This document shows, one piece after another, positions 1 through 64,000 of a DNA stretch of 64,000 bases. The DNA lies in IMG/VR virus record IMGVR_UViG_3300028840_006156; one strand, written 5' to 3'. The stretch is from a virus. Positions within the stretch are counted from its first letter, which is position 1. Each line of letters starts with the position of its first letter. Both the position numbers and the translations under genes were made by a program. The notes below the pieces were generated by a model. That model was not told the DNA's origin and searched no databases. It saw only the letters and a list, made by a program, of their open reading frames with translations.

Positions 1-701
1 ATGTCGTCGACCTCGACTTCACGCCCGAGTCCGTCGAGCCACGGGCCCTTGCTCTGCGGGCGCCACAGTCCCCGGCTCATGATGATCTGCGCATGGGCCT
101 GCTCGCAGCCGCTGCCGATCAGCGTCGCGTCTAGACCACGCACCGACTCGCATCCGGCCCAGGAGATGATCCCGGGTCCCGCGCCGAAGCTCGTGCCATG
201 TCGCTCGACGTAGCGCCAAGCCGCCTCGACGGCCGCCGAGTGCATGTGCTGCGCCTCCGCGCGGCGGACCACGTAGGTGTGGAGGCCCCGAGCTGCGCGC
301 GCGACCGCCTCGACGTCGAGGTCGCCGGACTGCTGCATCGCCTTGCGGTCCTCGAGCGTCCAGTCGAGTTGGACCTCGGTCACGCTCGCGGCCTTCGAGC
401 TGAGGTGATGCGGGAGCACGCCGATCACGTGCTTGCCGCGGACGTTGGCGGCGTTGTGTCCGTCGGCGAGTGCTTGCGCTTCGAGCACGTCTAGATCGCG
501 GGCGATCGTGCCGCCGCAGATCACATCGTAGACGTCACGGCGTAGGCTGATCTTGGCGGTCCGAGCATGGGCATGGGCGTGCTCGACCACGGGCGTCGAG
601 TCGTCGATGTAGCCCTCGCGGATCAGGTACTCGACGAGGGGAGCGTGGCGCGTGACGACGAGGTCGAAGCGCGCGGGGACGTAGGTGTTCTTGGTCTTCA
701 T
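1..701 (-). CDS. Csx16 (VVA1548-family)-like protein with a ~40 aa insertion and C-terminal extension; runs off the left edge
   Basis: Not in the ORF track (no stop in window). Manual translation from ATG 701: MKTKNTYVPARFDLVVTRHAPLVEYLIREGYIDDSTPVVEH...NVRGKHVIGVLPHHLSSKAASVTEVQLDW...LDVEAVARAARGLHTYVV, matching the Csx16 pattern (V)TRH...V-H...VIG-LP-HL. Confidence 0.75.
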   Translation of the reverse strand, partial: MKTKNTYVPARFDLVVTRHAPLVEYLIREGYIDDSTPVVEHAHAHARTAKISLRRDVYDVICGGTIARDLDVLEAQALADGHNAANVRGKHVIGVLPHHLSSKAASVTEVQLDWTLEDRKAMQQSGDLDVEAVARAARGLHTYVVRRAEAQHMHSAAVEAAWRYVERHGTSFGAGPGIISWAGCESVRGLDATLIGSGCEQAHAQIIMSRGLWRPQSKGPWLDGLGREVEVDD

Positions 702-817
702 TTTTTCGTGTTCTGGACGGCTCATCAGCGCCGGCATGTCCAAGCCGGCGGACGCCCGCAAGTGACAATGCCCTGGTCGCAGGACCATGTCTCCCAGACG
801 GGGGCGTTTCGCCGAGG

Positions 818-1051
818 TCAGCGGCGGTGCACAAGTTCGACCACGGGCCCGGGATCCCGGGCGAGCCTACGGCGCACGCGTCGACACTCACGGCGAAAAG
901 CCCTCTCGCTGCGGAGCAGCGCGAGCCGAGGAAATCGCGGGTGACCCATGGCCACCATGGTGCCAGACAGCGTGAGGCGGTAACCGCGGCGCCACAAACG
1001 GCGGCGGACGAAGTGAGCGACAGTTTTGACGCGAGTTGAGATGTTGTTCAT
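818..1051 (-). CDS. hypothetical Arg-rich protein (77 aa)
   Basis: ATG preceded by the same CCAGAACACGAA leader as the gene at 701. Confidence 0.5.
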   Translation of the reverse strand: MNNISTRVKTVAHFVRRRLWRRGYRLTLSGTMVAMGHPRFPRLALLRSERAFRRECRRVRRRLARDPGPVVELVHRR

Positions 1052-1146
1052 TGTTCGTGTTCTGGCCTGGTTGGTCAGGAGCGCAGGGCGGCCAGCTCCG
1101 CGCTCGGTTGTAGTGGTAGTTCAGCGGGGATCGATCCCCAGAAAGA

Positions 1147-1305
1147 TCAGGTCGTTGGGTACATCGACTCGGATCGGAGCCGATGGCGGACGTCTGCGAC
1201 CTCGTCGCTCGGAAACACGCGCACGGCCACTCCGTCGAGGGTCAGTCGCACGTGGTCACCGACGCGGCGCGCCCGTGCGATCGCGTCGTCGATCGACTCG
1301 CTCAC
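1147..1305 (-). CDS. hypothetical protein (52 aa, VSESIDDAIARARRVGDHVRLTLDG...)
   Basis: Manual translation; GTGA start/stop overlap with upstream ORF. Confidence 0.5.
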   Translation of the reverse strand: MSESIDDAIARARRVGDHVRLTLDGVAVRVFPSDEVADVRHRLRSESMYPTT

Positions 1306-1445
1306 AGCGGGCCCTCGCAGTCGTCCGCCCAGGGGCAGCGCTCAACCGCGACCGGCAGGATCATCGTGACGAAGACGCGCCACGACCAGGCCGCGGTCGC
1401 GATCAGGCCGGAGTCGACGAGGACGTGGGCGAGCCAGTCGATCAT
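1302..1445 (-). CDS. small hydrophobic protein (47 aa, MIDWLAHVLVDSGLIATAAWSW...)
   Basis: Manual translation; ATGA overlap with upstream ORF. Confidence 0.5.
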   Translation of the reverse strand: MIDWLAHVLVDSGLIATAAWSWRVFVTMILPVAVERCPWADDCEGPL

Positions 1446-1714
1446 CGCCGGTCCTCCCATCGAAAGGTCGCGTGCGAATGGTCGCCGCGGCCTTCGACGA
1501 TCTCGCCGGACATTGATGCTGATCCATGCAGCCCGAAGCCGCCGGGACCAGCAAGCAGAGGGTTCGGGTCAAACCCATCTCCGATGCACTCACGTCCCAG
1601 CCAATCCTCGTCCCAGCCAAGCGTCGATTTGAGCCGCATGTCCTCCAGCTCGCGGTCGAGTCGCCCTTGGGCGATGACCTCGATCAACAGTCGCCGATCA
1701 ATCTTCGTCGTCAT
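1442..1714 (-). CDS. hypothetical protein (MTTKIDRRLL...)
   Basis: First gene of a translationally coupled trio; phage-like codon use. Confidence 0.55.
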   Translation of the reverse strand: MTTKIDRRLLIEVIAQGRLDRELEDMRLKSTLGWDEDWLGRECIGDGFDPNPLLAGPGGFGLHGSASMSGEIVEGRGDHSHATFRWEDRR

Positions 1715-1746
1715 CGGTCCACCCAACCGCACCCCGCCGATCTTAT

Positions 1747-1762
1747 TTCGAGAAATCTCGAA
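1747..1762. promoter_or_regulatory. AT-rich palindrome, candidate operator
   Basis: TTCGAGA-AA-TCTCGAA perfect inverted repeat in the most AT-rich intergenic stretch. Confidence 0.45.
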
Positions 1763-1785
1763 AAAATCGCAACCAACCGTAATCG

Positions 1786-2235
1786 CTAGGCTTTTCGCCC
1801 TCGACGCATTGGATCCGGCCGGTTGAGCAGCGAAGCGCGAATCGCGGGGTCATCGCTCGAGAGTCCCTGCCGGAGCCGCTCGTAGGCCTTGGTGAACTCG
1901 CTGGCCACGCCGTAGGTCTGCCGCATCTGCTCGGCGACCTCGGCCTGCAGCGCCGCCTTTCCCGCGAGGAGCTGCTCGCGCGTGATCACCGGCTGGACCT
2001 CGGCGCGCTCCTCGACCTGGCCGTTGGCTTCGCCGATCTCCTCCACTCCGAGGTCCACGACGACGTGCCGGATCGTGTAGCCGCCCTCGGCCCACCCTTC
2101 GCCGTCCTCGCAGCCTCCATGGTGCCGGTGGCACTCGACGCAGACGGCGGCGTAGTCGTCCCACGGCGGCTCCCAGAGCACGAAGAGCTTCGTCTCGAAG
2201 CAGTGCTCGCAGAAGTAGTAGCCGACGCGCCTCAC
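1786..2235 (-). CDS. Cys/His-rich putative zinc-binding protein
   Basis: CEHC and CVECHRHH motifs; TAGCGT-N6-GTG upstream. Confidence 0.6.
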   Translation of the reverse strand: MRRVGYYFCEHCFETKLFVLWEPPWDDYAAVCVECHRHHGGCEDGEGWAEGGYTIRHVVVDLGVEEIGEANGQVEERAEVQPVITREQLLAGKAALQAEVAEQMRQTYGVASEFTKAYERLRQGLSSDDPAIRASLLNRPDPMRRGRKA

Positions 2236-2252
2236 GGATCGACGCTAGCACG

Positions 2253-3398
2253 CTACGGGGCCGGGTCGGTCGAGACCTGCACGACGTCTGCGCTCGTCAC
2301 GAGGTAGCTCGACGCGGAGGGCACGACGTCGCCGGCCGGCACGACGATCGCACCCTGCGGCACCGAGAGCCCGTCGATGTCCTGCCAGGCTCCGGTGATC
2401 TGGGCGAGGTAGAGCGTGGCGCCGACCTCGACCTCGCCGGTGATCCCAGCCGTCGGGTCGCCGATCACAGCGACCGCGGTCGACCGCGCCTGCTCGAGCA
2501 CGGTGGCCTCGTCGAAGTCCGGGTCGACCACGAGGTTGTAGGCCTCGATGAAGACCGTCTGCGGGTTGAGGGCTTCGACGATCACGGGGATCCCGGCGCA
2601 CCTGTACTCGCGGAGTACCTTTCGCACCTTGTTCGCGAGCGAGCTGTTCGTCGTGCCACCTCCCCCGAGGACCCGGACCCGGACCCGGCCGGTCTGCGCG
2701 TCGCCGTCGAGGAGCTCCTCGGCCTGGGCGGAGATGATCCCGGGCACAGCGGCGGCCGCCGCCTCGATCGCTCCGAGGGTCCCGCGTCGAGCTCGCTGGT
2801 ACGCGGTCTCGAGCTGCGCCTGGTAGTCCTCGGGCGACTGCTCGACGAGACCACCGCTTGCGGGCTCGTTGTTGTTGACCGCCAACGTCGTGTCTGGGAC
2901 CTGCCCGAGGATCGTCGAGATCGTCAACGCCGGGACGTTGCCGCCCGGACCAGCGGTCGTGGCGATCGCGTCCACGGTGTCGCCCGTCACGCCGAAGCCC
3001 AGCGGCAAGTCGACGGCGGTCTCGAAGGTCACGCCGCCGTTGGTCGAGACGAGGGTCCCCGCCGCGATCACGATCGACGATCCGCCCGGATCGCGCTTGA
3101 AAGTCAGCGGGACGATCGACGAGGTGGCTCCCTGTCGGATCTCGCCGCCGAGTTCGCTGGCGCCGTAGCGCTCGAGGGCCTCGATGCTGACCGACAGCGC
3201 CGTGCGCAGCCGGGTCTCGTTCAGCTCCCGCTGGGCATAGGTCGACGCTCGCTCGGACATCGCACCGACGGCCGCGAAGGCGATGTTCACCTGGCTACCA
3301 GGCGTCTCCATGATCTCGCGGGTCAGGCGAGTAGGCCGCGCGAGCCCCTCGCGTTTGGCGGCCTGGATGTAGTCCTCGGCGGTGGGCAGCGTGGCCAC
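2253..3398 (-). CDS. baseplate J-like wedge protein
   Basis: 381 aa; IAAGTLV...FET, AIATTAGPGGNV, GG..EQS.EDY, AAAAVPGI pattern; TACCCT-N6-GTG upstream. Confidence 0.9.
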   Translation of the reverse strand: MATLPTAEDYIQAAKREGLARPTRLTREIMETPGSQVNIAFAAVGAMSERASTYAQRELNETRLRTALSVSIEALERYGASELGGEIRQGATSSIVPLTFKRDPGGSSIVIAAGTLVSTNGGVTFETAVDLPLGFGVTGDTVDAIATTAGPGGNVPALTISTILGQVPDTTLAVNNNEPASGGLVEQSPEDYQAQLETAYQRARRGTLGAIEAAAAAVPGIISAQAEELLDGDAQTGRVRVRVLGGGGTTNSSLANKVRKVLREYRCAGIPVIVEALNPQTVFIEAYNLVVDPDFDEATVLEQARSTAVAVIGDPTAGITGEVEVGATLYLAQITGAWQDIDGLSVPQGAIVVPAGDVVPSASSYLVTSADVVQVSTDPAP

Positions 3399-3410
3399 GC
3401 GCCGAGGGTA

Positions 3411-3689
3411 TCACCGGAGCCTTGCGAGCCTTCGCTCGATCCGTTTGGCTGCGCGCGAGTGGTTGCGCGCGAGCGCGTAGTGGCCGTCGCTCGTGCACCT
3501 GACCCACTGAGCGCGCGCGGCACCCAGGCCAGCTTCCAGCGCTGCGATCTCCGCATGGTCTCCGCGCTTGAGCGCCCTCGCTCGACGGTACGCCCGAAGC
3601 CTCCGCCTGACCGCCAGACGCTTGTCGGGGTCGAGCACCGCGTCGGCGACCAGCGCAGCGGCGACCGAGCCGAGGACGAGCGCGATCAT
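3411..3689 (-). CDS. hypothetical protein with hydrophobic N-terminus
   Basis: ATGA-coupled to 3686-3802. Confidence 0.55.
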   Translation of the reverse strand: MIALVLGSVAAALVADAVLDPDKRLAVRRRLRAYRRARALKRGDHAEIAALEAGLGAARAQWVRCTSDGHYALARNHSRAAKRIERRLARLR

Positions 3690-3802
3690 GAGCCGAGAGC
3701 GTCCATGTACTCGCGCACCAGACCATCGATTCGACCCGCGCGATCGAGGTGCGGTCCTCGGCGAAGCTCGCGGCCGTTGAACTCGATCATGATGCGGATC
3801 AT
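3686..3802 (-). CDS. hypothetical protein (38 aa, MIRIMIEFNGRELRRG...)
   Basis: Manual translation; starts 7 nt after a GGGAAG-N17-GGTAG motif. Confidence 0.55.
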   Translation of the reverse strand: MIRIMIEFNGRELRRGPHLDRAGRIDGLVREYMDALGS

Positions 3803-3809
3803 GCCCGGT

Positions 3810-3837
3810 CTACCGCGAGCCCCACCGATCGCTTCCC
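3810..3837 (-). promoter_or_regulatory. GGGAAG-N17-GGTAG promoter motif
   Basis: 7 nt before ATG 3802. Confidence 0.8.
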
Positions 3838-3839
3838 GC

Positions 3840-4730
3840 TCACCGCGCCGGCAGGTCGAAGAGGAACGTTTGCAGACCCTCGGTCCGCGGCTGCACGCTG
3901 ATCACGAACCGGACCACGCCGCCGCCATTGGCCTCGACCTCGACGCGGGCTTCGACGGCCGCCTCGCGTACGTCGGGCTCGAACTGGATCTGCTCGCGCA
4001 CGCGCACGGCGATCTGCTGGACGTCGTATGGCCGCGCGACGCGCTTGGCGAAGCTGGTCAGGCCGTAGTTGGGTAGGTGCGAGAAGGCCCCGACCTCGGT
4101 CTGGATCCGCTGGAGGATTCGCGTCTTCAGTGACTCGGCGTTGTCCGCGAGGACGAGCTCGCCGGCCTCGTCGTAGCGCCAGATCCGCTCTCGCGCGACG
4201 GGCAGACCGGTGACCGGGTCGATCTCGAAGAAGGGGTTCGACCAGTCGCCGTAGGTGTCGACGGCCGCGATCCCGGTCCGGTTGCGCAGCGGACGGTCGC
4301 GCGCGGTCACGATGAAGATCGTCTGGCCGCCGAACTTCTGGCAGTTCGCGCCGAGGATCGGTCCGACGAGCTGGACCGCGTACTCGATCCCGGGCTCGAG
4401 GGTCGGCGCCGTCCAGACATGTAGCTGCGTAGGATCGTCCTCGTCTTGGAGGATGTCGTTGATCACCACGCCGCGGGTGGGCCTGCGCTTGCCGGGCTCG
4501 ACGTAGATCCCACCGTCGAGGGTAGGCACCGCTGGATCGATCGGGTCGACGCGCCAGTTCAGCGCGTTGCGGCTGTCGCGGTAGCCGATCGGGTCGCGCC
4601 ACTTCGGCGGGTCGGTGAAGAAGACCGTGATCTTGTTCTCTCCGACGCACAGGGCCGTGATGATCGAGAGCAGGCCCGGTCCGCCCCAGGGCGCGACGGT
4701 GCCGAAGGGCAGGATCCCGAAGCCGCTCAC
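3840..4730 (-). CDS. baseplate wedge gp25/gpW-like protein with N-terminal beta-rich (Ig-like) domain
   Basis: C-terminal ILQRIQTEVG.F..LPNYG...QIQFEPDVREA matches gp25/W family; adjacent to J. Confidence 0.75.
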   Translation of the reverse strand: MSGFGILPFGTVAPWGGPGLLSIITALCVGENKITVFFTDPPKWRDPIGYRDSRNALNWRVDPIDPAVPTLDGGIYVEPGKRRPTRGVVINDILQDEDDPTQLHVWTAPTLEPGIEYAVQLVGPILGANCQKFGGQTIFIVTARDRPLRNRTGIAAVDTYGDWSNPFFEIDPVTGLPVARERIWRYDEAGELVLADNAESLKTRILQRIQTEVGAFSHLPNYGLTSFAKRVARPYDVQQIAVRVREQIQFEPDVREAAVEARVEVEANGGGVVRFVISVQPRTEGLQTFLFDLPAR

Positions 4731-4748
4731 GCGTCGAGGGTACTACGC

Positions 4749-4775
4749 GGGAAGCGATCGGGTGGCGGTGGGTAC
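4749..4775 (+). promoter_or_regulatory. GGGAAG-N16-GGTAC promoter motif
   Basis: 8 nt before ATG 4784; back-to-back with TACCCT of gene 4730. Confidence 0.75.
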
Positions 4776-4783
4776 TTGTGGCG

Positions 4784-5203
4784 ATGAGTGAAGATCTCAG
4801 CGACAGGCTCCGCGCCGAGGTCGAGCGGCTCACCGCGGAGGCCGCCCGCCTACGGGAGCGGGTCGCCGAACTCGGGCGCATGCTGTGCATCAATGCGGCC
4901 GAGGATGCGCCCGCCGCGGAGCGCTCTTGTGCATTCATCGCTCGAGCGCGAGAGTTGGTCTGCTTGGAGTTGATCGGGCGACGCCCGTGTGTGCGGTGCG
5001 AGGAGATGTGTGACAGTCAAATGGAGCACATCGAGAGCAACGACTACAGGCCCTGGCCCATGTGCGCAGGCTGTGCTGAAGAGGTCGAAGGGTGGAACGA
5101 CGGCACCCCTACAGGGGCCAAGCCCGCGGAGCATCACGCTGACTGCACGCCCACGTCTCACTGCGGCGGCGAGGGCTGCCCTGGGAAGGCGTCTGACTGG
5201 TGA
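4784..5203 (+). CDS. coiled-coil plus Cys-rich hypothetical protein
   Basis: CVRC, CAGC and HHxxC motifs. Confidence 0.6.
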   Translation: MSEDLSDRLRAEVERLTAEAARLRERVAELGRMLCINAAEDAPAAERSCAFIARARELVCLELIGRRPCVRCEEMCDSQMEHIESNDYRPWPMCAGCAEEVEGWNDGTPTGAKPAEHHADCTPTSHCGGEGCPGKASDW

Positions 5204-5538
5204 TCGCGTCCAAGCTGATCCGGCTCGCCAAGACGAGGGTTCGCCGAGGCCTGACCATCGACTCACCGAGCTTCGTCAGCGAGTCCGCCCTCTATCTCGT
5301 GGGCGAGCCGGACGCCGTCGAGGGCCACGCTCGACTTCGCTCCGAGACCCGGTCCTATGCGGACGGCCTCCTGGTGGAGGTTGCCCAGGCCTTCGCCCTC
5401 CGGCGCGACCGAGCTCGACGAGAAGACGGCGAGGTCGAGTTGCGAGCGGCGTTGGTCGAGGCCAGGGCCGTGATCGACGCCTGGGTCGACGCGATCGATC
5501 ATCGGGCGGATCAGGGCACGCGGTCGACGAACTCGTAG
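5200..5538 (+). CDS. hypothetical protein
   Basis: GTGA overlap with upstream gene. Confidence 0.5.
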   Translation: MIASKLIRLAKTRVRRGLTIDSPSFVSESALYLVGEPDAVEGHARLRSETRSYADGLLVEVAQAFALRRDRARREDGEVELRAALVEARAVIDAWVDAIDHRADQGTRSTNS

Positions 5539-5939
5539 CTGAACCAGACGTGGGTCGCCGCGGTCGTGTTGTTGATCGCGATGACCTGCAGCCACGCCTC
5601 GAAGCCCTGCGGGAGGTCCTGGTCGATCGCCGCGAAACCGCCGGGCCAAGGGTTGCCGGCGTTGGCGACGCTGATCGCCTGCAGCCCGACGTACTCGAGC
5701 GCCGCCCCACCAAGCCCTGGTGCAGCGTAGACGAGCCGCGCGTCGAAGGTCAGGCCCGCGGTCATGTCGACCGGGTTCGAGCTCTCGGTGCCGCCGTCGT
5801 AGCCGATCCCGTACCACTGGACGAAACCCGTCGTCGGGCCCCGGATCGACTCGACGAGTCCGCCCGGAGCCGGACGGGTCTGCAGCGTCGACCACTCGGG
5901 GTCCGGGCCGTCGGCGATCAGGAAGCGGCGGTGCAGCAT
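5511..5939 (-). CDS. putative virion protein
   Basis: Beta-rich composition; TAGCCT-N6-ATG; baseplate context. Confidence 0.55.
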   Translation of the reverse strand: MLHRRFLIADGPDPEWSTLQTRPAPGGLVESIRGPTTGFVQWYGIGYDGGTESSNPVDMTAGLTFDARLVYAAPGLGGAALEYVGLQAISVANAGNPWPGGFAAIDQDLPQGFEAWLQVIAINNTTAATHVWFSYEFVDRVP

Positions 5940-5948
5940 GCCGCGAGG

Positions 5949-6494
5949 CTAGCACGCGCAGGCGCACGACCCGGCCGGGTGGGGGAGCAGGATCAGCGTG
6001 TAGCCGGCCTCGAGCACCGAGCACCCGGAGTTCGCCGCGGAAAAGGCCGGGGCGCCGCCGCAGACAGTTCCGAAGCCAGCGCCGCCCGGAGCGGTGCACA
6101 CGAAGCTGCTCGGCCCCAGCGAGACCGAGGCGAGCGACCACGGCCCAGCCACGACGGTCTTCGTCACGGTGCCGCCGTCGGTGAGCGTGAGCGCCCAGAA
6201 TCCGTAGCCGAGCCAGGTCGTGGTCGACTCGCCGGGCGGGACCGAGATCAGCACGACGCCCGTGGTCGCGCCGCCTGCAGGGCTCTGGTCGACATCGACC
6301 GCGAGCGAGTGCGCGACGATCGACGTGTTCGGGGATGCGTAGATCGACGCCGTCCCCGAGAAGCCCGTGAGCGAGAGCGGCCTTCCGGTGCGCGCGTCGA
6401 TCATCCGCAGCCGGACGTCGATCGAGTTGCCCCGCTGCGCTTGAAGCGTCAGCGGGACAGGACAGATCGTCTGCGCGATCGGGTCGAGGGCCAT
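5949..6494 (-). CDS. putative baseplate/fibre attachment protein (BppU-N-like) with Cys-rich tail
   Basis: QRGNSIDVRLRMIDARTGRPLSLTG pattern; TACCCT-N6-ATG. Confidence 0.55.
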   Translation of the reverse strand: MALDPIAQTICPVPLTLQAQRGNSIDVRLRMIDARTGRPLSLTGFSGTASIYASPNTSIVAHSLAVDVDQSPAGGATTGVVLISVPPGESTTTWLGYGFWALTLTDGGTVTKTVVAGPWSLASVSLGPSSFVCTAPGGAGFGTVCGGAPAFSAANSGCSVLEAGYTLILLPHPAGSCACAC

Positions 6495-6645
6495 ACGGTC
6501 AGGGTACTACGCGGCGCACGGCGGCGATCAGGGGGCAGTGGGTCGAGGTCTGGTCTCGGATGCCAACGTCGGCCCAGAATCCGCCGAACCTCACTCGACC
6601 GGTTAATTCGATCGTCTCGGAATCGATCACCCCGCGGTTGGGGAG

Positions 6646-6673
6646 ATACCCGCGAGTTCGCCGATCGCTTCCC
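6646..6673 (-). promoter_or_regulatory. GGGAAG-N17-GGTAT promoter motif with no adjacent start codon
   Basis: Exact spacing; followed by ~150 bp intergenic DNA. Confidence 0.6.
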
Positions 6674-6676
6674 CGC

Positions 6677-7435
6677 TCACGCGATCGTGATCACGGAGAG
6701 CAGGATCGGCTTGGACGTCGTGACCACGACCACCGCCCAGACGTCGGCCGAGGTCGTCCCGCTCGTGTCGAGGTCGACCGTCATCACGCAGATCGACGCG
6801 AGAGCGTTGGCGCCTGGGACATCGAGAAAGGACTCACTGTTGACGGTTGGCGGCGCCCCCACATTCCCACCCGAGGCGTCGACGAAGTCGTAGGCCACGA
6901 CCTCCGAGGACGTCGAAGGTAGACCGATCGCCGCCGTCGTGAATGTCTCCGACGCCGAGATCGCCAGTGTGTCAGTCGGCGCGGCGTTGAGCAGCTGCGG
7001 GGCCCCGAGTGAGCGGAGGATCGCCTCGACCTCCTTCGCCCAGTTCTTCGTGTTCGGCGATCCGGCGATGTCGTAGTTCGCCTCCTCGGCTCGCTGGTCG
7101 GCTGCCGGGTAGAGGAAGCCGTCGCCGTCGCGAACCCCGACGATCCTCGTGTCGATCTCGCCCTCGGCCCCGTCGTTGATCGCCAGCTGCACGCGGTAGG
7201 TTCCCGCGACGTCCGGCGTGAAGGTGAACTCCGCGGTGGTCGCCGTCGCGTTGGTCAGGATCGCGCTGCCGATCGGGACGTCGAGGACGGTCCAGCGCCA
7301 GCGTGTGACGCCGGTGTCGACGGCGTTGCGAAGGGTGACCGGGCTGGCGAGCAGGATGTCGTCTCGAGCGACGCCGGGCTGGCCCACTGGCGTGGGGTTG
7401 GCGAGTTGGTCGATCGTGATCAGCGCGCTGGCCAT
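6677..7435 (-). CDS. PKD/Ig-like domain virion protein
   Basis: RWRWTVLDVPIGS...FTFTPDVAGTYRVQLAINDG is a PKD-like signature; TGATG overlap fixes the start at 7435. Confidence 0.7.
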   Translation of the reverse strand: MASALITIDQLANPTPVGQPGVARDDILLASPVTLRNAVDTGVTRWRWTVLDVPIGSAILTNATATTAEFTFTPDVAGTYRVQLAINDGAEGEIDTRIVGVRDGDGFLYPAADQRAEEANYDIAGSPNTKNWAKEVEAILRSLGAPQLLNAAPTDTLAISASETFTTAAIGLPSTSSEVVAYDFVDASGGNVGAPPTVNSESFLDVPGANALASICVMTVDLDTSGTTSADVWAVVVVTTSKPILLSVITIA

Positions 7436-7857
7436 CAGACATTCGCCCAGTCCATGGCCCAAACTCGATCGAGCCAGGGCGCGAAAAAGACCTGGACCAT
7501 CTTCGTATCGATCACGGTGCTCGCTGCGTCGTTGACGCTGATCCGCTCACGCAGCTCGGTCACATCGCCAGACTCATGAACGATCGTGAGTGGGGCGCCG
7601 GCGCTCACGATCATGAAGACCGGGAACTGCGACAGGTTCGCCGCGTTGTCGACCTCGTAGTCGGGGTGCTCGCCGTCGGAGGTCACAAGGCGGACGCCCT
7701 TGATCACGGTGCCGCCGGCGACAATGCAGGCGTTGTGCTCGTAGGTCTTGATCTCAAGTACGCCCTCGCCGTCGACGGTCAAAGGGGCGATGTGCCCCTT
7801 GATGGTGAACACCACGGGGCCGATATTGTCAGCGCGCAGGACTTTGTAGCGACTCAT
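7435..7857 (-). CDS. putative tail fibre-associated protein
   Basis: ATGA-coupled start MSRYKV. Confidence 0.55.
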   Translation of the reverse strand: MSRYKVLRADNIGPVVFTIKGHIAPLTVDGEGVLEIKTYEHNACIVAGGTVIKGVRLVTSDGEHPDYEVDNAANLSQFPVFMIVSAGAPLTIVHESGDVTELRERISVNDAASTVIDTKMVQVFFAPWLDRVWAMDWANV

Positions 7858-8468
7858 CGCACGATCTCCTTGACCTCGATCAAAGACTTCGAATCGAAGG
7901 TGATCGTGCCACCGATCGCCGACCGAATCTCGATCGAGACAACATTTCCAGACACGCGTGACCGGAGGTGCAGTCGCCCGTTCGCGCCCAAAACGAACGG
8001 CGTGTCGGCGTGGAGATTTCCTCCGATCGGGTATTCGCAGGTGCCAGAGCTCGACAGGGCCACGCTCTTCACCGAGGCGGGAGGTCCGACCGAGCCAAAG
8101 ATCTCGACGGTGAACACGGCAGTCGACCCCTCGCGCACAGCGAACGACGTGACCTCGGTCCACGAGTGCTTGACTACCGCCAGCGTCGACGGGATCGCTG
8201 GATGTGCGGACGTCAAGATCGCGCCGGTGTCATGCGCGGCGACCGCCGCACCGATCGTCGTTGACTCTCCGACGGTCGGTGATCGATCGAACACGATCTT
8301 TATCTCGTTCCCTGAGCCCGGCTCGTTTGGCCACTCGCCAACTGAGCAGCTTTCGACGACGAGGTTCGACGCGGACGCGACCAGGACCGACTTGACGTCG
8401 GACTCGAGGTGACTGGCAAACGCATTGCCCGCTACGGTTGCCGTCAGGTCAAAAAACTCCGTACTCAT
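7854..8468 (-). CDS. putative tail fibre/receptor-binding accessory protein
   Basis: Beta-rich; coupled operon 8926-6677. Confidence 0.55.
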   Translation of the reverse strand: MSTEFFDLTATVAGNAFASHLESDVKSVLVASASNLVVESCSVGEWPNEPGSGNEIKIVFDRSPTVGESTTIGAAVAAHDTGAILTSAHPAIPSTLAVVKHSWTEVTSFAVREGSTAVFTVEIFGSVGPPASVKSVALSSSGTCEYPIGGNLHADTPFVLGANGRLHLRSRVSGNVVSIEIRSAIGGTITFDSKSLIEVKEIVR

Positions 8469-8926
8469 GCGACCCTCTCAAATGCCCAGTTTGCGCCAAG
8501 TGCTTGGGTCGTCCCCGGGCTGACGGGCTGACGGAACTGCAGATCGAGGGTGGCGACTCCTGGGGGCAGCGGGAGCGTAAAACTTCCGCTGAACGAGTAT
8601 CGTCCGTTTGCTACCCCGTAGTCGGTGAGCGGACCGGAGAGGACCAGCGCGCCTGGGTTGATCACGAGTTGGACCTCGATCTCCGACCCAGCGTTCACGA
8701 GCGGACCGCCGGCCAGCATGGTCACCGTGAAGGAGTAGACCCCTCCGGCCAACGAGCCAGTCGTCAGCACAAGATAGCTGGCATACGCACCGGTGGCGCT
8801 CGCTGGTGTCTGGCGGGTGATCGAGTGAAACTCGCGCCAGGTATTCACAGCGGCGACCGCCGCCGCCCCGCCGCCTGCGCTGACCGGGCACCCGCCCGCC
8901 GGCCTCGCTCCTGCTGGGATCGCCAT
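8465..8926 (-). CDS. putative virion protein (beta-sandwich, fibre tip-like)
   Basis: TAGACT-N6-ATG; Gly/Ala/Thr rich. Confidence 0.55.
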   Translation of the reverse strand: MAIPAGARPAGGCPVSAGGGAAAVAAVNTWREFHSITRQTPASATGAYASYLVLTTGSLAGGVYSFTVTMLAGGPLVNAGSEIEVQLVINPGALVLSGPLTDYGVANGRYSFSGSFTLPLPPGVATLDLQFRQPVSPGTTQALGANWAFERVA

Positions 8927-8981
8927 GCCAGGAGTCTACCAGCTTGCACGGCGCGCCCGCGCGCGAGACCATCGCCAGGCC

Positions 8982-9431
8982 ATGGCGATCAACCCCGACC
9001 AAACCGTCCAGCAGCACGACAACGTGCCCATGTCCGAGATCTTCGCGGCCACGGCCAAGATCGCTCGAGACCTGAGCGGCCTCGACTTGATCGGGGCCAA
9101 CGCCGACGTCGTCACCATGACCTACCGCGGCGCGCCGGCGACGCTGACCAACGTCGATGTGACGCTCGGCGGGGCGATCGATGTCGACGCCACCGTCACC
9201 GTCTCGATCGAGGGCACCAACCCGAGCGGACCCGCTCCGGCGTTCCCGGCCGGCGTCCTGACGATCCCTGCTGCGGGCTCCGCCGCAGGCAACACCTACA
9301 GCGCGGCGCCGGACACGGACAACGCGGTCGTCGACGGCAACCGGATCAGCTTCACCGTTGGCGGTGGCAACACCCTGGCCACCTTCGCCGACGTCTCGAT
9401 CGCCCTCGACTTCGCTCCGGTGGCGACATGA
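8982..9431 (+). CDS. putative capsid decoration/virion protein
   Basis: Ala/Thr/Gly/Val-rich jelly-roll-like composition; start MAINPDQ chosen. Confidence 0.5.
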   Translation: MAINPDQTVQQHDNVPMSEIFAATAKIARDLSGLDLIGANADVVTMTYRGAPATLTNVDVTLGGAIDVDATVTVSIEGTNPSGPAPAFPAGVLTIPAAGSAAGNTYSAAPDTDNAVVDGNRISFTVGGGNTLATFADVSIALDFAPVAT

Positions 9432-9547
9432 GCGGCGGCAAGAAGCGGCGCGCGCGCGAGGCCGCGGTCACCATTGAGACCGAGCCCGTCGAGCAGAAGA
9501 CGAAGCGCAAGACCCGGCGCAAGTCGAAGAAGGTCGAGGCCGAGTGA
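9428..9547 (+). CDS. small basic protein (39 aa)
   Basis: MSGGKKRRAREAAVTIETEPVEQKTKRKTRRKSKKVEAE; coupled on both sides. Confidence 0.55.
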   Translation: MSGGKKRRAREAAVTIETEPVEQKTKRKTRRKSKKVEAE

Positions 9548-9765
9548 TGCCGCTCAAGAAGGGCTACTCGGGCAAGACGATCGGCAAGAACATCAAGGCC
9601 GAGATGAAGGCTGGCAAGCCGAAGAAGCAGGCGACCGCGATCGCCCTGTCGACGGCTCGGACGGCTGCGAAGAAGGCCGGCAAGCCGAGCAAGGGGCCGA
9701 AGCCTCCTGCGAAGAAGAAGCCGCCGCGCAAAAACAAGCGGCGGCCGAAGACCCGCAAGCGCTAG
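9547..9765 (+). CDS. Lys-rich basic phage protein (MPLKKG...KQATAIALS family)
   Basis: Recognisable widespread phage motif; TGATG overlap. Confidence 0.7.
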   Translation: MPLKKGYSGKTIGKNIKAEMKAGKPKKQATAIALSTARTAAKKAGKPSKGPKPPAKKKPPRKNKRRPKTRKR

Positions 9766-9890
9766 AGTCGCTCCCCCGGCACAGTGACGTCGTCGACGAA
9801 GTAGGCTTCGCTCATGTTGCGCATGACCCCGAGAGTGGTCCGCTCGACAACGCGCTCAGACCTGCCGGTGATCTCGGTGTCATGCCCGAC

Positions 9891-9918
9891 CTACCGCCGC
9901 GGGGCCCGCCCGCTTCCC
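9891..9918 (-). promoter_or_regulatory. GGGAAG-N17-GGTAG promoter motif
   Basis: 7 nt before ATG 9883, which opens only a 23-codon ORF. Confidence 0.7.
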
Positions 9919-9919
9919 G

Positions 9920-10837
9920 CTACGGCGCCGGCTCGAAGTCGCCCGTCGCCGTGTGCTTCGAGCCCGGTCCCGCCGCGCCGCTGATCGCCGAGTAGACGTT
10001 CGTCGGCAACGGGGGCAGCGCCGGGTTGATCGCGCGAGCCACCGCGTCGATCCCGGCGTAGTTCGCCCAGAAGGTCGGGTCGATCGTGACGTTGCTCTGG
10101 TAGAGGTCGCGCGCGCGCACGAGCCCGTCCTCGAGCCCGACGTAGGGCGTCGCCGTCGGCGCCTGCGGACCCGGGGCGGTGTAGGGCGTCGGGGCGTAGG
10201 GCACCGCTGGCACGCCGGGGATCTCCTCGCCGCCGGGCGCAGCCTGTGACCCGATCGGCGAGCTCGCCGGCCCGACCCCGAGATGCGTCGTCCCGTCGAG
10301 ATGGATCGCCCCGGCCACCGCCTTGATATGCACGCCCGCGCCCGCCCACACGTTGACGTCCTGATCGTTGGTCTGGATCGCGAGCATGCGGCCGTTGACG
10401 AGGCGCGTGAAGTGCCAGGTGGACGCGGGGAACCGGTCGCCCTTGCGCTGAGCGTCGCCGGCCCCTGTCGAGACGCCGCCGACGCTCGAGGGCGTCGGGA
10501 AGTTCGCGTCGTTGAGCGCGCAGACGATCGTCCCCTGCTCGGGCTCGCCCTCGTCGAGCACGACCACGACCTGCTGACCCTCCTGGATCTGGAGGCCGTC
10601 GGGGCAGCGGCACACGATCCGGTCCTCGGCCTTGAGCGTGACCTCGACGAGGCACTCGCCCTGCTCCCAGCGCATCCACGCGGGCGTTCCCTCGGGCAGC
10701 GCGGTGAGTTGGTCCTCGTAGCCCACCGTGCCGATCGTCGTCTGGATCGGGATCCTCGGCGCGCTCACGCGGTTGGTGTTGGCGGGGTCACCGGAGATGA
10801 CCGGCGCGGGTCGGCGGAAGCTCGGGATCTGGACCAT
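9920..10837 (-). CDS. baseplate spike protein (gpV/gp5-like)
   Basis: OB-fold-like N-terminus (GQQVVVVLDEGEPEQGTIVCAL), beta-helix-like middle; TAGACT-N6-ATG. Confidence 0.75.
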   Translation of the reverse strand: MVQIPSFRRPAPVISGDPANTNRVSAPRIPIQTTIGTVGYEDQLTALPEGTPAWMRWEQGECLVEVTLKAEDRIVCRCPDGLQIQEGQQVVVVLDEGEPEQGTIVCALNDANFPTPSSVGGVSTGAGDAQRKGDRFPASTWHFTRLVNGRMLAIQTNDQDVNVWAGAGVHIKAVAGAIHLDGTTHLGVGPASSPIGSQAAPGGEEIPGVPAVPYAPTPYTAPGPQAPTATPYVGLEDGLVRARDLYQSNVTIDPTFWANYAGIDAVARAINPALPPLPTNVYSAISGAAGPGSKHTATGDFEPAP

Positions 10838-10850
10838 GGGTCGAGTCTAC

Positions 10851-10878
10851 GGGAAGCGAACAGCAGGCCGACGGGTAG
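10851..10878 (+). promoter_or_regulatory. GGGAAG-N17-GGTAG promoter motif
   Basis: 7 nt before ATG 10886. Confidence 0.8.
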
Positions 10879-10885
10879 ACCGAGC

Positions 10886-11443
10886 ATGGGCACCGAGTTC
10901 ATCATCGCGTCGAAGTCGAGCCGATCCTACGTCGACCTGCACAAGGGGCCGTGGGATTTCGTGGACTGGTCGCGGACCGGAGATGCGCTCCGGCTGGAGA
11001 TTGTTCGCGTGCTCGACGAATGGCTCACCTGGCCCCGGGTTGACTGTGAGGATGTTGCAGCACGAATCGTCGATGCAGTCGGTCAGCTGCCTTCAGACCG
11101 CGCGCTGGTCAGCGAGCACGCGGTCGAGTGGGAGGATGCCCGTATGCCGGACCCTGACCAGCGGGCGTATGAGGGTCTCCCGCCCGACCCCTATCGGTGC
11201 GTCGGGTCTCGATTTCGGGAAGCGCCCGCGGTGTCGGCGGGTAGTCCGGGCATGAAGATCCAAGTCACTCCGACCCATGACCAAGTCATCGCCGCGCTCG
11301 CCATTGTGTGGGGCTGTTCGCCCGAGGACATCACGAGCACCTCCGACGGCGTCTCGACGATCTACGAGATCAACACCGACGTGAAGGGCATCAACAAGGC
11401 CGAGCGCGCGATCGCCAAGCTGACGAAGGAGCAGGGCGAGTGA
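10886..11443 (+). CDS. hypothetical protein with an internal in-frame start at 11252
   Basis: Second promoter motif lies inside the ORF. Confidence 0.6.
   Translation: MGTEFIIASKSSRSYVDLHKGPWDFVDWSRTGDALRLEIVRVLDEWLTWPRVDCEDVAARIVDAVGQLPSDRALVSEHAVEWEDARMPDPDQRAYEGLPPDPYRCVGSRFREAPAVSAGSPGMKIQVTPTHDQVIAALAIVWGCSPEDITSTSDGVSTIYEINTDVKGINKAERAIAKLTKEQGE
11217..11244 (+). promoter_or_regulatory. intragenic GGGAAG-N17-GGTAG promoter motif
   Basis: 7 nt before in-frame ATG 11252 (MKIQVTP). Confidence 0.75.
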
Positions 11444-11745
11444 AACTCTACCCCGAGCTACTCCGCGCATGCGCGGCCTACCTCGCGCACGATCACGTCT
11501 ACGAGTGCACCACCGAGGACACGTTCAAGATGTTCGGAAAACTCGCTAGCCAACTCGACGTGTGGGGCGACGAGGGCGACGCGAGGGACCTAGTCACTGC
11601 GCACATTGACGCCATCCGTCGCTACGGCCGAGCGCGTCCCCACGGCGTCACCGCGAAGGGCGTCGAGGCGACCGCTCGCGCGATCCTGGACGCGACCCCG
11701 AGCATGCTCGCGTGGTGGTGCGAGAGGCTGGCGACCGATGGATGA
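11440..11745 (+). CDS. hypothetical protein
   Basis: GTGA overlap. Confidence 0.55.
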   Translation: MKLYPELLRACAAYLAHDHVYECTTEDTFKMFGKLASQLDVWGDEGDARDLVTAHIDAIRRYGRARPHGVTAKGVEATARAILDATPSMLAWWCERLATDG

Positions 11746-11953
11746 GGAGCGCGCTGGGTGGTACGCCGTCCTCGGGTGGGTCAACAAGTCCATCTTCGGT
11801 CCCGATGGCGGCGTCATGCTGACACCCCGGGGGAGCGGCGACGACGAGCAGGATTACGCGCGCGCTGCTGCCTGTCGGGCGTGGTCTGACCCGAAGTTCA
11901 TGGAGGGCACGGCGGGAGAGTTCGTGTTTGTCCACTGGGCCTACAACTGCTAG
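11738..11953 (+). CDS. hypothetical protein
   Basis: Overlaps upstream stop; MDEERAGWY. Confidence 0.5.
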   Translation: MDEERAGWYAVLGWVNKSIFGPDGGVMLTPRGSGDDEQDYARAAACRAWSDPKFMEGTAGEFVFVHWAYNC

Positions 11954-13833
11954 CTCGGCACGTCGATCCCGGTCCTCGTCTCGGTGACCTGGATCGACGC
12001 GCTGACGTCGAGGTAGTTGATCGCGTCGCCGGCGATCTGCCAGCCGCTGTTGATGTCCCACGCGAGGGTCAGCTTCTTCGTTCGAAACTCGCGCTGCAGG
12101 TACTCGGACCGCGACAGGGCGGCGTAGCGCAGCGCGTCCTCGACGGGCAGCCCGGCCTGGCGCGCTTGCTCGCTGCGCTGGAAGTCGGACCCCTCCGCGA
12201 GGATCAGCGCGGAGCTGACGATCCCCGTCGTCGGATCCTCGGCGGGAAGCTCGACGGCGATCGGGTCCTTCGGCCGCATGGCGAACACGTCGCCGACGAG
12301 ACCGGCTTCGAGGTTCTCGGGCAGCGCGGACAGGACCGGAGTGCGGATCTGGACCTCGAAGTCCCCGCGCGCGAGCTGCTCGTAGATCGACGCCGCCGCT
12401 CGAGTCAGGGCCGCGATGATCTCCTCGGGCGAGCCGCCGGCGACGCTGTCGAGGTTGAAGACCTTGATCTCGTCGCGGTCTCCATTCCCGGTCGGGGTCG
12501 GCCGGTTGTTCTTGCCGAGCGGCGGCCAGATCCCCGAGTAGCGCGTGCCGGTCGCGACGTCGAAGCCGTTTAGCTTGATCGTCGGAGTCGCGGTCCCCTT
12601 GAGGTTGCGGGCGAGGTTGAGCTCCTCGATATTGGCGCCGTAGACGAAGGTGCGCGTCGAGGTAGGCGGGGGCGTCGTGTCGCCGGCGGTCGTGCTCTCG
12701 CGGTAGTAGGTGCGCGGGTTGGTGATGACGAGCTCGCTCGCCACGAGTTGCTGTGCCGACTGCCGAGGAGTCCTGATCAGCGGGATGAAGCCGGCCGAGA
12801 TGACCAGGTCGGTGATGAAGTCCCAGTACGCGGTCTTCTGCCTGTTGCCCGGCGATCGCTTGCGGCCCTTCTTCGACACACCCCTCGAGTCCACCCATGC
12901 CTTCGGGCGGATCTCGTCGATCGTCGGGAGCGGGTCGATCCCGCCGTCGACGTTGCGGACCTCGTTGACGACGGAGATCCCACGGAAGCCCGGAAGGCCG
13001 AAGCGACGAGTGCGAGGCTTCAGCGTCGATCCTTGCGTCTTGAGCACGCGCGCGTCCTCACGCAGATATGCCGCCTGCGCTCGGGCGGCTGCGGCGGCTG
13101 CGTCGTCCCCCGATGCAGCGGCATCAGCAGCGACCGCGTCCTGGGCCCTGGCGTCCTTCAGGAGCCGCCTTCGGTCTCGGCCAAGCGCGCGCTTGCTCTC
13201 CTCCTCGAAACGAGCGTCAAGCGTCTCCGTGGCCGCGAGTGCGTCGCCGGTGAGCAGCAGCTGGATCGCCTCGTCGAGCCGCAAGAAGCCCGGCAGGTCC
13301 TCGAGCTGGTTGGGCGGGATCTCGGCGTCGAGTAGCTCGCCGGTCAGGTCGCGCGCGTCGAACATGACCTCCTGCGACGTGTCGTTGATCGTGATCGAGT
13401 GCTTGTCGACGAAGCCGCGGAACAGCTCCGTCGGCCCATGCTGGTTGACGTCAGGGAGGAGCAGGCCGTCAGCGCCGGGCACCTGTCCGGCTGCCCACTC
13501 CTCGGGCGTGTAGACGCCGCCGAAGACCTGCACCGCGATCGCCCTGATCAGTCGCGGGTCGAAGGGCAACTCCGCGAGTTGGAACGTCATCTTGGCCGTG
13601 TCCGCTTTGCGGTAGTTGTTCAGCTCGACCGTGCACTGCGTCGGCACAAGGTCGCGGCCGATCAGGACGAACTGCGCGGCCTGCTCGAGGATGTCGTCGT
13701 TGGTTCCTGACCCGAAGGACTCCGCGCCCGAGTTGGGGTTGGGCGCGGACGGCTGAGGGGGCGTGAACGCGTCGACGTTGTTCTCGAAGCGGATCTTGAG
13801 TCGGACCTTGCAGCCTACGTAGTACTCGGTCAC
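11950..13833 (-). CDS. baseplate hub protein (gpD/Mu gp44-like) with coiled-coil insertion
   Basis: VELNNYRKADTA.MT, FRGFVDKHSI, FDARDLTG.LLD pattern; position between LysM and spike genes. Confidence 0.75.
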   Translation of the reverse strand: MTEYYVGCKVRLKIRFENNVDAFTPPQPSAPNPNSGAESFGSGTNDDILEQAAQFVLIGRDLVPTQCTVELNNYRKADTAKMTFQLAELPFDPRLIRAIAVQVFGGVYTPEEWAAGQVPGADGLLLPDVNQHGPTELFRGFVDKHSITINDTSQEVMFDARDLTGELLDAEIPPNQLEDLPGFLRLDEAIQLLLTGDALAATETLDARFEEESKRALGRDRRRLLKDARAQDAVAADAAASGDDAAAAAARAQAAYLREDARVLKTQGSTLKPRTRRFGLPGFRGISVVNEVRNVDGGIDPLPTIDEIRPKAWVDSRGVSKKGRKRSPGNRQKTAYWDFITDLVISAGFIPLIRTPRQSAQQLVASELVITNPRTYYRESTTAGDTTPPPTSTRTFVYGANIEELNLARNLKGTATPTIKLNGFDVATGTRYSGIWPPLGKNNRPTPTGNGDRDEIKVFNLDSVAGGSPEEIIAALTRAAASIYEQLARGDFEVQIRTPVLSALPENLEAGLVGDVFAMRPKDPIAVELPAEDPTTGIVSSALILAEGSDFQRSEQARQAGLPVEDALRYAALSRSEYLQREFRTKKLTLAWDINSGWQIAGDAINYLDVSASIQVTETRTGIDVPS

Positions 13834-13842
13834 GCGGTCAGT

Positions 13843-14058
13843 CTAGTACGGGATCGGGCGCCCCATGCGATGGCCTTCGATCGCGTGGTAGTGCCTGCGG
13901 CCACCTCGGCGGTGCGGCGTGTGGTAGCGGCGACCGTTCTCGACCCGACCCGTGTCGACGATCGTGCGACTTCCGTCGGCGTTGATTCGAATCGCGCACA
14001 CCACCGTGGTCGCGGGCTCATCGCCGAAGTCGACGCCGACGAATATCCCATCGCCCAT
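13843..14058 (-). CDS. 71-aa protein resembling the first strands of the terminase RNase H-like nuclease domain
   Basis: IFVGVDFGDEPATTVVCAIRINADGSRTIVD vs TerL CFTGIDLGSGKAPGSDRTAMVTVKLRADGKRQVVD; TGATG coupling. Confidence 0.55.
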   Translation of the reverse strand: MGDGIFVGVDFGDEPATTVVCAIRINADGSRTIVDTGRVENGRRYHTPHRRGGRRHYHAIEGHRMGRPIPY

Positions 14059-14327
14059 CAGTTCACGCTCACGTTCCCCCACGCGGGCTCATCGAGCCGC
14101 AGCGGGATGATGATCGCGCCCGCGCATCGAACGGCCTTCGCGTGTTCGAGGGCGAGCGTGTAGGTGCTAAAAGCCGCCGTCGAGCCCGCGTCATCCTCGC
14201 TCTCGTGGACCGCCGCGACCACCACGACCATCTTCGGGTCCGCGTCGACGGCCGCCCAGAACGCCGCCTCGTTGGCCTCGGCGTCCTCCTCGTAGTTCGG
14301 GACGATGACCTGGATCGACTCAGCCAT
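14058..14327 (-). CDS. hypothetical acidic protein
   Basis: Coupled operon from motif at 15655. Confidence 0.55.
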   Translation of the reverse strand: MAESIQVIVPNYEEDAEANEAAFWAAVDADPKMVVVVAAVHESEDDAGSTAAFSTYTLALEHAKAVRCAGAIIIPLRLDEPAWGNVSVN

Positions 14328-14589
14328 CTGTCCACTCCTCGGGGTCTTCGGAGAACTCCTCGATCAATCGGCTCAGCTGTCGGTCGAGGAGCTTGATCCC
14401 CATAGCGAACTCCGCGAACTCGGTCTCTCCGACGTGGCCGAAGTGGTGCGTGTTGCCGTTGCCCTGCCCGAGGGCGACGAACAACAGGCCGCGGACACGA
14501 CCGGCCTCCGCTGCTTCGAGCAGTTCGCGAAGCTTCACGATCACGTCCTCGTCGGGATCGGCCGGTCGCAGCTCGGTAACTTCAGCCAC
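14320..14589 (-). CDS. hypothetical phage protein (LRELLEAAEAGRVRGL family)
   Basis: GTG start overlapping upstream stop. Confidence 0.6.
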   Translation of the reverse strand: MAEVTELRPADPDEDVIVKLRELLEAAEAGRVRGLLFVALGQGNGNTHHFGHVGETEFAEFAMGIKLLDRQLSRLIEEFSEDPEEWTDG

Positions 14590-15619
14590 GGATCGCCTCG
14601 TCGGGATGCTCGACCACGAAGACGAGGTAGGTCTTACTCGCGTCGATCGGCTTCTTGCTGACGATCGCGGGCTCGGGGATCTTGTAGGTGTCCGGTGGTG
14701 CGACGGTCTCGAACATGCGTGCGTCGACGACGTCGAGGCCGCTGCCCCACGCAAGACCGGCGACGTCCAGCTCGCGCCCGAGATCATCGCGGACCTTGAA
14801 CGTCGAGTACAGCGATGTCACGCCCTCCGGTTCGGGTTCGAGTCCCTCGGTCCAGATCCGAAGCTCGCCGATGTCCGCGTCACGCCAGCCAAGGCCATCC
14901 GGCGTGGCGCCCAGCTGCTCGGCGTCGGCGAGGAACTTGAGCACCTCGTCGGCCGCGTCTCGGGTGTCGTCGGGCAGAGTGAACTCGACGAGCAGGCGGT
15001 TGGCCGGGAGCGGCTGCATGTCGTCCGTCAACTCGACGTCATGCGCGTAGCCGGCGACCCCTTCGACGCGGTGAGCATCGCCGGTCGACCAGCCGCCCTC
15101 GCGCGCAACGATCGGAGCGATCCAGGCCGCGCCCATCTGCCGCGCGGCGGCCTCGGCCTTCGACTTCGTGACTCGCCAAGCGGTCGGTCGGCAGCCGTCC
15201 CAGACCGGCTCGCCGTCGATCATCTCGTGGCTGAGGATGCCCCAGCCGCCGACCATCGGAGGGCCTTCGTGTGCGCGGGCCTCCTCGTCGTCGATGTCGG
15301 CCTCGGTCATCTCGTCGACATCGGGCGGGACGATCGGGCAGCCCTCGCCATCCAGGTACACGTACCCATCCCCGTGCACGAGCGTCGGAGCCTCGCGCAA
15401 GACTTTCGCCGCGGCCTGGACGTCGGCGAGGGTGAACGGCCGAAGGTGCGCGAGTACGACATCGCACGTGGCGATCATCAGATCGCGGTTCGGCGGCGGG
15501 ACCTCTGACCATGGCTTCGCACTCGCCTTGCGAGTCTCGTATCCGTGGTCGGGCGCGAGGCGTTCGTAGGTCTCATGAAACAGCTGCGCGAGTTGCTCGG
15601 GCGTTTCGATCTTGCTCAT
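14582..15619 (-). CDS. multi-domain hypothetical protein
   Basis: N-terminal LAQLFHETYERLAP.HGYETR phage motif; starts 8 nt after motif. Confidence 0.65.
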   Translation of the reverse strand: MSKIETPEQLAQLFHETYERLAPDHGYETRKASAKPWSEVPPPNRDLMIATCDVVLAHLRPFTLADVQAAAKVLREAPTLVHGDGYVYLDGEGCPIVPPDVDEMTEADIDDEEARAHEGPPMVGGWGILSHEMIDGEPVWDGCRPTAWRVTKSKAEAAARQMGAAWIAPIVAREGGWSTGDAHRVEGVAGYAHDVELTDDMQPLPANRLLVEFTLPDDTRDAADEVLKFLADAEQLGATPDGLGWRDADIGELRIWTEGLEPEPEGVTSLYSTFKVRDDLGRELDVAGLAWGSGLDVVDARMFETVAPPDTYKIPEPAIVSKKPIDASKTYLVFVVEHPDEAIRG

Positions 15620-15627
15620 CGACCGGT

Positions 15628-15655
15628 CTACCCGCGAGCGCGCCGGGTGCTTCCC
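15628..15655 (-). promoter_or_regulatory. GGGAAG-N17-GGTAG promoter motif inside palindrome GCTTCCCGGGAAGC
   Basis: 8 nt before ATG 15619. Confidence 0.8.
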
Positions 15656-15667
15656 GGGAAGCGAGGT

Positions 15668-16828
15668 CTAGCTCAGCGCCGGCACGCGGATCACGGTTCC
15701 TCGCGGAACGGTCGGCGAGAAGAAGCCGTTGTACTCGCTGATCTCCGTCCACTGGCTCGGGTCGCCGTACTTCTCGCGCGCGATGTCTCGCAGCGACGTG
15801 AAGCTGTCCGCGAAGATCGTCGCCAGGATGTCCTCGGTCTGAAACAGCGCCGCGAGCCGCTGCTGGTCCCGCGCGAAGCTCGACAGTTCGATCAGCCGAT
15901 CGCGCAGCTGTTGCTGGACGAGGTTGGCGATCTGGACCGAGTCCGCGTCGCCGACCAGCGCGCGCTCGCCCGCGGCGCTCCGGTTGGTGTCGAACAGCGA
16001 GAGCAAGTCGAGGACCTGCGAGCGAACCTGCTCGAGCGCCCCGGTGATCGTGTTGATCAGGTCGAAGGGGGCCGTGGCGATCGAGACGATCTGCTGCAGC
16101 GCGTCGACGAGGCTCTCGACGGTCGAGCCCAGCTGAAGGATCGGCCCGATCACCTTCGTCGTGAACGCGTTGGGCTGCTTGAGCGCGGCGAGCTCGAGCA
16201 GGTTTTCGTTGATCGATGCGAGGATGTCGGCAAGGCCGTTGGCCGTCGTAAGGGCGTTGTACTTCGTCGCGCGCTTGACCGGCGAGAACTGCGTGAGGCC
16301 GGTCCAGGTGAACTCCATCTCCCACGCGATGTCGTTGATCCGGTCGAAGTCGGCCGAGTACCGCGTGATCCGGCCGTAGCGGACGTACTGGTCCCACGAG
16401 AACCGCAGCTGCTGCCCCTCGACCATCATCAACTCGACGGCCGCGTCGACGGTGCGCGCGAGCCGAGCCGGCTGCGTCCCTGGGAACACGTTGGACGACT
16501 GGAACACCGCGCCCGAGGCGATCGAGTTCTGCGACTGGGCGCCCGGGGAGACCTGCGGGTAGTTTACGAGCTCGACGCCGTTGTCCTCGTCGGCGCTGAG
16601 CAAAAACTTGTCGTGCCAGGCTCCGCGCAGCGTCGTCGGCTCGAGGCGGTTCCCGATCACCTGCTGGTTGGCGACGGGGTTGCCGGGCAGCCAGGTCGTG
16701 TTGACCTGCAAGATCCGCGAGAGCTGCAGCGGGCGAAACGGGAGCGCGCGGCCCTTGAAGAGGAGCACCCGGCGCGAGCCGGTCGTCTGCTCGAGCACGA
16801 CGGGGGACGCGAACTGCTGCTCAGCCAT
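15668..16828 (-). CDS. tail tube initiator/baseplate protein with C-terminal LysM (gpU+gpX-like)
   Basis: C-terminal SLRDIAREKYGDPSQWTEISEYNG...GTVIRVP is LysM-like; directly after tape measure. Confidence 0.8.
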   Translation of the reverse strand: MAEQQFASPVVLEQTTGSRRVLLFKGRALPFRPLQLSRILQVNTTWLPGNPVANQQVIGNRLEPTTLRGAWHDKFLLSADEDNGVELVNYPQVSPGAQSQNSIASGAVFQSSNVFPGTQPARLARTVDAAVELMMVEGQQLRFSWDQYVRYGRITRYSADFDRINDIAWEMEFTWTGLTQFSPVKRATKYNALTTANGLADILASINENLLELAALKQPNAFTTKVIGPILQLGSTVESLVDALQQIVSIATAPFDLINTITGALEQVRSQVLDLLSLFDTNRSAAGERALVGDADSVQIANLVQQQLRDRLIELSSFARDQQRLAALFQTEDILATIFADSFTSLRDIAREKYGDPSQWTEISEYNGFFSPTVPRGTVIRVPALS

Positions 16829-16830
16829 GC

Positions 16831-16858
16831 GGGAAGTGTACGCGGGGCTCGGCGGTAA
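16831..16858 (+). promoter_or_regulatory. GGGAAG-N17-GGTAA motif overlapping TACACT of gene 16828
   Basis: 8 nt before ATG 16867. Confidence 0.8.
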
Positions 16859-16866
16859 AACAGGCG

Positions 16867-17319
16867 ATGAGCATCGACTACAACGTCCACGTTGGGGCCT
16901 ACATTCGCGTCTGGACCACGGTCACCCGAACGGAGGTCGATCTGTGCGCTGACCACGAGCACGGTGGTGGTGCATTCTGCTCGGAGTGCGGACGCCCCTC
17001 GAAGCGCCGGATGAAGGCCGAGGAGACCCGGCCTGATGACGGGTACTACGAGGCTCACATGGACGAGCGGCTGTGCCCGTGGGACGTCGGCGACCTCTAC
17101 GACGAGGGCCGGCGGACCTACGTCATGGTCGAGAACGGCGTCGACACGACGGGTCTGCATATCGATCCGAAGTATGACGACAGCGCCGAGCAAGCGATGC
17201 CCGACGAGGCAACGTGCGAGGCGAACTTCAAGGAGCGCTACGCCAAGGAGATCGCGTGGCTCGTCGCGCACGACTGCGAGGTCGAGGTCCGCTTTGGCGT
17301 CCTCAGCTGGTCCTACTAG
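16867..17319 (+). CDS. zinc-ribbon hypothetical protein
   Basis: CADH...CSEC; antisense between TMP and LysM genes. Confidence 0.65.
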   Translation: MSIDYNVHVGAYIRVWTTVTRTEVDLCADHEHGGGAFCSECGRPSKRRMKAEETRPDDGYYEAHMDERLCPWDVGDLYDEGRRTYVMVENGVDTTGLHIDPKYDDSAEQAMPDEATCEANFKERYAKEIAWLVAHDCEVEVRFGVLSWSY

Positions 17320-19556
17320 GTCCCCTGCTCGATCGCGCCGTAGGCCTGGACGCGCCGGTCCGCGAGGCCGGCCGTCTTCTTGATGAACGCCGCGAACAGC
17401 CGGTCGGGGTCGGGGTCCGTCGTGTTGATCACGACCTCGACCTTGCCGATCTTCGTCCCGCCTGGAGCCCGCTTGTCCTTGTCCTTGTCCTTGCCCGCGA
17501 GCATGTCGGACAACGACTGCTGGAGGTCCTTCGCCTTCTTCTGGGCGGCAGCAAACTGCATCGGGGTGAGTTGCGCATCTCGCACTGCGTCAGCTGCCTT
17601 GTGGAACCTGTCCGCGGTCTTGAGGTTCGCGCTTGCTGCGCCGTAGGCCGAGTCGCGGATCCCGTCGATCGATGCGATCGCTCCGTCGAGTCCGTCGCCG
17701 ACCTTGGGGATCTTCGACATGACTCGAAGGCCGTCGCCGATCAGCTGGAGTAGCGCCGAGAAGGCGAGCCGGAACGCTCCGAAGGCCTCGATCCCGTAGG
17801 CCACGATGTCGATCATCCCGCCGAGGACCATCGACGCGAAGTCGACTGCGCCGGTGAGCATGTCGAGGCCGCTGACCATCACCGTCGCCGCGTCGGTGCC
17901 CCCGAACATGGCGACACCGACCAGGCGCAGTCGCTCGTAGAACGTGTAGAGCGACGTGATCAGCGGGAGCAGCGAGATCTTGCCCGACTCAATCGCACCG
18001 ACGAGCGACGCCTTGATCTCGTCCCACGATGTGGCGACGTAGGCCGCGAGGCCGCCGACGACCACGGCGACGCCGGAGAACGCGAGCGCGAGTCCGCCAG
18101 CGGCGACGCCGACGCCAGCGATCAGGGGGGCGAGCGTGGCGAACTTGAGGATCGTCTTGTCCATCCCTCGGAACAGCCGCAGGCCGCCCTTCCCCCCGCC
18201 GATCTTTCCGGTGATCCGTGACAGGCCTCGGCCGAGCATCCCGAGCCCGCCGCCGCCCTTCCGGCCACCCATGCCCCGACCGATCGCCATGTGTCGACGC
18301 CTGGCCATGGCGCCGAAGCCTTCACGTCCGCGCCTCATCCCTGCGCCGACGACCTGCGCAGCGGCCATGCCCTTGCCCGCGATGATCATGCCGTAGCCCG
18401 CGACGAGACGAGCGGTCGCCACGACGCTCGCTGCCTTGAGTGCAGCGCCCGCGAGCACGCCGGCCTCCTGGATCTTCGTCGCGATGTCGCGCCAGTGGGT
18501 GGCGACGTACCAGGCCCCGCGGTGTAGCCGGTCGAACAGCTTGTCGGCTGCCTTCGACAGCTGCTGACCCGCGAAGCTCGCGGCATTTTCCATCGTGTCC
18601 ATGCCGCCGCCGAAGGTGCTGATCCCGACCTTGCCGGTGGCACGGCTCATCGCGCGCTTGAGGCTGTCCATGAGCGGGGCAGCAAAGGCGCCGGCTAGCG
18701 TCATGCCCTCGGACTTCATCGTCGACGCGAGGCCACCGAAAGACTTGCCGAAGGCCGTTGCCGCCTCTTTCGAGACCCCATCGACCGCGACCTCGACGAT
18801 CTTGAGCGCCGTGTCGCCGCTTTGCTTCGCCAGCTTGTTGAACATCTGGGCGAAGTCAGCCTCGGTCTCCTTGCCGGTGACCTTCTTGAACGCTTCGCGG
18901 AGGTTGGGCTCGAGCTGCGAGAAAACAGCGACGTCAGCACCTGCGAGGCCACGTACGATCCGGCCGACGTCGGCGCCCATCTGCTTGTAGTCACCGCCGG
19001 TCGTGAACGCGAGCAGCGAGACCTTTTCCATCAGGTCGCGCTGGCGTTTCAGATCCTTGGTCACGCCGGTCACGCCGGGCGCCATCGCCGAGTAGGCCGT
19101 GGCGATGTCCTCGTAGGTTGCGGGCGACTTCTTGGCGATGTCGTAGAGCTCCGCCTGCATCCCCGCGGCGAGTTCGCTGGCCTTGGCGAACTCGGTCATC
19201 TGCCCGGTCATCACGGCCTGGGACTGACCGGCGACCCCGAACAGCTGGTACATCGTCGCCAGGCCGAGCCGGCCCTGCTCCATCTCGGAGTTGAAGCGGA
19301 CGCCCTCGCTAGCCGCCGCCGCGACGCCTCCGACGAGCGCACCGCCGGCCGCCATTGCGCCCATCCTCGCCCACTCGCGAGCAGTCTGGCCAAAGGTCCC
19401 CCGCACGCGCTCTCCCGCGGACACGAGCCGGCTCGACATCGACGCGTAGGACTTGCCGACGGTGTCCGCCGCGCGAGCCATGCCGATCGCCTCGCGCTGG
19501 AAGCTGCCCGCGGTCTTCAGGTTCGCGCGGACGTCGTAGGTGATCCCCTGCGGCAC
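17316..19556 (-). CDS. tail tape measure protein
   Basis: 746 aa Ala/Gly-rich helical protein; AKKSPATYEDIATAY TMP motif; follows chaperone genes. Confidence 0.9.
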   Translation of the reverse strand: MPQGITYDVRANLKTAGSFQREAIGMARAADTVGKSYASMSSRLVSAGERVRGTFGQTAREWARMGAMAAGGALVGGVAAAASEGVRFNSEMEQGRLGLATMYQLFGVAGQSQAVMTGQMTEFAKASELAAGMQAELYDIAKKSPATYEDIATAYSAMAPGVTGVTKDLKRQRDLMEKVSLLAFTTGGDYKQMGADVGRIVRGLAGADVAVFSQLEPNLREAFKKVTGKETEADFAQMFNKLAKQSGDTALKIVEVAVDGVSKEAATAFGKSFGGLASTMKSEGMTLAGAFAAPLMDSLKRAMSRATGKVGISTFGGGMDTMENAASFAGQQLSKAADKLFDRLHRGAWYVATHWRDIATKIQEAGVLAGAALKAASVVATARLVAGYGMIIAGKGMAAAQVVGAGMRRGREGFGAMARRRHMAIGRGMGGRKGGGGLGMLGRGLSRITGKIGGGKGGLRLFRGMDKTILKFATLAPLIAGVGVAAGGLALAFSGVAVVVGGLAAYVATSWDEIKASLVGAIESGKISLLPLITSLYTFYERLRLVGVAMFGGTDAATVMVSGLDMLTGAVDFASMVLGGMIDIVAYGIEAFGAFRLAFSALLQLIGDGLRVMSKIPKVGDGLDGAIASIDGIRDSAYGAASANLKTADRFHKAADAVRDAQLTPMQFAAAQKKAKDLQQSLSDMLAGKDKDKDKRAPGGTKIGKVEVVINTTDPDPDRLFAAFIKKTAGLADRRVQAYGAIEQGT

Positions 19557-19568
19557 CGCACGAGCGTA

Positions 19569-19844
19569 TCAGCCGGAGCCGTCCCCGTTCTCGGCTTCGA
19601 GGATCTTGCTGATCCCGTCGGCAAGCTCGACGAGGCGGACGAATGGCATGCGGTCGAGGTAGTCGGCCTGCTGGCCGCCGTAGCGCATCAGGTACGCGAC
19701 GACCTCCTTGTCCATGCGCCGGAGCGTCTTGGCGAGCTCGCCGCTGCGGACGTAGATCACGAAGCCCGCGGTCTCGAAGTCGGGTCGGACTCGTGCGCGG
19801 CTCAGCCTTCGACCCAAACTCGGCTGGCGCGCACGGCCTTTCCC
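19569..19844 (-). CDS. -1 frameshift extension of tail assembly chaperone (gpGT/T-like)
   Basis: Open -1 frame from the slippery site to TGA 19569 ends ...VVAYLMRYGGQQADYLDRMPFVRLVELADGISKILEAENGDGSG. Confidence 0.75.
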   Translation of the reverse strand, partial: GKGRARQPSLGRRLSRARVRPDFETAGFVIYVRSGELAKTLRRMDKEVVAYLMRYGGQQADYLDRMPFVRLVELADGISKILEAENGDGSG

Positions 19845-20602
19845 TCGGCGTCCGTCGGCTGGATCGACGCGACGAACGTCCGGTTGACCAGCATCTGCGC
19901 CTTCGGGCTCAGCCTCGACCACCACTCGCGCGGGTCCGAGTTGCCGCCGGCGGAGACGATGAACTGGACGCAGTCGTCGATCGATCCCGCGCGCGAAGAC
20001 AGGCGACGGACCTCGGCCGTCGTTGCGTCGCGCAGGGCGAAGGCGAGGTCCACGGGACCGCCCTTCCAGTGGCGCGAGTCCATGACCGACATGGGTAGCG
20101 AGCAGATGATCCGGTCGCCATCGCGTCGGCGCGTGGACTCCATCTCGATCACGTCGACGTCGGTGGGCAGCACGAGCGCGACGAACTCCTGCAGGATCGA
20201 CATCTGGACCTTGCCGGTCCGCGTGTGCCACCAGGTCGTCAGCTCGAGTCCGCCGCGATGACGTCCGCCGGCGGCGAGGTAAGGCAGCACGACCTCGGGT
20301 CCGGGCGAGCGAGCGAGCTGCTCGGCGAAGGTAAAAACCTCCTCGGCCTCGGGCTCGCGCAACCCGAACTTGAGGTCGGACTCGTCGCCCTTCCAGTGCG
20401 AGTTGTCCATCACATCTGGATGGAGGTCGAAGCCGAAGAACCCGCCGGACTTCAGGGCTGCAGGCGGCTTCTCTCCGGTCAGCGCGGGGGGTGGGATCGT
20501 CGCCTGCATCGGCGGCGGCTCGGTCTTCTTCGAGATCGTCACGCCCTCGGGCTTCGCCTGCGATACGCCAGGCGCCTCCATGAATCCGTCCCAGGTGGTC
20601 AT
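19802..20602 (-). CDS. tail assembly chaperone (gpG-like) with two tandem internal domains
   Basis: Between tube and TMP; TACCCT-N6-ATG at 20602; slippery heptamer near 3' end. Confidence 0.75.
   Translation of the reverse strand: MTTWDGFMEAPGVSQAKPEGVTISKKTEPPPMQATIPPPALTGEKPPAALKSGGFFGFDLHPDVMDNSHWKGDESDLKFGLREPEAEEVFTFAEQLARSPGPEVVLPYLAAGGRHRGGLELTTWWHTRTGKVQMSILQEFVALVLPTDVDVIEMESTRRRDGDRIICSLPMSVMDSRHWKGGPVDLAFALRDATTAEVRRLSSRAGSIDDCVQFIVSAGGNSDPREWWSRLSPKAQMLVNRTFVASIQPTDAEGKAVRASRVWVEG
19804..19954. repeat. 151-bp direct repeat, copy 1 (3' end of chaperone gene)
   Basis: 8 mismatches versus 21657-21807. Confidence 0.95.
19838..19844 (-). other. -1 programmed frameshift slippery site G GGA AAG
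   Basis: Same heptamer as lambda gpG/gpGT, in the Gly-Lys frame. Confidence 0.8.
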
Positions 20603-20647
20603 GCGGCGAGGGTAGCAACCGACGAGGTGCGCGGGTAGGGTTGGTGC

Positions 20648-21025
20648 ATGACCACCACCGATCCCGATCCCGACCGCATCATGGACGGGTTTTTTCGACA
20701 CAGCCGCTTACTCGCCATGAAGGGGCAGGAGTGCCAGGTCGACATGTTCGTCGGCGGTGAACGGCTCGACGGCCTGCAGTGCATGTCGCTGACCGAGGCG
20801 CGCGGCGTGGCGACCTCGGTCTGGAAAATCGTCGACGCGACCCAGCTGCCACGCGTCGAAGCGGGCGTCGACCTCGAACTGCGTACACGCTTCGCCGACC
20901 CGCGCGGCAACGTGCAGCCGTGCGTCTGGACGGGGCGAGTCGTCGGTCTCGGGCTCGCTGGGCGCTCGGACTTCGTCACGGTCACGATCGAGGGCGTACG
21001 TCGCGAGTGGGGCGAGTCCGAGTGA
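20648..21025 (+). CDS. tail-tube paralogue with internal deletion, N-terminally carrying the TMP C-terminal motif
   Basis: KGQEC.V and RSDFVT...EGV shared with tube; TTDPDPDR shared with TMP C-terminus. Confidence 0.7.
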   Translation: MTTTDPDPDRIMDGFFRHSRLLAMKGQECQVDMFVGGERLDGLQCMSLTEARGVATSVWKIVDATQLPRVEAGVDLELRTRFADPRGNVQPCVWTGRVVGLGLAGRSDFVTVTIEGVRREWGESE

Positions 21026-21384
21026 GCGTCCGAGCCCGCCTCGCCGACCCGATCCGCGACAGCGGCGACATCGAAGCCGAGGCCGCGGTCCTCGTCGCCG
21101 ACGGCAAGGTCTACGCCGGCGCAACGCCCGAGGACGCCTTCGAGCAATGGCTCGCGCTCACGAAGTGGCTGATCGAGAAGATGCAGCCGAGCGCGCTTTG
21201 GCAGGCGCTGATCATCGCGCAGCGCCACGCCGAGGTCGCGCGGGGTGACCACGGTCGAGCTCGCGCGGGCGCTCCGATCATGACGCCGACGACGGTGCTC
21301 GAGGTGGCGAAGGCGAAGCTCGGGGCGGACGTCTACGCGAAGCTCCGCGCCGCCTGTGTCGACTGGCTGCGCGGAGTAGACTGA
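21022..21384 (+). CDS. hypothetical protein
   Basis: GTGA overlap. Confidence 0.5.
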   Translation: MSVRARLADPIRDSGDIEAEAAVLVADGKVYAGATPEDAFEQWLALTKWLIEKMQPSALWQALIIAQRHAEVARGDHGRARAGAPIMTPTTVLEVAKAKLGADVYAKLRAACVDWLRGVD

Positions 21385-21389
21385 CCTCC

Positions 21390-21647
21390 ATGACCATCTC
21401 GATCACGCTCCCCGTCACCGCCGAGCAGGCCGCCGCGATCATCAAGGCCGGGCCCGGGACCGTCGTCCATCACCCGCACGCTCGCGGGCGCAGGGTCGGC
21501 GACTTGAAGGCCGCGCTCGGGCGCGCTGGGGTTCCGCACAGGCTCGTGCAGACGCTGGGCTACTCGACGACGGGCGACGCTCCGAAGGCGCCTGAGAAGC
21601 CAGCGAAGGCTCGCAGGGCGTCGAAGAAGGCGAAGCCCGAGGACTAG
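21390..21647 (+). CDS. hypothetical protein with Lys-rich tail
   Basis: TAGACT-N7-ATG upstream. Confidence 0.55.
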   Translation: MTISITLPVTAEQAAAIIKAGPGTVVHHPHARGRRVGDLKAALGRAGVPHRLVQTLGYSTTGDAPKAPEKPAKARRASKKAKPED

Positions 21648-22065
21648 GGTCCGAAGAGCCTTCGACCCAAACTCGGCTGGCGCGCACGGCTTTTCCCTCG
21701 GACTCCGTCGGCTGGATCGACGCGACGAACGTCCGGTTGACCAGCATCTGCGCCTTCGGGCTCAGGCGTGCCCACCACTCGCGCGGGTCCGAGTTGCCGC
21801 CCGCGGACTCCTCGGCGTGCTCTGTGACCATGGCCCGGTTGATGTAGCCGTGGCGTGGTGTCGCGTCCTCGACGATGACGAGGCGGCGCGCGCAGTAGTG
21901 ACCATCCGCCCCCAAGTAGGCCATCCGCCAAACCCCTGGCTCTGCGGTCAGTTCGCGCCACATCTTGGCGTGCGGAGTCCAGTGCTCCATCCCGTCGAAC
22001 TCGGCCTGCGTGACCTCGGTGATCGGGAGCTTCGTCTCGGGGTCGAATCGGCCTACGTGTCGCAC
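21442..22065 (-). CDS. chimeric protein: novel N-terminus fused to the chaperone C-terminal 50 aa; -1 frame stops at 21644
   Basis: GTG 7 nt after motif 22073-22100; contains repeat copy 2 with G GGA AAA. Confidence 0.6.
   Translation of the reverse strand: MRHVGRFDPETKLPITEVTQAEFDGMEHWTPHAKMWRELTAEPGVWRMAYLGADGHYCARRLVIVEDATPRHGYINRAMVTEHAEESAGGNSDPREWWARLSPKAQMLVNRTFVASIQPTESEGKAVRASRVWVEGSSDPSPRASPSSTPCEPSLASQAPSERRPSSSSPASARACAEPQRARARPSSRRPCARERAGDGRRSRARP
21657..21807. repeat. 151-bp direct repeat, copy 2
   Basis: About 95% identical to 19804-19954. Confidence 0.95.
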
Positions 22066-22072
22066 GCCCGAC

Positions 22073-22100
22073 CTACCGACCGCGCCCGCGGTCGCTTCCC
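22073..22100 (-). promoter_or_regulatory. GGGAAG-N17-GGTAG promoter motif
   Basis: 7 nt before GTG 22065. Confidence 0.8.
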
Positions 22101-22308
22101 GGTGAACGATCCGGCCGCGATCGTCACTACCCAAGCATGGACCACGAGATCGAGATCGCCGCCATCCTGCACGCCACTTGCCGCCCCACCGAGCCCCTGC
22201 CGCCCCGTCTTCTCGCCGCCGGCTACAAGCGCTGGACCGACCCGAGCGGGCGCGTCCGAGTGCTGACGTCCTGCCCGTCTCTCGGTGGACCCTGGCGACA
22301 CAGCCCGG

Positions 22309-22545
22309 TCAGCCGAGCTTCTTCGGGCCCCGCGTGCCGGGCTCGCGGACGTTGACGGCCGTGCTCGGGTAGCCGGTCGGCATCGTCCCCTGCGGATCGG
22401 GAAAGTCGCGCTGGTCGCCCTCGGTCAGGTTCACGGGCACCCACGCATCGACCTTGTTGATCGTCCAGTCGGGCCCGTCGACGATCTGCACGACGTGGTT
22501 CTGCGGGGGCGGGAACGGGTAGCGGTTGCGCTTCTGGTCCGTCAT
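22309..22545 (-). CDS. small Pro-rich putative tail protein
   Basis: TATCAT-N6-ATG; tail module. Confidence 0.55.
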   Translation of the reverse strand: MTDQKRNRYPFPPPQNHVVQIVDGPDWTINKVDAWVPVNLTEGDQRDFPDPQGTMPTGYPSTAVNVREPGTRGPKKLG

Positions 22546-22561
22546 GAGGGGATGATAGCGC

Positions 22562-22589
22562 GGGAAGCGATCGCGGGTTCTGGTGGTAG
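22562..22589 (+). promoter_or_regulatory. GGGAAG-N17-GGTAG promoter motif
   Basis: 7 nt before ATG 22597. Confidence 0.8.
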
Positions 22590-22596
22590 ACCGCGC

Positions 22597-22866
22597 ATGA
22601 AGATCGAGACCACGGGACGAGGCTTCCAGATCATCACATTCGAGGATCGGTACGGTCAGCCGTGCTCGCTGCAGGAGTCGTCGCTCGCCGACGGCGCGCA
22701 CGTTTGGCTGGGAGTCAGCAAGCGCACCGACTTGAACACCGGCGCCGAGTTGGCCGACAGCAAGAACTTCCGCATGCACCTCTCGCGCGATCATGTCCGT
22801 GAACTGCTGCCGCATCTCATCGCCTTCGCCGAGACCGGGGGCATCGCGATCACAGAAGGGGCGTGA
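22597..22866 (+). CDS. conserved phage protein (RGF..F.DRYG..CSLQESSLA...RMHL family)
   Basis: Recognisable phage family motif. Confidence 0.7.
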   Translation: MKIETTGRGFQIITFEDRYGQPCSLQESSLADGAHVWLGVSKRTDLNTGAELADSKNFRMHLSRDHVRELLPHLIAFAETGGIAITEGA

Positions 22867-22909
22867 CCGTACCCAACGGCCACGCCCCTCGGGGTCGATG
22901 CTCCCGCTC

Positions 22910-23353
22910 CTACAGGTCGACGTCCTTGACGTCGCTCACGACGCCCTCGAGACTCAACGTCACGAAGTCGCTTCGCGAGCTGATCGCGTTCTCCAGCGGG
23001 CCGAAGAAAATGTCTTGCAGCTGGATCTGTCGCGTCTGTCCGGTGGGCAGCGCCGCCGCGAAGGACAGGTCGAACTGGGCAGCTGAGCCCGCCCGACGCT
23101 TCGACCGGTCGATGATCTGCTGGCGCAGGATGTAGGGCTGTACGTCCTCGATCTGTAGCGTCGCCGAGAAGGTCGTGTTCCGGTAGATGTCGTCGTTTCG
23201 CGTCGCGACCTCCCCGAGCAGGTCCTCAGACAGCTGCTCGACGTTGTCGGTCACGGTCAGGTCGACGACGGCGTTGAACGCCGCGCTGATCGTGTTGTTC
23301 ACCAGGAAGCTGACGAAGCACTCCTGGCCCTTGAGACGTGGGTTTCCAGCCAT
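22910..23353 (-). CDS. tail tube protein
   Basis: 147 aa directly downstream of sheath; SD-like GAGGAG upstream. Confidence 0.8.
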   Translation of the reverse strand: MAGNPRLKGQECFVSFLVNNTISAAFNAVVDLTVTDNVEQLSEDLLGEVATRNDDIYRNTTFSATLQIEDVQPYILRQQIIDRSKRRAGSAAQFDLSFAAALPTGQTRQIQLQDIFFGPLENAISSRSDFVTLSLEGVVSDVKDVDL

Positions 23354-23377
23354 GGCGGTCTACTCCTCGAAGGCGGC

Positions 23378-25936
23378 TCAGGCCGCGGCGGCGGTCACCT
23401 GCGCGGAGGTGACGACGGTCTGGCCGACGGTGACGTCGAAGACGATCGCGTCGGCGGTGGCGAGCATGCGCACGGCAACCCGGGCGCGCAGAATGTTGGG
23501 GACGTCGGGGTCGCTCGTGTCCGTGACGTCGAAGGACTCGATCCGCTGGGCTTGCGGCTGGTCCAGCGACTGCAGGCCGGTCAAGAAGTTGATGATCTGG
23601 CCGAAGAAGTTGCGGCGCAGGTCCTGGGTGATCAGCTTCTTGCCGTAGGGGACCGCGAGGATGAACAGGCTGTCGTTGATGAAGTCCGCGAACCATCGAC
23701 GGTTGGCGGGCGTCTGCGAGGCCTGGGTGAGCGAGTCGACCGAGGTGACGTCGTCGACGAAGGCGGCGCCGGCGGTCCGGTCGAGGATCGGCGCGGTGAT
23801 CCCCTCGCGCTTGAACCGGATGTAGTCGTTCACGTCGAGCTTGGTGCTGCCCTCGCTGAGCGGGTCGTAGGCGGGCTCGAGGCCGGCGACGTTGAGGCGA
23901 CCGACGTTGGTCGAGCGCAGGTCCTGTCCGGAGCTCTGCTCGGGCGGGATGATCGAGCGGATCGCCGCGAGCCAGCTGTCGGCGCCGACGGGCACGACGC
24001 CGTCGTCCGTGAAGCCGACGCCACCGCTGGCGCCCTGCTCGGCGATCTCCTGGATCCGCGCCTGGAAGCCGGGGAAGGCGAACTGCTTGCGCTCCTCGCG
24101 GAGCGCCGCGTTCTCGGCGACGGCGTCGTCCACCGAGACTCCGAGCCGCGGCCGGACGATCGTCTTGCGGCCGGACAGGCCAGCGGCCGTGGCCTCGCGG
24201 GCGTTGATCTGCAGCTCGTTGTTGATCGCCGGCGACGTCCGGGCCGAGCAGATCGCGTTCGCTTCGCGGGCCGGCGGGGCGTCGACGTTGGTCTCCCGGA
24301 TCGCCGCGATGTAGCGCGAGTCCAACTGCGCGGACGTGAGGCGCGTGATCGACAGCGGGTTGGTCACCGCAAAGCCGCCGGGCAGGTCCGATAGGATCAC
24401 GGTGACGTCGTTGGGGCCCGAGGCGAGCGCGGCGTCCGTGTCGTCGAACGGTCGGACCTTGGCCTCGAAGGGGCCGCCGCCCGTGCCGGTCTGGACGTCG
24501 GACATCGTGATCCAGACCGTCGCCGTCGAGGTCGCGTCCTGGACCCGGGTGCCCGCTGGGATCGTCAAGTCTGGCCCGTTGGCCGCGTCGACCGTGGTCG
24601 TCGTGTCGAATCCGAGGGCTGCGAGCAGCGCGCCCGAGTCGCCCTTGATCGCGCCGGTGCCGGGCGTGAGCTCGTTGCAGGCGCGCAGGGTGCCGTCGCT
24701 GTTGACGGTCGAGCCGAGGTTGGCAGCGGCGTCGAGGATCGCGGCCGCCTCCTGGGCGGAGAAGCTCGACGCGTCGCCGACGTTCCCGGTACCGAAGACC
24801 TCGAGCGCGACGCCGGGGACCGTGTTGGCCACGGTGACCTCGGCTCCGCCGGCGAGCATCGTCAGCCCGGTCAGGATCTGGTTGTCCGCGCCGGTGACCG
24901 TGATCGCATCGATGCCCGATGCGGCGAAGATGAAACCCGGGACGCCGAGTTGCGAGAGTTGGGGCGGATCCGTGACCGCGTCGCTCAGGAGCTTGTCGCG
25001 CTTGAGCGTGACCGACCCGATCACGCCCGAGAAACTCGCGGTGTCGAAGTCGGTGGCGACGCCGTCGACGATCCGCGAGACGCGGGCCTGAGTGGCGATC
25101 CCGCTGTCGCCGGTGACGGTCAAGGTCCAGACGTCCTGGACCACCGCGGTGGGCAGACCGAGGTCCGAGAGCGCGGTCCCGCCGACGATCTTGATCCGGG
25201 CCTCGGACCCGGCGCGGACGGACCGGAGCTCGAGCTGCCCGCCGTTGTCGAACGCGATCGTCGCCGCGACCTTGGCGTTGATCCTGGCGATGACGTCGGC
25301 GAGCGTGATGTCCGTCGACGCGAACGTGATCGTCTGGGCGTCCGCGTCGCTCGCGTCGTCCCAGGCCACGATCAGCGTCTTGTTGGTCAGGGTGCCGAGC
25401 GGTAGCGGGTAGACGACGCCGGACGCGAGGATCGAGGCCTTCGTGGCGTTCAGCGTCGCCGTCGCCGTCGTGGCGCCGTTGTTCAGGTCGAACACGGCCT
25501 GGTCCCCGTTGGCCGCGGAGAACGGGCCCGAGCCGCCGTTTAGGCAGGCCAGCCGCGTGAGCTCGACGACGCCAGCGGAGCTGTCCACGCGGTGGATCAG
25601 CAGCCGGTTGAAGACCTTGTTGGCCGTCCAGACGAAGACGTTGCCGTTCCACGCCTCGCTGCCGCCGGACTGCTGGGCGACCGGGCCCACGTGGGGGCCG
25701 ACGCCGGTGATCGGCCAGCCCAAGCCGCCGAAGGTCTGCTCGCGCGAGGTCGGGTTCGTGACCTCGGTCGTGACGCCGATCGGCCCCTTCTCGGTCTCCC
25801 CGACGATCAGGATCGTCCCCGTGCCGGCCCCGAACAGGAGCTGCGGCGGAGCACGGTCGATGATGTTGGTGCTGGCGACGTTGAGAAACGTCGCGTTGCC
25901 GGGGTCATCGAGAAAGACGCGGCGGAAGGCGACCAT
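23378..25936 (-). CDS. contractile tail sheath protein
   Basis: LIVGETEKGP....VT N-terminus, VNDYIRFKREGI...DDVTS...RRWFADFI C-terminal sheath motifs. Confidence 0.9.
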   Translation of the reverse strand: MVAFRRVFLDDPGNATFLNVASTNIIDRAPPQLLFGAGTGTILIVGETEKGPIGVTTEVTNPTSREQTFGGLGWPITGVGPHVGPVAQQSGGSEAWNGNVFVWTANKVFNRLLIHRVDSSAGVVELTRLACLNGGSGPFSAANGDQAVFDLNNGATTATATLNATKASILASGVVYPLPLGTLTNKTLIVAWDDASDADAQTITFASTDITLADVIARINAKVAATIAFDNGGQLELRSVRAGSEARIKIVGGTALSDLGLPTAVVQDVWTLTVTGDSGIATQARVSRIVDGVATDFDTASFSGVIGSVTLKRDKLLSDAVTDPPQLSQLGVPGFIFAASGIDAITVTGADNQILTGLTMLAGGAEVTVANTVPGVALEVFGTGNVGDASSFSAQEAAAILDAAANLGSTVNSDGTLRACNELTPGTGAIKGDSGALLAALGFDTTTTVDAANGPDLTIPAGTRVQDATSTATVWITMSDVQTGTGGGPFEAKVRPFDDTDAALASGPNDVTVILSDLPGGFAVTNPLSITRLTSAQLDSRYIAAIRETNVDAPPAREANAICSARTSPAINNELQINAREATAAGLSGRKTIVRPRLGVSVDDAVAENAALREERKQFAFPGFQARIQEIAEQGASGGVGFTDDGVVPVGADSWLAAIRSIIPPEQSSGQDLRSTNVGRLNVAGLEPAYDPLSEGSTKLDVNDYIRFKREGITAPILDRTAGAAFVDDVTSVDSLTQASQTPANRRWFADFINDSLFILAVPYGKKLITQDLRRNFFGQIINFLTGLQSLDQPQAQRIESFDVTDTSDPDVPNILRARVAVRMLATADAIVFDVTVGQTVVTSAQVTAAAA

Positions 25937-25967
25937 GCCGCGAGGGTATCAGCCTCTCGGGCTGGCG

Positions 25968-26273
25968 TCACAGGGGCGACCTGAGCAGACCCAGGGCAGC
26001 TGCGCGCTCCAGCCCGAGGCGCTCACCGATCGTGCCCTCGATCATCGCGTGGCCGAGATCCTCGCACGCGTCGGAGACGGCATCCGCAAGTGCCACCGAT
26101 CCATCGTGGGCGGTAAGCCACGGGCTTACGCTAGCGACGCCGCGGCGCCATCCGCAAGACGCTACGACAGTGACGACGCCGTAGATGGACGAGGCCGGTG
26201 TGCACGTGACGGTCGCCGGCAACTCGCCGAGCACGCTCCGGGCTACCCGGCTAACGATCTGCTGGTCGTTCAC
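25968..26273 (-). CDS. hypothetical protein
   Basis: GTG 7 nt after motif 26281-26308. Confidence 0.6.
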   Translation of the reverse strand: MNDQQIVSRVARSVLGELPATVTCTPASSIYGVVTVVASCGWRRGVASVSPWLTAHDGSVALADAVSDACEDLGHAMIEGTIGERLGLERAAALGLLRSPL

Positions 26274-26280
26274 GCCCGGT

Positions 26281-26308
26281 CTACCGCGCGCCCCCGCGTC
26301 AGCTTCCC
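26281..26308 (-). promoter_or_regulatory. GGGAAG-N17-GGTAG promoter motif
   Basis: Exact spacing. Confidence 0.8.
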
Positions 26309-27159
26309 GCGACCGTAGCCTCGACGTCGAACTGGAAGCCGTCGACCACGCCGGGGATCGTCACGAGCTCGACCACGGGCGCCTCGGCGAGGATGCTGAC
26401 CTCGAGCACCCACTCGTTCACGCGCGCGCCCTCAGCGTTGTCCGGCCGCGTCGTGTCCTGCAGCTGGTAGCGGATCGACCGCGAGAAGTACTCCGGCACG
26501 ACCACGTGCCGGGCGCCGATGTCCTGCCGCGGCTCGCCCGCGAGCGCGTTGATGATCCGCGAGGCGAACCCCCTGCGCTGGTCCTTGTGCGCGAACCACA
26601 CGACGACCGCGAGCGGGATCTCCTGGACGCCCATGTAGCGCAGCACCGTCCCCTCCATGAACCGGTCCTGGGTCTCCTCGAGCAGCCGAGGCGTGAAGCC
26701 AGCGACGTCGAAAGGCGCGGGATCGGGTCCGGTGATCAGCGCCGTCTGAGCCGGCATCGACTCCTTCTGCTGGCCGTCGGGCCAGTCGAGGTGGATCTTC
26801 GTCAAGCGGTGCGGCTCGCGGCTCGTGCTGATCGTCTTCCCGAGCTCGGCGAGGATCTGTAGGTCGAAGCTGCGCCACCGCATCGCGTCGAGGATCCGGT
26901 AGAGGCCGAGCATGGCCGCGTCCTTCGGGGCCATGGTGACGACCGCGGCGCCGTCGGGCGGGAACGACTTGGTCTGCTGAGCGGGGAGGATCTCGCCGTA
27001 GCCCGAGATCCCGACGAGTGACCGGGTCCCGTCGGGGTTCGCGATGATCTCGACCGTGTACGCCTCTTCGGGCGGGACCCCTGCCGGGCGCGGTGGGACG
27101 CCGATCGTCGGGACGTCTGGGCGGATCGAGTCGGGGTCGAAGGTGCGCTTGATCTGCAC
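26299..27159 (-). CDS. putative tail completion/terminator protein
   Basis: Position upstream of sheath; TACGCT-N6-GTG. Confidence 0.6.
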   Translation of the reverse strand: MQIKRTFDPDSIRPDVPTIGVPPRPAGVPPEEAYTVEIIANPDGTRSLVGISGYGEILPAQQTKSFPPDGAAVVTMAPKDAAMLGLYRILDAMRWRSFDLQILAELGKTISTSREPHRLTKIHLDWPDGQQKESMPAQTALITGPDPAPFDVAGFTPRLLEETQDRFMEGTVLRYMGVQEIPLAVVVWFAHKDQRRGFASRIINALAGEPRQDIGARHVVVPEYFSRSIRYQLQDTTRPDNAEGARVNEWVLEVSILAEAPVVELVTIPGVVDGFQFDVEATVAGS

Positions 27160-27161
27160 CC

Positions 27162-27189
27162 GGGAAGCGTACACGGGCGGCGGCGGTAG
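27162..27189 (+). promoter_or_regulatory. GGGAAG-N17-GGTAG motif followed by a ~100-nt leader
   Basis: Overlaps TACGCT of gene 27159. Confidence 0.75.
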
Positions 27190-27196
27190 AGTTGGG

Positions 27197-27299
27197 CGAC
27201 ACCAAGCAACACAGACCCGGAGGTGAGCCATGCGACCGTAGACATGAACCCGGAGCCCCGCACGCAGCCGTAAGGCCGAGCGCCGGGGCTTTCGGGGTG
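27197..27299 (+). promoter_or_regulatory. structured 5' leader with two uORFs (MRP*, MNPEPRTQP*)
   Basis: GGAGGTG-N4-ATG at 27230; AGCCCCG (27254-60) pairs with CGGGGCT (27284-90); inner GCC-GTAA-GGC hairpin. Confidence 0.45.
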
Positions 27300-27749
27300 A
27301 TGGACCCCGAGACCAAGCGACTCCTCGAAGAAGCTCTACGGACGATGGTGGCGCCTCGTCCGGTGGCGCCCGTTGTCCGCGAGTTCACCGCGTTCGAGCG
27401 CGCCGTCGAAGAGGCCGGCCGGAAGTTCTACGAGCAAGCCAAGGACGGCCGGGGCTACCAGTTCGTGCGCGACGACGGCTCGAAGATCGGTCCGCCGTTC
27501 ATCGTGTCGAAGCCCACCCCGCCGATCTGCGAGCGCAGCGGAAACCCGAGCGGGACGGACACCTGGAGCCTCGGCCACCCGTGCCCGTGCAAGCCATGCA
27601 CGACCTACTGCGCGCTGCTCGACGACGGCGTGCCGTTCATCGTCAACGCGAGCGCGCTCCCGGGCACCTACCGCGAGCCGCTGACCTACGTCGGCCCCGT
27701 GCGCTCGGGCAGCCTGCGCGAGTTCGAGGACGAGGAGTCAGGACGATGA
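27300..27749 (+). CDS. hypothetical protein with Cys motif (CPCKPC)
   Basis: Start MDPETKRLL after GGGGTG. Confidence 0.6.
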   Translation: MDPETKRLLEEALRTMVAPRPVAPVVREFTAFERAVEEAGRKFYEQAKDGRGYQFVRDDGSKIGPPFIVSKPTPPICERSGNPSGTDTWSLGHPCPCKPCTTYCALLDDGVPFIVNASALPGTYREPLTYVGPVRSGSLREFEDEESGR

Positions 27750-28195
27750 GGCTCAAGGGCAAGTCCAAAGTGACGATCCTGCGCCCGGATGGCGTCGCCT
27801 GGACGCTGCCGGTCGAGGAGCTATCCATCTTCGAGTTGCCCGACTCGCGCGATCCCAACGGCCCTAGGCGCTTCGACAACATCTACGAGGGGGAATCCTT
27901 CTCGATGACGGTGCAACTCGAACCGACCGCGATGGACGTCCTGCGCGAGTTCATCGCGAAACAACAGCAGCGGCTAGACCCAAGGCCTGGGCTCGTGGTC
28001 TCGGTCCCTCGGTTCAGCCACTACGACGTAGCTCTCGCGCTGCGTATGCGGCAGCACGTGCCGGTCGGTGGCGACGTCGTGGACATGTACTCCGGGCCCG
28101 GTTCGTTGATGTGGGTCGAGTCGCCCGAGGACGATGGCGACGGGCTCATCCGCTACACGCTGCGGCGTGGCCAGGACCTCGTGAGGTCGGCGTGA
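27746..28195 (+). CDS. tail-tube paralogue (N-terminal half) with unrelated C-terminus
   Basis: RLKG, VEELS, RFDNIYEGESFSMTVQLE vs tube RLKG, VEQLS, RNDDIYRNTTFSATLQIE. Confidence 0.7.
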   Translation: MRLKGKSKVTILRPDGVAWTLPVEELSIFELPDSRDPNGPRRFDNIYEGESFSMTVQLEPTAMDVLREFIAKQQQRLDPRPGLVVSVPRFSHYDVALALRMRQHVPVGGDVVDMYSGPGSLMWVESPEDDGDGLIRYTLRRGQDLVRSA

Positions 28196-28296
28196 GCCAC
28201 CGGGTCTGGTTCGTTCTGACACTGCTCGTGGCTTCCGCGGTCGCAGCCCTCGCGTGCGTGCTGACCCTCGAAGTGATCGCCTACCTCACTTCTTGA
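28192..28296 (+). CDS. single-TM peptide (34 aa)
   Basis: VWFVLTLLVASAVAALACVLTLEVIAY; GTGA overlap. Confidence 0.5.
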   Translation: MSHRVWFVLTLLVASAVAALACVLTLEVIAYLTS

Positions 28297-28789
28297 CCCG
28301 CGCCGCCCGTTCAAACGCCCGCGACATCGCGGCGTCCATTTCGAAGGGGATCCGCTTCGCCATGAGCGGGACCGTTCGCCGGAGGATGAAGCGGCCCTTG
28401 AACCCGACGCGGCCGATCTTGCGCTGGACCGCGAGCGCGACCCGCTTGGCCTTCGAACCGCGAGCGATCTTCTTCAACTCGACCCAGCGGATCAGCGGCG
28501 CGAGCGGTGGCCGCTTGCCGGGCTTGCGGCCGACCTCGACGAAGATCGCGTGCTTCGCCGAGTTGGTCACCGCGGCGCCGTCAGGGAGCTTGACCACCAT
28601 CCACCCACGCGCGTAGGTGCCCGAGGCTCGAGGGCGGGGCCGCGTCTGCGCCGTCGTCTTGCGGACCATGGTCACGCCGTAGCGGGCGGTCCGGCGAAGG
28701 GCTGTCACCGTGGCCTTGTCCATCTCGCGGGAGAGCTTGCGCAGGGCGGGGCCGAGTTGCTTCGGGGAGGAGAGGCGGACGGTGGTCAT
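28286..28789 (-). CDS. neck/tail completion protein (HK97 gp10-like)
   Basis: ASGTYARGW...NSAKHAIFVEVGRKPG...KG.FIL pattern. Confidence 0.8.
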   Translation of the reverse strand: MTTVRLSSPKQLGPALRKLSREMDKATVTALRRTARYGVTMVRKTTAQTRPRPRASGTYARGWMVVKLPDGAAVTNSAKHAIFVEVGRKPGKRPPLAPLIRWVELKKIARGSKAKRVALAVQRKIGRVGFKGRFILRRTVPLMAKRIPFEMDAAMSRAFERAARVKK

Positions 28790-28791
28790 GC

Positions 28792-28819
28792 GGGAAGTCT
28801 ACGCGGGTGCGGGCGGTAG
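28792..28819 (+). promoter_or_regulatory. GGGAAG-N17-GGTAG motif overlapping TAGACT of gene 28789
   Basis: 7 nt before ATG 28827. Confidence 0.8.
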
Positions 28820-28826
28820 AGCAGGC

Positions 28827-29159
28827 ATGTGGCTGCCCGAGTACATCGAGAACACCCGCGCCTCGATCGAGGCGATCCCCGAGCCCTTCATGAAGCAGGC
28901 GGCCGCCGCGAAGACGTGGGGAGCGACCTACGAACCCGTCGCAACACCCACGGGCGTGCGCATGTGGATGCGGCTTCTCGGGACGTTCTCGTGCGACTAC
29001 GGTCCGACGCACGACCGCTCGCTCGACGACTTGAGGTTGGAGATCGACGCCCTCGAAATCGTCGCCCACCCGCAGGCCGAGGCGCTTCAGCGCTGGATCT
29101 CCGACTACGGCAACAGCAGCGCGACGCCCTCGACCGAGTCCCCGTCGACCACAGTCTGA
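28827..29159 (+). CDS. hypothetical protein
   Basis: Leaderless start after motif. Confidence 0.6.
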   Translation: MWLPEYIENTRASIEAIPEPFMKQAAAAKTWGATYEPVATPTGVRMWMRLLGTFSCDYGPTHDRSLDDLRLEIDALEIVAHPQAEALQRWISDYGNSSATPSTESPSTTV

Positions 29160-29785
29160 TCTTGCTGCGCCTCGCTGCGGTGGCCGAACTGCGAGACGAG
29201 CCGGACCTGCCACTCGTTCCGGTCCATCCGCAGCGTCGGCGCGCCCGCAAGCACGAAGCGGTAGGTCCTCGGCGCTCGGTCACCCGGGCAGCTGGCGATC
29301 TGCTGGACCTCGTAGAAGAACTCGCGCGCGGGCGTGTCGTCGCCCCACGGCTCGCCGTTGCGGAAGCCTCGAAGCGTCCACTCGTCGAGCGTCGTCGAGA
29401 CCTCGCGCAGGCTGATCACGCCGGCCGGTACCTGGCCGGGCGCCTCGACGACGAGGTCGACGTTGTCCATTCCGCGGACCTCGACCGGCATTAGCTCGAG
29501 CGATCCGCCGGGCGCCTGCTCGGACCACAGGCCGGTGTCCTCGTCGCGAACCTGCCAGACCAGGCGAACGCGGTACGGCCGGTAGCCGAGCGCGTGCTGG
29601 ACCTTCCGCGCCGTGTCGACGGCCGCCTGCTGGGCGTAGGCTGGCGTGCACGCGAGTAGGCCGATCGGTGGCGGCGTGTTCTGGGGCGCCGTCGGCTCGC
29701 CTGGTCCTCGCGGCCCGCAGCCCGGGAGGCCGGGGGCAGCGACGCAGGAGCACGGGGCGCGGGAGCAAGATCCGCATACGGCCAT
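29105..29785 (-). CDS. head closure/head-tail joining protein with Cys-rich N-terminus
   Basis: Neck module position; TACGCT-N7-ATG. Confidence 0.55.
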   Translation of the reverse strand: MAVCGSCSRAPCSCVAAPGLPGCGPRGPGEPTAPQNTPPPIGLLACTPAYAQQAAVDTARKVQHALGYRPYRVRLVWQVRDEDTGLWSEQAPGGSLELMPVEVRGMDNVDLVVEAPGQVPAGVISLREVSTTLDEWTLRGFRNGEPWGDDTPAREFFYEVQQIASCPGDRAPRTYRFVLAGAPTLRMDRNEWQVRLVSQFGHRSEAQQDQTVVDGDSVEGVALLLP

Positions 29786-29788
29786 GGC

Positions 29789-29816
29789 GGGAAGCGTACC
29801 GCGGGCGCGCGGGTAG
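29789..29816 (+). promoter_or_regulatory. GGGAAG-N17-GGTAG motif overlapping TACGCT of gene 29785
   Basis: 7 nt before ATG 29824. Confidence 0.8.
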
Positions 29817-29823
29817 AGTAGGC

Positions 29824-30381
29824 ATGGCCCTCTTCCGCCGCGTCTACGCCCGAGACATCGTCATCAACCGCCTGCTCATCCCCGCGATCCGAGCCGAGGT
29901 CGAGTCGTTGACCGAGGAGCCCCGGCGCGAGCTGGTCGAGTTCGCGTGGGGCACTTCGCCATGGCTCGCCGACGAGTACGGCTCCGAGTGGCTCGGCCGC
30001 GCCTGCTGGGACTGGCTCGACCAGGCCGTCGTGCTGGGCGTCGTTGAGTGCGAGGCCACGGCGTTGCGTGGCGGGACACCGGACGACGACCTTCTCGCCC
30101 GCGCCGCGATCGCTACCCTCGACCCGCCCCACCCGGTGCTCAAGCTCAAGGACACCGTCGGCGCGATGGAGATCCTCGAAGCCCTGATGGATCTCAGCTG
30201 CTCGCCGAAGGTTCGCGCGGATCGGGCGGACTGCGTCGACGCGGTGCTCGATCAGATGGACGAGTCCGACGCAATCGAGGTAGCGGCGGCGATCGCCATG
30301 CGAGGCTTCCCGCTGCCTCGGTTCCGATTCGAGTGGCCAGAGATCGACCTCTCTACCCGCCTCGCCTGGGCCGCGGCCTGA
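29824..30381 (+). CDS. hypothetical protein
   Basis: Leaderless start after motif. Confidence 0.6.
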   Translation: MALFRRVYARDIVINRLLIPAIRAEVESLTEEPRRELVEFAWGTSPWLADEYGSEWLGRACWDWLDQAVVLGVVECEATALRGGTPDDDLLARAAIATLDPPHPVLKLKDTVGAMEILEALMDLSCSPKVRADRADCVDAVLDQMDESDAIEVAAAIAMRGFPLPRFRFEWPEIDLSTRLAWAAA

Positions 30382-30382
30382 C

Positions 30383-30706
30383 CTACTTCGGCTTCTTGAC
30401 CCGGCCGCCCTTGGACCAGAGCACCTTGTCCGCCCAGTATGCCGGGCTCGACTTGCCGCGGGCTATGTTCTTCGCGTGGCGCGCCTTGAAGCCCTTCCGC
30501 GCGCCGGGGCTGTAGTTGTGTGGGGCGCCCTGCTCGCCGAAGCGGATCGTCTTCGGCTTGCCGTCGACCATGGTCACGACGACGCCCTTCTTCTTCGGGT
30601 GGCTTGGTGTCATCTTAGGCTTGTCGAGCCCAGCCACGCCGGCCTTTTTCACCGCGCGCTGGACGACCTCGCGCTTCTTCGTCGCGGCTGACTTCGGCTT
30701 CGCCAT
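30383..30706 (-). CDS. basic virion-associated protein (DUF5824-like)
   Basis: KTIRFGEQG...RKGFKARHAKNI...SPAYWADKVLW motif. Confidence 0.7.
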   Translation of the reverse strand: MAKPKSAATKKREVVQRAVKKAGVAGLDKPKMTPSHPKKKGVVVTMVDGKPKTIRFGEQGAPHNYSPGARKGFKARHAKNIARGKSSPAYWADKVLWSKGGRVKKPK

Positions 30707-31110
30707 CAGCGCATGTCGCCTTCGATGACCGACCCGTACCGTTCCTGCTCACTCGCGCTCACCGGGTTGATCTGTCCGGCGATCTGGTCCGCGAGCTTGA
30801 GTTGGTAGCGGCGGTACTCCTCCTGGAGCGTGAACAGGCCGGCCTCGAAGTCGAACTTGGTCGACCCCACCGAGGCTACCCACGGAGCCGATCCCCGCAG
30901 CTGGTCGAGCTGCTTCTCGATGCAGTCGAGCCGGTCGATCGTCGCGATCACGTCCGGCTCGGAGATCGGAAGAATGTTGGCGATGTTCTGGTCGATCCGG
31001 AACTTCGCCATCGTGACAGACGGATCGCCGAGCGACAGCGTCGTCGGGGTCGTCAGCTGCGTGTACTGCAGGTGGTAGTAGATCCGCTGTTTCTGCCGCT
31101 CGGTGAGCAT
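30706..31110 (-). CDS. head-tail adaptor
   Basis: Helical 134 aa, first neck-module gene. Confidence 0.55.
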   Translation of the reverse strand: MLTERQKQRIYYHLQYTQLTTPTTLSLGDPSVTMAKFRIDQNIANILPISEPDVIATIDRLDCIEKQLDQLRGSAPWVASVGSTKFDFEAGLFTLQEEYRRYQLKLADQIAGQINPVSASEQERYGSVIEGDMR

Positions 31111-31127
31111 CGATCACCCCGCTATGG

Positions 31128-31526
31128 TCAGGCCGCAACGACCTGGATCACGCCGCCCTCGACGTGCGAGACGAAGCGCTGGACGGACGCGAACCGGGTC
31201 TGGGCCTCGATGACCTCTCCCGGCCGCATGCCGAGATGAGGCGCGGCCGCGATGACCCTGAACTTCGCCGCGCTGTTGTCGCGCATCATCAGCCGGACGT
31301 CGTCGGGCTTGAGCGGCTGCGGGGTCGAGAGCATGGCCGCGGGGATCACCTTGGCCAGGCCCCGGAGGGCCTCCTCGATCCGTCGCTGCCCGGCCTTGAT
31401 CTCCTCGAGCATGGCGGACGCGTCGCCGCGAGCCGCCAGCTGCTCAATCATCTTGGCCTGCTCGGCGGCGCCCTTCTCGAGCACCGCGACACGGTCACCG
31501 ACCTTGGTGGTCTTGGTCGTGGCCAT
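31128..31526 (-). CDS. putative virion/packaging accessory protein
   Basis: Coiled coil plus small beta domain in head operon. Confidence 0.5.
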   Translation of the reverse strand: MATTKTTKVGDRVAVLEKGAAEQAKMIEQLAARGDASAMLEEIKAGQRRIEEALRGLAKVIPAAMLSTPQPLKPDDVRLMMRDNSAAKFRVIAAAPHLGMRPGEVIEAQTRFASVQRFVSHVEGGVIQVVAA

Positions 31527-31530
31527 TGGG

Positions 31531-31773
31531 TCACTCCCCGTCGACGTAGGTCAGCGGGACCATGGTGACGGCCTGGCCGCCCTGGACCGGATTGGCGAGC
31601 GGGGTCGTCGCCCCCTGGCTGTAGGTGACCTCGCTGGGGCCACCGGGGTAGCTGACCAGGCCGGGCGGGGTGAGTTCGCCGAGGCCGGGCTTGAGGTCCG
31701 GGAAGCTTCCCTCGACGCCACTGCCCTCGATCGAGCGGACGCCGGGCTTCATGTAGCTGGGCTTCTTCTGCAT
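31531..31773 (-). CDS. small Gly/Pro-rich putative virion protein
   Basis: TAGGCT-N6-ATG. Confidence 0.55.
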   Translation of the reverse strand: MQKKPSYMKPGVRSIEGSGVEGSFPDLKPGLGELTPPGLVSYPGGPSEVTYSQGATTPLANPVQGGQAVTMVPLTYVDGE

Positions 31774-31790
31774 GCCCCGAGCCTACCAGA

Positions 31791-31874
31791 CGAAAAGACG
31801 GCGGGCCCGCAGATCCACACAGACCGTCACTGGCCCCCGCGGTGACCACCACCGAAGGGCAGGCCCGCCGTCTT
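31791..31874 (-). ncRNA. candidate ~85-nt stem-closed small RNA
   Basis: 13-bp perfect stem (31795-31807/31862-31874), inner GTCAC/GTGAC hairpin, TAGCCT just upstream, U-tract after stem. Confidence 0.4.
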
Positions 31875-31888
31875 GCGGAGGCTACACG

Positions 31889-31914
31889 AAAAAGGGCGGG
31901 GTCAACCCCCGCCC
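31889..31914 (-). terminator. intrinsic terminator
   Basis: GGGCGGGG/CCCCGCCC stem followed by TTTTT on the minus strand. Confidence 0.7.
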
Positions 31915-31976
31915 GAGAAAGCGCGCACCCGTCCGAGACGAGGCGATCCTTCGCCGGGCGCGAGCGTAGCACGCAC

Positions 31977-32004
31977 GGGAAGCGGATCGGCCCGTCGCGG
32001 GTAG
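31977..32004 (+). promoter_or_regulatory. GGGAAG-N17-GGTAG promoter motif
   Basis: 7 nt before GTG 32012. Confidence 0.8.
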
Positions 32005-32011
32005 GGCTTGC

Positions 32012-32398
32012 GTGACCATCGAACCGAAACCCATGGACCCCGACCGGCTCGCGCGGCTGATCGCCGAGGTCGAGGACGAGATCTACGTCGAGCCTGCGCT
32101 CGTCTTCGAGTTGCTCGCTGACCGGGCCTGGCACCGCGCGCGCGTCGAGGTGACCGACGAGGACATCGCCAACTCCGATGTCGACGAAGCGGACCCGCGG
32201 TTCTACGCGTGGATGACCCGCCAACATCAGCTGCCGGATCTCGCCGATGGGCGATGGTCGGGCGACCCTGGTCATCCAAGCTCGATCATCCTCGACTACC
32301 TCGACGCGGAGACAGCCAACGCGGCAGCTCGCGGTGTTGGAAAGCCGCCCCTCGACGTTCTTGACGAGATCGCCGCGACGGAGGTTCCCAATGGTTGA
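32012..32398 (+). CDS. acidic hypothetical protein
   Basis: Leaderless start after motif. Confidence 0.6.
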   Translation: MTIEPKPMDPDRLARLIAEVEDEIYVEPALVFELLADRAWHRARVEVTDEDIANSDVDEADPRFYAWMTRQHQLPDLADGRWSGDPGHPSSIILDYLDAETANAAARGVGKPPLDVLDEIAATEVPNG

Positions 32399-33122
32399 GC
32401 GACCGATCCTGTTCAGCGGCCCTCTCGTGCGGGCGATCCTCGACGGTCGCAAGACCGAGACGCGGCGGCTCGTCACGAAGGGTACGAGCCGCATGGTCAA
32501 GGCGACGCGCGACGCGTGGGGCGAACTCGACTGGTCGGCCGCGGCGATCAACTTCGCACCGGGGTCCTACGTGGGCCGGGATGGAGGCCGGATCGGGGCT
32601 CATCGTGGCCTGCTCGTGGCCCACGAAGACACGAGCGTCCACGGTGTCGCGTGCCGCATCGAGCCCGGCGACGTGCTCTGGGTCCGCGAGCGGATCTGGC
32701 AGTCGAGGCGCTGCGGCTACATGGCCGAGTGGGGGGAGTGGGAGGCCGGCGCGTGGACGCGCTCGGTGGTTCGCTACCACGCCACCGAGGGCGCGCCCGA
32801 GTCCACCGATCTGCCCGGCCGCGAGTTCTTGTCGAGCCGCCCATCGATCCACATGCCGAAGTGGGTCAGCCGGATCCGCCTGCGGGTCACCGATGTCCGC
32901 GCCGAGGGGCTTCACGAGATCGACGAGGCCGGGGCGCGAGCCGAAGGGATCGCGGCCCCGATAGGGACGGCCGTGCTTTCGTCCGGTGATGAGGTTTCCG
33001 TACACGCGACCGCGCGCACCCACTTCGCCACGCTCTGGGACGAGATCAACGGCAAGCGCGAGGGCGCCCGCTGGGACGACAACCCCTGGGTGTGGGTCTA
33101 CAAGTTCGAGGTCGAGCGATGA
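32391..33122 (+). CDS. ASCH/PUA-like domain phage protein
   Basis: ERPILFSGPLVRAILDGRKTETRR...PSIHMPKWVSRIRLRVTDVRAE.LHEI...NPWVWVY.F. Confidence 0.85.
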   Translation: MVERPILFSGPLVRAILDGRKTETRRLVTKGTSRMVKATRDAWGELDWSAAAINFAPGSYVGRDGGRIGAHRGLLVAHEDTSVHGVACRIEPGDVLWVRERIWQSRRCGYMAEWGEWEAGAWTRSVVRYHATEGAPESTDLPGREFLSSRPSIHMPKWVSRIRLRVTDVRAEGLHEIDEAGARAEGIAAPIGTAVLSSGDEVSVHATARTHFATLWDEINGKREGARWDDNPWVWVYKFEVER

Positions 33123-33337
33123 CGGCCGCGAAGAAGAAGCCCGACAGCGTCCGCGTCCAGATCGCCAAGATCCAGGACCAGGTCCGGCGCGAGGCGAAGC
33201 CCACCGTGCCCACCGTCGCGGCGCTCAAGGAGCTTCGAGACCTCGGGTCGATCGAGGAACTGCGAGAGTCGGAGTTCCACTGCGAGAGCCTCGACGAGTA
33301 CCTCAAGCTGGCGATCAAGCGGAGGCGACTCGCGTGA
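33119..33337 (+). CDS. hypothetical protein
   Basis: ATGA overlap. Confidence 0.55.
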   Translation: MTAAKKKPDSVRVQIAKIQDQVRREAKPTVPTVAALKELRDLGSIEELRESEFHCESLDEYLKLAIKRRRLA

Positions 33338-33339
33338 TC

Positions 33340-33367
33340 GGGAAGCGCCCGCCATCCCAGTAGGTAC
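33340..33367 (+). promoter_or_regulatory. GGGAAG-N17-GGTAC promoter motif
   Basis: 7 nt before ATG 33375. Confidence 0.8.
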
Positions 33368-33374
33368 AGACGAC

Positions 33375-33707
33375 ATGGAGTACACGTTGAAGAAGCCGTG
33401 TCCGAAGTGCCCGTTTCGCACCGATGTCCCGAGCTACCTCAAGCGCGGTCGGGCCGAGGGCATCGTCGACGAAATCACCCGCGATCGTAGTGGCGGATTC
33501 ATCTGCCACGAGACGGCCGAGTCGCTCGGGCATGACTGCGGCGAAAAACACTGCGCGGGAGCGTTGGTCGTCCTCGAACACGAAGGGCGACCGCACCAGA
33601 TGATGCGGATCGCCGAGCGTCTGGGCATGTACGATCGCAACGCCCTCGACATGACTTCGCCCGTCTTCGAAACCCTCGAAGCCTTCGTCGAGCATCACGA
33701 CGCATGA
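33375..33707 (+). CDS. Cys-rich phage protein (KPC..CPFR...F.CH...CAG family)
   Basis: Conserved Cys/His pattern. Confidence 0.7.
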   Translation: MEYTLKKPCPKCPFRTDVPSYLKRGRAEGIVDEITRDRSGGFICHETAESLGHDCGEKHCAGALVVLEHEGRPHQMMRIAERLGMYDRNALDMTSPVFETLEAFVEHHDA

Positions 33708-35338
33708 AGCCGCGCGACTACCAGGCCGACGCGATCCGCGAGTGCTCGCGCGCGCTGAAGAGGCACCGGTCGGCGTTGGTCGCTATTCCGACAGGCGGGG
33801 GCAAAGGCGCCGTGATCGGCATGATCGTCGACATCGCCGCGCGCCAGGGTAGGCGCATCCTCGTGTTCGTTCACCGCCGCGAGATCGTCGACCAGCTCGC
33901 GGACCACATCCGCCGGTGGGCTGGGACCGAGCCCGCGATCGAACAGGCTGAGCGCCAGCAAGCGACCGACGAGAGCCGAGTCGTCGTTGGATCGTTGCAG
34001 TCGTTGTTGCCACGACTCGACCGATTCGAACCGTCACGATTCGACCTCGTGATCTATGACGAATGTCATCACGCCTGCGCTGTCACACCACGTCAGCTAC
34101 TCGCCCACTTCGCACCGGCCAAAGTACTTGGCTTCACCGCGACCCCCAACCGTGGCGACGAGAAGGCCCTCGGCCAGATCTTCGACACCGTCGCCTACGA
34201 CATGACCCTCGCCGACGCGATCAAGCTCGGCTGGCTCGTGCCGATCAAGACGCGCGCGATCGAGTGCCCGAGCCTCGACCTATCGAAGGTCCGCAAGCGC
34301 GGCGGAAAGCTCGTCGACGGGGACCTCGGCGCGGTGATGTCCGAGGTCGCGGTGCTGCGCGAGGCGATCGTCCCGGCTGTCGAGATCGCCGGCGAGCGAC
34401 AGGCGATCGTGTTCTGCGTGACGATCGCCCACATGCACTGCGTCGCCGAGACGATCAACGAGGTCGCGGCGGAGCGGTCGCTCGAGCTGCCGATCGCCAT
34501 GGTCGACGGCAAGACGCCGAAGACCGCGCGGCGCGAGATCATGCAGGGCTTCCGCGATGGCCGGATCCGCTGGCTGCTCAACGTCGGCGTTGCCACCGAG
34601 GGCTTCGACGCGCCGTCGGCTGAGGTCGTCCTGTTCTTGCGGCCGACGCTGTCGCGCGCGCTGTTCTTGCAGATGGGCGGCCGAGCCACTCGACCGCTCC
34701 CCGGCGTCGTCGACGGTCCCGAGACGCCAGAGGATCGCCGAGCTGCGATCGCGGCGTCTGCCAAGCCCTCGTGCCTGTGGCTGGACTTCACCGACAACTC
34801 GAAGAAGCACGACCTCGCGTCGCCGATCGACTTGCTCGGCGGCGACTACAGCCTGCCCGAGCAGAAGGAGGCCGAGCGCCTGCTGGCCACAGGGCAAGCC
34901 GACGACCTCCTCGCGGCGCTCGAGTCCGCCCGCGCAGCCCACGAAGCGAAGCTCGCTGCCGCCCGAGCTCGCGCTGGCGATCCCTTCGCCCTGTTCGGGA
35001 TCGCGTCGAGCAAGGATCGGTGGAGCCGACCGGCGACGAAGAAGCAGACCGCGGCCCTCGGCCCCATGCCTCGGCGGCTCGACTTCCGCGAGGCCAACGC
35101 CGTGCTCGAGGAGATGGCGCGGCGCAAGGTCTCGGGCCTGGCCATGTACGAGCAGCTCGCCCTGCTCGCGCGGCTGCATCACCCGGTCGAGCAGCTGCCG
35201 ACGATGACGCGCGCGGTCGCGGCGAAGCTCGTGGCCGCCGTCGCCATGCGTGGCTGGTTCGCGGACTGCGGCTGGGTCAGGCTCTACGACCTGGCCGGCG
35301 TCGTGCATCCGGGAAGCGTCCTCGCGTCTCGGCGGTAG
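33704..35338 (+). CDS. superfamily 2 DEAD/DEAH-box helicase
   Basis: PTGGGKG, DECHH, GFTATP, VATEGFDAP, QMGGRATR motifs. Confidence 0.95.
   Translation: MKPRDYQADAIRECSRALKRHRSALVAIPTGGGKGAVIGMIVDIAARQGRRILVFVHRREIVDQLADHIRRWAGTEPAIEQAERQQATDESRVVVGSLQSLLPRLDRFEPSRFDLVIYDECHHACAVTPRQLLAHFAPAKVLGFTATPNRGDEKALGQIFDTVAYDMTLADAIKLGWLVPIKTRAIECPSLDLSKVRKRGGKLVDGDLGAVMSEVAVLREAIVPAVEIAGERQAIVFCVTIAHMHCVAETINEVAAERSLELPIAMVDGKTPKTARREIMQGFRDGRIRWLLNVGVATEGFDAPSAEVVLFLRPTLSRALFLQMGGRATRPLPGVVDGPETPEDRRAAIAASAKPSCLWLDFTDNSKKHDLASPIDLLGGDYSLPEQKEAERLLATGQADDLLAALESARAAHEAKLAAARARAGDPFALFGIASSKDRWSRPATKKQTAALGPMPRRLDFREANAVLEEMARRKVSGLAMYEQLALLARLHHPVEQLPTMTRAVAAKLVAAVAMRGWFADCGWVRLYDLAGVVHPGSVLASRR
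35311..35338 (+). promoter_or_regulatory. GGGAAG-N17-GGTAG motif encoded in helicase 3' end (TAG is its stop)
   Basis: 7 nt before ATG 35346. Confidence 0.8.
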
Positions 35339-35345
35339 ACCGAGC

Positions 35346-35996
35346 ATGAAGCACACGATCGGGATCACTGACCTCGTCGAGGTCGAGCTTACGCCATGGG
35401 GTCGATACGCTGTCGGTGCAACGCACGACAGGGCCAGCGCTCGGGCCACGGGTGAAGACCTCCCCGAGAGGATCACGCGGGCGGACGTGACCGTAACCAT
35501 GCCTCTGTGGGAGGCAGTCCGCATGCTTGGACCATTCATCGAATCGAGCCTGAAGTTGCCCATGCGAGCGGTCACGGTCACCGTGGCCGAGTCCGAGCGC
35601 GCGAAGGGCCTCGTCGCTCAGCTGCACGAGGAGCGGGAGTGGCGAGTCGCCCAGGGCAAGCTCGCCGACGAGCGACTGATCCTGATCAAGCAGCTCGCCA
35701 AGGCTGTCGGGCTCGGGTCCACCGAGTACTGCGCGCCCGAGGAGTTGGCGCGGCGCGTGATCGAGTACATCGAGGCTGAGGTCCCGCGCGTGCCCAACGA
35801 CGATGGCCTGTGGTTCTACGGCTCGCGCGTCGTCGAGGTCATCGGTGGACCGCACTCGATGCGGGTCAAGCACCGCAACGGCCGCGAGACTCCGGTCTGC
35901 AAAATGCGCGACGAATGGGGCGGACCTGCGCGCCGCGATCCGCGGGTCGAGGGGCCCATGTGCGCGGGCGTCGAGGACGAGGACATGCCGTTCTGA
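35346..35996 (+). CDS. hypothetical protein
   Basis: Leaderless start after motif. Confidence 0.6.
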   Translation: MKHTIGITDLVEVELTPWGRYAVGATHDRASARATGEDLPERITRADVTVTMPLWEAVRMLGPFIESSLKLPMRAVTVTVAESERAKGLVAQLHEEREWRVAQGKLADERLILIKQLAKAVGLGSTEYCAPEELARRVIEYIEAEVPRVPNDDGLWFYGSRVVEVIGGPHSMRVKHRNGRETPVCKMRDEWGGPARRDPRVEGPMCAGVEDEDMPF

Positions 35997-36589
35997 TGAC
36001 CGCCACAGACCACCACCGCGACCTCGTCGCCCTGGCCATCAACGTGATCGAGTCGTCGACCGCTGATGCGTGGCGCCACCACGGATTCGGACTCCTATCG
36101 CTCTACGTGACACCCGCTCACCGGATCAACATGTGGTCCGAGGATCTACGGCAGATCCAGCCACACGAGGGCGCCTGGCACACGCGCGGGTCGACCATTC
36201 ACTCGACGGTGCTCGCGGGCTCTGTCTGCAACTCGCGGATCGTCCGGTCGCATCGCGGTACGATGCTCGACGCTTGGGTCGTCCACGACGGCGACCTGAT
36301 CCCGAGCGATCGCTACCCTGTCATAGCCAACGTCCGCGAGCCGGCGTCGTTCGGACCGCGGTCTGGCTACCTCACCCAGCGAGGATGCGGACACTGTACC
36401 GAGCCCGGTGTTCGCGGCGCAGTCACCTCGGTCTTGATCATGGGGGTGGGCGAGAAGCCGGCGGAGATCTGGGTGCCGACAGGGACCGAGCCGAAGCGAG
36501 CATTCGACAATAGGTGCAGTGACGAAGTGATCAACCGAGTTCGCGCGAACTCGCTCGTTCTTCTGCGCGAGCAGTCTGATGCGGGCTGA
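35996..36589 (+). CDS. cupin/double-stranded beta-helix-like protein, metal site possibly degenerate
   Basis: HGFGLLSL...HRINMW...HTR...STVLAG resembles phage cupins that normally have HDH. Confidence 0.5.
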   Translation: MTATDHHRDLVALAINVIESSTADAWRHHGFGLLSLYVTPAHRINMWSEDLRQIQPHEGAWHTRGSTIHSTVLAGSVCNSRIVRSHRGTMLDAWVVHDGDLIPSDRYPVIANVREPASFGPRSGYLTQRGCGHCTEPGVRGAVTSVLIMGVGEKPAEIWVPTGTEPKRAFDNRCSDEVINRVRANSLVLLREQSDAG

Positions 36590-36881
36590 CCGGACCCTCT
36601 GCATCGCCGCCGCGTCCGACACGGTCACGGCGGCGCACTTCAAGGGCCGTCACCGCGAGGGCAAGCCGGTCGACCTGTTCGGCCGGCGCTGGACGATCAC
36701 GAAGCTGCGCGAGGTCGAGGGCCTCGTGCTCGTCGAGTTGCAGGCGAGCGAGCGCGAGGGGCCGATCATGTGCTCGAAGTGCGGGTCGTTCGAGTGGGAC
36801 ACGCCCGGTGGCCCGGGGATCTACGAGTGCCAGGGCTGTCCGCACCGGGGCCCCGGGCTCGATGGCGGCGTGCTGTTCTAG
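36579..36881 (+). CDS. zinc-ribbon protein
   Basis: CSKC...CQGC. Confidence 0.6.
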   Translation: MRADRTLCIAAASDTVTAAHFKGRHREGKPVDLFGRRWTITKLREVEGLVLVELQASEREGPIMCSKCGSFEWDTPGGPGIYECQGCPHRGPGLDGGVLF

Positions 36882-36908
36882 GGAAGCGATCGGCGCGGCC
36901 GTAGGTAG
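36881..36908 (+). promoter_or_regulatory. GGGAAG-N17-GGTAG promoter motif
   Basis: 9 nt before ATG 36918. Confidence 0.8.
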
Positions 36909-36917
36909 AGATCGCCG

Positions 36918-37229
36918 ATGACCAAGAAGCCTGACCCCGCAACCGTCGCCTACGACTCGAAGAAGGGCGCCGAGCGCAGCGCTCGGATCGAAGCCCGGAT
37001 CGAGACCCTCGGCACCTACAAGGGATGGGCCGCCAACGCCGAGGCGAGCGCGCTCCGATGGGCGCTCGCGCGGCTCGAGTTCGTCGAGGCGAAGCTCGCG
37101 TCCGAGCCTCGGATCTCGCAGGCGCGCGCGGCCGCGATCATCGAAGCGTGGCTGGTCGACGGTGCCCGCAATCACGACGGTCGGCCAGTCCTCGACGGGC
37201 TCGACCTCGACGGACTGGGGATCGGGTGA
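36918..37229 (+). CDS. hypothetical protein
   Basis: Start after motif. Confidence 0.6.
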   Translation: MTKKPDPATVAYDSKKGAERSARIEARIETLGTYKGWAANAEASALRWALARLEFVEAKLASEPRISQARAAAIIEAWLVDGARNHDGRPVLDGLDLDGLGIG

Positions 37230-37411
37230 TTGGCGCGACCCTCGTCTCGGCAATGGACCAGGCGAGGGCTCGGATCGCTCGGCGGGGATGACCGTCGGTG
37301 GACTAGATCTCCGCCACGCTCCTGGGGTAGAACGAGAAAAGCCAAGGCGGTGAGACGCCAAGGCTCGTGGGGTCAGCCGGCTCCATGGACTTCAAACAAG
37401 GAGGGCCCGAC

Positions 37412-37678
37412 GTGGCCGAAGATACCACGCCCGACGAGGGCGACAAGACCGAAGGCGAGCGTTGCGACGTCTGCCTGCGGATCCGCATCACGAGCGAGGA
37501 ACTCAAGCCCCATGAGGGCAAGACGATCACGGAGATCGAGGCCGTGATCGGAAAACGCTGCTGGTCGCCCGGATCGGGCCCCTGCGTCAGTCTCGGCTGG
37601 GCGCGCGTCCGCAAGCTCGAGAACTTGATCCGCTCCGCGATTGACGACCGATCGAGGCCGGGGCCACACGATGGGTGA
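37412..37678 (+). CDS. Cys-containing hypothetical protein
   Basis: AAGGAGG SD before GTG. Confidence 0.55.
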   Translation: MAEDTTPDEGDKTEGERCDVCLRIRITSEELKPHEGKTITEIEAVIGKRCWSPGSGPCVSLGWARVRKLENLIRSAIDDRSRPGPHDG

Positions 37679-38795
37679 GTGGTCAGCGCCAGTCGATCGC
37701 TGGGTCAGGAGGGCCAAGGGCGTCGACGGCAAGATGCTCGGCGCACCGGCGAGGCTCCTCCTCGACGACCTCTGGTCGAAGGCCGACGCCCCGAGCAAGC
37801 GCGACCCCGAGGCCCATGTCTTCGTCTACGGCGAGTGGATCACCGTCGGTGAGATCGCCCGTGACTTCGAGTGCGCCGATCGCACGATCCGCACGCAGTT
37901 CGCGCAGATATTCAATGCTGGACTCGCCAAGAAGGGTCGCGGGGTCAACAACCACGGCCGCGAGGTCGACGGGATCTGGCTCGCCAACGTGCCCTCGGCC
38001 GGATGGTTTGATCCGCCGACCCGGATCAAATCGTCCGATCAAACCATCCACGATCGCGGATCAAACCATCCGGCTGCCCGGATCAAATCGTCCGGGGACG
38101 CGGATCAAACCATCCACGAAAACGGATCATTTAATCCGCACGATCGGCAAAAAACGTCCGCCAACCCGGATCAAATGATCCGCGCCTATAAGGAAGACCC
38201 AATTAACCCAATTGGACCCGATCAGACCCGATCGCGCGAGGCCGGGCAGGCCGGCCTGTTCGGTGACGAGCCAGTGGTGGAGGAGACTGCACCTGGTGAG
38301 TCCGTCACCCCTGCGAAGATCCGGGCCTGGTGGGACGAGGTCTTCGTGCCGCTGCGCGCCGAGACACTCGACCGATACCGGACGGGATCTGCGCAGCCGA
38401 TCGCATGCTCGAAATCCAGGATGGCGGCGCTGCGCAAGCGCATCGCCGAGACCTGCCCTGGGGTGCCGTGGACAGATCCGACCCCCGGTGTCGACGGCGT
38501 CCGCGAGCAGCTGACCCACGTCGTGCGCAACGCAGCGGCTAGGGTCCACGAGCATCGTGGAGGAGAGACCTCGTGGGGGTGGAACTCGCTCGACGCGATC
38601 CAGCCGAAGCACTGGACGGCCGAGAAGAACTTCACCCGGTACTACGAGGCACCACCTGCCGACGACAGCGACGGGAAGCCTCCGCCCGATGTCGAGGTAA
38701 TCGGCGGCGTGGTCCAATACCCTCGAGCCGACGCGACGAACTACGGCACCGGCACCGCCTACGGCGACCCACGGAGGCGACGCCGCGATGACTGA
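37671..38795 (+). CDS. replication initiator (lambda O-like, N-terminal HTH)
   Basis: wHTH-like GEIARDFECADRTIRTQFAQ; internal iterons; directly upstream of DnaB. Confidence 0.75.
   Translation: MGEWSAPVDRWVRRAKGVDGKMLGAPARLLLDDLWSKADAPSKRDPEAHVFVYGEWITVGEIARDFECADRTIRTQFAQIFNAGLAKKGRGVNNHGREVDGIWLANVPSAGWFDPPTRIKSSDQTIHDRGSNHPAARIKSSGDADQTIHENGSFNPHDRQKTSANPDQMIRAYKEDPINPIGPDQTRSREAGQAGLFGDEPVVEETAPGESVTPAKIRAWWDEVFVPLRAETLDRYRTGSAQPIACSKSRMAALRKRIAETCPGVPWTDPTPGVDGVREQLTHVVRNAAARVHEHRGGETSWGWNSLDAIQPKHWTAEKNFTRYYEAPPADDSDGKPPPDVEVIGGVVQYPRADATNYGTGTAYGDPRRRRRDD
38001..38181. repeat. iteron-like repeats, candidate replication origin
   Basis: About 8 copies of (G)GATCAAA(C/T)..(A/G)TCC, one inverted (38001-14), followed by an AT-rich patch. 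Confidence 0.75.
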
Positions 38796-40299
38796 CCACG
38801 GCCTGCCCCACAACCCGGCGGCCGAGCTCGCCTGCGTCGCGGCGATCTACGCCCGAGGAGTCCCGGGCCTCGACCAGGTCGTCGCCGAGGTCCGAGACGC
38901 CGACGCGTTTCTCAACCCGAGGAACCAGGCGCTCTTCGCAGCGATGCTCGCCTGCGCTGACGCCGGCGAGCCGATCGCCGATGACCAGATCGTGAGCGAG
39001 CTTCGTCGCCTCGGTGACTTCGACCGTCTCGGCGGGGCGTCGGTCTTCGAGTACCTGCGATCCGGGATCACCACGAGGACCACCGACGCTGCGAAGGCCG
39101 TGCGCCGGGACTACATGCGCCGGCAGCTGTTCACCCAGCTGCGCGAGGTGAGCGAACGGCCGCTGCACGACGACGACGTCGCCGCCTCGATCAACGCAGC
39201 TCGACAGGTCCTCGACCGGCTCGAGCAGGACCAGGCCCGCAAGCGGGTTTCGATCCGCGACGCGGTGGCCGAGACGCGTGAGGAGCTCTACGCCGACCCC
39301 AGCGAGTTGACTGGCCACGTCCCGCTCGGCTTCGCGTCGATCGACGAGTACGCCGGAGCCCCCGAGCCCGGCGACCTGGTGATACTCGGCGCCGAGTCAG
39401 GCACCGGCAAGACGGCCGCGCTGCTCAGCTGGATCCGCAACGGCGTCCTGGACTGGCACGAGAACCTCGGCCGCTACCGACCGAGGGCCATGCCGATCCC
39501 GGCGCTCATGTTCAGCGGCGAGATGCTTCTGCCCAAGCTGGTCCGCCGCTGGCTCTCGGACATGGCTGGGATCGACGGACGGGATCTTCGTGGCCGGCTC
39601 GACCCCGAGTGGCTGGAGGCGAAGCGCGGTCGGGTCACGCACCGGGAGATCGTCGACCGCGAGCTCGACATCCTCGCCGCCTGCGCGATCGAACTCGCGG
39701 ACCCGCGGGCGTCGACGTCGATCGACGGGATCGCGGCAGAGGCTCGAGCTTGGCGCACCGCGATGGTCTCGAAGTACGGGGCCAAGTCGCCGGGGCTGAT
39801 CGGCGTCGACTTCCTGCAGCTCGTCGACCCGCCGTCGGGCCTCGCTCGGAACATCCGCAGCGACGAGCGCGAGGAGGCGAAGGCGAAGGCACTCAAGCGC
39901 CTCGCCATGGGCACAGGAACCGTCGTCACCGCGCTCTCGCAGCTGACCGTTCCGAAGGGCGCCGAGGGTGAGCGTCCTCGGGTCTCGTGGATCCGCGGGT
40001 CGAAGGGGATCCGCAACGCGGCGGACCGGATCTACCTGCTCCATCGGCCGTGGATCCACGACCCCAACGTCAGCGACCGCGAGGCCGAGTACCAGCACCT
40101 GCGGGGACTCGCCAATGAGGGCCGGCTCGGCGATCAGGGCAAGCGCTTTCGCGGGCTCGAGCACGCTCGGCACTACGCCGAGGTCGGGATCGCCAAGGGT
40201 CGAGACGGCGCGGCGTTCCGCTGGCTGCCGCTGGACTTCGCGCCCGAGTACACGCGCTTCCTCGACTGGTCGGGAAGCGAACACCAGGCCAACGGGTAG
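38788..40299 (+). CDS. dnaB: DnaB-like replicative helicase
   Basis: PHN..AE, GAESGTGKT Walker A, FSGEM, VDFLQL, ALSQL, IAKGRDG. Confidence 0.92.
   Translation: MTDHGLPHNPAAELACVAAIYARGVPGLDQVVAEVRDADAFLNPRNQALFAAMLACADAGEPIADDQIVSELRRLGDFDRLGGASVFEYLRSGITTRTTDAAKAVRRDYMRRQLFTQLREVSERPLHDDDVAASINAARQVLDRLEQDQARKRVSIRDAVAETREELYADPSELTGHVPLGFASIDEYAGAPEPGDLVILGAESGTGKTAALLSWIRNGVLDWHENLGRYRPRAMPIPALMFSGEMLLPKLVRRWLSDMAGIDGRDLRGRLDPEWLEAKRGRVTHREIVDRELDILAACAIELADPRASTSIDGIAAEARAWRTAMVSKYGAKSPGLIGVDFLQLVDPPSGLARNIRSDEREEAKAKALKRLAMGTGTVVTALSQLTVPKGAEGERPRVSWIRGSKGIRNAADRIYLLHRPWIHDPNVSDREAEYQHLRGLANEGRLGDQGKRFRGLEHARHYAEVGIAKGRDGAAFRWLPLDFAPEYTRFLDWSGSEHQANG
40272..40299 (+). promoter_or_regulatory. 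GGGAAG-N17-GGTAG motif encoded in DnaB 3' end (TAG is its stop)
   Basis: 7 nt before ATG 40307. Confidence 0.8.
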
Positions 40300-40306
40300 G
40301 ACCGAC

Positions 40307-40495
40307 ATGAGCGAGAAAATCAGCACCGTCACGATCGCGCGCCAGGCCGAGGGCATGGCCAAGGCTATGGGCCTTGACCCGACCGAGGCGGCGGTCCGAC
40401 TCACCGCCGAGAACATCCGGCGCGGCGTTTCCGTCGAGTCCACGACCCGGCCGGTCCCCGCGGGAAAGCTTCGCGATCCGGAGTTCGACCAGTGA
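40307..40495 (+). CDS. hypothetical protein
   Basis: Leaderless start after motif. Confidence 0.55.
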   Translation: MSEKISTVTIARQAEGMAKAMGLDPTEAAVRLTAENIRRGVSVESTTRPVPAGKLRDPEFDQ

Positions 40496-40839
40496 CCGAC
40501 CCGCCCGTCTCCGACGCCGACCTCGGGCCGAACCTCGAAGCCGAACTCGCCCGGCTGTCGCCGGCGCAGCGCCAACGCTACGACGCGTGGATCTGCGCGT
40601 ACAAAATCGAGTGGGACCGCGAGTGTCTGCGGCGAGCTGCTCAAGCCGATCGCATCCTGGCGCTCCGGTCGGACCTCGCAGCGTCTAAACAGGATTTTCG
40701 CGACAAACTCCGAGAGGGCGCCGAGGGCTTCGTAGTGCTGGCCCTCGTCGCGATCGGAATCGCCGGGACCGGCGGTGTCTGCATCGGGATCCTACTCGCG
40801 CTTGTCCGCGCAGGCTGGCGCGCAGGGGCAACGTTGTGA
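40492..40839 (+). CDS. membrane-anchored hypothetical protein
   Basis: C-terminal hydrophobic segment. Confidence 0.55.
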   Translation: MTDPPVSDADLGPNLEAELARLSPAQRQRYDAWICAYKIEWDRECLRRAAQADRILALRSDLAASKQDFRDKLREGAEGFVVLALVAIGIAGTGGVCIGILLALVRAGWRAGATL

Positions 40840-41102
40840 GCGTCCACGAGCAGCAGACCCTCGGCCTGCCCGTCGTCCAGCGCGAGGCCCTCGCCGCGAT
40901 CATGCGCGGCGGTCCGCTGACGAAGCGCGAGTCGACGCGGCTCCGCCACCGGACCGGCTACGCGCAGATCACATTCCGCGGCAAGCCGATCGCCAACGCG
41001 GTGATCCGCGAGTTGGCCGCGAGGGCTCGCGCCGCTGAGTTGCCGACGTTCACGCGCCGACCGGCCCCGCTCGCGGCGCTTTCGATCGGGGCAGCACGGT
41101 GA
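40836..41102 (+). CDS. hypothetical protein
   Basis: GTGA coupling. Confidence 0.5.
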   Translation: MSVHEQQTLGLPVVQREALAAIMRGGPLTKRESTRLRHRTGYAQITFRGKPIANAVIRELAARARAAELPTFTRRPAPLAALSIGAAR

Positions 41103-41389
41103 GCGCCTCCGGCACGCCGGCGAAGTGTGAGTGCGGGACCGAGGGCCCGTCACGAGGACCGAAGGCGATCGCCCGCGGATGGACATGCGACCGACGGAGC
41201 GCGGGCGGATCGACGTGGACCTGCTCGGCTTGCTCGACCGCGCGTCGTGCCGAGCGAGCACGGCTGCGCGCCGAGGAGCGGGCGCTCCGCGAACTCGACC
41301 GGCAGTCGGACGACGAGATCCGCGAAGCACTCCCGCCCGAGTTGCGCGCCTCGCTCGGACTCCTGCTCGGGTTTAGGTTGCGCCGATGA
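41099..41389 (+). CDS. zinc-finger hypothetical protein
   Basis: CEC...WTC...CSAC. Confidence 0.5.
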   Translation: MSASGTPAKCECGTEGPSRGPKAIARGWTCDRRSAGGSTWTCSACSTARRAERARLRAEERALRELDRQSDDEIREALPPELRASLGLLLGFRLRR

Positions 41390-41913
41390 CGCGGTGTCGC
41401 CCAGAGACCCGAGCCCGCGCGGTGCTTGCGCTGCTCGATCCATGGCTTGATCGTGTCGATCGCGGGCTCGGGTTCGGCGACGTGGACCTCGCACGCACGA
41501 GGAGCCGCCTGGGTTCGCTCGTGCACCGAGTTCGGGCCGTCGCAGTGCGAGGGGAGCACCCCGATCTGGTCGGGCTCACAATCGATTCTCGTGCGTCGTC
41601 TCGACATGCCGCGATCGACGCGCTCTTGAGCTTCGCGCGAAGCTCGCACGCTCCTGGGATCTCGCCGGCTGAGGTCGAGGCGAAGACATCCGAGCTGACG
41701 TCCGCCGAGGACGCCGCGTTCGAGGACGGATCGCTGTTCGTTCAGCGGCTCCTCGAACAGATTCGACGCGCCCCGGCCCGGGCGGTCGCGGGCCGCTTCG
41801 ACCTCGACGAGCCTGTCGACCTCGGGCCCAACCCCGCCAACGTCGTCAGGATGCCCGGCGTAACCTCCGACCAGGCGCGAGCGATGACCGACCGCGTCAT
41901 GGGGGCCTCGTGA
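41386..41913 (+). CDS. hypothetical protein
   Basis: ATGA coupling. Confidence 0.5.
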   Translation: MTRCRPETRARAVLALLDPWLDRVDRGLGFGDVDLARTRSRLGSLVHRVRAVAVRGEHPDLVGLTIDSRASSRHAAIDALLSFARSSHAPGISPAEVEAKTSELTSAEDAAFEDGSLFVQRLLEQIRRAPARAVAGRFDLDEPVDLGPNPANVVRMPGVTSDQARAMTDRVMGAS

Positions 41914-41970
41914 CCCGCCGACGGCCCCGCTTGCAACGCGAGCGCTGGGGCGCAACCCTACGGGTGCGCG

Positions 41971-42231
41971 ATGCCGATCAGGATCACAGTGCCGGAGGTT
42001 GCAACCGTGCGCGCGGGCTGGCGCCGCTGCGCAAGGCGAAGGGCAAAGGACGTCGCCGAGCTGGCCCGGCAGCTGGGGGTGACTCGCCAGTACCTCAGCC
42101 GGATCCTCAACGGCCAGACGCAGACCATGCCGGCGTGGATCTATATGGCGCTCTGCGCAAAACTCGAGATCGATCCACTCAAACACCTGACCACCAAGGA
42201 GCCACCATGGCTGCAACGATCACCCAACTGA
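41971..42231 (+). CDS. XRE/Cro-like HTH transcriptional regulator
   Basis: VAELARQLGVTRQYLSRILNG. Confidence 0.8.
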   Translation: MPIRITVPEVATVRAGWRRCARRRAKDVAELARQLGVTRQYLSRILNGQTQTMPAWIYMALCAKLEIDPLKHLTTKEPPWLQRSPN

Positions 42232-42875
42232 ACCCCAACAAGATGACCGCCTCCGAACAAACCCAGACCTACGCCCGCTGCTATGTCGTGCTCTACACGA
42301 TCGAGGACATGCGGGAGAAGCTCGTCGCCGAACGCGGCCGGCGACTCAACGACTTCAAGGAGCGGCTGTCCGCCGCGACCAAGGCGTACCGCGAGCCCCT
42401 GCGCGACGAGGACAACCGGACGGCCTCGCAGAAGGTGCGCGCTCAGCTGTTCCTCGACTGCATGGATGGCGTCGCTGAGCGCGACGCCATCAACAGCGAG
42501 AAGAAAGAGGAACTCGGCGAGATCGACGGCAAGATCAAGAAGCTCGACGAGGTCAAGGCCGAGGCCCGGGCCGCGCGCAAGGGCGACGGGAACCAGACCA
42601 AGATGTTCGACGACGAGGCCGAAGGCGCGATCCCCCACATGTCGTGGGCGACGCCAGGGTCGCGGACGGTCCTCTACTCCGCGCTGCTGACGATCGAGAA
42701 GCTCGGCGACGCGCTGGACCCGAGCCAGGCCGACCTGCTCGCAGACCTGGCCTCGGCGCAGACGGGGGAGATGGACTTCGGCCTCGAGCCCTCCGAGGCG
42801 ATCGAGCAGGACGTCGACGACGAGATCGATGAAGACGAAGACGACGAGGCCGAGGAGACCGACCCCGAGTTCTAG
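42207..42875 (+). CDS. acidic coiled-coil protein
   Basis: AAGGAG SD; followed by terminator. Confidence 0.65.
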   Translation: MAATITQLNPNKMTASEQTQTYARCYVVLYTIEDMREKLVAERGRRLNDFKERLSAATKAYREPLRDEDNRTASQKVRAQLFLDCMDGVAERDAINSEKKEELGEIDGKIKKLDEVKAEARAARKGDGNQTKMFDDEAEGAIPHMSWATPGSRTVLYSALLTIEKLGDALDPSQADLLADLASAQTGEMDFGLEPSEAIEQDVDDEIDEDEDDEAEETDPEF

Positions 42876-42895
42876 CGATCGGTGTGCTGCTCGCG

Positions 42896-42927
42896 GGCGT
42901 GGCGGCTTCGGTCGTCGCGCCTTTTTT
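42896..42927 (+). terminator. intrinsic terminator
   Basis: GGCGTGGCGGC-TTCG-GTCGTCGCGCC then TTTTTT. Confidence 0.8.
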
Positions 42928-42928
42928 C

Positions 42929-42956
42929 GGGAAGCGGACACCGGGGTCGCGGGTAG
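42929..42956 (+). promoter_or_regulatory. GGGAAG-N17-GGTAG promoter motif
   Basis: Directly after terminator; 7 nt before ATG 42964. Confidence 0.8.
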
Positions 42957-42963
42957 TTCGATC

Positions 42964-43098
42964 ATGGACATCGACCTCGACGGGCTCTTTCTCGCACTAC
43001 TGGCCATGGTGACCCTGATCGTGATGGTCGTGGTCGCAGGGACCGTCGCACATGGCCTCGGCTATCTGCCCGCTGATGGGTCACACCGTGGTGACTGA
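42964..43098 (+). CDS. single-TM peptide (44 aa)
   Basis: GLFLALLAMVTLIVMVVVAGTV. Confidence 0.55.
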   Translation: MDIDLDGLFLALLAMVTLIVMVVVAGTVAHGLGYLPADGSHRGD

Positions 43099-44020
43099 CC
43101 TCGAACCCGGCGAGGCCGGGTTCGTCGACTGGGGCGAGGCGCGCTACCACGCCGACCGCGACCACGTCTCGAACTCGTGGCTCTCGGTCCTGATCAAGGA
43201 GGGCCCGGCGATCTACCGGGCGAAGCGCGACGGACTGATCGACAGCGACGAGTCCGACTCGATGCGCTTCGGCACGCTCGTGCACCTAGCCCTGATCGAA
43301 CCCGACGAGTGGCGCCGGCGTCTGTTCGAACCCGAGCCCGTCCGACCGGCCAACGCCAACGGCCGTGGCAAGAAGGGCACGCCTGAGAAAGACTCCTACC
43401 TCCGATGGAAGCGCGACGTGGACGAGTGGGCGACCGAGCTCGAGCAGGCTCCGGGCGCGATCGTGCTGACCGAGCGCGAGCGCGAGCGCGTCGAGGCTTG
43501 CGCCGAGTCGGTGCGTCAGCACGCGGCAGACGAGCCGGGCGAGCTTGGCGCGAGCGACCTCCTCGCGGCCACGACCGCGACCGAGCAGACGATCCTGCGC
43601 CGCGACGAGGAGACCGGGATCCTGTTGCGCCACCGGCTCGACCTGCTCGCGGACATGGGTGTCCGCGTGATCGCGGATCTGAAGACGACGCAGGACCCGA
43701 GCCCCGACGCCTTCGCCCGGTCTGTGGCGCGCTTCGGCTACCACCGGCAGGCGGCCATGTACGTCGACGCGCTGCAGGCGGTCGAGCCCGACGCCGAGAT
43801 CCACTTCGTGATCATCGCGGTGCGGTCGCGCTTCCCCTTCGAGGTGGCGACGCACGTGATCGAAGCAGACGAACTCAGGCAAGGCCGTCGCGAGTACCGG
43901 CGAGCCCTGCAAGACCTCGCGCGCAGGCGCGAGCAGAACGACTGGCGCGCGGCCTGGCAGCGCGGCCTCAACCGGCTCACGCTCCCGCGCTGGGCCTTCG
44001 ACAAGGACGACGACCAATGA
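43088..44020 (+). CDS. RecE/exonuclease VIII-like PD-(D/E)XK nuclease (DUF3799-like)
   Basis: YHAD..VSNS.L, MRFGTLVH, RHRLD...IADLKTT, GYHRQAAMY. Confidence 0.9.
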   Translation: MVTDLEPGEAGFVDWGEARYHADRDHVSNSWLSVLIKEGPAIYRAKRDGLIDSDESDSMRFGTLVHLALIEPDEWRRRLFEPEPVRPANANGRGKKGTPEKDSYLRWKRDVDEWATELEQAPGAIVLTERERERVEACAESVRQHAADEPGELGASDLLAATTATEQTILRRDEETGILLRHRLDLLADMGVRVIADLKTTQDPSPDAFARSVARFGYHRQAAMYVDALQAVEPDAEIHFVIIAVRSRFPFEVATHVIEADELRQGRREYRRALQDLARRREQNDWRAAWQRGLNRLTLPRWAFDKDDDQ

Positions 44021-44769
44021 GCACCGAAATCGCACAACAGCAACCACAACTCACCAACGCCTTCGCCGCCGAGAGCAAGGCCAAGTTCGAACTCGCCCAA
44101 CGGCAGGCCAAGGCGTTTGCCTCGAGCACGCTCGTCCCCGGCGAGTACCGGGGCAACCTCGCCAACGTCCTGATCGCCACCGAGCTCGCCGAGCGGATCG
44201 GCTGCTCGATCTTCGCGATCATGCAGAACGTCGACATCATCCACGGACGTCCGTCGATGCGGTCGAAGTTCCTGATCGCCACGGTAAACGCGTGCGGTCG
44301 CTTCACCCCGCTGCGCTTCCGCTGGGAGGGCGAGAAGGGAACTGAGTCCTTCGGGTGCCGCGCGGTGGCGACGGACCGCGAATCCGGCGAGGAGTGCGTC
44401 GGCGCGCTGATCGACTGGCGCATGGTCAACGCCGAGGGCTGGTCGAAGAAGAAGGGGTCCAAGTGGATGACCATGCCCGAGCAGATGTTCATGTACCGCG
44501 CGGCGGCGTTCTGGCAGCGGATCTACGCGCCCGAGTTGAGCCTCGGCATGGGCACAGTCGACGAGGCGCAGGACATTACCGGCGGCTACATCGACGTCGA
44601 GCAACCGCGAGGGACCAGCCAACTCGCCGCCAGGGTCACGCAGCTGCAGGCCGAGCCGGAGCCCGAGGTCGAGCCGGACCACGACGCGCCGCCTCCCCGC
44701 GAGCCTACGCCCGAGCCGATCCCGGTCGAGCACGATCCGGCGACCGGCGAGGTCTACGGCGGGAAGTGA
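44017..44769 (+). CDS. recT: RecT/Redbeta-like single-strand annealing protein
   Basis: QNVDIIHGRPSM, WMTMPEQMFMYRAAAFWQRIYAPE; paired with exonuclease. Confidence 0.8.
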   Translation: MSTEIAQQQPQLTNAFAAESKAKFELAQRQAKAFASSTLVPGEYRGNLANVLIATELAERIGCSIFAIMQNVDIIHGRPSMRSKFLIATVNACGRFTPLRFRWEGEKGTESFGCRAVATDRESGEECVGALIDWRMVNAEGWSKKKGSKWMTMPEQMFMYRAAAFWQRIYAPELSLGMGTVDEAQDITGGYIDVEQPRGTSQLAARVTQLQAEPEPEVEPDHDAPPPREPTPEPIPVEHDPATGEVYGGK

Positions 44770-44788
44770 TCCTGGGCCCGGTGGGTAG
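44761..44788 (+). promoter_or_regulatory. GGGAAG-N17-GGTAG promoter motif
   Basis: 7 nt before ATG 44796. Confidence 0.8.
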
Positions 44789-44795
44789 ACCGGGC

Positions 44796-45125
44796 ATGCG
44801 AGACGCGATCATCACCTACGTCGCCGCGTTCGTCTCATCGAGCGCGGCGTTTCGCTTCGGCTACGCCGTCCCTGACGCTCAGGCCATGCTCGCCGGGGCG
44901 GCGTCTTCGTTGCTTGCTGTCGCCCTCATCGCGCTCGTCGCGTGGGCGTGGAGCCGGTCGAGGTCGACGCGAGCGGCATGGCACGAGTCGCGCGCCCGAG
45001 CTCTGTCCGAACGACAGTCGACGATGTCCGGCCTGTGGCCGCTGAGCTTCGTCGTGTGGCTCGTGTTTGCGCTGGTCGAGTGGGGGCATGTCCTGCGCGC
45101 GGAGTCGATCGGAGGTGCGCTGTGA
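44796..45125 (+). CDS. multi-TM membrane protein
   Basis: Three hydrophobic segments. Confidence 0.55.
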   Translation: MRDAIITYVAAFVSSSAAFRFGYAVPDAQAMLAGAASSLLAVALIALVAWAWSRSRSTRAAWHESRARALSERQSTMSGLWPLSFVVWLVFALVEWGHVLRAESIGGAL

Positions 45126-46225
45126 CCTTCGGGCCCGGCGTGGATGTGACCCAGTCCGGGGCGCTCGTTGTGCGCTTCTTCTACCGCGGCGACGACAGCA
45201 GGCTCATGCGGGTCGTCGTGGCCGTCGACAACGACGTGGCTGTCGAGGAGCACATGGGCCTGGACGCTCTTGGCGGGATCCGATGGCGGCCGGTCGATCT
45301 CGACGATGACGAGGACATGCCGAGCGCCTGGGTCGGCATGGTGGCGGCTGCGATCGCGTGGGCCTACCGGGAGCGGATCCCCTCGCGGCCGAGCGTCGAG
45401 CAGATCATGGACGCCGGCCGATCCGAGGGATTCCGCGAGTGCGCGCACCGCCTCGCAGCCGTACTCGACGACGAGCCTCGATGGCACATCGTGTTCGGCG
45501 AGGTCGTGAAGTTGCGGATCGGGCAACTCCATCGCCAGGGGATGAGCGACGAGGACATCGCCGCCGCCGTGGGCTGGCCTCTGAGCAACGTCGAAACCGT
45601 GCTCGCGGGGACGCGGTGCGAGACCGTGTCGAGCGTAGACGTCGAGACCCTTCGCGAACTCGCCGAGGACTGGGCTGGTCAAGGGCAGGCGTCGTGGGAG
45701 TCGGATTACGAGCGCGGCGAGACCGTGGCCTGGAGGCTCGCGGCTGAACGGATCACAGAGGTCCTCGACGCCAAGCCCAACATGGCCGATCCGACCGCTG
45801 ACATGGAGGCCAGCGCCGACGAGATGGGCGAGCCTCCGCAGGTGCCAGGCCGCCCAGGGTGGCCGGGAGACGTTGGGGGAGTAGTCGGGCCGAAGCCTGG
45901 CACCGATGACGTCGTGGTCGAGATTGCGACCGAAGACGACGGCTTCGTGTTCGTCACCGTGATGACTCCCGAGGACGACGAGTGGGGCAACGGGTCCGAG
46001 GACCCGGACGCCCGAGTGGCTATCGTCGCGCTCGATGACCTGCGCCATGTTCTCGGGGGACTCCGTACCCAAGCAACGGGGCTACGCGGTCAGGTCGAGG
46101 CCGTTCGCAGGGCCATCGAGACCCGACTGATCAACGCCAACGAACACAAGAACACCGACCGCGCTGGGGCCTTCATCGAGATCGACGCGCTGCTCCGAAC
46201 TGCGCTGGACGGTGACCCCACATGA
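45122..46225 (+). CDS. acidic multi-domain protein with central HTH
   Basis: QGMSDEDIAAAVGWPLSNVETVL. Confidence 0.55.
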   Translation: MTFGPGVDVTQSGALVVRFFYRGDDSRLMRVVVAVDNDVAVEEHMGLDALGGIRWRPVDLDDDEDMPSAWVGMVAAAIAWAYRERIPSRPSVEQIMDAGRSEGFRECAHRLAAVLDDEPRWHIVFGEVVKLRIGQLHRQGMSDEDIAAAVGWPLSNVETVLAGTRCETVSSVDVETLRELAEDWAGQGQASWESDYERGETVAWRLAAERITEVLDAKPNMADPTADMEASADEMGEPPQVPGRPGWPGDVGGVVGPKPGTDDVVVEIATEDDGFVFVTVMTPEDDEWGNGSEDPDARVAIVALDDLRHVLGGLRTQATGLRGQVEAVRRAIETRLINANEHKNTDRAGAFIEIDALLRTALDGDPT

Positions 46226-46758
46226 GCACGATCGCGATCGACCCCGGCAAGACGACGGGCATCGCCCTCTACCTCGGCGGACCCTCGAGCCCGATCGTCG
46301 CGTCGTGGGTCGACCCGACCTCGGTGGAGATCCTCGCGTTCCTACGCTGGGCGAAAGGCGCCGGGTTCACGACCGTCGTGATCGAAGATCAGCACCTACC
46401 GCGACCGAGGGTCGTGCGTGGCTCGATCAAGTGGCGGCTGAACTGGCCCAACCTCCAGACCCTGATCCGAGGCGCCGCGCGCTGGATGACCTGCGCAGAG
46501 ATCGTCGGCATGCGCGTCGAGTTCATCAAGCCGGCCGAGTGGCAGGGGCCGATGCTCGGCAAGTCGAGCGACCTCTCGACGAAGCAGCTGTGCTCGAAGG
46601 TGGTCGCCGAGACCTGGGTGACCGTCCGGCGCTGGCACCCCGCGAAGGGCGAGGCCGTCGGGGACGCGCAACTCGTGAAGGTCGACCGGCTCAACGAGCA
46701 CATCCGCGACGCGATCATGATGGGGCGCTGGTGGATGCTCTACGGGGGTGCACGATGA
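46222..46758 (+). CDS. RuvC-like Holliday junction resolvase
   Basis: IAIDPGKTTGIA, VVIED, NEHIRDAIMMG catalytic pattern. Confidence 0.85.
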   Translation: MSTIAIDPGKTTGIALYLGGPSSPIVASWVDPTSVEILAFLRWAKGAGFTTVVIEDQHLPRPRVVRGSIKWRLNWPNLQTLIRGAARWMTCAEIVGMRVEFIKPAEWQGPMLGKSSDLSTKQLCSKVVAETWVTVRRWHPAKGEAVGDAQLVKVDRLNEHIRDAIMMGRWWMLYGGAR

Positions 46759-46843
46759 GGCGCGCGATGGAGTTTGCCCGCGCAGCGCTCTGGGTAGCTC
46801 TCGTGTTCGTAGCGTGCGCCGTGCCGGACCTGGAGTCGAAACG

Positions 46844-47056
46844 ATGAAGCTCAAGCCCGGGACCAAGCTCGTGCTCGAGATCAGCCCGTGCGACTACGGC
46901 CTCAAGCTCGAGCAGCTCCTCGCCGTCGGTCGTTCGACCCGCAAGCGCAAGGGCAAGCCGATCCTCGTGCGGTCCGAGGAGGAACTTTGGATCGAGCTCG
47001 AACAGCTTGCGCAGCGCAAGCTCGCGCGCCTCGGACTGGAGAAGTCGAAGCCATGA
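46844..47056 (+). CDS. small basic protein, possible antitoxin
   Basis: ATGA-coupled upstream of ParE-like gene. Confidence 0.45.
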   Translation: MKLKPGTKLVLEISPCDYGLKLEQLLAVGRSTRKRKGKPILVRSEEELWIELEQLAQRKLARLGLEKSKP

Positions 47057-47313
47057 AGTCATTCGAGAAGTCATTGAAGCGCAAGCCGCGGGACGTCGTG
47101 AACCGGGCGCGGAAGATCGTCGAGAGAATCCGCGACGGCGCCAAGGCCCACGAGGTCGGGGCGAAGCGGATGAACCACGCCCGGGATCGGCTCTCAGTCG
47201 CGATCGGACGCTCGTGGCGCCTGGTCCTGCGCGAGGTCGATGGCGTGCTCGAACCCCTCGCGCTCATGAGCCACGAGACCTACAACGGGACCAAGCCGGC
47301 GTCGAAGCGATGA
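47053..47313 (+). CDS. ParE/RelE-superfamily toxin-like protein
   Basis: RLSVAIGRSWRLV...LMSHETYN motif. Confidence 0.6.
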   Translation: MKSFEKSLKRKPRDVVNRARKIVERIRDGAKAHEVGAKRMNHARDRLSVAIGRSWRLVLREVDGVLEPLALMSHETYNGTKPASKR

Positions 47314-48011
47314 CGCCCGACCCACCGTCGGACTGACGCCCGCGCGAGACCCAGTGCCCACGCCCGCCGCTCCTCCGTCGACTGTCGACGGCCAAGATCC
47401 CGCTCGGTGACGGGGGCCCAGCAGCTGTGGCCGTAGCCGCTGAGCCGCTCGCAGAACCGGCGACGCTTCGCCGCGGGCAACGTGAAGGAGCAGTCGCCCG
47501 AGCGGCACTCGACGAACCCGCCGTAGACTGCCTGGACCTCGACGAGGTTGCGAGCGCCGTAGCGGGTCACCGCCCGCCACACGATCTCGTGGGCGATCGC
47601 GGTCGAGACCTCGGGCGTGCACAAGGCGGGCTCGAGGTCGCTGCCGTCCCACTTGTTGCCGTGCCAGCGAAGCGAGAGGCCGTAGGCGCCCAGGCCATCC
47701 TCGACGCCGCGCACGTCCTCGCCGCGGGTGTGCCGGACGCTCGCCTCGCCGCAGAAGCTCTCGCGGCAGATCACGAGCCGATGGAAGGCGCGGATGATCG
47801 GCGCGACGCGCAGGTCGGACAGGGCGACGTCGACGCGCTCCTGGGTCCGGCGCTTCTGGTCCCGAGACCACGCCACGCGCTCGCTACGGTCGTTGCAGTA
47901 GTCTCCGGGGACCAAGCCGCCGATGACGCCGGCGGACGCTGGACGGGCCCACAGAAGCGCGAGGACAGTGAGGATGGCGAGGGTGATGCGGAGCATGATC
48001 CGGTCGTCCAT
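47280..48011 (-). CDS. signal-peptide lysozyme-fold (transglycosylase-like) protein, candidate endolysin
   Basis: N-terminal MLRITLAILTVLALLWARPASA; VICRES and GAYGL resemble SLT catalytic motifs; Cys-rich. Confidence 0.55.
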   Translation of the reverse strand: MDDRIMLRITLAILTVLALLWARPASAGVIGGLVPGDYCNDRSERVAWSRDQKRRTQERVDVALSDLRVAPIIRAFHRLVICRESFCGEASVRHTRGEDVRGVEDGLGAYGLSLRWHGNKWDGSDLEPALCTPEVSTAIAHEIVWRAVTRYGARNLVEVQAVYGGFVECRSGDCSFTLPAAKRRRFCERLSGYGHSCWAPVTERDLGRRQSTEERRAWALGLARASVRRWVGRHRFDAGLVPL

Positions 48012-48031
48012 GGGTCGGGCAGCGTAGCACC

Positions 48032-48059
48032 GGGAAGCGGGCAGTTGCGTGCGGGGTAG
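48032..48059 (+). promoter_or_regulatory. GGGAAG-N17-GGTAG promoter motif
   Basis: 8 nt before ATG 48068. Confidence 0.8.
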
Positions 48060-48067
48060 GGACTGGC

Positions 48068-48313
48068 ATGCCCGAGCTGAAGCCCCACACCGTGTCGCTG
48101 ACGATCGCGCGATGCAAAGACTGCCCGAACCTGCACGTAGGGCGGCTGTACTCCCTCGACGGCTTTGACCGGGGGTGCGACTGGACCTGCACCGCGGCGA
48201 ACAACCGCGCGGTCGCGTCGTTCGTCGAGTGGCCGCGAGATGAACCCAAGACGATCCCGAGGTGGTGCCCGCTGCGCTCGAAGCCGAGCGAGGAGACCAG
48301 CGATGACCGATGA
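48068..48313 (+). CDS. Cys-rich phage protein (C..CP...IP.WCPL family)
   Basis: CKDCP...C..C...IPRWCPL. Confidence 0.65.
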   Translation: MPELKPHTVSLTIARCKDCPNLHVGRLYSLDGFDRGCDWTCTAANNRAVASFVEWPRDEPKTIPRWCPLRSKPSEETSDDR

Positions 48314-48698
48314 CCTGCCCACGATCCGCCTCGCCTGTGAGGGCGATGAGCACGCCCACCGCGCCGCGTGCATCCTGGAGGCCGTCGGCTACACGGTCGT
48401 CCGCGACATCGCGGGCCTCGATACGATCGCCGACCGGGCGCGGGCCATCGGCGAGAAGTTCAAGCTGACCACGCGCGAGCAGGACGTCTTCGACGGCGTG
48501 ATCCGGGGCCGGTCCAACGAGCAGATCGCCCGCGAACTCGACATCAGCCGCGCGACGGTGAAGTGGCACATGCACAACGTGCTTTCCAAGACCAACACCG
48601 GGACGCGCGAGCAAATGCTACGGCTCGCCCTGTTGGGAACCGCCGGCGAGACGGTCGATCCCGATCCTGCCCAGGATTGGCCGTCGAAATGCTACTGA
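48303..48698 (+). CDS. LuxR-family HTH regulator
   Basis: LTTREQDV...GRSNEQIARELDISRATVKWHMHNVLSK. Confidence 0.9.
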   Translation: MTDDLPTIRLACEGDEHAHRAACILEAVGYTVVRDIAGLDTIADRARAIGEKFKLTTREQDVFDGVIRGRSNEQIARELDISRATVKWHMHNVLSKTNTGTREQMLRLALLGTAGETVDPDPAQDWPSKCY

Positions 48699-49138
48699 TT
48701 GACCGAGCCCGAGCGCTCCTCGCACTGCGATCGATCGCCGACTCCGAGATGACCGACGAGCGTGGCGACATCGAGCACGCGCTACACGAGGTCTGCCACG
48801 CGGTGGTGTTGGGGATCGCCGCGCCGGGCCCAGATGACCTGTCGTTCGTCGTCGGACGGAAAATCCAAGCGATGCAGACCCGCAGCCATGCTCGCGCGGA
48901 CTGGCAGGAGATTATGGTAGTCGCCGCGGAGCTTCGCGCGACCGAGCTCCTCGGCGGCTTGCCGGGCGGAGGCCGGCACCTGACGATCTCCGACGTGCTC
49001 GGTGGCAACACCAACTCGATCCCGCGAGAAGAGGCCGAGGCGCACGTCCAGCGGCTGCTCGGGTGCGAGACGACGTACCGACGAGCGCGGGCGGCGTTGT
49101 GTTGGGCGATAGCGAGCGCACCCGAGCAGGTGCGGTAG
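48689..49138 (+). CDS. HExxH zincin-like metallopeptidase
   Basis: HALHEVCHAVV and downstream QEIMVVAAE. Confidence 0.55.
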   Translation: MLLIDRARALLALRSIADSEMTDERGDIEHALHEVCHAVVLGIAAPGPDDLSFVVGRKIQAMQTRSHARADWQEIMVVAAELRATELLGGLPGGGRHLTISDVLGGNTNSIPREEAEAHVQRLLGCETTYRRARAALCWAIASAPEQVR

Positions 49139-49147
49139 ACTCGGAGC

Positions 49148-49705
49148 GTGAAGGCCGAGACCACGCTCTTCCCCTACGGCGGCGCCGAGGGTCTCCCCGT
49201 GCTTCGCCTCGACGCTGAGGGTCAACCCTGGTCCGACGAGGCCGCCGCGCTGGCCCTCGCGCGAGCTCGGCCGCCGGGCCTGTTCGCCGCGTGGATCACG
49301 GGCGTCGCTGACTGGCACGCGCGCGACTTCATGACCTGGGTGACGCGCACGCCGGACCTCGGCCTGCCGCTGATCTCGCTGCGCGACCTCGACGCCCAGC
49401 GTTGGATCGGCGGCGTCGCCAACGTCCTCGACGCGAGCGCGGCGATGCAGTGCTCCGGGCCCGACGAGCTCGCCGACTTCCTCGCCGCGCGCGCTCACTC
49501 GGTGCCCGAGATCGAGGACCTGGTCGTGCGTGTCGGACCGGACACCCGAGCTCCGAGCGCGAGTGTGCTCGAGGTCCTCGCCGAGTTCTGTCAGCCGCAG
49601 GACCAGGGCTACGTCTACGCGCCGCGCGACCACAAGCACTGGGCGCTGCTCGAGCGCGTCGTCGCCATGACGTCGAGCATGTGGGCGCTGCGGGGGTCGG
49701 GCTAG
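49148..49705 (+). CDS. hypothetical protein
   Basis: GGTAG-N8-GTG upstream with degenerate -35. Confidence 0.55.
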   Translation: MKAETTLFPYGGAEGLPVLRLDAEGQPWSDEAAALALARARPPGLFAAWITGVADWHARDFMTWVTRTPDLGLPLISLRDLDAQRWIGGVANVLDASAAMQCSGPDELADFLAARAHSVPEIEDLVVRVGPDTRAPSASVLEVLAEFCQPQDQGYVYAPRDHKHWALLERVVAMTSSMWALRGSG

Positions 49706-50076
49706 ACCATCCCGGAAGGTCGCACGCCGGTGATGCCCTCCCGGTAGTCCGCAGCCTCTCCCGCGACTTCGCCGAGGATGATCCCCGCGACCCCGTCGGC
49801 CGGGTTGTAGCTCGCTTGGATCGAAAACGCCGGCCAGTCGAGGCCGTAGCTCGTGACCCACTCCGCGAGACGATCGGCCTCGGCCGCGAGCTCCGAAGGG
49901 CGGCACCCGACGAAGACCATGCGAAATGGGACCGCGCACTCCATGCCGGCTGCATGGTTCGACCCGTCGCCGCTGTCCATCGTGTGAAAGCCCGCGGTGC
50001 GCATGGCGACCACAAGATCGCGGATTCCGGGTGAGAGGTCTTGGATTTGCTCGGGTGTGAGAGGTGGCGTCTGCAT
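49702..50076 (-). CDS. hypothetical protein (PGIRDLV.A...GF.T.DSGDG family)
   Basis: Distant paralogue of 52683-52928. Confidence 0.6.
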   Translation of the reverse strand: MQTPPLTPEQIQDLSPGIRDLVVAMRTAGFHTMDSGDGSNHAAGMECAVPFRMVFVGCRPSELAAEADRLAEWVTSYGLDWPAFSIQASYNPADGVAGIILGEVAGEAADYREGITGVRPSGMV

Positions 50077-50120
50077 GCGAGCACACTACCGCAACCGCGC
50101 AGGTGCGGTACGATCCAGCC

Positions 50121-50801
50121 GTGACCCGCAAGCCGCCGCGCCCGTCCGACGAGGACCACGCCCGCGCGCTGTCGCTCTACCGCGCCAACGCGAGCGTCGA
50201 GTCGATCGTCGAGCGGACCGGCCTCAGCGAGGAGCAGGTCGACCGAGCGATCTACGAGGGTTGGCCGCCGAGCCGAGGCAAGAACCCCCGCGGACCGCTC
50301 CGAGCCTTCGAGCACGAGATCCAGGACCGGCTGCACCGGCTGGAGCTCGCGCGACTCGACTGGGCGCAGGCTGTCGTCGAAGCCGCAGCCGTCCACGCCA
50401 AGGACTGGGCGGCGGCCGTCAAGAAGGGCGCCGCGATCAAGCAGGCGATCCTCAGCGCGTGGGGGGCGAAGGTCCAGAACGCGATGCAGGACGCGAGCGT
50501 CGCCGGCAAGATCGACGCGTCGAAGATCGACCTCGCCGACTTCGCGATCCCGATCGACCTGGTCCGAAGCCTTCGCGCGCTGTCCGTGGCCATGGACCCG
50601 GCGCAGCAGGCGAAGATCGCAGACGTCTACCGGTTCCTCCGCGGCGTCGATGACGACGAGGACGGCGTCGGCGAGTTGGAACGCGTCCAGGCGGCCCTCG
50701 GCGAGATGACCGACGAGCAGCTCGAGCACTACGTCGAGACCGGCGAGCGGCCGAGCCCCGAGCAGAAGGTCATCGACTTTCCGCAGCAGGGGTCAGGCTA
50801 G
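50121..50801 (+). CDS. terminase small subunit
   Basis: N-terminal HTH; upstream of TerL; TACGAT-N6-GTG. Confidence 0.7.
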   Translation: MTRKPPRPSDEDHARALSLYRANASVESIVERTGLSEEQVDRAIYEGWPPSRGKNPRGPLRAFEHEIQDRLHRLELARLDWAQAVVEAAAVHAKDWAAAVKKGAAIKQAILSAWGAKVQNAMQDASVAGKIDASKIDLADFAIPIDLVRSLRALSVAMDPAQQAKIADVYRFLRGVDDDEDGVGELERVQAALGEMTDEQLEHYVETGERPSPEQKVIDFPQQGSG

Positions 50802-51067
50802 GTCTTCGGGTCGCGGACGTACTTCGTGACGGTGACCTGTTTGGCGATCACGGGATAGGCCGCGGTCGCGTAGCTGTGCATCTCGTTGGAGTTCCACTCC
50901 AGCGCCCAGAGCGACCCGTCATCGCGCCGGACGATCGCGCGCTCGCAGGCGTAGGACCTGCGGGTCCCTGTCGTCTCCTGATCGATGCACGCGTCGCCGT
51001 AGCTGAGTTGCTCCAACTCGGCGATCAACTCGTCAGGGTGCTCTGTATCGTTCTCGTCGAACTCCAT
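50798..51067 (-). CDS. acidic hypothetical protein
   Basis: ATG 7 nt after motif 51075-51102; sits between terS and terL. Confidence 0.6.
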   Translation of the reverse strand: MEFDENDTEHPDELIAELEQLSYGDACIDQETTGTRRSYACERAIVRRDDGSLWALEWNSNEMHSYATAAYPVIAKQVTVTKYVRDPKT

Positions 51068-51074
51068 GTCCGAC

Positions 51075-51102
51075 ATACCGCCCGCAACCCCGATCGCTTC
51101 CC
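51075..51102 (-). promoter_or_regulatory. GGGAAG-N17-GGTAT promoter motif
   Basis: Exact spacing. Confidence 0.75.
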
Positions 51103-51135
51103 GACGCACCCGCGCGGGTGCGCTACGATCGCGGC

Positions 51136-52686
51136 ATGTTCGCCCCGGCCAAGCGCAAGAAGGCAAAGCGCCGCCGACGGATCCCGGCGAAGGCGACGAG
51201 GCGCTGGCACGTCGAGTTGGAGGAGGCCCGGCGCGACCCGATCGTCTTCATCGAGTACGTGTTCGGGATCAAGCTCGATGACGTCCAGAAGTCCTGGGTC
51301 CGCTTCTGGATGCGCCACCGGAAGACGGTCCTGCACGGGTCGATCGGGCTGGGCAAGTCGCTGCTCATGCGCGGCATGGCGTTGTGGTTCATGGGCCGTG
51401 ATCCCGGCGTCCAGATCATCTGGCTGTCGGCGACGCAGCGCCAGCCGAAGAAGCACCTGAGCCTGATCGCCACCCTGATCGAGTCCGACGGCGCCCGGTC
51501 TCGACTTCATCACGTGTTCCCGCGGCTCAAGCCCGGCAACACCTGGCGGTCGACCGAGCTCACCGTGGCGCGCGAGGTCGACCCGCTCGAGGCCGACTAC
51601 ACGGTCTCGGTCTACGGCGCCTACTCGGACTCGCTGCTCGGCTCGCGCGCCACGATCCTGATCGTCGACGACCTGTGCAACTTCTCGAACACGCTCACCG
51701 AGGACGGCCGATCGAAGATGATCGAGTGGCTGGCGACGGTCCTCTCGCGCCTGACCACGCCCGACTACCGGATGATGGTGATCGGGAACTTCTGGCACAA
51801 GCAGGACGCGACGATGGACCTGCATCGCGCGAAGGGGTTCGAGTACATGAAGACCCCGGCGTTCGTCCGCGACGAGGCCGGCGAGATGATCCCGACGGCG
51901 CCGGCGGCCATGCCGGTCCCGACGATCATCGAGAAGATCAAGGAGCTCGGACCGCGCCGCGCGAAGCAGATGCTCGAGTGCGAGGCGGCGGACACGAACC
52001 TCGGCCGGTTCAAGGACATCTACTTCGCGCGCGCCCTCGAGCTTGGCCGCAGGCTGCCCTTCAGGCCCAAGCGCGAGTACGAGCCCTGCTTCACCGGGAT
52101 CGACCTCGGGTCGGGCAAGGCGCCCGGGTCGGACCGGACGGCGATGGTCACGGTCAAGCTCCGCGCCGACGGCAAGCGCCAGGTCGTCGACGTCCGGTCT
52201 GGGTGCTGGGGCAGCGACGAGATCAAGCGGAACCTCCGCGAGGTGAAGCGCCGCTACAACACGACGATCGCCGTCGAGAACAACGGGATCCAGAAGCTCG
52301 TGATCGACTTCTTGCGCGAGGCTACGGTGATCCCGCTCAAGGACCACAACACCAACGCGGTCAACAAGCGGGACATGGCCTACGGCGTCGAGGGCCTGGC
52401 CACTGAGATGTCCGAGGGCCTGTGGGTGTTCCCATGCGGCGACGCGGCCACCTTCGACCCTCGGTCCGGCATGACCGAAGACGAGGACAGCGAGCCCCAC
52501 GAGGAGCTACAGGCGATGATCGGCGAGGCGCTGACCTTCGACCCGACCAAGCCCCGCGAGCATACGGGCGACCGGCTCATGGCCTGGTGGATCTGCGTCA
52601 GCGTCATGTGGAAGTCGGCGCTGTTCGAGCTCGACGAGATGGAACTCGACCTCGACGCGCCGACCCACAACATCTTTGACCGCTAG
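51136..52686 (+). CDS. terL: terminase large subunit
   Basis: GSIGLGKS Walker A, ILIVDD Walker B, GIDLG...SDRTA and VENNG nuclease motifs. Confidence 0.92.
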   Translation: MFAPAKRKKAKRRRRIPAKATRRWHVELEEARRDPIVFIEYVFGIKLDDVQKSWVRFWMRHRKTVLHGSIGLGKSLLMRGMALWFMGRDPGVQIIWLSATQRQPKKHLSLIATLIESDGARSRLHHVFPRLKPGNTWRSTELTVAREVDPLEADYTVSVYGAYSDSLLGSRATILIVDDLCNFSNTLTEDGRSKMIEWLATVLSRLTTPDYRMMVIGNFWHKQDATMDLHRAKGFEYMKTPAFVRDEAGEMIPTAPAAMPVPTIIEKIKELGPRRAKQMLECEAADTNLGRFKDIYFARALELGRRLPFRPKREYEPCFTGIDLGSGKAPGSDRTAMVTVKLRADGKRQVVDVRSGCWGSDEIKRNLREVKRRYNTTIAVENNGIQKLVIDFLREATVIPLKDHNTNAVNKRDMAYGVEGLATEMSEGLWVFPCGDAATFDPRSGMTEDEDSEPHEELQAMIGEALTFDPTKPREHTGDRLMAWWICVSVMWKSALFELDEMELDLDAPTHNIFDR

Positions 52687-52928
52687 GTGTTCGAGCTCGC
52701 GTACGGCAGGCTGGCGTGAGCACCGATCGCCCCGGCGCGAGTCGTCACGAGGAGCCATCGTCCGTCAGCCATGGACACGCCGCCCGCGTTGCGACCGTGA
52801 CCGCAGCATGAGTCCCTGGTGCGGATCCCGGCGGCGTTCAGGGCGATCACGATGTCAGCGATGCACTCGTCGACCTCGACCGGCTTGCCGTCGATCTCAA
52901 CCGTGCGTGTTGTCCCGTGCTCGCACAT
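52683..52928 (-). CDS. phage protein of the VDECIADIV.ALN..GI.T..SCCGHG family
   Basis: Recognisable motif; TGATG coupling. Confidence 0.65.
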   Translation of the reverse strand: MCEHGTTRTVEIDGKPVEVDECIADIVIALNAAGIRTRDSCCGHGRNAGGVSMADGRWLLVTTRAGAIGAHASLPYASSNT

Positions 52929-53755
52929 CAGGCGGAGCTGCCGATCGTCAAAGTCCGGTCCACGCGGATCCGGTGGTAGGCCGGGTCGCCGCCGCAACTT
53001 GGCGTCAGCCTGGTCACGATCACGTGCGACGGCTTCCTCGACAGGAGCTCAACGACCTCGTGCCACTCGAGGTCCCTGCGCGTGCGTTGGTTGTCGCCGC
53101 TCGCCCATGTCTTCTCGAAGAGAAGGCGCTGCTCGCCGTCGATCACGAAGCCCTCGATCAACTCGCCGTGGACAAGGCAGTCCTTGCCGATCAACGAGTC
53201 TGGGCACCACGACTCTGCGGGCTCGGCCTTCACGGACGCCCACTCGTCGGCGTGCTTGTCGAGCCCGAGGACCCAGCCAGATCGGTACTTCGACCTGGTC
53301 AGCGAGAGCAAGTCGCCGCGAGCGCCGTCGGGCCGAAGCGCGCGCGCTGGGAGTACGATCCGGCCGTCGTTGCACCACAGGATCTCGCTCGCGCCGTTGT
53401 GGCAGTGGATCGCCTGCACGCTAGCCATGCCGTCCTCGTGGACGGTCTCGGTCCGGTGCTCGCCGAGCCAGCGGACCGTGGCCCGCCCGTCCTCGCGCTC
53501 CCAACCGTAGGCCACGAGGCCGGTCCCGCTGACGCCGGTCGGGTCCTCGTGGCGCCAGATGACGAAGCGCCGGCTCGGCGCGTCTGGCTCGAGGACTGCC
53601 CCGGTCACGGTGTCGCGCTGCGGGTAGAACTTTGTCTCGCCGCCGTCCTTGAAGTAGAGGATCCAGGCGCGGTCGCTCGGCTCGATCCAACCGGCCCAGC
53701 CGTCGACGTTCGCAGGGTTCTTGTATCGCTCGATCTTGATCTTCGTGGGGGCCAT
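52928..53755 (-). CDS. three-domain accessory protein
   Basis: Central RRFVIWRHEDPTGVSGTGLVAYG...DG...RW...HCHNG phage domain; GAGGAGG SD. Confidence 0.65.
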   Translation of the reverse strand: MAPTKIKIERYKNPANVDGWAGWIEPSDRAWILYFKDGGETKFYPQRDTVTGAVLEPDAPSRRFVIWRHEDPTGVSGTGLVAYGWEREDGRATVRWLGEHRTETVHEDGMASVQAIHCHNGASEILWCNDGRIVLPARALRPDGARGDLLSLTRSKYRSGWVLGLDKHADEWASVKAEPAESWCPDSLIGKDCLVHGELIEGFVIDGEQRLLFEKTWASGDNQRTRRDLEWHEVVELLSRKPSHVIVTRLTPSCGGDPAYHRIRVDRTLTIGSSA

Positions 53756-53870
53756 CTGCCTCCTCGCTTTCCGCGGCCATCCGCCGCACTTCAATGGTGA
53801 CCTGCTCGGGCGAAACGATCACCTGCCAGACCGTGACGACGGTCACGACCTCCCGTGATAGCCTCGCCCC

Positions 53871-55925
53871 GTGCCCGAGGAGCAGACGAACACCAGCCTG
53901 AACCGGCTGCGCGTGCTTCACCTCGAAGACACGCCCCGCGCGAAGCTCCTCAAGCAGCGGTGGCTCTACTACACCTGCCAGCAAAACGACGGCATGGCCG
54001 TCGACTTCGACGGGTACGAGCACACGCCGGGCTTGAGCTACCTCGGCCAGCGCATGCGCGGGGTCGGATTCGTCCCGGCCAACAACGCGTCGATCCCCTT
54101 CGGCCAGAAGCGGCCGATCTGCCACAGCCTCAGCGTCGGGCATATCGTCGACACCTACACGGCGCTGCTGCTCGGCGAGGGCCGCCAGCCGGCTGTCCGC
54201 GTCGTCGGTGACCCGGCCTCGACCGAGTTGCTCGGCGCCCTGCTCAAGTACTGCGGGGCCTGGTCCGCCTTCGCCGAGGCTCGCAAGATCGGCGGAGCGA
54301 CGGGGGCGTCCGCGGTCCTCCCGGAGATCTGCAAAGGCAAGATGTCCCTGCGTGCGCTCCGGCCGGAGAACCTCTACGTCGAGTGGTCCGACGAGGCCGA
54401 CTGGATCCCGACGCTCGTGATCGAGCAGAAGCGGGTCCGGGTCGAGAAGCTCGACGAGGCCACCGGCCGCGTCGCCACCGTCGAGGTCTGGCGCACTCGA
54501 GCATGGGACGAGACCTATGCCTACGCCATCCACGACAAGGTCATTCAGTCCGACGACGGCAAGGCCGAGACCGAGGGCGTCGAGACCCCAGACGACCGGA
54601 TCGAGCTCAGCGAGCAACCCACGCCCCACGGCGCGGGCCGCTGCCCGGTCGTCTGGATCCAGAACACGACCGACAGCGACAACCCGGTCGGCGAGCCCGA
54701 CTGCGAGGCCGTCTTCGAGGCCGTCGACCAACTCGACCGGTCCCAGTCGATGCTCGTCCGAGGGTCGCGCGCCAACACGGACCCGACGCTGCTGGTGAAG
54801 GACAAGCCGATGATGCTTCGGCGCTGGCCGAACAACCGCAAGGGCTACGGGGCGAAGCTCGAGGTCAGCGAGGTCGGCGACGCGAAGCTCCTCGAGATCT
54901 CGGGCAACTCGATCAAGACGGCGTGGGAGACCGTCGTCGCGATCGGTCGGCAGATCGAGCGACGCACCGGCGTGATCCAGCCAGACCCCGAGAACTCGGG
55001 TGCCTACCAGTCCGGCGTCGCGCTGCAGCTGCTGTGGAACACGCAGCACTCGCGCGCGGCGGAGCGACGCACCCCGCTCGGGGTCGGCCTCAAGCAGGCG
55101 TTCGCGGTCATGCTCACCCAGCTTCGCCTGTTCGGCCTGCGCGAGATCGGGTCCAACGGCGAGGGCGTCGAGGTGCCGCCGCGCGAGGTCCGGGCCGAGG
55201 AGAGCGACGACATGACGCTCGAGCCTCACGAGATCGGGCCCGGTGGCGCGCTCGTCCTCGACTGGCCGGGCTTCCACCAGGCGACGCCACAGGACCTCCA
55301 GACGACCGCGACAGCCCTGAGCACCGCGACGGGCGGCCTGCCGTCGATGAGCCAGGAGACCGCGGTCGCCCACATGACCAAGCTCGCCCAGACCGACACG
55401 GACGTCGCCGAGGAGATGGACCGGATCAGCGGCGAGCGCGACGCCAAGGAGGCCGGCTTCTTCGAGGCCATGCGGCCGGACGTCGACACGGATGCGGAGC
55501 TCGCGGATCTCGAAGGCCAGGCAGGCGAGGCCCCTCAGACCGAAGGCACGGAACAAGTGCAGCACGAAGCCATGAACGGGATCCAGGTGAAGACCTTCGG
55601 CGATGTCCTCGCCCGAGTCGGCAAGGATCTGACTCCCGAGGCCGCCCGCCTCACGATCAACGAGGGATTCCCGAACACGCGCGAGCCCGCGCGAGCCGCC
55701 GAACTCGAGCGCGCGATCGATGCCCAACTCGAAGAGGCTGCGCAAGACGAAAAGAAGGGCGAGACGATCTCCAGCGGTCAGCGGTTCGACGCCCTGGGCC
55801 GACCGATCACGCGCGGAAGCTCGAAGTCAAAGGACGTGCCCGAGTCACGCGAGCGCGAGGAGACCGGCGAGCAAGGCGAGGGCGAGCCCGAGCAGGACCT
55901 CGACGACGAGCAGCTGGATCCGTAG
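53871..55925 (+). CDS. portal protein with acidic C-terminal extension
   Basis: SPP1 gp6-like features (CPVVWIQN...GEPDCE, SGVALQLLW); follows TerL; TAGCCT-N6-GTG. Confidence 0.88.
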   Translation: MPEEQTNTSLNRLRVLHLEDTPRAKLLKQRWLYYTCQQNDGMAVDFDGYEHTPGLSYLGQRMRGVGFVPANNASIPFGQKRPICHSLSVGHIVDTYTALLLGEGRQPAVRVVGDPASTELLGALLKYCGAWSAFAEARKIGGATGASAVLPEICKGKMSLRALRPENLYVEWSDEADWIPTLVIEQKRVRVEKLDEATGRVATVEVWRTRAWDETYAYAIHDKVIQSDDGKAETEGVETPDDRIELSEQPTPHGAGRCPVVWIQNTTDSDNPVGEPDCEAVFEAVDQLDRSQSMLVRGSRANTDPTLLVKDKPMMLRRWPNNRKGYGAKLEVSEVGDAKLLEISGNSIKTAWETVVAIGRQIERRTGVIQPDPENSGAYQSGVALQLLWNTQHSRAAERRTPLGVGLKQAFAVMLTQLRLFGLREIGSNGEGVEVPPREVRAEESDDMTLEPHEIGPGGALVLDWPGFHQATPQDLQTTATALSTATGGLPSMSQETAVAHMTKLAQTDTDVAEEMDRISGERDAKEAGFFEAMRPDVDTDAELADLEGQAGEAPQTEGTEQVQHEAMNGIQVKTFGDVLARVGKDLTPEAARLTINEGFPNTREPARAAELERAIDAQLEEAAQDEKKGETISSGQRFDALGRPITRGSSKSKDVPESREREETGEQGEGEPEQDLDDEQLDP

Positions 55926-56049
55926 GCTGCGCGTCCGCGACTCGGTGACCGCGAGAGCGGCGATGACGGACGCTTCGATCATGCCGCGTGAGCTCATGAC
56001 GCCTCGCAGTCCTCGCGGAAGTTGTCGAGCGACTGCGCGAGCGACTTGA

Positions 56050-56214
56050 TCGCCACGATCCACTCCCGGGGCCCCATGGGCTTGTTGGCCGTGGTCGATC
56101 TGGCAGTGGTCCGGCGGGGGCGAGTACGCCTACGCGTGGCCGGGGCTGCCGTCGCCGATCGACCGCAACCGCTACCGCGGGTCGGTGGCCGAGTTCGCCG
56201 GGCTGCTGGGCTAG
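56050..56214 (+). pseudogene. C-terminal remnant of a GH25 muramidase
   Basis: Manual translation PWACWPWSIWQWSGGGEYAYAWPGLPSPIDRNRYRGSVAEFAGLLG*, no in-frame ATG; upstream stop at 56047. Confidence 0.65.
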
Positions 56215-57026
56215 ACCGGGACGATGTCGCAGCGAAAGCCGGCCGCGTGCTCGTGTCCGCCACCGCCAAACTCGCGGGCGATCTCAGAGACGTCGGGCCC
56301 ATCGTCGCGAGACCGGAGCGAGCAGTAGAAGTCACCGGCCTCGCCATCCCACGACCATCCAAGGACCGGCAGGTGTGGCTCGCGCTTCTTCAGAACCTCA
56401 GCAGTCTCACTGACGAACTCGACCGGGACGTTGACTGCCCACACGCGATGGCCGCCCAGGCTGACGACCTTGGCGCGGGTGGCAAACTTACTCGCGCAAA
56501 GCTGCGTGAACCGAAGGACGGCCTGACCCTCGGCGGCAAGTTCGAGGACTGGTCGAGACGCCAAGTACTGCCAGCACTCAAACATCATCGGCATCGCGGT
56601 CATGGCCGCGTGCACCGCCTTCGTGTGCTCCAGCTTGAACCGCCACAGATCGCGGTCCTCGACGTGGCTGACGATCGGCGGCCGGGGCTGCCCAGGGTAG
56701 ATCGTGTCCCACGTGAGGCCCGCGCCCGATCGATCCATGTCGAATACGGCGAAGTCTAGGCCAGCAAGATCTTCCGCAGCGGTCTTGTGATGGTCGAGTA
56801 CGAGCAGCGAAGCCGCCGACTCGTTCATGGCGATGAGCACGTCTCGCGGGTAGCTGAAGTCGCAGATCAGAACGCGCGCTCCGTCCACGTCGGGCGGCAC
56901 GTCTCCGTACTTCGCGGGGACAAACCGCGCGTCCGGGCTGTCCATCTTGGCTACCCACGCGGCCGTGAACCCGTCGTAGCAGTTGGCGTGATAGATGACG
57001 ACGTCGAAGGCGCGCGGGATCTCCAT
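56211..57026 (-). CDS. DHH/DHHA1 phosphoesterase (NrnB-like)
   Basis: YHANCYDG, ICDFS, LDHH, EDRDLW, YCSLRS, GGGGHEHAAG. Confidence 0.9.
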   Translation of the reverse strand: MEIPRAFDVVIYHANCYDGFTAAWVAKMDSPDARFVPAKYGDVPPDVDGARVLICDFSYPRDVLIAMNESAASLLVLDHHKTAAEDLAGLDFAVFDMDRSGAGLTWDTIYPGQPRPPIVSHVEDRDLWRFKLEHTKAVHAAMTAMPMMFECWQYLASRPVLELAAEGQAVLRFTQLCASKFATRAKVVSLGGHRVWAVNVPVEFVSETAEVLKKREPHLPVLGWSWDGEAGDFYCSLRSRDDGPDVSEIAREFGGGGHEHAAGFRCDIVPV

Positions 57027-57034
57027 GCCCACGA

Positions 57035-57062
57035 CTACCGCCGAGCCCCGCGTACACTTCCC
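57035..57062 (-). promoter_or_regulatory. GGGAAG-N17-GGTAG motif overlapping TACACT of gene 57065
   Basis: 28-bp inverted copy of 16830-16857. Confidence 0.8.
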
Positions 57063-57064
57063 GG

Positions 57065-57949
57065 GTGACCGCCGACCTCGCCGCCGACTTGGCGATCGCC
57101 CAGCGAGCCCGCTACGACAAGCTGTGGGCGACACTCGAGCGACGCGAGCGAAAGCTCGTCGACGAGGCGCTCGCGGAGATCGAGCAGAATCTCAAGCGCG
57201 CGCGGCCGGGCAGCTGGTCAGCGGCCTCATCTGCGTCGACCCTGGTCCAGCTCGCGCAGGCGGTGCGTGGGCTGTCGAGCGCCCAGCTGACCCTGCTTCG
57301 GCGCGCCCTCCCGGGCGTCGCCAAGAAGGCGCAGGCCGACGCAGCTGCGTGGCTCCGCGAGCTCGACGCGAGCTTCCTCGGTGCAGCCCGGCCGCTTCGC
57401 TTCGACTCGCTCGAGTGGCTGCGGGGCTACAGCCGTCCGCTGCTCCGGTCTCGCCTCCGCGTCTATGAGCAGTCCTTCGCCCGCTACGGGGCCAAGACGG
57501 TGAGCGCGATCGAGGACGCGATCGCCAAGAACATGATCATCGGCACGCCGTGGGCCGAGGCGCGCGAGGAGGTCTACGACCTCGTGCGCGAGCAGGTCGG
57601 CGGCAAGCAGTGGATGGTGGACCGGATCGTCAGGACCGAGGTCAGCGCGGTGCACAACGCCACGACGATGGCCGCGCTACTCGAAGAAGACGCGGCCGAC
57701 GACCCGATGCTGAAGAAGCTCGTCGCGACCTTCGACCCGGTGACCGGCCAGGACTCGCGGCTTCTTCACGGCCAGACCCGGCGGCTCGACGAGTTGTTCA
57801 CCGACGTCACGACCGGCCGCAAGTTCGACGCGCCGCCCAACCGGCCCAACGACCGCGAGATCGTCGTCGGCTGGCGGCGCAGCTGGGGCGATGACCGGGG
57901 GTTCGACCGGGACACGGCCGAGGAGCACGAAGCCGCGTCGAGTGGCTAG
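57065..57949 (+). CDS. minor head morphogenesis protein (Mu gpF/SPP1 gp7-like)
   Basis: DRIVRTEVSAVHN...KKLVATFD..T...HGQ...PPNRPNDR. Confidence 0.85.
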   Translation: MTADLAADLAIAQRARYDKLWATLERRERKLVDEALAEIEQNLKRARPGSWSAASSASTLVQLAQAVRGLSSAQLTLLRRALPGVAKKAQADAAAWLRELDASFLGAARPLRFDSLEWLRGYSRPLLRSRLRVYEQSFARYGAKTVSAIEDAIAKNMIIGTPWAEAREEVYDLVREQVGGKQWMVDRIVRTEVSAVHNATTMAALLEEDAADDPMLKKLVATFDPVTGQDSRLLHGQTRRLDELFTDVTTGRKFDAPPNRPNDREIVVGWRRSWGDDRGFDRDTAEEHEAASSG

Positions 57950-58113
57950 GGCTCGCAGTCGCAGACGGTGACCGCGTCGCGCGCAAAGCAAAGCGGGCGA
58001 TCGGCGATGACCACGTACGCTGCCACGAGCGCGGCGACCAGCGCGATCCCGAGGCATGCACCCGTGGCGATATGTACGCGCCTCGCCATCCTGAGCATCT
58101 CGTCGGAGATCAT
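57946..58113 (-). CDS. single-TM protein with Cys-rich C-terminus
   Basis: TM then CFARDAVTVCDCEP. Confidence 0.55.
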   Translation of the reverse strand: MISDEMLRMARRVHIATGACLGIALVAALVAAYVVIADRPLCFARDAVTVCDCEP

Positions 58114-58322
58114 TCGCCCGCTCCAAGCTCGCGGATCGAGTCCCCGTCCGCGCACCAGCACGCGCCCTCGTCGAGGTAGCAGTCGCGCTCGAACTCGGCG
58201 GCCGCGGCCTGGCAGACGTCGTTGGCGCGCGCGTTGATGTTGAACACGGCGAAGAACGCCGCCAGCGCGAAGCCCAAGCCGAAGCCGACACCAAACACGA
58301 GCCAGCCCTCTCCGTTGCTCAC
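58110..58322 (-). CDS. single-TM protein with Cys-rich C-terminus
   Basis: TM then CQ...CY...CWC. Confidence 0.55.
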   Translation of the reverse strand: MSNGEGWLVFGVGFGLGFALAAFFAVFNINARANDVCQAAAAEFERDCYLDEGACWCADGDSIRELGAGE

Positions 58323-59281
58323 GACGACCGCTTCCGATAGACGCCCGCGTAGGGCCCTCGAGCCACGACGATCGTCCCGAGGTGACCAAAGTGGCGCACG
58401 AACTCGCGCACGGTGATCGGGTGATCGGCCGGCTTCCTCGGCGGCGTCCCGAACTCCTTGATCCACGAGTGGGCGAAGCGCTCCGAGACCTCGCGCTCGT
58501 CCTGCTCGTCGCCGAGGTCGCTGAGCACCCACCGGCCGTCGGCGGTCTGGTCGAGGAACGACTGGCCGAGGGCAACCGGGAGCACGGGCCCGCCGTAGTC
58601 GCGCGGGTCAGCCCAGAAGGCGATCATGGTGTCGAAGGGCGCGCCCTGCCACGGCGTAACGTCGTCCTCGTGGCAGCTCGCCAGCGACTTGAGCTCGGGG
58701 CCGACGGCCCAGTTCTCGCCGATGCAGCGAAACGGAGGAGGCAACTCCTCCTCGTCGGCCGCGTAGAACCACGCTCGGAGGTAGCGCTCGCGCGCCGCCT
58801 CGCGCTTGCCTTCGGGCAGGTCGAGGAACTCGGACTCAGGCAGTTGGCGGATCGGGATCGGCCGCCAAAAGACGAAGCGCTTGTCCGCGATCAGCCACGC
58901 GTCGGCGCTGCCGAAGATGTACTCGTGCGCCCAGGAACTCCCGCGGAAGGGCGTGACCGAGATCCCCGGCATGCCCCGGCCGCGACCGAGTTCGTGCGCC
59001 CGACGAGTGAACGCCTTGATCTTCGTGCCGTAGGGGTGATTCGAGAACCAGCAGTCGGCGACTGAGGCGTCGACTGTGAGGCCGTCACCGCCGTCGGGCG
59101 TGCCGTCGCAGGTGAAGTCCGCGCGCACGAGGCCAGCGTTGATCGCCGCGGCGTTGGTGGCGAGGTCGATCAGGGTCCGGCCGGACCCCTTCGGCACGAG
59201 CAGGCGCCGCATGGGTCGCGTGATCTCGGTCGGGGTCAGGTAGTGCTCGTTGTTCGAGCTGAGGCAGGCTTGGATCTTCAT
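58319..59281 (-). CDS. phage N6-adenine DNA methyltransferase-like protein
   Basis: SNNEHYLTP, DLA, DGL...WFSNHPY (NPPY variant), KRFVF. Confidence 0.75.
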   Translation of the reverse strand: MKIQACLSSNNEHYLTPTEITRPMRRLLVPKGSGRTLIDLATNAAAINAGLVRADFTCDGTPDGGDGLTVDASVADCWFSNHPYGTKIKAFTRRAHELGRGRGMPGISVTPFRGSSWAHEYIFGSADAWLIADKRFVFWRPIPIRQLPESEFLDLPEGKREAARERYLRAWFYAADEEELPPPFRCIGENWAVGPELKSLASCHEDDVTPWQGAPFDTMIAFWADPRDYGGPVLPVALGQSFLDQTADGRWVLSDLGDEQDEREVSERFAHSWIKEFGTPPRKPADHPITVREFVRHFGHLGTIVVARGPYAGVYRKRSS

Positions 59282-59718
59282 GGCGCCTTGGCCTCCAACG
59301 CGAGCACGTGAAGCAGTCCGACGTCCTCGATCGGCCAGTGCTCGCTCAGGTCCTCGCGCTCCCAGGGGTCGAACCCGTTGGCGTATGACCAGCCCCATCC
59401 GAGCTCGTGGTCGTATGTCACTCCGTCGGGGGCCTCGCGCCCCCACGCCTTCCGCACCAGTCCGAGCAGCGAGCCGTTGGCCTCGTCGCTGCCCCAGCCG
59501 AAGACGGTGAGCGCGAGTTCGAGGCGCGAGCCGTCGAGGCCGAGCCGGTCGATCGCTGCGCGGGCGCGTGCGTGCAGCGGGTCGACATCCTCGGGTGGCT
59601 TCAAGAGGTCGATGGCCGCCTGTAGTGCGTCGGCGACGTCCGGATCTGGATGCGGGCCGAACATCGCGTCAGCGTGCGCGCATCGCAAGGCGGTTAGGTC
59701 GGGTGGCCTGATGGTCAT
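59278..59718 (-). CDS. hypothetical protein
   Basis: ATG 7 nt after motif. Confidence 0.6.
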   Translation of the reverse strand: MTIRPPDLTALRCAHADAMFGPHPDPDVADALQAAIDLLKPPEDVDPLHARARAAIDRLGLDGSRLELALTVFGWGSDEANGSLLGLVRKAWGREAPDGVTYDHELGWGWSYANGFDPWEREDLSEHWPIEDVGLLHVLALEAKAP

Positions 59719-59725
59719 GCCCGGA

Positions 59726-59781
59726 CTACCGCGCACCCGTCCGGGTGCTTCCCGGGAAGCGATCCCGCCCGCGGCGGGTAG
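59726..59781. promoter_or_regulatory. divergent pair of GGGAAG-N17-GGTAG motifs sharing palindrome GCTTCCCGGGAAGC
   Basis: Minus 59726-59753 to ATG 59718; plus 59754-59781 to ATG 59789. Confidence 0.85.
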
Positions 59782-59788
59782 GTCGAGC

Positions 59789-60070
59789 ATGGCGAAGAAA
59801 CAGTCCCGAAGGTCGATCAGTGTGAGGGGGTCGACGTACGCTCGACTCAAGGCGCTCGCCGAGAAGCGCAACGCCCTGATCGAGAACCAGCCCGACGACG
59901 CACCGCGTCCCGAGAACTACGACAGGTGGTCGTGCTCGAACATCGTCGAGCAGCTGATCGTCGAGGCGTGCGAGGTAGGTGGTGTGGTCGCGGTCGAGGC
60001 GCCACAGAAGGTCTACCCGCGGCGCTCGGTCGAGGAGTGCGCGGGGCACGGCGGGCACTTCACCTTTTGA
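59789..60070 (+). CDS. ribbon-helix-helix-like DNA-binding protein
   Basis: RRSISVRGSTYARLKALA...SNIVEQLI. Confidence 0.6.
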   Translation: MAKKQSRRSISVRGSTYARLKALAEKRNALIENQPDDAPRPENYDRWSCSNIVEQLIVEACEVGGVVAVEAPQKVYPRRSVEECAGHGGHFTF

Positions 60071-60077
60071 GGTCGAC

Positions 60078-60374
60078 ATGGCGAAGCGAAAGCGACCGAT
60101 CACATACAAGCACGCCGATCTGATCGACGCCGACCTCGACGGGTGCCTCAGGCTCGCGCGGATGGCTTGGGGGCAGCTGTCCGTGGCGATGAGGCGAGCG
60201 CTCAGCGAGGCAAGGTGCACGACGCCGACTGACGCACGGGTGTCGTCGATGACGCGCTCGGGCACCGTTCGGGCTCTCCAGCGACGAGGCCTGCTCGAGC
60301 ACGAGGGGCTCCATCTGACCCGGCTCGGCCTGCTCGTCAGCGAAGCAGGTCTGGCTCCGAGGGTCGAGGCATGA
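60078..60374 (+). CDS. hypothetical protein, winged-helix-like C-terminus
   Basis: TVRALQRRGLL...LTRLG. Confidence 0.5.
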   Translation: MAKRKRPITYKHADLIDADLDGCLRLARMAWGQLSVAMRRALSEARCTTPTDARVSSMTRSGTVRALQRRGLLEHEGLHLTRLGLLVSEAGLAPRVEA

Positions 60375-60625
60375 AGCGCCGAAACCGAGCCGCATCGAGG
60401 GAGCGCAGGCGTGATCGGATCGCTCAGGAGCAGGCCGACGCCGAGGTCCGCGAGGAGTGGCTCAACTCGGTCGTCGGCAGCCCCGACCTGCTGGCGATCG
60501 TCGCCGGCGACACGATCGAGGGGAAGGCCTACCGCCAGCGGATCCTGCTCGACGACCAGGTGCCAGACGGCGTCACGCACACGATGCTCAAGGCCGCCGC
60601 GAAGCGGGCGCTGGGGCGGTCGTGA
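60371..60625 (+). CDS. hypothetical protein
   Basis: ATGA coupling. Confidence 0.5.
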   Translation: MKRRNRAASRERRRDRIAQEQADAEVREEWLNSVVGSPDLLAIVAGDTIEGKAYRQRILLDDQVPDGVTHTMLKAAAKRALGRS

Positions 60626-60665
60626 GCTTTTCGAAGTGGTCGAGGCCGACTGATACCCTGACCGC

Positions 60666-62567
60666 GTGGCCGAGCAGTCCCCGACCCTCGATGACCTCCT
60701 GCGCGAGATCCAGCTGACGACGCCGGACGAGTACTGGCGGAAGTTCTTCGAGGATCCCGAAGGCGGGATCGCCACCTACCGCGGCGCCGCGCGGGCGCTG
60801 CTCGAGTACGCCAAGGTCGCAGGGCGAAGTGCGTCGCGGCAGTTCTTCTTGCGGCCGCCGGGATTCGAGCCGGCCGGGCCGGGAGTCCGGGCGTCGCAGC
60901 TCGTGACCTTCGGCAGGGCTTCCGGCGAGGACTCTGGCCTGTTCCTCGAAGCCGGAACCGTCTTCACCGAGGGGCCTCGCCAGCGCTTCTACAAGACCGT
61001 CGAGGACATCCAGTGGGTGCCCTTCGATCCCAACCCGACGCGCACGGTCGAGCTGCAGTCCACCGTGATCGGCGAGCCAGGCAACCTGGACTACCTTGCC
61101 GACGACGACGGCAACCTGACGCTGCCCGAAGATCCGACGCTGCCCGGGATCGACGTGGTCGACCTGCAAGATCGGTCGCAAGGCCGTAGCGACATCAAAG
61201 CCGTGCTGACCCTCGGGCCCGCGACGCTCACCGACAACGGCCTCGCTCCGACCTTCTCGCCGAGCGACCCCGGCCTCTACCTGCGGATCAACCAGGCTGG
61301 CGACGCCGCGAACATCGGCCGCGTCCTGCGGATCATCGGGTACGGCGTGAGCACGGTCGAGGATCCGCCTGGGTCCGGCCGGTTTACGCGCTTCGTGATC
61401 CTCGACGACGGTCCGCAGCCGAACCTGGTCGAGTCCGCCCAGGCCGATGACGGCGGCGTCTTCACCGACTACACCGCGACGGCTCGCGCCGCTTCGCCTT
61501 CGGGGATCGCCTTGCTTCCGGTCGCCCCGGTGGTCAACGACGCGTTCTACTTCGGCGGACCGGAGCCGTTCTCGCAGATCGACATCGACGTCCAGCAAAA
61601 GCGGGTGGGTGACCTGGACCTGACCTGGGAGTACTGGGACGGGGTCGCGTGGGTGGCCTTCTTGGCGGTCGAGCTCGTCGACGGGACCGAGGCCTTCTCG
61701 ATCGAAGGCGTGCGTCCGGTGACGATCACGCCGCCCGCGGGCTGGGCATCGACCACAGTCAACGGGGTCCCGGCGTTCTACGTCCGCGCGCGCGTCTCCG
61801 CCTTCGTCTCGCAGTCGCAGCAGCCCCTCGCCGGCCGTCTGCTGATCTACTACGGGGATCCGCTGCAGCCCGACCCGCTGGACCCAAACGGCGACGGCCA
61901 GATCAGCTGGACGATCCTCGACGCCAAAGACCTCGGGGTCGTGATCGAGTCGATGACCGCACCGGCTGGAGGCCGCGACGACGACCTCGGCCTGAAGCTG
62001 CGCGAGCGCGGGATCCAGCGGATGCCCGGAGAGTCCGAGGACCAGCTGCGCCGGCGCGCGTCGAGGTTCGACGACGTGGTCTCGCCCGAGCTGCTCGAGC
62101 GTAAGATCCTGCGGATCCTCGAGCCCTACGGCCTGACCGCCGAGATCTGCGACGTCGGCTACGACGGGCCTGGCGCGCCGAACTTCTCCGGCCTGTTCTG
62201 GGACGTCGACCCACAGTTCGCGCCTGGTGTTGTCGGGGCGTGGGACCTCTACGGGCCTGGCGACGCGTTCCCGGTCAATGACAGCTTCCTTCCGTTGTCG
62301 ATCAACGAGGCTCGGTGGCACTTCTTCGTGTGCGTCCCGCCGCCAACCCTCGGCGAGTTCGGGGCCGCATGGGACGATGGGCCGCCGGCCTACTTCGAGG
62401 CGAGCTTCGGGACGTTCCTCGGCAGCGCGTGGGACTTCGCGTTCGTCGACGGCTACGCGGCGCTGTCCTCGGCGCTGTACATGGAGGTCTACGACTGCCT
62501 CAAGTCCGCCAAGGGCGGCGGGATCGGCTACACGCTGATCCAGAAGGACCTCGTGGGCTGCCCTTAG
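60666..62567 (+). CDS. second baseplate wedge protein (J/I-like) with inserted WEYWDG beta-sandwich domain
   Basis: LEAGTVF...GEPGNL and GG.D...GESEDQLRRRA; DAFYFG...LTWEYWDG.AW...DGT...FYVRAR; TACCCT-N6-GTG. Confidence 0.7.
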   Translation: MAEQSPTLDDLLREIQLTTPDEYWRKFFEDPEGGIATYRGAARALLEYAKVAGRSASRQFFLRPPGFEPAGPGVRASQLVTFGRASGEDSGLFLEAGTVFTEGPRQRFYKTVEDIQWVPFDPNPTRTVELQSTVIGEPGNLDYLADDDGNLTLPEDPTLPGIDVVDLQDRSQGRSDIKAVLTLGPATLTDNGLAPTFSPSDPGLYLRINQAGDAANIGRVLRIIGYGVSTVEDPPGSGRFTRFVILDDGPQPNLVESAQADDGGVFTDYTATARAASPSGIALLPVAPVVNDAFYFGGPEPFSQIDIDVQQKRVGDLDLTWEYWDGVAWVAFLAVELVDGTEAFSIEGVRPVTITPPAGWASTTVNGVPAFYVRARVSAFVSQSQQPLAGRLLIYYGDPLQPDPLDPNGDGQISWTILDAKDLGVVIESMTAPAGGRDDDLGLKLRERGIQRMPGESEDQLRRRASRFDDVVSPELLERKILRILEPYGLTAEICDVGYDGPGAPNFSGLFWDVDPQFAPGVVGAWDLYGPGDAFPVNDSFLPLSINEARWHFFVCVPPPTLGEFGAAWDDGPPAYFEASFGTFLGSAWDFAFVDGYAALSSALYMEVYDCLKSAKGGGIGYTLIQKDLVGCP

Positions 62568-63343
62568 AACAGCGGCAGCGTCCCGGTTGAGTTCGCGCGC
62601 GTCGGCGTCGCCGATATCCGGTCGAGCGCATCCTCGAAGGTCGCACGGTCCGCCTCCGACCCGAGCCCGTCGAGGCCGAGCTCGCGCGCGGCCATGAGCG
62701 TCGTCGCGCTCCCGGCGTAGGGGTCGACGACACGCGGCCGAGGAGGCCAACCCGGGACGCGCGAGGAGTCCTTCGGGATCGCGTAGTCTCGGACGATCTC
62801 CCGCATGATCCCGAGCGGCTTGCCGCCCGTCCTCGGCGACCGCGGATCGTTGGGGCTGCGGATGTAGGCTCCCGAAAGCGTCCCCCACCTCTGGAACTGA
62901 GCCGTTCGCGGGCGCGCGACCACGAGCCACCACGACCACGACGAAGGGCCGTCCCCCGACAGGCGGCAGCGCGACCCGACGTCGACGATCGGGATCGGCG
63001 GGAACACGAGGCGCCCCGCGTCGCTCAGGTGGTCGGACCAGACCGGCGCGAGGTTGTGGTCGGTGATCGACGCGACCCAGCCGAGCGTGCGCTCAGACCA
63101 GCTGGCGACGAACGCCTCGACGTCTGCCTCGTCAAGGAACTCGTAGCTGATCTGATCGGTGTAGCCCGGCCGATGTCGGTAGCGAGGGTCTCGGGGCTTG
63201 TCGCCGCGCGAGCGAGCTGCGCGGCCGTCGTTGCCGTAGCCGTCGTGCGTCTCCTTGCCGAAGGGCCCGTCGAAGATCAGCGCGTCGGCGGTCTCTCCGT
63301 CGAGGGTCTCCTGCCACCTTCCGTGGCGTAGCTCAATGCTCAC
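62564..63343 (-). CDS. beta-class N6/N4 DNA methyltransferase-like protein
   Basis: DALIFDGPF (DPPY variant), KPLGIM, VVDPYAGSATT. Confidence 0.85.
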   Translation of the reverse strand: MSIELRHGRWQETLDGETADALIFDGPFGKETHDGYGNDGRAARSRGDKPRDPRYRHRPGYTDQISYEFLDEADVEAFVASWSERTLGWVASITDHNLAPVWSDHLSDAGRLVFPPIPIVDVGSRCRLSGDGPSSWSWWLVVARPRTAQFQRWGTLSGAYIRSPNDPRSPRTGGKPLGIMREIVRDYAIPKDSSRVPGWPPRPRVVDPYAGSATTLMAARELGLDGLGSEADRATFEDALDRISATPTRANSTGTLPLF

Positions 63344-63885
63344 GCGACCGCTTCGAGCAAGGGGCGAGCGTGGGCGAGCTTCTTGCGCAGGGCGATCCGT
63401 GACCTCGACGTGCGGCCGTGGATCGTGTTGCGGGTCGTGCCCTGGACCTCGGCGATGTCGGCGTGGCGCTGGCCCTTCATCGCGCGGAGGGTCGCGTCGC
63501 GCCAGGTCTCCGGGAGATCGTCGATCGCCTCGCGCACGGTCGAGTCGATCAACTCGCGGGCGCGCGCGTCGTCGATACGGCCCTCGAGCTTCTCGAAGTC
63601 GGTGACCTCGGACTTGGCCCAGCGATGCTCGACGGCGACGCGACGCGACCGACGCCCAACGTCGTTGAGGTGAGCGTTGCGCATGATCGTGAAGGCCCAA
63701 GCCGACGGTGTCGCGCGCTCGGGGTCGTAACGGTCGATCGCCTTCCAGATCCGCAGCTGCGTGTCGGCGACGAGGTCCTCGGCGTCGGCGACGTTGCCGG
63801 TGAGCTTGATCGCGATGCGCCGCATCGATGGCGCGAGAGGGGCGAAGTACTTGGTGAAGATCTGCGTGGTGGTCATGTCGGTCAT
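63340..63885 (-). CDS. ECF-type sigma-70 family sigma factor
   Basis: Region 2 DAEDLVADT..RIWKAIDRYD....SAWAFTIMRN; region 4 LPETWRD...HADIAEVQGTTRNTIHGRTSR. Confidence 0.92.
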   Translation of the reverse strand: MTDMTTTQIFTKYFAPLAPSMRRIAIKLTGNVADAEDLVADTQLRIWKAIDRYDPERATPSAWAFTIMRNAHLNDVGRRSRRVAVEHRWAKSEVTDFEKLEGRIDDARARELIDSTVREAIDDLPETWRDATLRAMKGQRHADIAEVQGTTRNTIHGRTSRSRIALRKKLAHARPLLEAVA

Positions 63886-63919
63886 CCTACGGGTTTGGTG
63901 TGGTCTTGGGGAGATCTCT

Positions 63920-64000
63920 TCAGGCGGTCAGCGAGGCGATCCGCAGCTTCACGTGGCCGACGATCGAGGCGATCTTTCCGACGCGATGCACGCGCTTGGT
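63920..64000 (-). CDS. 3' end of an ORF entering from outside the window
   Basis: ...TKRVHRVGKIASIVGHVKLRIASLTA*. Confidence 0.45.
   Translation of the reverse strand, partial: TKRVHRVGKIASIVGHVKLRIASLTA

Follow-up and report, generated by a model that had tools for sequence, protein, structure and literature searches.

A 71-codon reading frame at the edge of a swapped cargo cassette in a phage baseplate operon

A reading frame of 71 codons, here called p71, was found on the minus strand of 64,000 nucleotides of viral DNA (IMG/VR record IMGVR_UViG_3300028840_006156), a stretch referred to below as the window. The original prediction had placed the frame there and had taken it for a decoy of terminase-sensing immunity or for the relic of a foreign terminase. 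The explanation that fits the evidence best, to which we give an even chance, is that p71 is a young, lineage-specific ORF formed at the junction at the 3' end of a swapped-in cassette, which is no nuclease and probably no dedicated decoy. The evidence for it comes from the slot in which the cassette is lodged, from the two ends of the frame and from its likeness to the nuclease domain of the large terminase subunit (TerL).

The window is part of a metagenomic contig of ~84 kb and belongs to a myovirus-like phage of high G+C content (about 68%). The features discussed here are collected in Table 1. The gene for TerL lies about 37-38 kb from p71, in agreement with the distance of ~38 kb given in the original prediction. 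Elsewhere in the window, a type II hammerhead ribozyme was detected (Rfam RF02276; 42.2 bits, gathering score 37), and five iteron-like repeats with a GATCAAACCATCC core and a spacing of 22 nt, located upstream of a DnaB-like helicase gene, make a candidate replication origin.

Table 1. Positions of the features in the window and, where a locus is named, of cargo in related loci
Feature	Coordinates	Strand	Remarks
Type II hammerhead ribozyme	712-814	-	
Baseplate_J gene	2253-3398		
gp25-like gene	3840-4730		
627-aa tail/baseplate-module gene	11950..13833	-	conserved; downstream slot border; 68 homologues, same N-terminal start
Element upstream of the 627-aa gene	13834-13870	-	CGAT(T/C)CCG..TAnnnT, 6 nt, start codon
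Slot in the window	13834-15667		
TAGACT hexamer	13840..13845	-	holds the p71 stop codon; 6 nt upstream of the GTG of the 627-aa gene
p71, 71 aa	13843..14058	-	ATG 14058-14056; TAG stop 13845-13843
Arg/His-rich tail, p71 residues 41-71	13846..13938	-	8 Arg, 5 His; predicted disordered; pLDDT <50 for residues 48-71; 0.065 bits/codon
TerL-like segment, p71 residues 2-39	13942..14055	-	predicted strands 4-11, 17-25, 31-40; D10 aligns with the first catalytic Asp of TerL
p89, 89 aa	14058..14327	-	third cassette gene; TGA overlaps the p71 ATG (TGATG)
p88, 89 aa	14320..14589	-	second cassette gene; 8-nt overlaps on both sides
p345, 345 aa	14582..15619	-	first cassette gene; no family match
Promoter-like motif GGGAAG-N-GGTAGAC-N-ATG	15617..15655	-	ends on the p345 ATG
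Hub-like baseplate-module gene, 386 aa	15668..16828	-	upstream slot border; phrog_21362 4e-10; weak baseplate hub and LysM-like matches
Further promoter-like motif site	16831-16869	+	
Antisense gene, 150 aa	16867-17319	+	weak zinc-ribbon match; own promoter motif
Tape-measure-like gene	17316-19556	-	
Direct duplication, 151 nt	19804-19954 and 21657-21807		in the tail module
Iteron-like repeats	38037-38181		
DnaB-like helicase gene	38788-40299		
Further promoter-like motif site	51065-51102	-	
terL	51118-52686	+	phrog_38 E 1.6e-40; ATPase domain matches T7 and PhiV-1 terminases 4bij, 8dgc
terL part resembled by p71, residues 321-364	52078..52209	+	beta1 324-329 (D329), beta2 341-348, beta3 354-362 of the RNase H-like nuclease domain
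SPP1-type portal gene	53871-55925		
Further promoter-like motif sites	59716-59791	both	
Cargo of related locus L008	135-962		PD-(D/E)xK/MmcB-like protein
Cargo of related locus L014	6833-7991		DHHA1 protein
Cargo of related locus L029	4466-8000		N6/N4 DNA methylase, 3.5e-10
Cargo of related locus L034	3500-4174		weak Tad2-like protein, 0.007, below the curated cut-off

Within the baseplate operon, a hypervariable accessory slot separates the hub-like gene from the 627-aa gene. Homologues of the two bordering genes were directly adjacent in about 12 distant related loci, in which the slot is empty, and in closer relatives the slot was occupied by 0.7-3.5 kb of differing cargo. The closest relative of the 627-aa protein is P0006, with 75% identity. 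Next to the slot, the 150-aa antisense gene of the window stands between the tape-measure and hub-like genes, whose homologues are adjacent in L034.

In the window the slot holds a cassette of 1.8 kb, made of four genes in the order p345-p88-p89-p71 that overlap by 8, 8 and 1 nt. It had been claimed that p71 is the last gene of a coupled accessory operon, and this was confirmed, the cassette standing behind a promoter-like motif that ends on the start codon of p345. In its general form (GGGAAG-N16-22-GGTA-N8-14-ATG) the motif occurs 21 times in the window, against 0.01 copies expected; each copy ends on an ATG and many precede small accessory genes. This arrangement suggests leaderless transcription units. 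Parts of the cassette were recognized in other loci, namely a domain related to p88 in the cargo of L014, L001 and L011 and a homologue of p89 in L008. The Atlas look-up of p345 gave nothing usable.

The slot resembles the moron or accessory islands of phages in several respects. A variable stretch absent from relatives lies between conserved genes, a putative transcription signal of its own precedes the first cassette gene, cargo is exchanged at gene boundaries, and relatives carry there, among other cargo, a DNA methylase and a weak Tad2-like protein. The resemblance is not complete, since p71 has no assigned family or function and overlaps the upstream element of the next gene.

Both ends of p71 point to its formation at a junction. 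At the 5' end, the DNA of the window and that of L008, the nearest informative relative, are common through the 3' end of p89 as far as ACTGATGG, after which they diverge completely. Behind the same overlap L008 carries a gene of 269 aa, whose product is PD-(D/E)xK/MmcB-like (phrog_14517 1.2e-43, phrog_5429 8e-29). Read from this comparison, the coupled TGATG start of p71 appears to be inherited from the ancestral slot, and the gene behind the start appears to have been swapped. It was also considered that p71 could be a deletion derivative of the 269-aa gene; this was rejected, as neither protein nor DNA similarity was found past the start codon.

At the 3' end, p71 stops about 10 nt before the GTG of the 627-aa gene (TAG plus 9 nt), and its last codons (PIPY and the stop) lie inside the element upstream of that gene, which an alignment showed to be conserved in island-bearing relatives. 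CAT start codons in the alignment indicate that the upstream neighbour of the 627-aa gene is divergently oriented in several of these relatives, and for this reason the element looks like the gene's own promoter. Judging from conservation only, the TAnnnT element is probably the promoter of the 627-aa gene and would give a leaderless transcript. The two frames are in phase, yet they are separate genes: a read-through fusion of p71 with the 627-aa protein was discarded, given that all 25 aligned homologues share the N-terminus and that the window is without tRNA.

The original prediction had been based on a likeness between p71 and the catalytic strands of the terminase nuclease. With BLASTP, residues 6-35 of p71 aligned with residues 325-358 of TerL (12 of 34 positions identical, 25.4 bits, pairwise E 1e-4). 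When 26 TerL relatives were aligned, G327, D329, E387 and D485 proved invariant; G8 and D10 of p71 fall on the first two of them, and T17 falls on the near-invariant T341. The two proteins share, in the same order, an F-x-G-V/I-D-x-G strand with the first catalytic Asp, a T-x-x-V strand and a D-G-x-R-x-I/V-x-D hairpin. The AF2 model of TerL (pLDDT 80.9) displayed the full beta1-beta2-beta3-alpha1-beta4-alpha2-beta5 topology, in which the resembled strands are followed by alpha1 (366-380) and beta4 (383-388). The strand boundaries predicted for p71 coincide with those of the aligned beta1-beta3, and the match begins at the first strand of the nuclease domain, although the p71 model is of low confidence (pLDDT 54.6); a further strand was predicted at 43-47, followed by disorder.

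The match became stronger when the family profile replaced the single TerL sequence. When residues 2-36 of p71 were compared by hhalign with residues 321-359 of the TerL family (26 members), the probability was 61% and E was 8.1e-5 for one comparison, and the observed score of 33.6 was above the maximum of 20.5 reached by 300 shuffles of p71. The family HMM was also run against 1034 six-frame ORFs of the window, and the p71 ORF came first after TerL (8.5 bits, E 0.038), 7 bits over the next one (1.4 bits). Among 4501 ORFs of related loci the best score was 6.7 bits, and no TerL-like fragments were found in the relatives' baseplate regions or whole records.

It is possible, though on the unlikely side, that this likeness arose by chance and that p71 is an unrelated small accessory protein, perhaps one of counter-defence, given that beta-hairpin motifs such as xGxDxG and NADGS recur in many folds. 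The gain with the family profile, the rank of p71 in the window and the beginning of the match at a domain boundary, with coinciding predicted strands, argue against chance. On the other side, an all-versus-all BLASTP of the 95 predicted window proteins placed p71/TerL as third-best pair (25.8 bits, E 0.029 per query). Chance alone would produce about 2-3 pairs of this quality, and the best background pairs, at 24.3 bits, lie only 1.5 bits below. The likeness is therefore of borderline significance, and after full look-elsewhere correction it is not significant. The claimed alignment itself is there, with D10 on D329. The presence of a methylase and of a weak Tad2-like protein in the slot of relatives also fits an unrelated accessory protein.

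Database searches likewise favor a chance likeness. Among 5.8 billion clusters p71 retrieved itself alone. When it was compared by HMMER with 1.84 billion protein representatives, itself and one repeat protein (P0073) were found, and no terminase. No match at all was obtained in NCBIfam, PADLOC or PDB sequences, nor in PHROGs, and the single match in Pfam was at chance level and not a terminase; the terminase models of Pfam and PHROGs miss p71. For p71, p89, p88 and p345 taken together, PADLOC and NCBIfam gave nothing, and Pfam and PHROGs gave weak sub-threshold matches (E 0.005-0.4), none of them a terminase. Searches of phage databases with the DNA and the protein of p71 gave no match. The original prediction had proposed that conservation in relatives be checked, and p71 was absent from every related locus and near-complete related phage genome examined.

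The match to P0073 concerns the same hairpin as the TerL alignment. The IRxNADGSxxxxxD segment of p71 corresponds to one repeat unit of this delta-60-repeat-like protein, whose units read LIRLNADGSKD, and an E-value of 7e-4 is reached only when five repeats are summed. Proteins of the delta-60 family consist of a tandem array of roughly 50-60-residue repeats, and P0073 is a long array of this kind, whereas p71 has a single copy of the motif and no array. In the ESM Atlas the neighbours of p71 were BcrAD, FtsA fragments, a Mutator transposase and GNAT proteins; RNase H-like and actin-like ones occurred among them, and no terminases. With the RNase H-like and actin-like (ASKHA) folds, represented by FtsA and BcrAD N-termini, Mutator transposases and DUF429, p71 shares a G-x-D-x-G first strand and a beta-meander, but it has no sequence-profile match to any of these families, and all Atlas scores are below the usable level (features 0.88; TM 0.5-0.6 on a model with pLDDT 0.49). 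Unrelated RNase H folds, the outcome set against a terminase likeness in the original prediction, were thus seen in part, but as weak matches on a poor model.

Under the preferred junction reading, the best candidate source of the N-terminal 40 residues of p71 is a fragment of a terminase-type nuclease, a descent that we regard as tentative and somewhat short of an even chance. To this extent the relic of the original prediction stands, and its foreign nature was not supported: the Smith-Waterman score of p71 was 60 with its own TerL and 61 with those of relatives, and no terminase appeared among the 1.84 billion proteins. A recent self-duplication of terL is also unlikely, because p71 resembles the TerLs of relatives no less than its own. 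At the DNA level terL was the top-scoring site of the window, just marginally above unrelated DNA. The semi-global score was 33.2 as compared with 28.6-29.8, but 13 internal gaps were needed, and a recent duplication of terL DNA was rejected as the source of p71. When the two halves of the p71 DNA were aligned separately, terL was not top-ranked and the C-terminal half was unremarkable. A collinear DNA match of p71 and terL over RRYHTP/RRYNTT (p 0.006 against codon shuffles) did not hold up as evidence in its own right.

The p71 ORF is real and reads best in its own frame. Its G+C content by codon position is 0.67/0.51/0.82. Its start could alternatively be a GTG at 14082, giving 79 aa. The codon model gave 0.243 bits/codon, which is below 96% of true in-frame chunks and above 98.5% of wrong-frame chunks (real genes: mean 0.66, 5th percentile 0.42; wrong frames: mean -0.76, 95th percentile 0.11). 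The signal differs between the two parts of the gene, with 0.38 bits/codon in the N-terminal 40 codons and a much lower value in the last 31 codons, which encode the His/Arg-rich tail that had been described correctly. Three pipelines called p71 as a gene, in assemblies of apparently one same genome; across these assemblies the neighbouring 627-aa protein differs solely in how its start codon is written. All known copies of p71 are identical, and the records appear to derive from one genome.

Translation of p71 is considered quite likely. That the ORF is untranslated, its 225 nt serving as a spacer or as regulatory sequence from p89 to the 627-aa gene, with the frame open by chance at 68% G+C, is an improbable alternative. 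It is favored by the codon score under the 5th percentile of real genes, by the absence of a clear Shine-Dalgarno sequence before p71, by the overlap of the 3' part with the conserved upstream element, and by an estimate from base frequencies in which a 71-codon frame is open by chance in ~20% of cases at such composition. Against it stand the best score among the six frames of the site, the inherited TGATG start on which the PD-(D/E)xK/MmcB-like gene of L008 also begins, and the way in which the ORF spans the gap, leaving no more than 10 nt. No signal of RNA structure was found either: a structured RNA was ruled out, as the region showed no Rfam family and its folding was not unusual (z = +0.8).

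Whatever its origin, p71 cannot be a nuclease and has no enzymatic role, because a single one of the three catalytic residues is retained, along with no more than four strands. Of the catalytic carboxylates of TerL (D329, E387 and D485) D10 is the only counterpart in p71, and no residue could be reliably aligned with the other two. The likeness extends over ~38 residues, and p71 has no equivalents of alpha1, beta4, beta5 or the ATPase domain. Even on the low-confidence model, the complete terminase nuclease fold is not present in p71.

That p71 is a functional mimic of the phage's own TerL nuclease, acting as a decoy or blocker of terminase-sensing immunity (Avs1-3, Upx) or modulating the phage's packaging motor, and maybe one of several self-derived fragments, is judged very unlikely. 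In PMC13601566, SeAvs3 is described as binding the nuclease in its native fold together with the ATP-containing ATPase active site, and EcAvs2 as binding mainly the ATPase domain and one nuclease helix. These surfaces are missing from p71, which is predicted to be all-beta and has no ATPase part, no ATP site and at most 3-4 nuclease strands. The decoy of the original prediction therefore found no support: p71 has no match to PADLOC or other anti-defence families, it is not conserved in any relative, and its coding signal is weak, most of all in the tail. In favor of a mimic, EcAvs2 is reported to hold on to just one peptide of 11 residues in the nuclease domain (PMC13601566), so that short pieces are recognisable in principle. 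The invariant G-x-D of the active-site strand is kept in p71, and its cassette has a promoter-like motif of its own in a slot with likely counter-defence cargo in relatives.

The genome also copies its own genes, as seen in the 151-nt direct duplication. Its copies are 95% identical, in contrast to the weak likeness of p71 and terL. The other top non-self pairs in the BLASTP of the window (30.0, 26.6 and 25.4 bits) are as weak as the p71/TerL pair. They involve small accessory genes at 20648-21025 (+) and 27746-28195 (+) versus the gene at 22910-23353 (-) and the tape measure gene; in these three pairs, too, a small accessory gene resembles a tail protein. These pairs, together with the duplication, slightly raise the prior for self-derived fragments and are not independent proof. 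The narrower claim, that p71 is a functional fragment copied from the own terminase nuclease, one of several self-derived mini-proteins acting on a TerL partner such as immune receptors or the packaging motor, is hardly credible.

According to the preferred reading of p71 as a junction ORF, the gene behind p89 would have been replaced or truncated, and a short remnant of coding DNA would have stayed behind, flanked by the inherited coupled start and by the promoter region of the next gene. This leftover piece might most plausibly correspond to beta1-beta3 of an RNase H-like nuclease domain of terminase type, an origin that we hold with less than even confidence and whose alternative is chance. 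Translation from the inherited start would read through the leftover piece and then through non-ancestral sequence, giving the disordered tail rich in Arg and His, and would end in the TAGACT element, where the first stop is met. The resulting protein would consist of a beta-meander of roughly 40 residues, with an acidic face, and a basic tail. Any activity of such a protein would be binding and not cutting, as it has one of the three carboxylates and is without alpha1, beta4, beta5 and the ATPase domain. The ORF may be kept chiefly as it costs nothing, or because ribosomes that translate it arrive no more than 10 nt from the baseplate gene. The origin from a TerL fragment may be wrong even if the rest of this reading holds. 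A real function of p71 may exist, its copies coming all from apparently one genome, and the likely counter-defence cargo in the slot of relatives (methylase, weak Tad2-like protein) raises the prior for it.

If the likeness to TerL were real and functional, p71 would be a first example of a phage that turns part of its own conserved packaging enzyme against an immunity sensing that enzyme. As the evidence stands, p71 is one more ordinary orphan ORF, placed where a cargo cassette ends. A firmer result, and one that can be built on, is the fixed cargo slot in the baseplate operon, where exchange takes place exactly at coupled start codons, and this slot is a good place to seek new counter-defence genes.

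Follow-up and report, generated by a model that had tools for sequence, protein, structure and literature searches.

Five divergent gene junctions of an uncultured marine phage carry two different promoter motifs that share bases in one fixed register, and the best explanation of these junctions as a whole, which we hold to be probable, is a compact, reusable two-way cassette of two promoter classes that accompanies antisense accessory-gene insertions and for which regulation is a probable by-product. By this account an antisense accessory gene would lie between virion genes at each of the five places, with both promoters in one 38-bp gap: the AG of an ECF-type GGGAAG box would provide the CT of an opposing TAnnCT hexamer, the remaining GGGA of the box would pair with bases 1-4 of the 6-nt stretch ahead of the virion-gene start, and the hexamer would be completed by TA at positions 3-4 of the ECF spacer, which is otherwise free. 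Only one overlap register is possible for both motifs, so this would be the tightest two-way cassette, for which two extra bases are enough. The cassette would be inherited as a unit and probably also copied, with its antisense cargo being swapped.

The window (the whole stretch of DNA that was analysed, 64 kb) is part of a phage genome of about 84 kb with 68% GC and a baseplate of the contractile-tail type; among sequencing runs it was traced to no RNA run, only to two DNA metagenomes, from marine sediment and seawater, that may be its source. The sole hint of a host is a contig of a relative that was binned in an Enhygromyxa MAG, in which TANNCT-N6-ATG occurred at only 1.8x its control. As judged from the sequence, nearly all transcription units of the phage are leaderless, which is consistent with the near-absence of a Shine-Dalgarno match in the genes bearing a promoter motif: a loose match (a purine-rich core of 4-5 nt located 4-10 nt ahead of the start) was found for 1 of the 36 genes with a class A or class V motif versus 27 of the 63 other genes. 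The original prediction had distinguished these two classes, one for accessory and one for virion genes, and both the distinction and the split were borne out. Genome-wide, class A had 26 sites against 0.15 expected and class V 19 against 1.6; class V preceded the MuF-like gene at 57065, the tail-completion gene (28286-28789), portal, terminase, neck and other virion genes, and class A preceded accessory and replication genes. A consensus sigma-70 scan between 13 and 32.5 kb returned no promoter-like site, and TTGACA-N17-TANNNT-like sites in the 64-kb window were fewer than chance, so that no immediate-early class was found in the window. Intrinsic-terminator-like hairpins (8 versus 6.5 expected) were not above chance, a result that weighs neither for nor against the antisense read-through of the original prediction.

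Class A has the form GGGAAG-N18-GTA-N8-ATG, with an 18-nt spacer at 26 of 27 sites, a distance of 8-9 nt from GTA to the start codon, and spacers that are all GC-rich and mutually alike. By its geometry it is a putative ECF promoter that resembles the SigH/SigE type. Mycobacterium tuberculosis SigH promoters have GGAAYA at -34 to -29, GTT at -11 to -9 and a rigid spacer (PMC6411747), and the C. glutamicum SigH/SigE promoters are GGAAT/C-N18-19-GTT (PMC10012870). Compared with the Actinobacteria SigH/SigE/SigR type (GGAAY-N18-19-GTT; PMC6411747, PMC10012870), class A keeps the two boxes, GGAA and GT, with spacing that is equal and rigid and an unchanged distance to +1, so that the predicted +1, when class A is laid on the SigH frame, is the A of the ATG. 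It departs from that type in having G for T/C at -30 and A for T at -9 (T-9 is essential for M. tuberculosis SigH), in being fused to the start codon of a leaderless mRNA, and in that the sigma factor is phage-borne and no anti-sigma was identified; the resemblance thus appears to be one of design. Class A would drive replication, recombination and small accessory genes. The sigma factor that probably reads it is encoded near the end of the window:

63343-63876, minus strand: phage ECF-type sigma, 178 aa from the second ATG (178-181 aa), with Pfam and PDB matches.

The protein matched Pfam Sigma70_r2 (4.4e-18) and Sigma70_r4_2 (3.9e-4), with no match to r3 or r1, and its top PDB matches were all ECF sigmas, the best being M. 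tuberculosis SigH (2e-12), with SigE also among them. A small protein (about 170-220 aa) with regions 2 and 4 only is what assignment to the ECF sigmas (group 4) calls for, and the phage protein agrees with this. Its recognition of class A is suggested by covariation of sigma and promoter in the two relatives compared, G002 and C1083. G002 uses GGGAAG-N18-GTA and encodes a full-length orthologue (38% identity over residues 11-171); the C1083 sigma could be aligned to the phage sigma in region 2 only, and C1083 has no GGGAAG-N18-GTA site and instead carries GGAAT-N17-19-GTT promoters (8 sites versus 0.68 expected). GGGAAG-N18-GTAG was likewise absent from the 8.1-Mb MAG containing C1083, and a word-indexed homologue search with the sigma returned the sigma itself as the sole match. 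Upstream of the sigma gene is not a class A site but a -10-only promoter, TAGGAT-N7-ATG, and the G002 orthologue has it too; the -10-only type is therefore not simply to be equated with "late".

Class V is a TAnnCT hexamer exactly 6 nt before the start codon (ATG or GTG) without a -35 (19 strict sites versus 1.63 expected), at a density of about 1 per 3 kb. The only conserved bases are T-15, T-12, A-11, C-8 and T-7, among which T-12, A-11 and T-7 are invariant, and a TG extension is found at 13 of 23 sites. These features are those of a leaderless -10-only (primary-sigma) promoter, and its most likely reader would be the host primary-sigma holoenzyme, for the expression of virion and packaging genes; it could instead need a phage factor or an unrecognised late sigma. 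At several sites the hexamer directly follows a TGA that is the stop codon of the upstream gene, and we considered a translational signal between coupled genes. This was rejected because the conserved T-12, A-11 and T-7 together with the fixed 6-nt distance correspond to those of a -10 element, and because the hexamer is also present after divergent genes, where there is no upstream cistron. In the leaderless promoters of mycobacteria TANNNT lies about 6-7 nt before the start codon. Class V is similar in that, counted from the start codon as +1, TA occupies -12 and -11 and the last T occupies -7, and in lacking a -35; it differs in that the fifth hexamer position is strongly C, and the host may not be an actinobacterium. 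Leaderless mycobacterial promoters are a subject of PMC3898074 and PMC4633059.

The two classes meet in TANNCTTCCCG, which matched five times against 0.15 expected, with a maximum of one match in any shuffle, at 16830-16840(-), 27161-27171(-), 28791-28801(-), 29788-29798(-) and 57053-57063(+). Interlocked promoters had been predicted near 16829, 27160, 28790, 29786 and 57057, and each of these places has the motif:

16826-16869, both strands: cassette 1; CAT 16826-16828, GGGAAG 16831-16836, TACACT (minus) 16835-16840, GGTA 16854-16857, ATG 16867; genes 15668-16828 (minus), a 386-aa virion-module gene, and, from ATG 16867 (plus), a 150-aa cargo gene.
27157-27194, both strands: cassette 2; CAC 27157-27159, GGGAAG 27162-27167, TACGCT (minus) 27166-27171, GGTAGAG 27185-27191; gene 26299-27159 (minus), 286 aa, GTG start; first supported plus-strand ORF from about 27297.
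28787-28829, both strands: cassette 3; CAT 28787-28789, GGGAAG 28792-28797, TAGACT (minus) 28796-28801, GGTAGAG 28815-28821, ATG 28827; genes 28286-28789 (minus), tail-completion/Neck1, and, from ATG 28827, a 110-aa cargo gene.
29783-29826, both strands: cassette 4; CAT 29783-29785, GGGAAG 29789-29794, GGTAGAG 29812-29818, ATG 29824; genes 29105-29785 (minus), 226 aa, and, from ATG 29824, a 185-aa cargo gene.
57024-57067, mirror orientation: cassette 5; ATG 57024-57026, GGTAG (minus, class A -10) 57035-57039, TACACT 57053-57058, CTTCCC 57057-57062, GTG 57065; genes 56211-57026 (minus), DHH-type phosphoesterase, class A, and 57065-57949 (plus), MuF-like head gene, class V.

In all five, CTTCCC read on the opposite strand forms the GGGAAG box of a GGGAAG-N18-GTA site, and the overlap that had been proposed is therefore present: the -35 box of class A occupies positions -8 to -3 of the class V promoter, namely the end of its -10 hexamer and most of the 6-nt stretch before the start. 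The -10 elements themselves do not overlap and lie about 20 bp apart. TANNCTTCCCG falls within a 37-38 bp gap between divergent genes, which leaves no room for leaders, and the start-to-start distance was 38-39 nt at four sites (16828/16867; 28789/28827, the 38-nt case; 29785/29824; 57026/57065). The class A side at 27160 departs from this, there being no start codon at the usual distance, which gives a leader of about 100 nt. The divergent start codon (CAT/CAC as read on the class A strand) precedes GGGAAG by 2 nt, and by 3 nt at 29786; the TACGCT hexamer of cassette 4 is thus 7 nt before its ATG.

Both motifs are presumed to fire, each with the holoenzyme assigned above. Two polymerases should not be able to occupy one cassette simultaneously; this is sound on steric grounds, since 39 bp separate the two start sites and the class V polymerase has to melt a region that includes the ECF -35 duplex. 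Any regulatory effect would probably be a by-product, felt solely under heavy use of one side; for E. coli bidirectional promoters, competition was seen only when one side was strongly activated (PMC12825309). The original prediction had gone further and suggested that exclusive occupancy plus antisense read-through could form a built-in early/late toggle. In such a toggle the ECF holoenzyme bound to GGGAAG would, along with antisense transcripts of class A units, hold the overlapped virion promoters off, and the reverse direction would fire once sigma activity falls or host sigma takes over. Exclusion of co-occupancy by this geometry would suit such a toggle, as would the repression of one side that follows strong activation of the other in E. 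coli (PMC12825309). The cargo genes moreover run towards the virion genes upstream and leave no space for a terminator in between (e.g., 16867-17319 versus 17316-19556), and, if unmodified host RNA polymerase reads the -10-only promoter of the sigma gene, virion promoters of that type might have to be held back early on. However, interlocking affects only 5 of the roughly 24 class V promoters of the window; no class A site overlaps the others, among them those of the portal, terminase and largest tail genes. We regard the toggle as doubtful and unsupported, and we do not read the cassette as a dedicated early/late switch. A related reading, which we think unlikely, is that of a DNA-encoded sigma-competition switch, where the ECF and host-sigma holoenzymes would compete in opposite orientations and selected virion genes would be licensed only when phage-sigma activity drops, with no repressor or activator protein. 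The virion genes concerned would be the neck gene, the gene of the MuF-like head protein and two tail-module genes.

The overlap is retained among relatives. In six related phage sequences TA was present at spacer positions 3-4 in 12 of 54 class A sites; all 12 of these had a divergent CAT/CAC 2-3 nt upstream of the -35 box, and TA was found at none of the 40 sites without such a codon (Fisher p = 2.7e-10). This confinement argues against class A as the sole promoter at the cassettes, in which case TAnnCT would be unused and the virion genes would be reached by transcripts that begin at late promoters further upstream and read through the antisense gene. The interlocked hexamers do lack the TG extension and are thus possibly weak, as that alternative would have it; but the distance from hexamer to start is 6 nt, equal to that at 19 other sites, and the virion genes at the cassettes are without a Shine-Dalgarno, which is common in internal cistrons of this phage. 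We consider a lone class A promoter quite improbable.

Orthologous sites 1, 2, 3 and 5 are interlocked in G002 (site 5 at 60612), where the flanking proteins are about 50% identical; the retention of the overlap at four orthologous positions would also suit a toggle. Site 1 is interlocked in L126, L124 and G002/L139, site 2 in L139/G002, L140 and L141, each with a canonically spaced start codon, and site 3 in L139/G002 and L140. One further related contig has 38-nt divergent gaps at sites 1 and 2. L122 and L125, from more distant clades, have neither the antisense gene nor any interlock. The site 4 junction in G002 is without an antisense gene, and the antisense cargo at sites 1 and 3 is unrelated between genomes. 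That distant relatives have the same virion genes without any antisense unit speaks against a toggle. On these comparative data the overlap is selected or inherited and not due to chance; its conservation would fit selected regulatory coupling equally well.

Copying is apparent within the window, where cassettes 1 and 5 agree at all 27 nt from GGGAAG to GGTA; this indicates recent copying, and the five sites are thus not five independent events. In addition, the -10 region downstream in the site 1 cassette of L126 is that of site 5 in the window. Both observations, and the likeness of the GC-rich class A spacers, could be taken to mean that a single ancestral cassette was spread by recombination as a neutral relic whose overlap has no selective value. 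Against this, the spacer bases differ between genomes with approximately 50% identical flanking proteins, whereas GGGAAG, TA, GTA and both start codons are kept, and the distant C1083 clade also has an interlock on a different promoter background (TATCTTCCCCGCATG); we regard a neutral relic as very improbable. The spacing of close divergent class V/class A pairs (n = 26) also favours a reusable cassette, our preferred reading. The gap from start codon to GGGAAG was 2-3 nt in 15 and 13-40 nt in 11, and 0 of the 26 had a gap of 4-12 nt, a range which is impossible because GGGAAG contains no T.

Searches for further relatives gave little. Cultured phage genomes yielded chance-level fragments only by nucleotide search and remote matches only with the terminase and sigma proteins; in viral contigs a single-protein locus search gave no match and an alignment-based search gave one relative. 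A collection scan with GGGAAG-NN-TAC-N14-GGTAG was discarded as too loose (120 single, unrelated matches).

Four close back-to-back pairs had also been listed in the original prediction. These are real, but their elements adjoin without overlap, CTTCCC and TAnnnT being separated by 6 nt (4731-4775), 1 nt (10838-10878), 5 nt (48012-48059) and 21 nt (51068-51135):

4728-4788: abutting pair; class V TACCCT-N6-GTG for gene 3840-4730 (minus), class A GGGAAG 4749-4754 (plus).
10835-10888: abutting pair; class V TAGACT-N6-ATG for gene 9920-10837 (minus), class A GGGAAG 10851-10856 to ATG 10886.
48009-48070: abutting pair; TACGCT 9 nt before the ATG of gene 47280-48011 (minus), class A GGGAAG 48032-48037 to ATG 48068.
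51065-51138: divergent pair; class A GGGAAG 51097-51102 (minus) to ATG 51067, class V TACGAT 51124-51129 to terminase ATG 51136.

For the terminase, ATG 51136, which follows TACGAT-N6, is the better start codon. The operon from ATG 48068 includes a LuxR/GerE-type gene (48303-48698). The 10838 junction, abutting in this phage, is interlocked in G002 (17016), a further point against a toggle.

Overlapping divergent promoters are already known, and those described so far pair same-class elements by symmetry or need DNA-binding regulators. The textbook early/late switch arising from promoter proximity is that of phi29, where the early A2b/A2c and late A3 promoters are controlled by p4/p6; these are close, divergent and used in a mutually exclusive manner, with one host sigma and DNA-binding proteins, at a single locus. 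Unlike phi29, the cassettes would involve two sigma specificities and overlap directly in sequence; they recur many times in each genome, and no regulator of them is known. PeSL cassettes of T4-type phages are short promoter-bearing repeats that border exchangeable accessory genes in conserved modules, and they are unidirectional and include a terminator hairpin. Our cassettes resemble them as borders of exchangeable accessory genes; recombination of the cassettes is suggested by the replacement of cargo and the shared 27-nt core. Bacterial bidirectional promoters, frequent before divergent genes, have starts 7-25 bp apart (mostly 18) and symmetric same-class sigma-70 -10 elements (Warman et al., bioRxiv 10.1101/2020.01.31.928960; Nucleic Acids Res 2026, PMC12825309). 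The cassettes share with these a short DNA that would engage RNA polymerase both ways, one binding presumably excluding the other; they are not bidirectional promoters in the sense of Warman et al., since their predicted starts are 38-39 bp apart, two classes are involved, and what the ECF -35 overlaps is the end of the opposing -10 together with the stretch that leads to the start.

In the cassettes an ECF-type promoter has bases in common with a -10-only one, always in one register, five times per genome and across an uncultured phage family with about 50% protein identity. The cassette is a minimal natural 38-bp template for competition between two holoenzymes with different sigmas, and a compact two-output part for synthetic biology. 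A phage lineage is documented in which almost all gene blocks are leaderless, each with its own promoter, and the cassette suggests a route by which an antisense accessory gene may be inserted into a late operon without severing the downstream virion gene.

The original prediction, that promoters of two classes overlap and diverge at 16829, 27160, 28790, 29786 and 57057, was borne out: TANNCTTCCCG occurs five times in the window, at these positions, against 0.15 expected. GGGAAG at each of the five opens an oppositely directed GGGAAG-N18-GTA site (class A, ECF-type), and the start codon of the other gene (CAT or CAC on the other strand), which has the -10-only hexamer TAnnCT (class V) 6 nt before it (7 nt at 29786), lies 2 nt upstream of GGGAAG (3 nt at 29786); the paired start codons are 38-39 nt apart. 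These cassettes are numbered sites 1-5 (16826-16869, 27157-27194, 28787-28829, 29783-29826 and 57024-57067). The virion gene is on the minus strand and the antisense accessory gene, or cargo, on the plus strand at sites 1-4; site 5 is mirrored, with a DHH gene on the minus strand and a MuF-like gene on the plus strand. Four close back-to-back pairs proposed at the same time (4731-4775, 10838-10878, 48012-48059 and 51068-51135) are present too, but there the two elements lie side by side with no shared bases. The genes referred to here are:

28286-28789, minus strand: tail-completion/Neck1 protein
48303-48698, plus strand: LuxR/GerE-type protein, 131 aa, helix-turn-helix
51136-52686, plus strand: terminase large subunit
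53871-55925, plus strand: SPP1-type portal
56211-57026, minus strand: DHH phosphoesterase
57065-57949, plus strand: MuF-like head protein
63343-63876, minus strand: ECF-type sigma factor
also encoded in the window: baseplate J and gp25-like proteins; DnaB helicase, SF2 helicase, RecT and exonuclease

The window has a uniform GC content of 68%. Virion-module genes run leftward from 1 to 32 kb, and from 32 to 64 kb genes run rightward, replication first and then packaging and head; both arms are dotted with small opposite-strand genes. The 238-bp gap between the diverging arms (31774-32011) holds a strong GC hairpin followed by a T-run (31894-31914, minus strand) and other hairpins, and the only recognisable promoter within it is a class A site at 31977. 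Nucleotide searches, and protein searches with the terminase and the sigma factor, found no near relative among cultured phages; metagenomic contigs as long as 84 kb carry proteins identical to those of the window, near-complete relatives are represented by contigs of 81-90 kb, and window DNA was found in sequencing runs from one sediment and one seawater metagenome. The sole hint of a host for the phage group is C1083, a distant relative's contig that was binned in an Enhygromyxa MAG. A 232-aa protein truncated by the window end (1-701, minus strand) matched Pfam Cas_VVA1548, a putative CRISPR-associated protein (3.7e-08), and two other predicted proteins matched a ParE-like toxin domain (PF24732, 2.5e-19) and DUF6283, respectively.

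Class A comprises 26 GGGAAG-N18-GTA sites in the window against 0.15 expected; of 27 sites, 26 have exactly 18 nt between the two boxes and, save at a few, an ATG or GTG start codon follows 8-9 nt past GTA. The phage sigma has regions 2 and 4 only, and its closest solved structures are M. tuberculosis SigH and SigE; the probable start is the second ATG (63876), giving 178 aa in agreement with the public gene call. In SigH promoters a rigid spacer separates GGAAYA (-34 to -29) from GTT (-11 to -9; PMC6411747), and corynebacterial SigH/SigE promoters read GGAAT/C-N18-19-GTT (PMC10012870). Class A is of the same design, with its +1 on the SigH frame at the A of the ATG, and departs from it at -30 (G) and -9 (A). 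The related phage sequence G002 (81.6 kb, 97% complete) also has GGGAAG-N18-GTA sites, and its sigma orthologue can be aligned across both regions at 38% identity. The C1083 sigma aligns with that of the window in region 2 only (46%); this contig has no GGGAAG-N18-GTA but eight start-codon-fused GGAAT-N17-19-GTT sites (0.68 expected), and the 8.1-Mb MAG containing it has no GGGAAG-N18-GTAG site. Such covariation between sigma and promoter, while not proof, suggests that class A is read by the phage sigma and not by a host factor. At 3499, 10572, 19689 and 27555 of C1083 (L135+L136), for example, the replacement motif is GGAAT(G/C)-N17-18-GTT-N8-9-ATG, a canonical SigH-like form fused to the start codon.

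For class V, TANNCT-N6-(A/G)TG occurs 19 times in the window against 1.63 expected, and slightly relaxed hexamers precede about 23 genes, including those for the portal, terminase, MuF-like and neck proteins and all large left-arm genes. In an alignment of 23 such upstream regions only T-15, T-12, A-11, C-8 and T-7 are conspicuous, and a -35 box is absent. A loose Shine-Dalgarno pattern was matched by 1 of the 36 genes behind either motif, compared with 27 of 63 others, mostly internal cistrons; with so few, both classes look like promoters of leaderless mRNAs. The class V hexamer and its distance to the start agree with those of leaderless, -10-only promoters that primary sigma factors recognise, and TANNCT-N6-ATG shows a modest excess in the candidate host MAG (120 versus 67 for the control; 93 versus 74 at a 9-nt distance). 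Firing of class A must await synthesis of the phage sigma, whose gene follows TAGGAT-N7-ATG (63874-63889), with the same hexamer and distance for the G002 orthologue; the C1083 sigma gene has TTGACA-N18-CATCAT upstream. If unmodified host polymerase makes the sigma, it can use the -10-only promoters of the phage, and "-10-only" would then not simply equate with "late".

A longer motif, GTGCGnTA(G/C)(A/G)(C/A)T-N6-start, is common to three successive genes of the packaging region (49136-49150, 50109-50123 and 51124-51138), and TAsGAT stands in place of TAnnCT at the terminase gene, the gene at 50121 and the sigma gene; genes of these types may form a class V sub-class. The LuxR/GerE-type gene, part of an operon behind the class A promoter at 48032, is followed closely by the class V packaging block (49148, 50121 and 51136), and the LuxR/GerE-type protein is a candidate late-gene regulator.

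Conservation of the overlap was assessed on 54 strict class A sites pooled from the window and the relatives L126, L124, L139, L140 and L141. TA at spacer positions 3-4, which completes TAnnCT on the opposite strand, was present in 12 of the 54, and in all 12 the -35 box is preceded, at a distance of 2-3 nt, by a divergent start codon; TA was found in none of the 40 sites lacking such a codon, and two sites lack TA despite a chance CAT/CAC (Fisher p = 2.7e-10). The interlock at site 1 is shared by the window, L126 (flanking protein 74% identical), L124 (52%) and G002; that at site 2 by the window, G002, L140 and L141; that at site 3 by the window, G002 and L140; and that at site 5 by the window and G002. 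Another relative, seen as a gene map only, has divergent gaps of 38 nt at sites 1 and 2, and a single interlock exists in C1083, set in the promoter type of that contig. Between genomes GGGAAG, TA, GTA and both start codons are constant and the free spacer bases vary.

The antisense genes are not shared in this way. Those at site 1 are unrelated between genomes (150, 136, 113 and 26 aa), as are those at site 3 (110 aa, a 105-aa membrane-like protein and a 286-aa DNA methylase), and those at site 2 have only a tail of about 25 aa in common. The L122 and L125 clades have the same virion genes directly consecutive, one with a GGAGG ribosome-binding site, with neither antisense gene nor overlap, and at the 10838 junction the two promoters abut in the window and interlock in G002. 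These comparisons argue that the promoter cassette is the stable element, that its cargo is exchangeable, and that the virion gene can do without the overlap. Cassettes are also copied from site to site, as shown by the identical 27-nt core of cassettes 1 and 5 of the window. Three virion genes of G002 (8590-8998, 9283-10441 and 12891-13446) carry an identical abutting cassette, CTTCCC-GCGTGG-TA(G/A)CCT-N6-start, which is more evidence for promoter cassettes copied as units. The class A arm of cassette 2 (27185-27300) has GAC where relatives carry ATG or GTG, and is followed after about 100 nt by the first well-supported ORF (27297); this may represent a lost start codon, or it could be a unit with a leader.

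The register of the overlap was surveyed in 26 divergent class V/class A pairs from six sequences. The divergent start codon lies 2-3 nt from GGGAAG in 15 and 13-40 nt away in the other 11, and no pair has a gap of 4-12 nt, because the hexamer must begin with TA and end in T, a base that GGGAAG lacks; overlap is possible only where the terminal CT pairs with the AG of GGGAAG. The interlock is thus the one tightest packing open to the two motifs, and any class A promoter becomes one once TA stands in its free spacer and a start codon lies 2 nt before it. A second kind of two-way cassette is formed by paired class A promoters whose -35 boxes make a perfect palindrome, GCTTCCCGGGAAGC (15648-15663 and 59746-59761). 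Both arms reach start codons at 59748/59754 (59718, minus; 59789, plus), and only the minus arm does at 15650/15656; the palindrome recurs in L124 (~5690-5710), L126 (~3125-3140) and G002 (~2100-2165 and 63920-63985).

The divergent start falls at -38 on class A coordinates, and GGGAAG spans -8 to -3 on class V coordinates. Melting by a primary-sigma holoenzyme extends over about -11 to +2, and the polymerase footprint is about -55 to +20. GGGAAG would lie inside the stretch melted by the class V polymerase and footprints in either orientation would cover the same DNA, from which we infer that one cassette could not be used by two holoenzymes simultaneously. The consequence of this exclusion depends on occupancy; the two directions of E. 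coli bidirectional promoters interfere only under strong activation of one of them (PMC12825309). No enrichment of terminators was found downstream of the antisense genes. It had been proposed that exclusive occupancy with antisense read-through could act as a built-in early/late toggle; since no more than 5 of the roughly 24 class V promoters in the window are interlocked, the overlap cannot be a general timing device for virion genes. We consider a dedicated sigma-competition toggle unlikely. The classic early/late divergent promoter switch, the phi29 A2b/A2c-A3 region, needs proteins p4 and p6 at a single locus. In the bidirectional promoters of Warman et al. the two starts are separated by 7-25 bp and share symmetric -10 elements belonging to a single sigma class (bioRxiv 10.1101/2020.01.31.928960), an arrangement that was looked for in the phage cassettes and not found. 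Our literature search turned up no case in which an ECF-type -35 box overlaps, in a repeated and conserved way, the -10 end and the bases just before the start of a divergent leaderless promoter of the -10-only type. The cassettes are best read as a compact two-way promoter module, of which polymerase competition is likely a side effect, and which would allow antisense accessory genes to sit inside virion operons while the next virion gene retains its own promoter.

Follow-up and report, generated by a model that had tools for sequence, protein, structure and literature searches.

The window analyzed here, a 64-kb stretch of DNA with a G+C content of 68%, is part of a metagenomic phage contig of about 84.1 kb that is represented by independent assemblies from several samples. 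The conserved tail genes of the window lie on the minus strand. Within the tail module, 1.8 kb upstream of the sheath gene and on the opposite strand, is a gene for a protein of 149 amino acids (P0001), the second member of a cassette of three overlapping genes. The features of the locus and of the tail module discussed below are as follows.

2253-3398, minus strand: Baseplate_J gene
3840-4730, minus strand: gp25-like gene
17316-19556, minus strand: tape-measure-like gene, 746 aa
20648-21025, plus strand: P0003, 125 aa, sister accessory gene, located in one of the antisense islands within the tail module
22910-23353, minus strand: P0002, 147 aa, resident major tail tube gene, adjoining and downstream of the sheath-like gene; reference of the comparison
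23378-25936, minus strand: sheath-like gene, 852 aa
27162-27188, plus strand: promoter-like motif GGGAAG-N17-GGTA before the three-gene cassette
27189-27299, plus strand: 5' leader of the cassette, about 108 nt, with a GC-rich hairpin at about 27254-27290
27300-27749, plus strand: P0004, first cassette gene, 149 aa, Cys-rich (GC3 0.89); its stop overlaps the P0001 start
27746-28195, plus strand: P0001, 149 aa, probable tube-derived accessory protein
27749-27973, plus strand: P0001 residues 2-76, tube-homologous half, with the RLKG motif of the N-terminal strand, a hairpin that is shorter than that of the tube, and a strand followed by a helix
27860-27973, plus strand: P0001 residues 39-76, strongest part of the tube match
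27974-28192, plus strand: P0001 residues 77-149, C-terminal half without a detectable relative
28192-28296, plus strand: third gene of the cassette, for a hydrophobic peptide of 34 aa that resembles a single-pass membrane protein; GTG start
28286-28789, minus strand: tail-completion gene (HK97-gp10/Neck1)

The cassette and its slot in the tail module

The P0001 open reading frame is a real gene. Its GC content by codon position (0.66/0.43/0.85) follows the pattern of other genes of this phage, and the stretch from an earlier GTG at 27581 to 27745 is without a codon-position pattern of the coding type. The ATG overlaps the stop codon of the upstream gene (ATGA) and has AGGA 2 nt on its 5' side, and the stop codon overlaps the GTG start of the 34-codon frame that follows (GTGA). 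The gene calls that accompany the public contigs give P0001 as here, together with both of its plus-strand neighbors; the database gene caller starts P0004 at 27345. A look-up of RNA data for this stretch returned none.

In sets of 5.8 billion and 1.84 billion proteins, P0001 has no relative outside this phage lineage. Sequence searches of Pfam, PHROGs, and the PDB returned no matches, as did searches of phage GenBank records at both the DNA and the protein level, and a peptide-pattern search of IMG/VR and GTDB genomes found no relative. A word search of a set of 5.8 billion proteins returned P0001 alone. Exhaustive HMMER comparison with 1.84 billion representatives retrieved only P0001 itself and a repeat protein, P0005; therefore, P0001 appears to be lineage restricted, and chance short matches to the same segment can occur. 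P0005 was judged to be a spurious relative, its repeat unit matching residues 40 to 61 four times.

The first-pass annotation of this DNA had described P0001 as antisense to the tail operon and preceded by a structured leader. The orientation is as it stated, but the DNA directly upstream of P0001 is coding (27300-27749; GC3 0.89). The true leader precedes the first cassette gene, and its fold (27192-27310) is not significant (z of -1.57, with 12 of 200 shuffles as good). Of the 26 promoter sites with a listed downstream open reading frame, only two are followed by a long leader, this one (108 nt) and another of 88 nt.

The motif GGGAAG-N16-17-GGTA has 27 matches in the window, compared to 0.06 expected by chance, and is usually followed 8 nt later by a start codon. 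Copies lie 5' of the DnaB and helicase operons as well, and those in the virion modules are found mostly before islands that are antisense to structural genes. The genes that it precedes suggest that the promoter class is "early." Scans of the cassette for sigma-70-type promoters and for terminators, the latter extending beyond 28296, found none.

P0004 ends in a motif, VGPVRSGSLREFEDEE, that is conserved in relatives. Small antisense genes with this motif occupy the same slot in loci L003, L027, and L004 and lie elsewhere in L005, and the promoter motif is also found 5' of the P0004-like genes in L027 and L004. Because genes with this C-terminal motif recur there, in two cases behind the same promoter motif, the slot between the tail-completion gene and a 291-aa gene is a conserved accessory slot. 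P0001 and the membrane peptide are an addition to the slot in this lineage. In L004 the same slot holds an unrelated 185-aa protein, and in L003 and L027 it holds nothing further. Other accessory genes found in or beside the tail modules of relatives, mostly in antisense islands, encode a DNA methyltransferase, an AcrIF11-like ADP-ribosyltransferase, a DUF4326 protein, and ChaB, and by analogy these types may be said to have the flavor of anti-defense or competition genes.

The N-terminal half and the tail tube family

The comparison depends on the identity of P0002, the resident tube gene, for which family searches by sequence gave no match. Its AF2 model, built with 20 orthologs, has a pLDDT of 74.7, and the best Foldseek matches of the model are diffocin, PVC, AFP, phage 812, phiCD508, and HFTV1, all tail-tube-bearing assemblies. 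Further matches include the lambda tube protein V and Hcp. All of these matches have a probability of 1.00, with TM scores (by query) mostly between 0.5 and 0.69 and a score of 0.44 for Hcp. Because the model matches tail-tube entries, P0002 is, on its predicted structure, a genuine tube protein. About 30 related tail loci were collected via many relatives of the sheath protein, and 24 tube orthologs were identified, each encoded directly after a sheath gene on the same strand (24 of 24 loci). The tubes of this phage clade are 143 to 148 aa long. Two alignments were used, one of 7 orthologs (A1) and one of 20 (A3), and in A3 an N-terminal R-L-K-G-x-x-x-h-x-h-L motif is a signature of the family.

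The claim that the N-terminal half of P0001 is a tube paralog originated in the pairing of short strings. These are in place: RLKG occurs at 27749-27760 (plus strand) and at 23327-23338 (minus strand), and VEQLS, RNDDIY, FSATLQIE, and ILRQQI all fall inside the 147-aa frame at 22910-23353 (minus strand). The identities that had been counted, 9 of 18 and, for VLREFI with ILRQQI, 3 of 6, are correct. VEELS and VEQLS, in contrast, are not matched up by the profile alignment, and their pairing could be a chance one. In a BLASTP comparison of the single pair, P0001 residues 42 to 76 align with tube residues 52 to 86 only, with 13 of 35 residues identical (26.6 bits; E value of 7e-5). This score is not decisive, because unrelated pairs also reach 24 to 27 bits in an all-versus-all BLASTP of the approximately 100 window proteins and because the spurious match to the repeat protein lies in the same segment. 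Both observations would be expected if the resemblance were due to chance or convergence and P0001 were an unrelated orphan accessory protein.

We consider such a coincidence very improbable, given the behavior of P0001 against the family as a whole. The hhalign score goes up, not down, when a profile is used (46 for A1 and 41 for A3). Against A1, P0001 has a match probability of 93.2% (E value of 2.8e-7) over residues 39 to 76, and against A3 it has a probability of 90.4% (E value of 1.4e-6) over residues 2 to 76, aligned with tube residues 6 to 87. When the tube HMM was run against the 6,144 six-frame open reading frames of the window and 31 related loci, the 24 orthologs were followed by the P0001 frame (E value of 1.6e-4) and then by the frame at 20648 (E value of 0.15), an order that did not change with the 20-member HMM. 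In the reciprocal phmmer search with P0001, almost all of the top matches were tube orthologs, and they shared one register (P0001 residues ~40 to 76 against tube residues ~52 to 90). Residues 39 to 76 score 21.7 bits with the HMM, compared to a maximum of 7.6 bits among shuffled sequences, and none of 2,000 shuffles reached the score. Residues 1 to 38 are marginal (equaled by 55 of 2,000 shuffles in local alignment and by 3 of 1,000 in global alignment), and their RLKG-x-x-x-h-x-h-L motif is collinear with that of the tube.

The homology is significant because of these family-level tests (hhalign, HMM ranking, phmmer, and shuffles), and, to judge from the sequence, residues 2 to 76 of P0001 are homologous to the tail tube family of this clade. 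Thus, the N-terminal half of P0001 is supported as a tube paralog by the profile, reciprocal, and shuffle tests alike. The profile-profile alignment that had been suggested as a check likewise places both P0001 and P0003 with the tube family. The homologous stretch is short, with a core of 38 residues.

In the tube model, the matching core maps to the strand at residues 52 to 67 and the helix at residues 72 to 84, which form the second arm of a long hairpin plus a helix. The conserved columns R6, G9, D54, I56, and G59 of the N-terminal half (tube numbering) correspond to R2, G5, D44, I46, and G49 of P0001. Compared to the tubes of contractile systems, P0001 is of similar length, aligns over residues 2 to 76, and has in common with them R-L-K-G, R-[FY]-D-x-I-Y-x-G-x-x-F-S, and the next helix. 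It differs in that its hairpin is about 7 residues shorter and the tube C-terminal half, with its invariant Arg and Gly-rich motifs, is unrecognizable. Its gene also differs from tube genes, being antisense, away from the sheath gene, unconserved in relatives, and associated with another promoter class. The match to the family of 143- to 148-aa tubes covers residues 2 to 76 only, not the full length of the protein.

The C-terminal half and the sister gene P0003

The first-pass annotation further held that the N-terminal half had been grafted to an unrelated C terminus. That the C-terminal half carries no signal of the tube is confirmed by hhalign, HMM, and profile alignments. Compared with the C-terminal half of the tube, residues 77 to 149 have an hhalign probability of 0.1%, and global and semi-global profile alignments give z scores of -0.1 to -0.6; the tube HMM scores them at -2.4 bits, the level of shuffled sequences. 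A phmmer search with this half against all six-frame open reading frames of the window and the 31 related loci found nothing. No alignment places in P0001 the tube residues G105, D114, F117, and the invariant R127 or the GGR-E-Y-V-x-x-S-x-EG motif. The graft itself does not follow, however, since a diverged full-length copy fits as well, and we put at roughly even odds that this half is a replacement or that it has diverged past recognition.

Under the second of these possibilities, P0001 would be an old duplicate with a complete tube fold, the C-terminal sheet of which has diverged past sequence detection. We give this explanation somewhat less than an even chance. The length of P0001 (149 aa, compared to 147 aa for the tube) is consistent with it, as are the four to five strands that follow the helix in the low-confidence model of P0001, as they do in the tube model. 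A YDV-x17-DMYSG sequence at residues 93 to 117 has the exact spacing of the tube, and the pattern [FYIW]D[ILVM]-x17-D..-x-G is found in 11 of the 20 tubes and in 101 of 200,000 shuffles. However, the correspondence is post hoc and the pattern was designed after inspection of the data, so that it is a hint only. The language-model neighbors of residues 77 to 149 are Phage_min_tail, GpU, and Dit-like clusters (0.81 to 0.90), which constitute a lead, but Atlas scores this high arise by chance in 4 to 10% of shuffled proteins. The main arguments against a diverged full-length copy are the complete lack of alignment-based signal over residues 77 to 149 and the fact that neither the invariant Arg of the family nor its GGR-E-Y-V motif can be recognized.

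Structure prediction does not decide between a graft and a diverged half, because the single-sequence AF2 model of P0001 is poor, with a low-confidence pLDDT of 44.5. The order of elements in this model is compatible with the tube fold. A Foldseek search with it returned nothing at an E value of ≤0.001, and the ESM Atlas's own model of P0001 has a pLDDT of 0.42. The Atlas neighbors of the whole protein are "Phage tail protein," DUF6711, Phage_min_tail, GpU, and Dit-like clusters (0.81 to 0.92), again at the level of a lead. A predicted complex of the tube (A3) with P0001 has a score of 0.10 (mark of 0.32) and is evidence neither way.

The second non-ortholog match of the tube HMM is P0003, the product of the sister gene at 20648-21025. 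Its residues 69 to 120 align with tube residues 87 to 141 in hhalign (E value of 1.1e-4), and the match to the tube is reached by 0 of 2,000 shuffles for the C-terminal half and by 2 of 2,000 for the N-terminal half. P0003 keeps the tube start motif and residues 87 to 141, and its first ~23 residues resemble the tape-measure C termini of several phages. P0001 and P0003 do not match each other. As the earlier annotation had proposed, the two are complementary, P0001 matching tube residues 6 to 87 and P0003 matching residues 87 to 141. In both, the tube is divided near residue 87. Both genes are small, apparently tube derived, and located in antisense islands of the tail module. They differ in that P0003 combines the tube start and residues 87 to 141 with a tape-measure-like peptide, whereas P0001 keeps residues 6 to 87.

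Distribution, origin, and possible roles of P0001

Over the 35-residue core, P0001 shares 16 of 35 residues with the tube of L007 and 14 of 35 with those of L003 and L009, compared to 13 of 35 with the resident tube. The corresponding phmmer scores are 20.6 bits for a tube of another phage and 12.7 bits for the resident tube. A near-invariant Gly of the family is kept in P0001 and replaced in the resident tube. Because other tubes of the clade match better and this Gly is kept, P0001 did not arise by recent duplication of the resident tube gene but is either old or derived from another phage.

No copy of P0001 was found in the related tail loci L003 to L008, and in the 81.6-kb relative G001 (97% complete), the tube gene is the sole match to P0001. 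A second copy is present in a contig of sequencing run X3. Compared to positions 26300-27197 of the window, the X3 contig has 111 differences in 898 positions, with 4 indels (87.6% identity). Positions 27198-27679, with the N-terminal part of the first cassette gene, are replaced by 149 other bases. In contrast, there are only 16 differences and no indels over positions 27680-28284 (97.4% identity). The next X3 contig, which covers the flank in the tail-completion gene, differs at 60 of 464 positions (87% identity). The conserved block begins precisely with the C-terminal motif of the gene upstream, extending from there through P0001 and the membrane peptide. P0001 is carried by at least two related phages (only two genomes were found), and its higher conservation, compared to that of the structural flanks, reflects either recent exchange or constraint.

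This distribution recalls that of morons, which are described as separately transcribed units that have been inserted into late operons (PMC3594210). Like morons, the P0001 cassette has its own promoter motif (27162-27188) and is polymorphic in its presence, being found in X3 and absent from G001 and L003 to L008, with a pattern of exchange between genomes. It differs from them in lacking a terminator of its own that could be detected by scanning, and in its end, which is convergent with the tail-completion gene and shares 11 nt with it.

Because relatives with the same tail do not have the gene, P0001 does not appear to be a core part of the virion. We conclude that it is probably a genuine, lineage-restricted, tube-derived accessory gene that is mobile and does not encode a core part of the tail. 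Contractile tails employ several tube-fold proteins, so a minor structural protein of the virion with a tube-like fold (an initiator, adaptor, or cap) would be one way to account for a gene whose place in the tail module is between those for tail completion and the sheath and whose product has tail proteins as Atlas neighbors. We regard this as distinctly unlikely. Relatives that share the syntenic tail genes, including the 97%-complete genome, are without the gene, and unrelated genes fill the slot in some of them (the 185-aa protein in L004, with nothing further in L003 and L027). Moreover, the gene is antisense, its promoter motif belongs to the class found with replication and accessory genes and not to that of the tail genes, and its start and stop codons overlap the genes for a variable Cys-rich protein and for a membrane peptide of 34 aa. 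That the tube is recognizable in one half only and that the slot varies among relatives might instead suggest a nonfunctional relic of illegitimate recombination in which part of a tube gene was captured. A relic is quite improbable, as the frame of 149 codons is intact and has typical codon-position GC, its start and stop overlap both neighbors, and the copy in the second phage is 97.4% identical and free of indels over the gene, whereas the flanks are 87 to 88% identical and contain indels.

Proteins with the tube fold are familiar as structural units of tails. We know of no described category for a dispensable gene that is derived from a tube, moves from phage to phage, and is apparently coregulated with nonstructural genes. 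The N-terminal half of P0001 probably descends from a tail tube gene of the clade, of which it keeps the motif of the N-terminal strand, the inter-ring hairpin in a shortened form, the strand that follows, and the outer helix. The gene is part of a three-gene operon, together with those for the P0004-like protein and the 34-aa membrane peptide, antisense to the tail genes and behind a promoter motif of the replication class. In the mechanism that we propose for this accessory gene, P0001 could act as a mimic of the tube, occupying whatever grips the N-terminal and hairpin/helix surface of the tube. By analogy with known systems this is a tentative proposal, with a likelihood of roughly one in three. 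The most likely target of such a mimic would be a host immune sensor of the tube protein, with P0001 serving as a decoy against sensing of the DSR2 or Avs16 type; alternatively, the target would be the tail-assembly machinery of a competing phage, as in the action of Tab or Tai. Because of the promoter class and the types of neighboring genes, the decoy may be slightly favored over interference with assembly.

If P0001 is a tube mimic, this would be a simple way for phages to employ conserved, immunogenic components of their own as countermeasures or as weapons against rivals, and recent findings on the bacterial sensing of tube, tape measure, and chaperone proteins would be linked to what phages do in the arms race. 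A gene that is no more than a diverged spare part would be of local interest only, for the annotation of this uncultured phage clade. A broader and rather doubtful version of the proposal is that P0001 and P0003, the latter with its tape-measure peptide, form a set of self-mimics that an uncultured myovirus would express with its replication genes, each member presenting a fragment of a conserved virion protein (for P0001, the half of the tube close to the hairpin). Such a fragment might saturate a host pattern-recognition sensor similar to Avs16 or DSR2 without firing it or might cap the growing tubes of coinfecting relatives, and the divergence of the resident tube in this segment would spare the phage itself.

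Precedents exist for both targets. Tab, of phage JBD26, and Tai, of phi80 and PICIs, are described as phage-borne blockers of the tail assembly of rivals; Tab targets the C terminus of the tape measure and is expressed from a prophage (PMC10884400, PMC11364771). Like P0001, they are accessory (moron-type) phage genes; their target, the tail assembly pathway in other phages, would offer a plausible way for a defective tube-like subunit to work. The accounts consulted do not describe either one as tube derived, and the likeness to P0001 is by description only. In addition, Tab is expressed from a prophage, whereas no lysogeny genes were seen in the 64-kb window of this phage.

With regard to sensing, the bacterial proteins DSR2 and Avs16 are reported to recognize the tail tube protein, in the case of Avs16 via the conserved hairpin of the tube (PMC10981675, PMC13581612), and DSAD1 is reported to be a phage inhibitor of the tube-sensing NADase DSR2 (PMC10981675, PMC11087589, PMC13581612). 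The tube is thus a trigger of immunity against which, for DSR2, small phage counter-proteins exist, and the half of the tube that lies close to the hairpin is the one kept in P0001. A difference is that the accounts consulted do not liken DSAD1 to the tube, and the role of P0001 as a decoy is purely conjectural. Binding of a decoy could equally well set the sensor off.

Accessory genes in the tail module

The tail module of this phage clade is an accessory-gene hotspot. Among the related phages (loci L003 to L006 and one further locus), accessory genes lie in or beside the tail module, mostly as antisense islands, and include N6_N4 and C5 DNA methyltransferases, DUF4326, ChaB, DUF7694, Septknot, and an AcrIF11-like ADP-ribosyltransferase. 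Two small open reading frames of the present phage are as follows.

20648-21025 (+), P0003, the sister of accessory protein P0001, matching the tube start motif and tube residues 87-141
28192-28296 (+), hydrophobic ORF of 34 codons, with a start that overlaps the stop of P0001

Between them, P0001 (tube residues 6-87) and P0003 (87-141) divide the tube at about one point, directly after the helix. The first ~23 residues of P0003 match the C-terminal end of this phage's tape measure protein (47.8% over 23 aa), and likewise those of L007, L003, and L004. The 34-codon ORF, which ends with an 11-nt overlap of the convergent tail-completion gene, is kept together with P0001 at ~97% in run X3, which holds contigs of a relative.

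P0004 and a shared C-terminal peptide

The first gene of the cassette, P0004, ends in a peptide, VGPVRSGSLREFEDEE, that is conserved in several related phages at the ends of small, otherwise unrelated accessory proteins, whose genes mostly occupy the same slot. We consider this peptide a candidate docking tag.

27300-27749 (+), P0004, with the Cys cluster C-x20-C-x-C-x2-C-x3-C
27680-27746 (+), peptide at the P0004 end
8848-8916 (-), peptide in L003
8605-8862 (-), peptide in L027
8764-8823 (-), peptide in L004
8655-8723 (-), peptide in L005

The Cys cluster could bind metal; the N-terminal part that carries it is missing from P0004 relatives in other phages.

A promoter motif and further small genes

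The promoter motif GGGAAG-N16-17-GGTA occurs 27 times in the whole window, versus 0.06 expected, for example at these sites.

27162-27188
33340-33366
38673-38699

As judged from sequence, leaderless transcripts are suggested, because an ATG or GTG usually follows after 8 nt. The motif precedes replication genes and, in virion modules, sits mostly ahead of antisense accessory islands. It is also carried by the closest relatives (L003, L027, and L004) and is absent from more distant ones.

25968-26273 (-), 101-codon ORF, starting 8 nt past a minus-strand motif at 26282-26308

This ORF, which is flanked by the 291-aa gene and the sheath gene and is missing from the stored gene calls, may be another small accessory gene. 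A second variable island, adjoining the first, spans 28819-29108 (290 nt, exchanged for 145 other bases in the X3 relative) and falls within a plus-strand 110-aa accessory ORF behind the motif at 28792.
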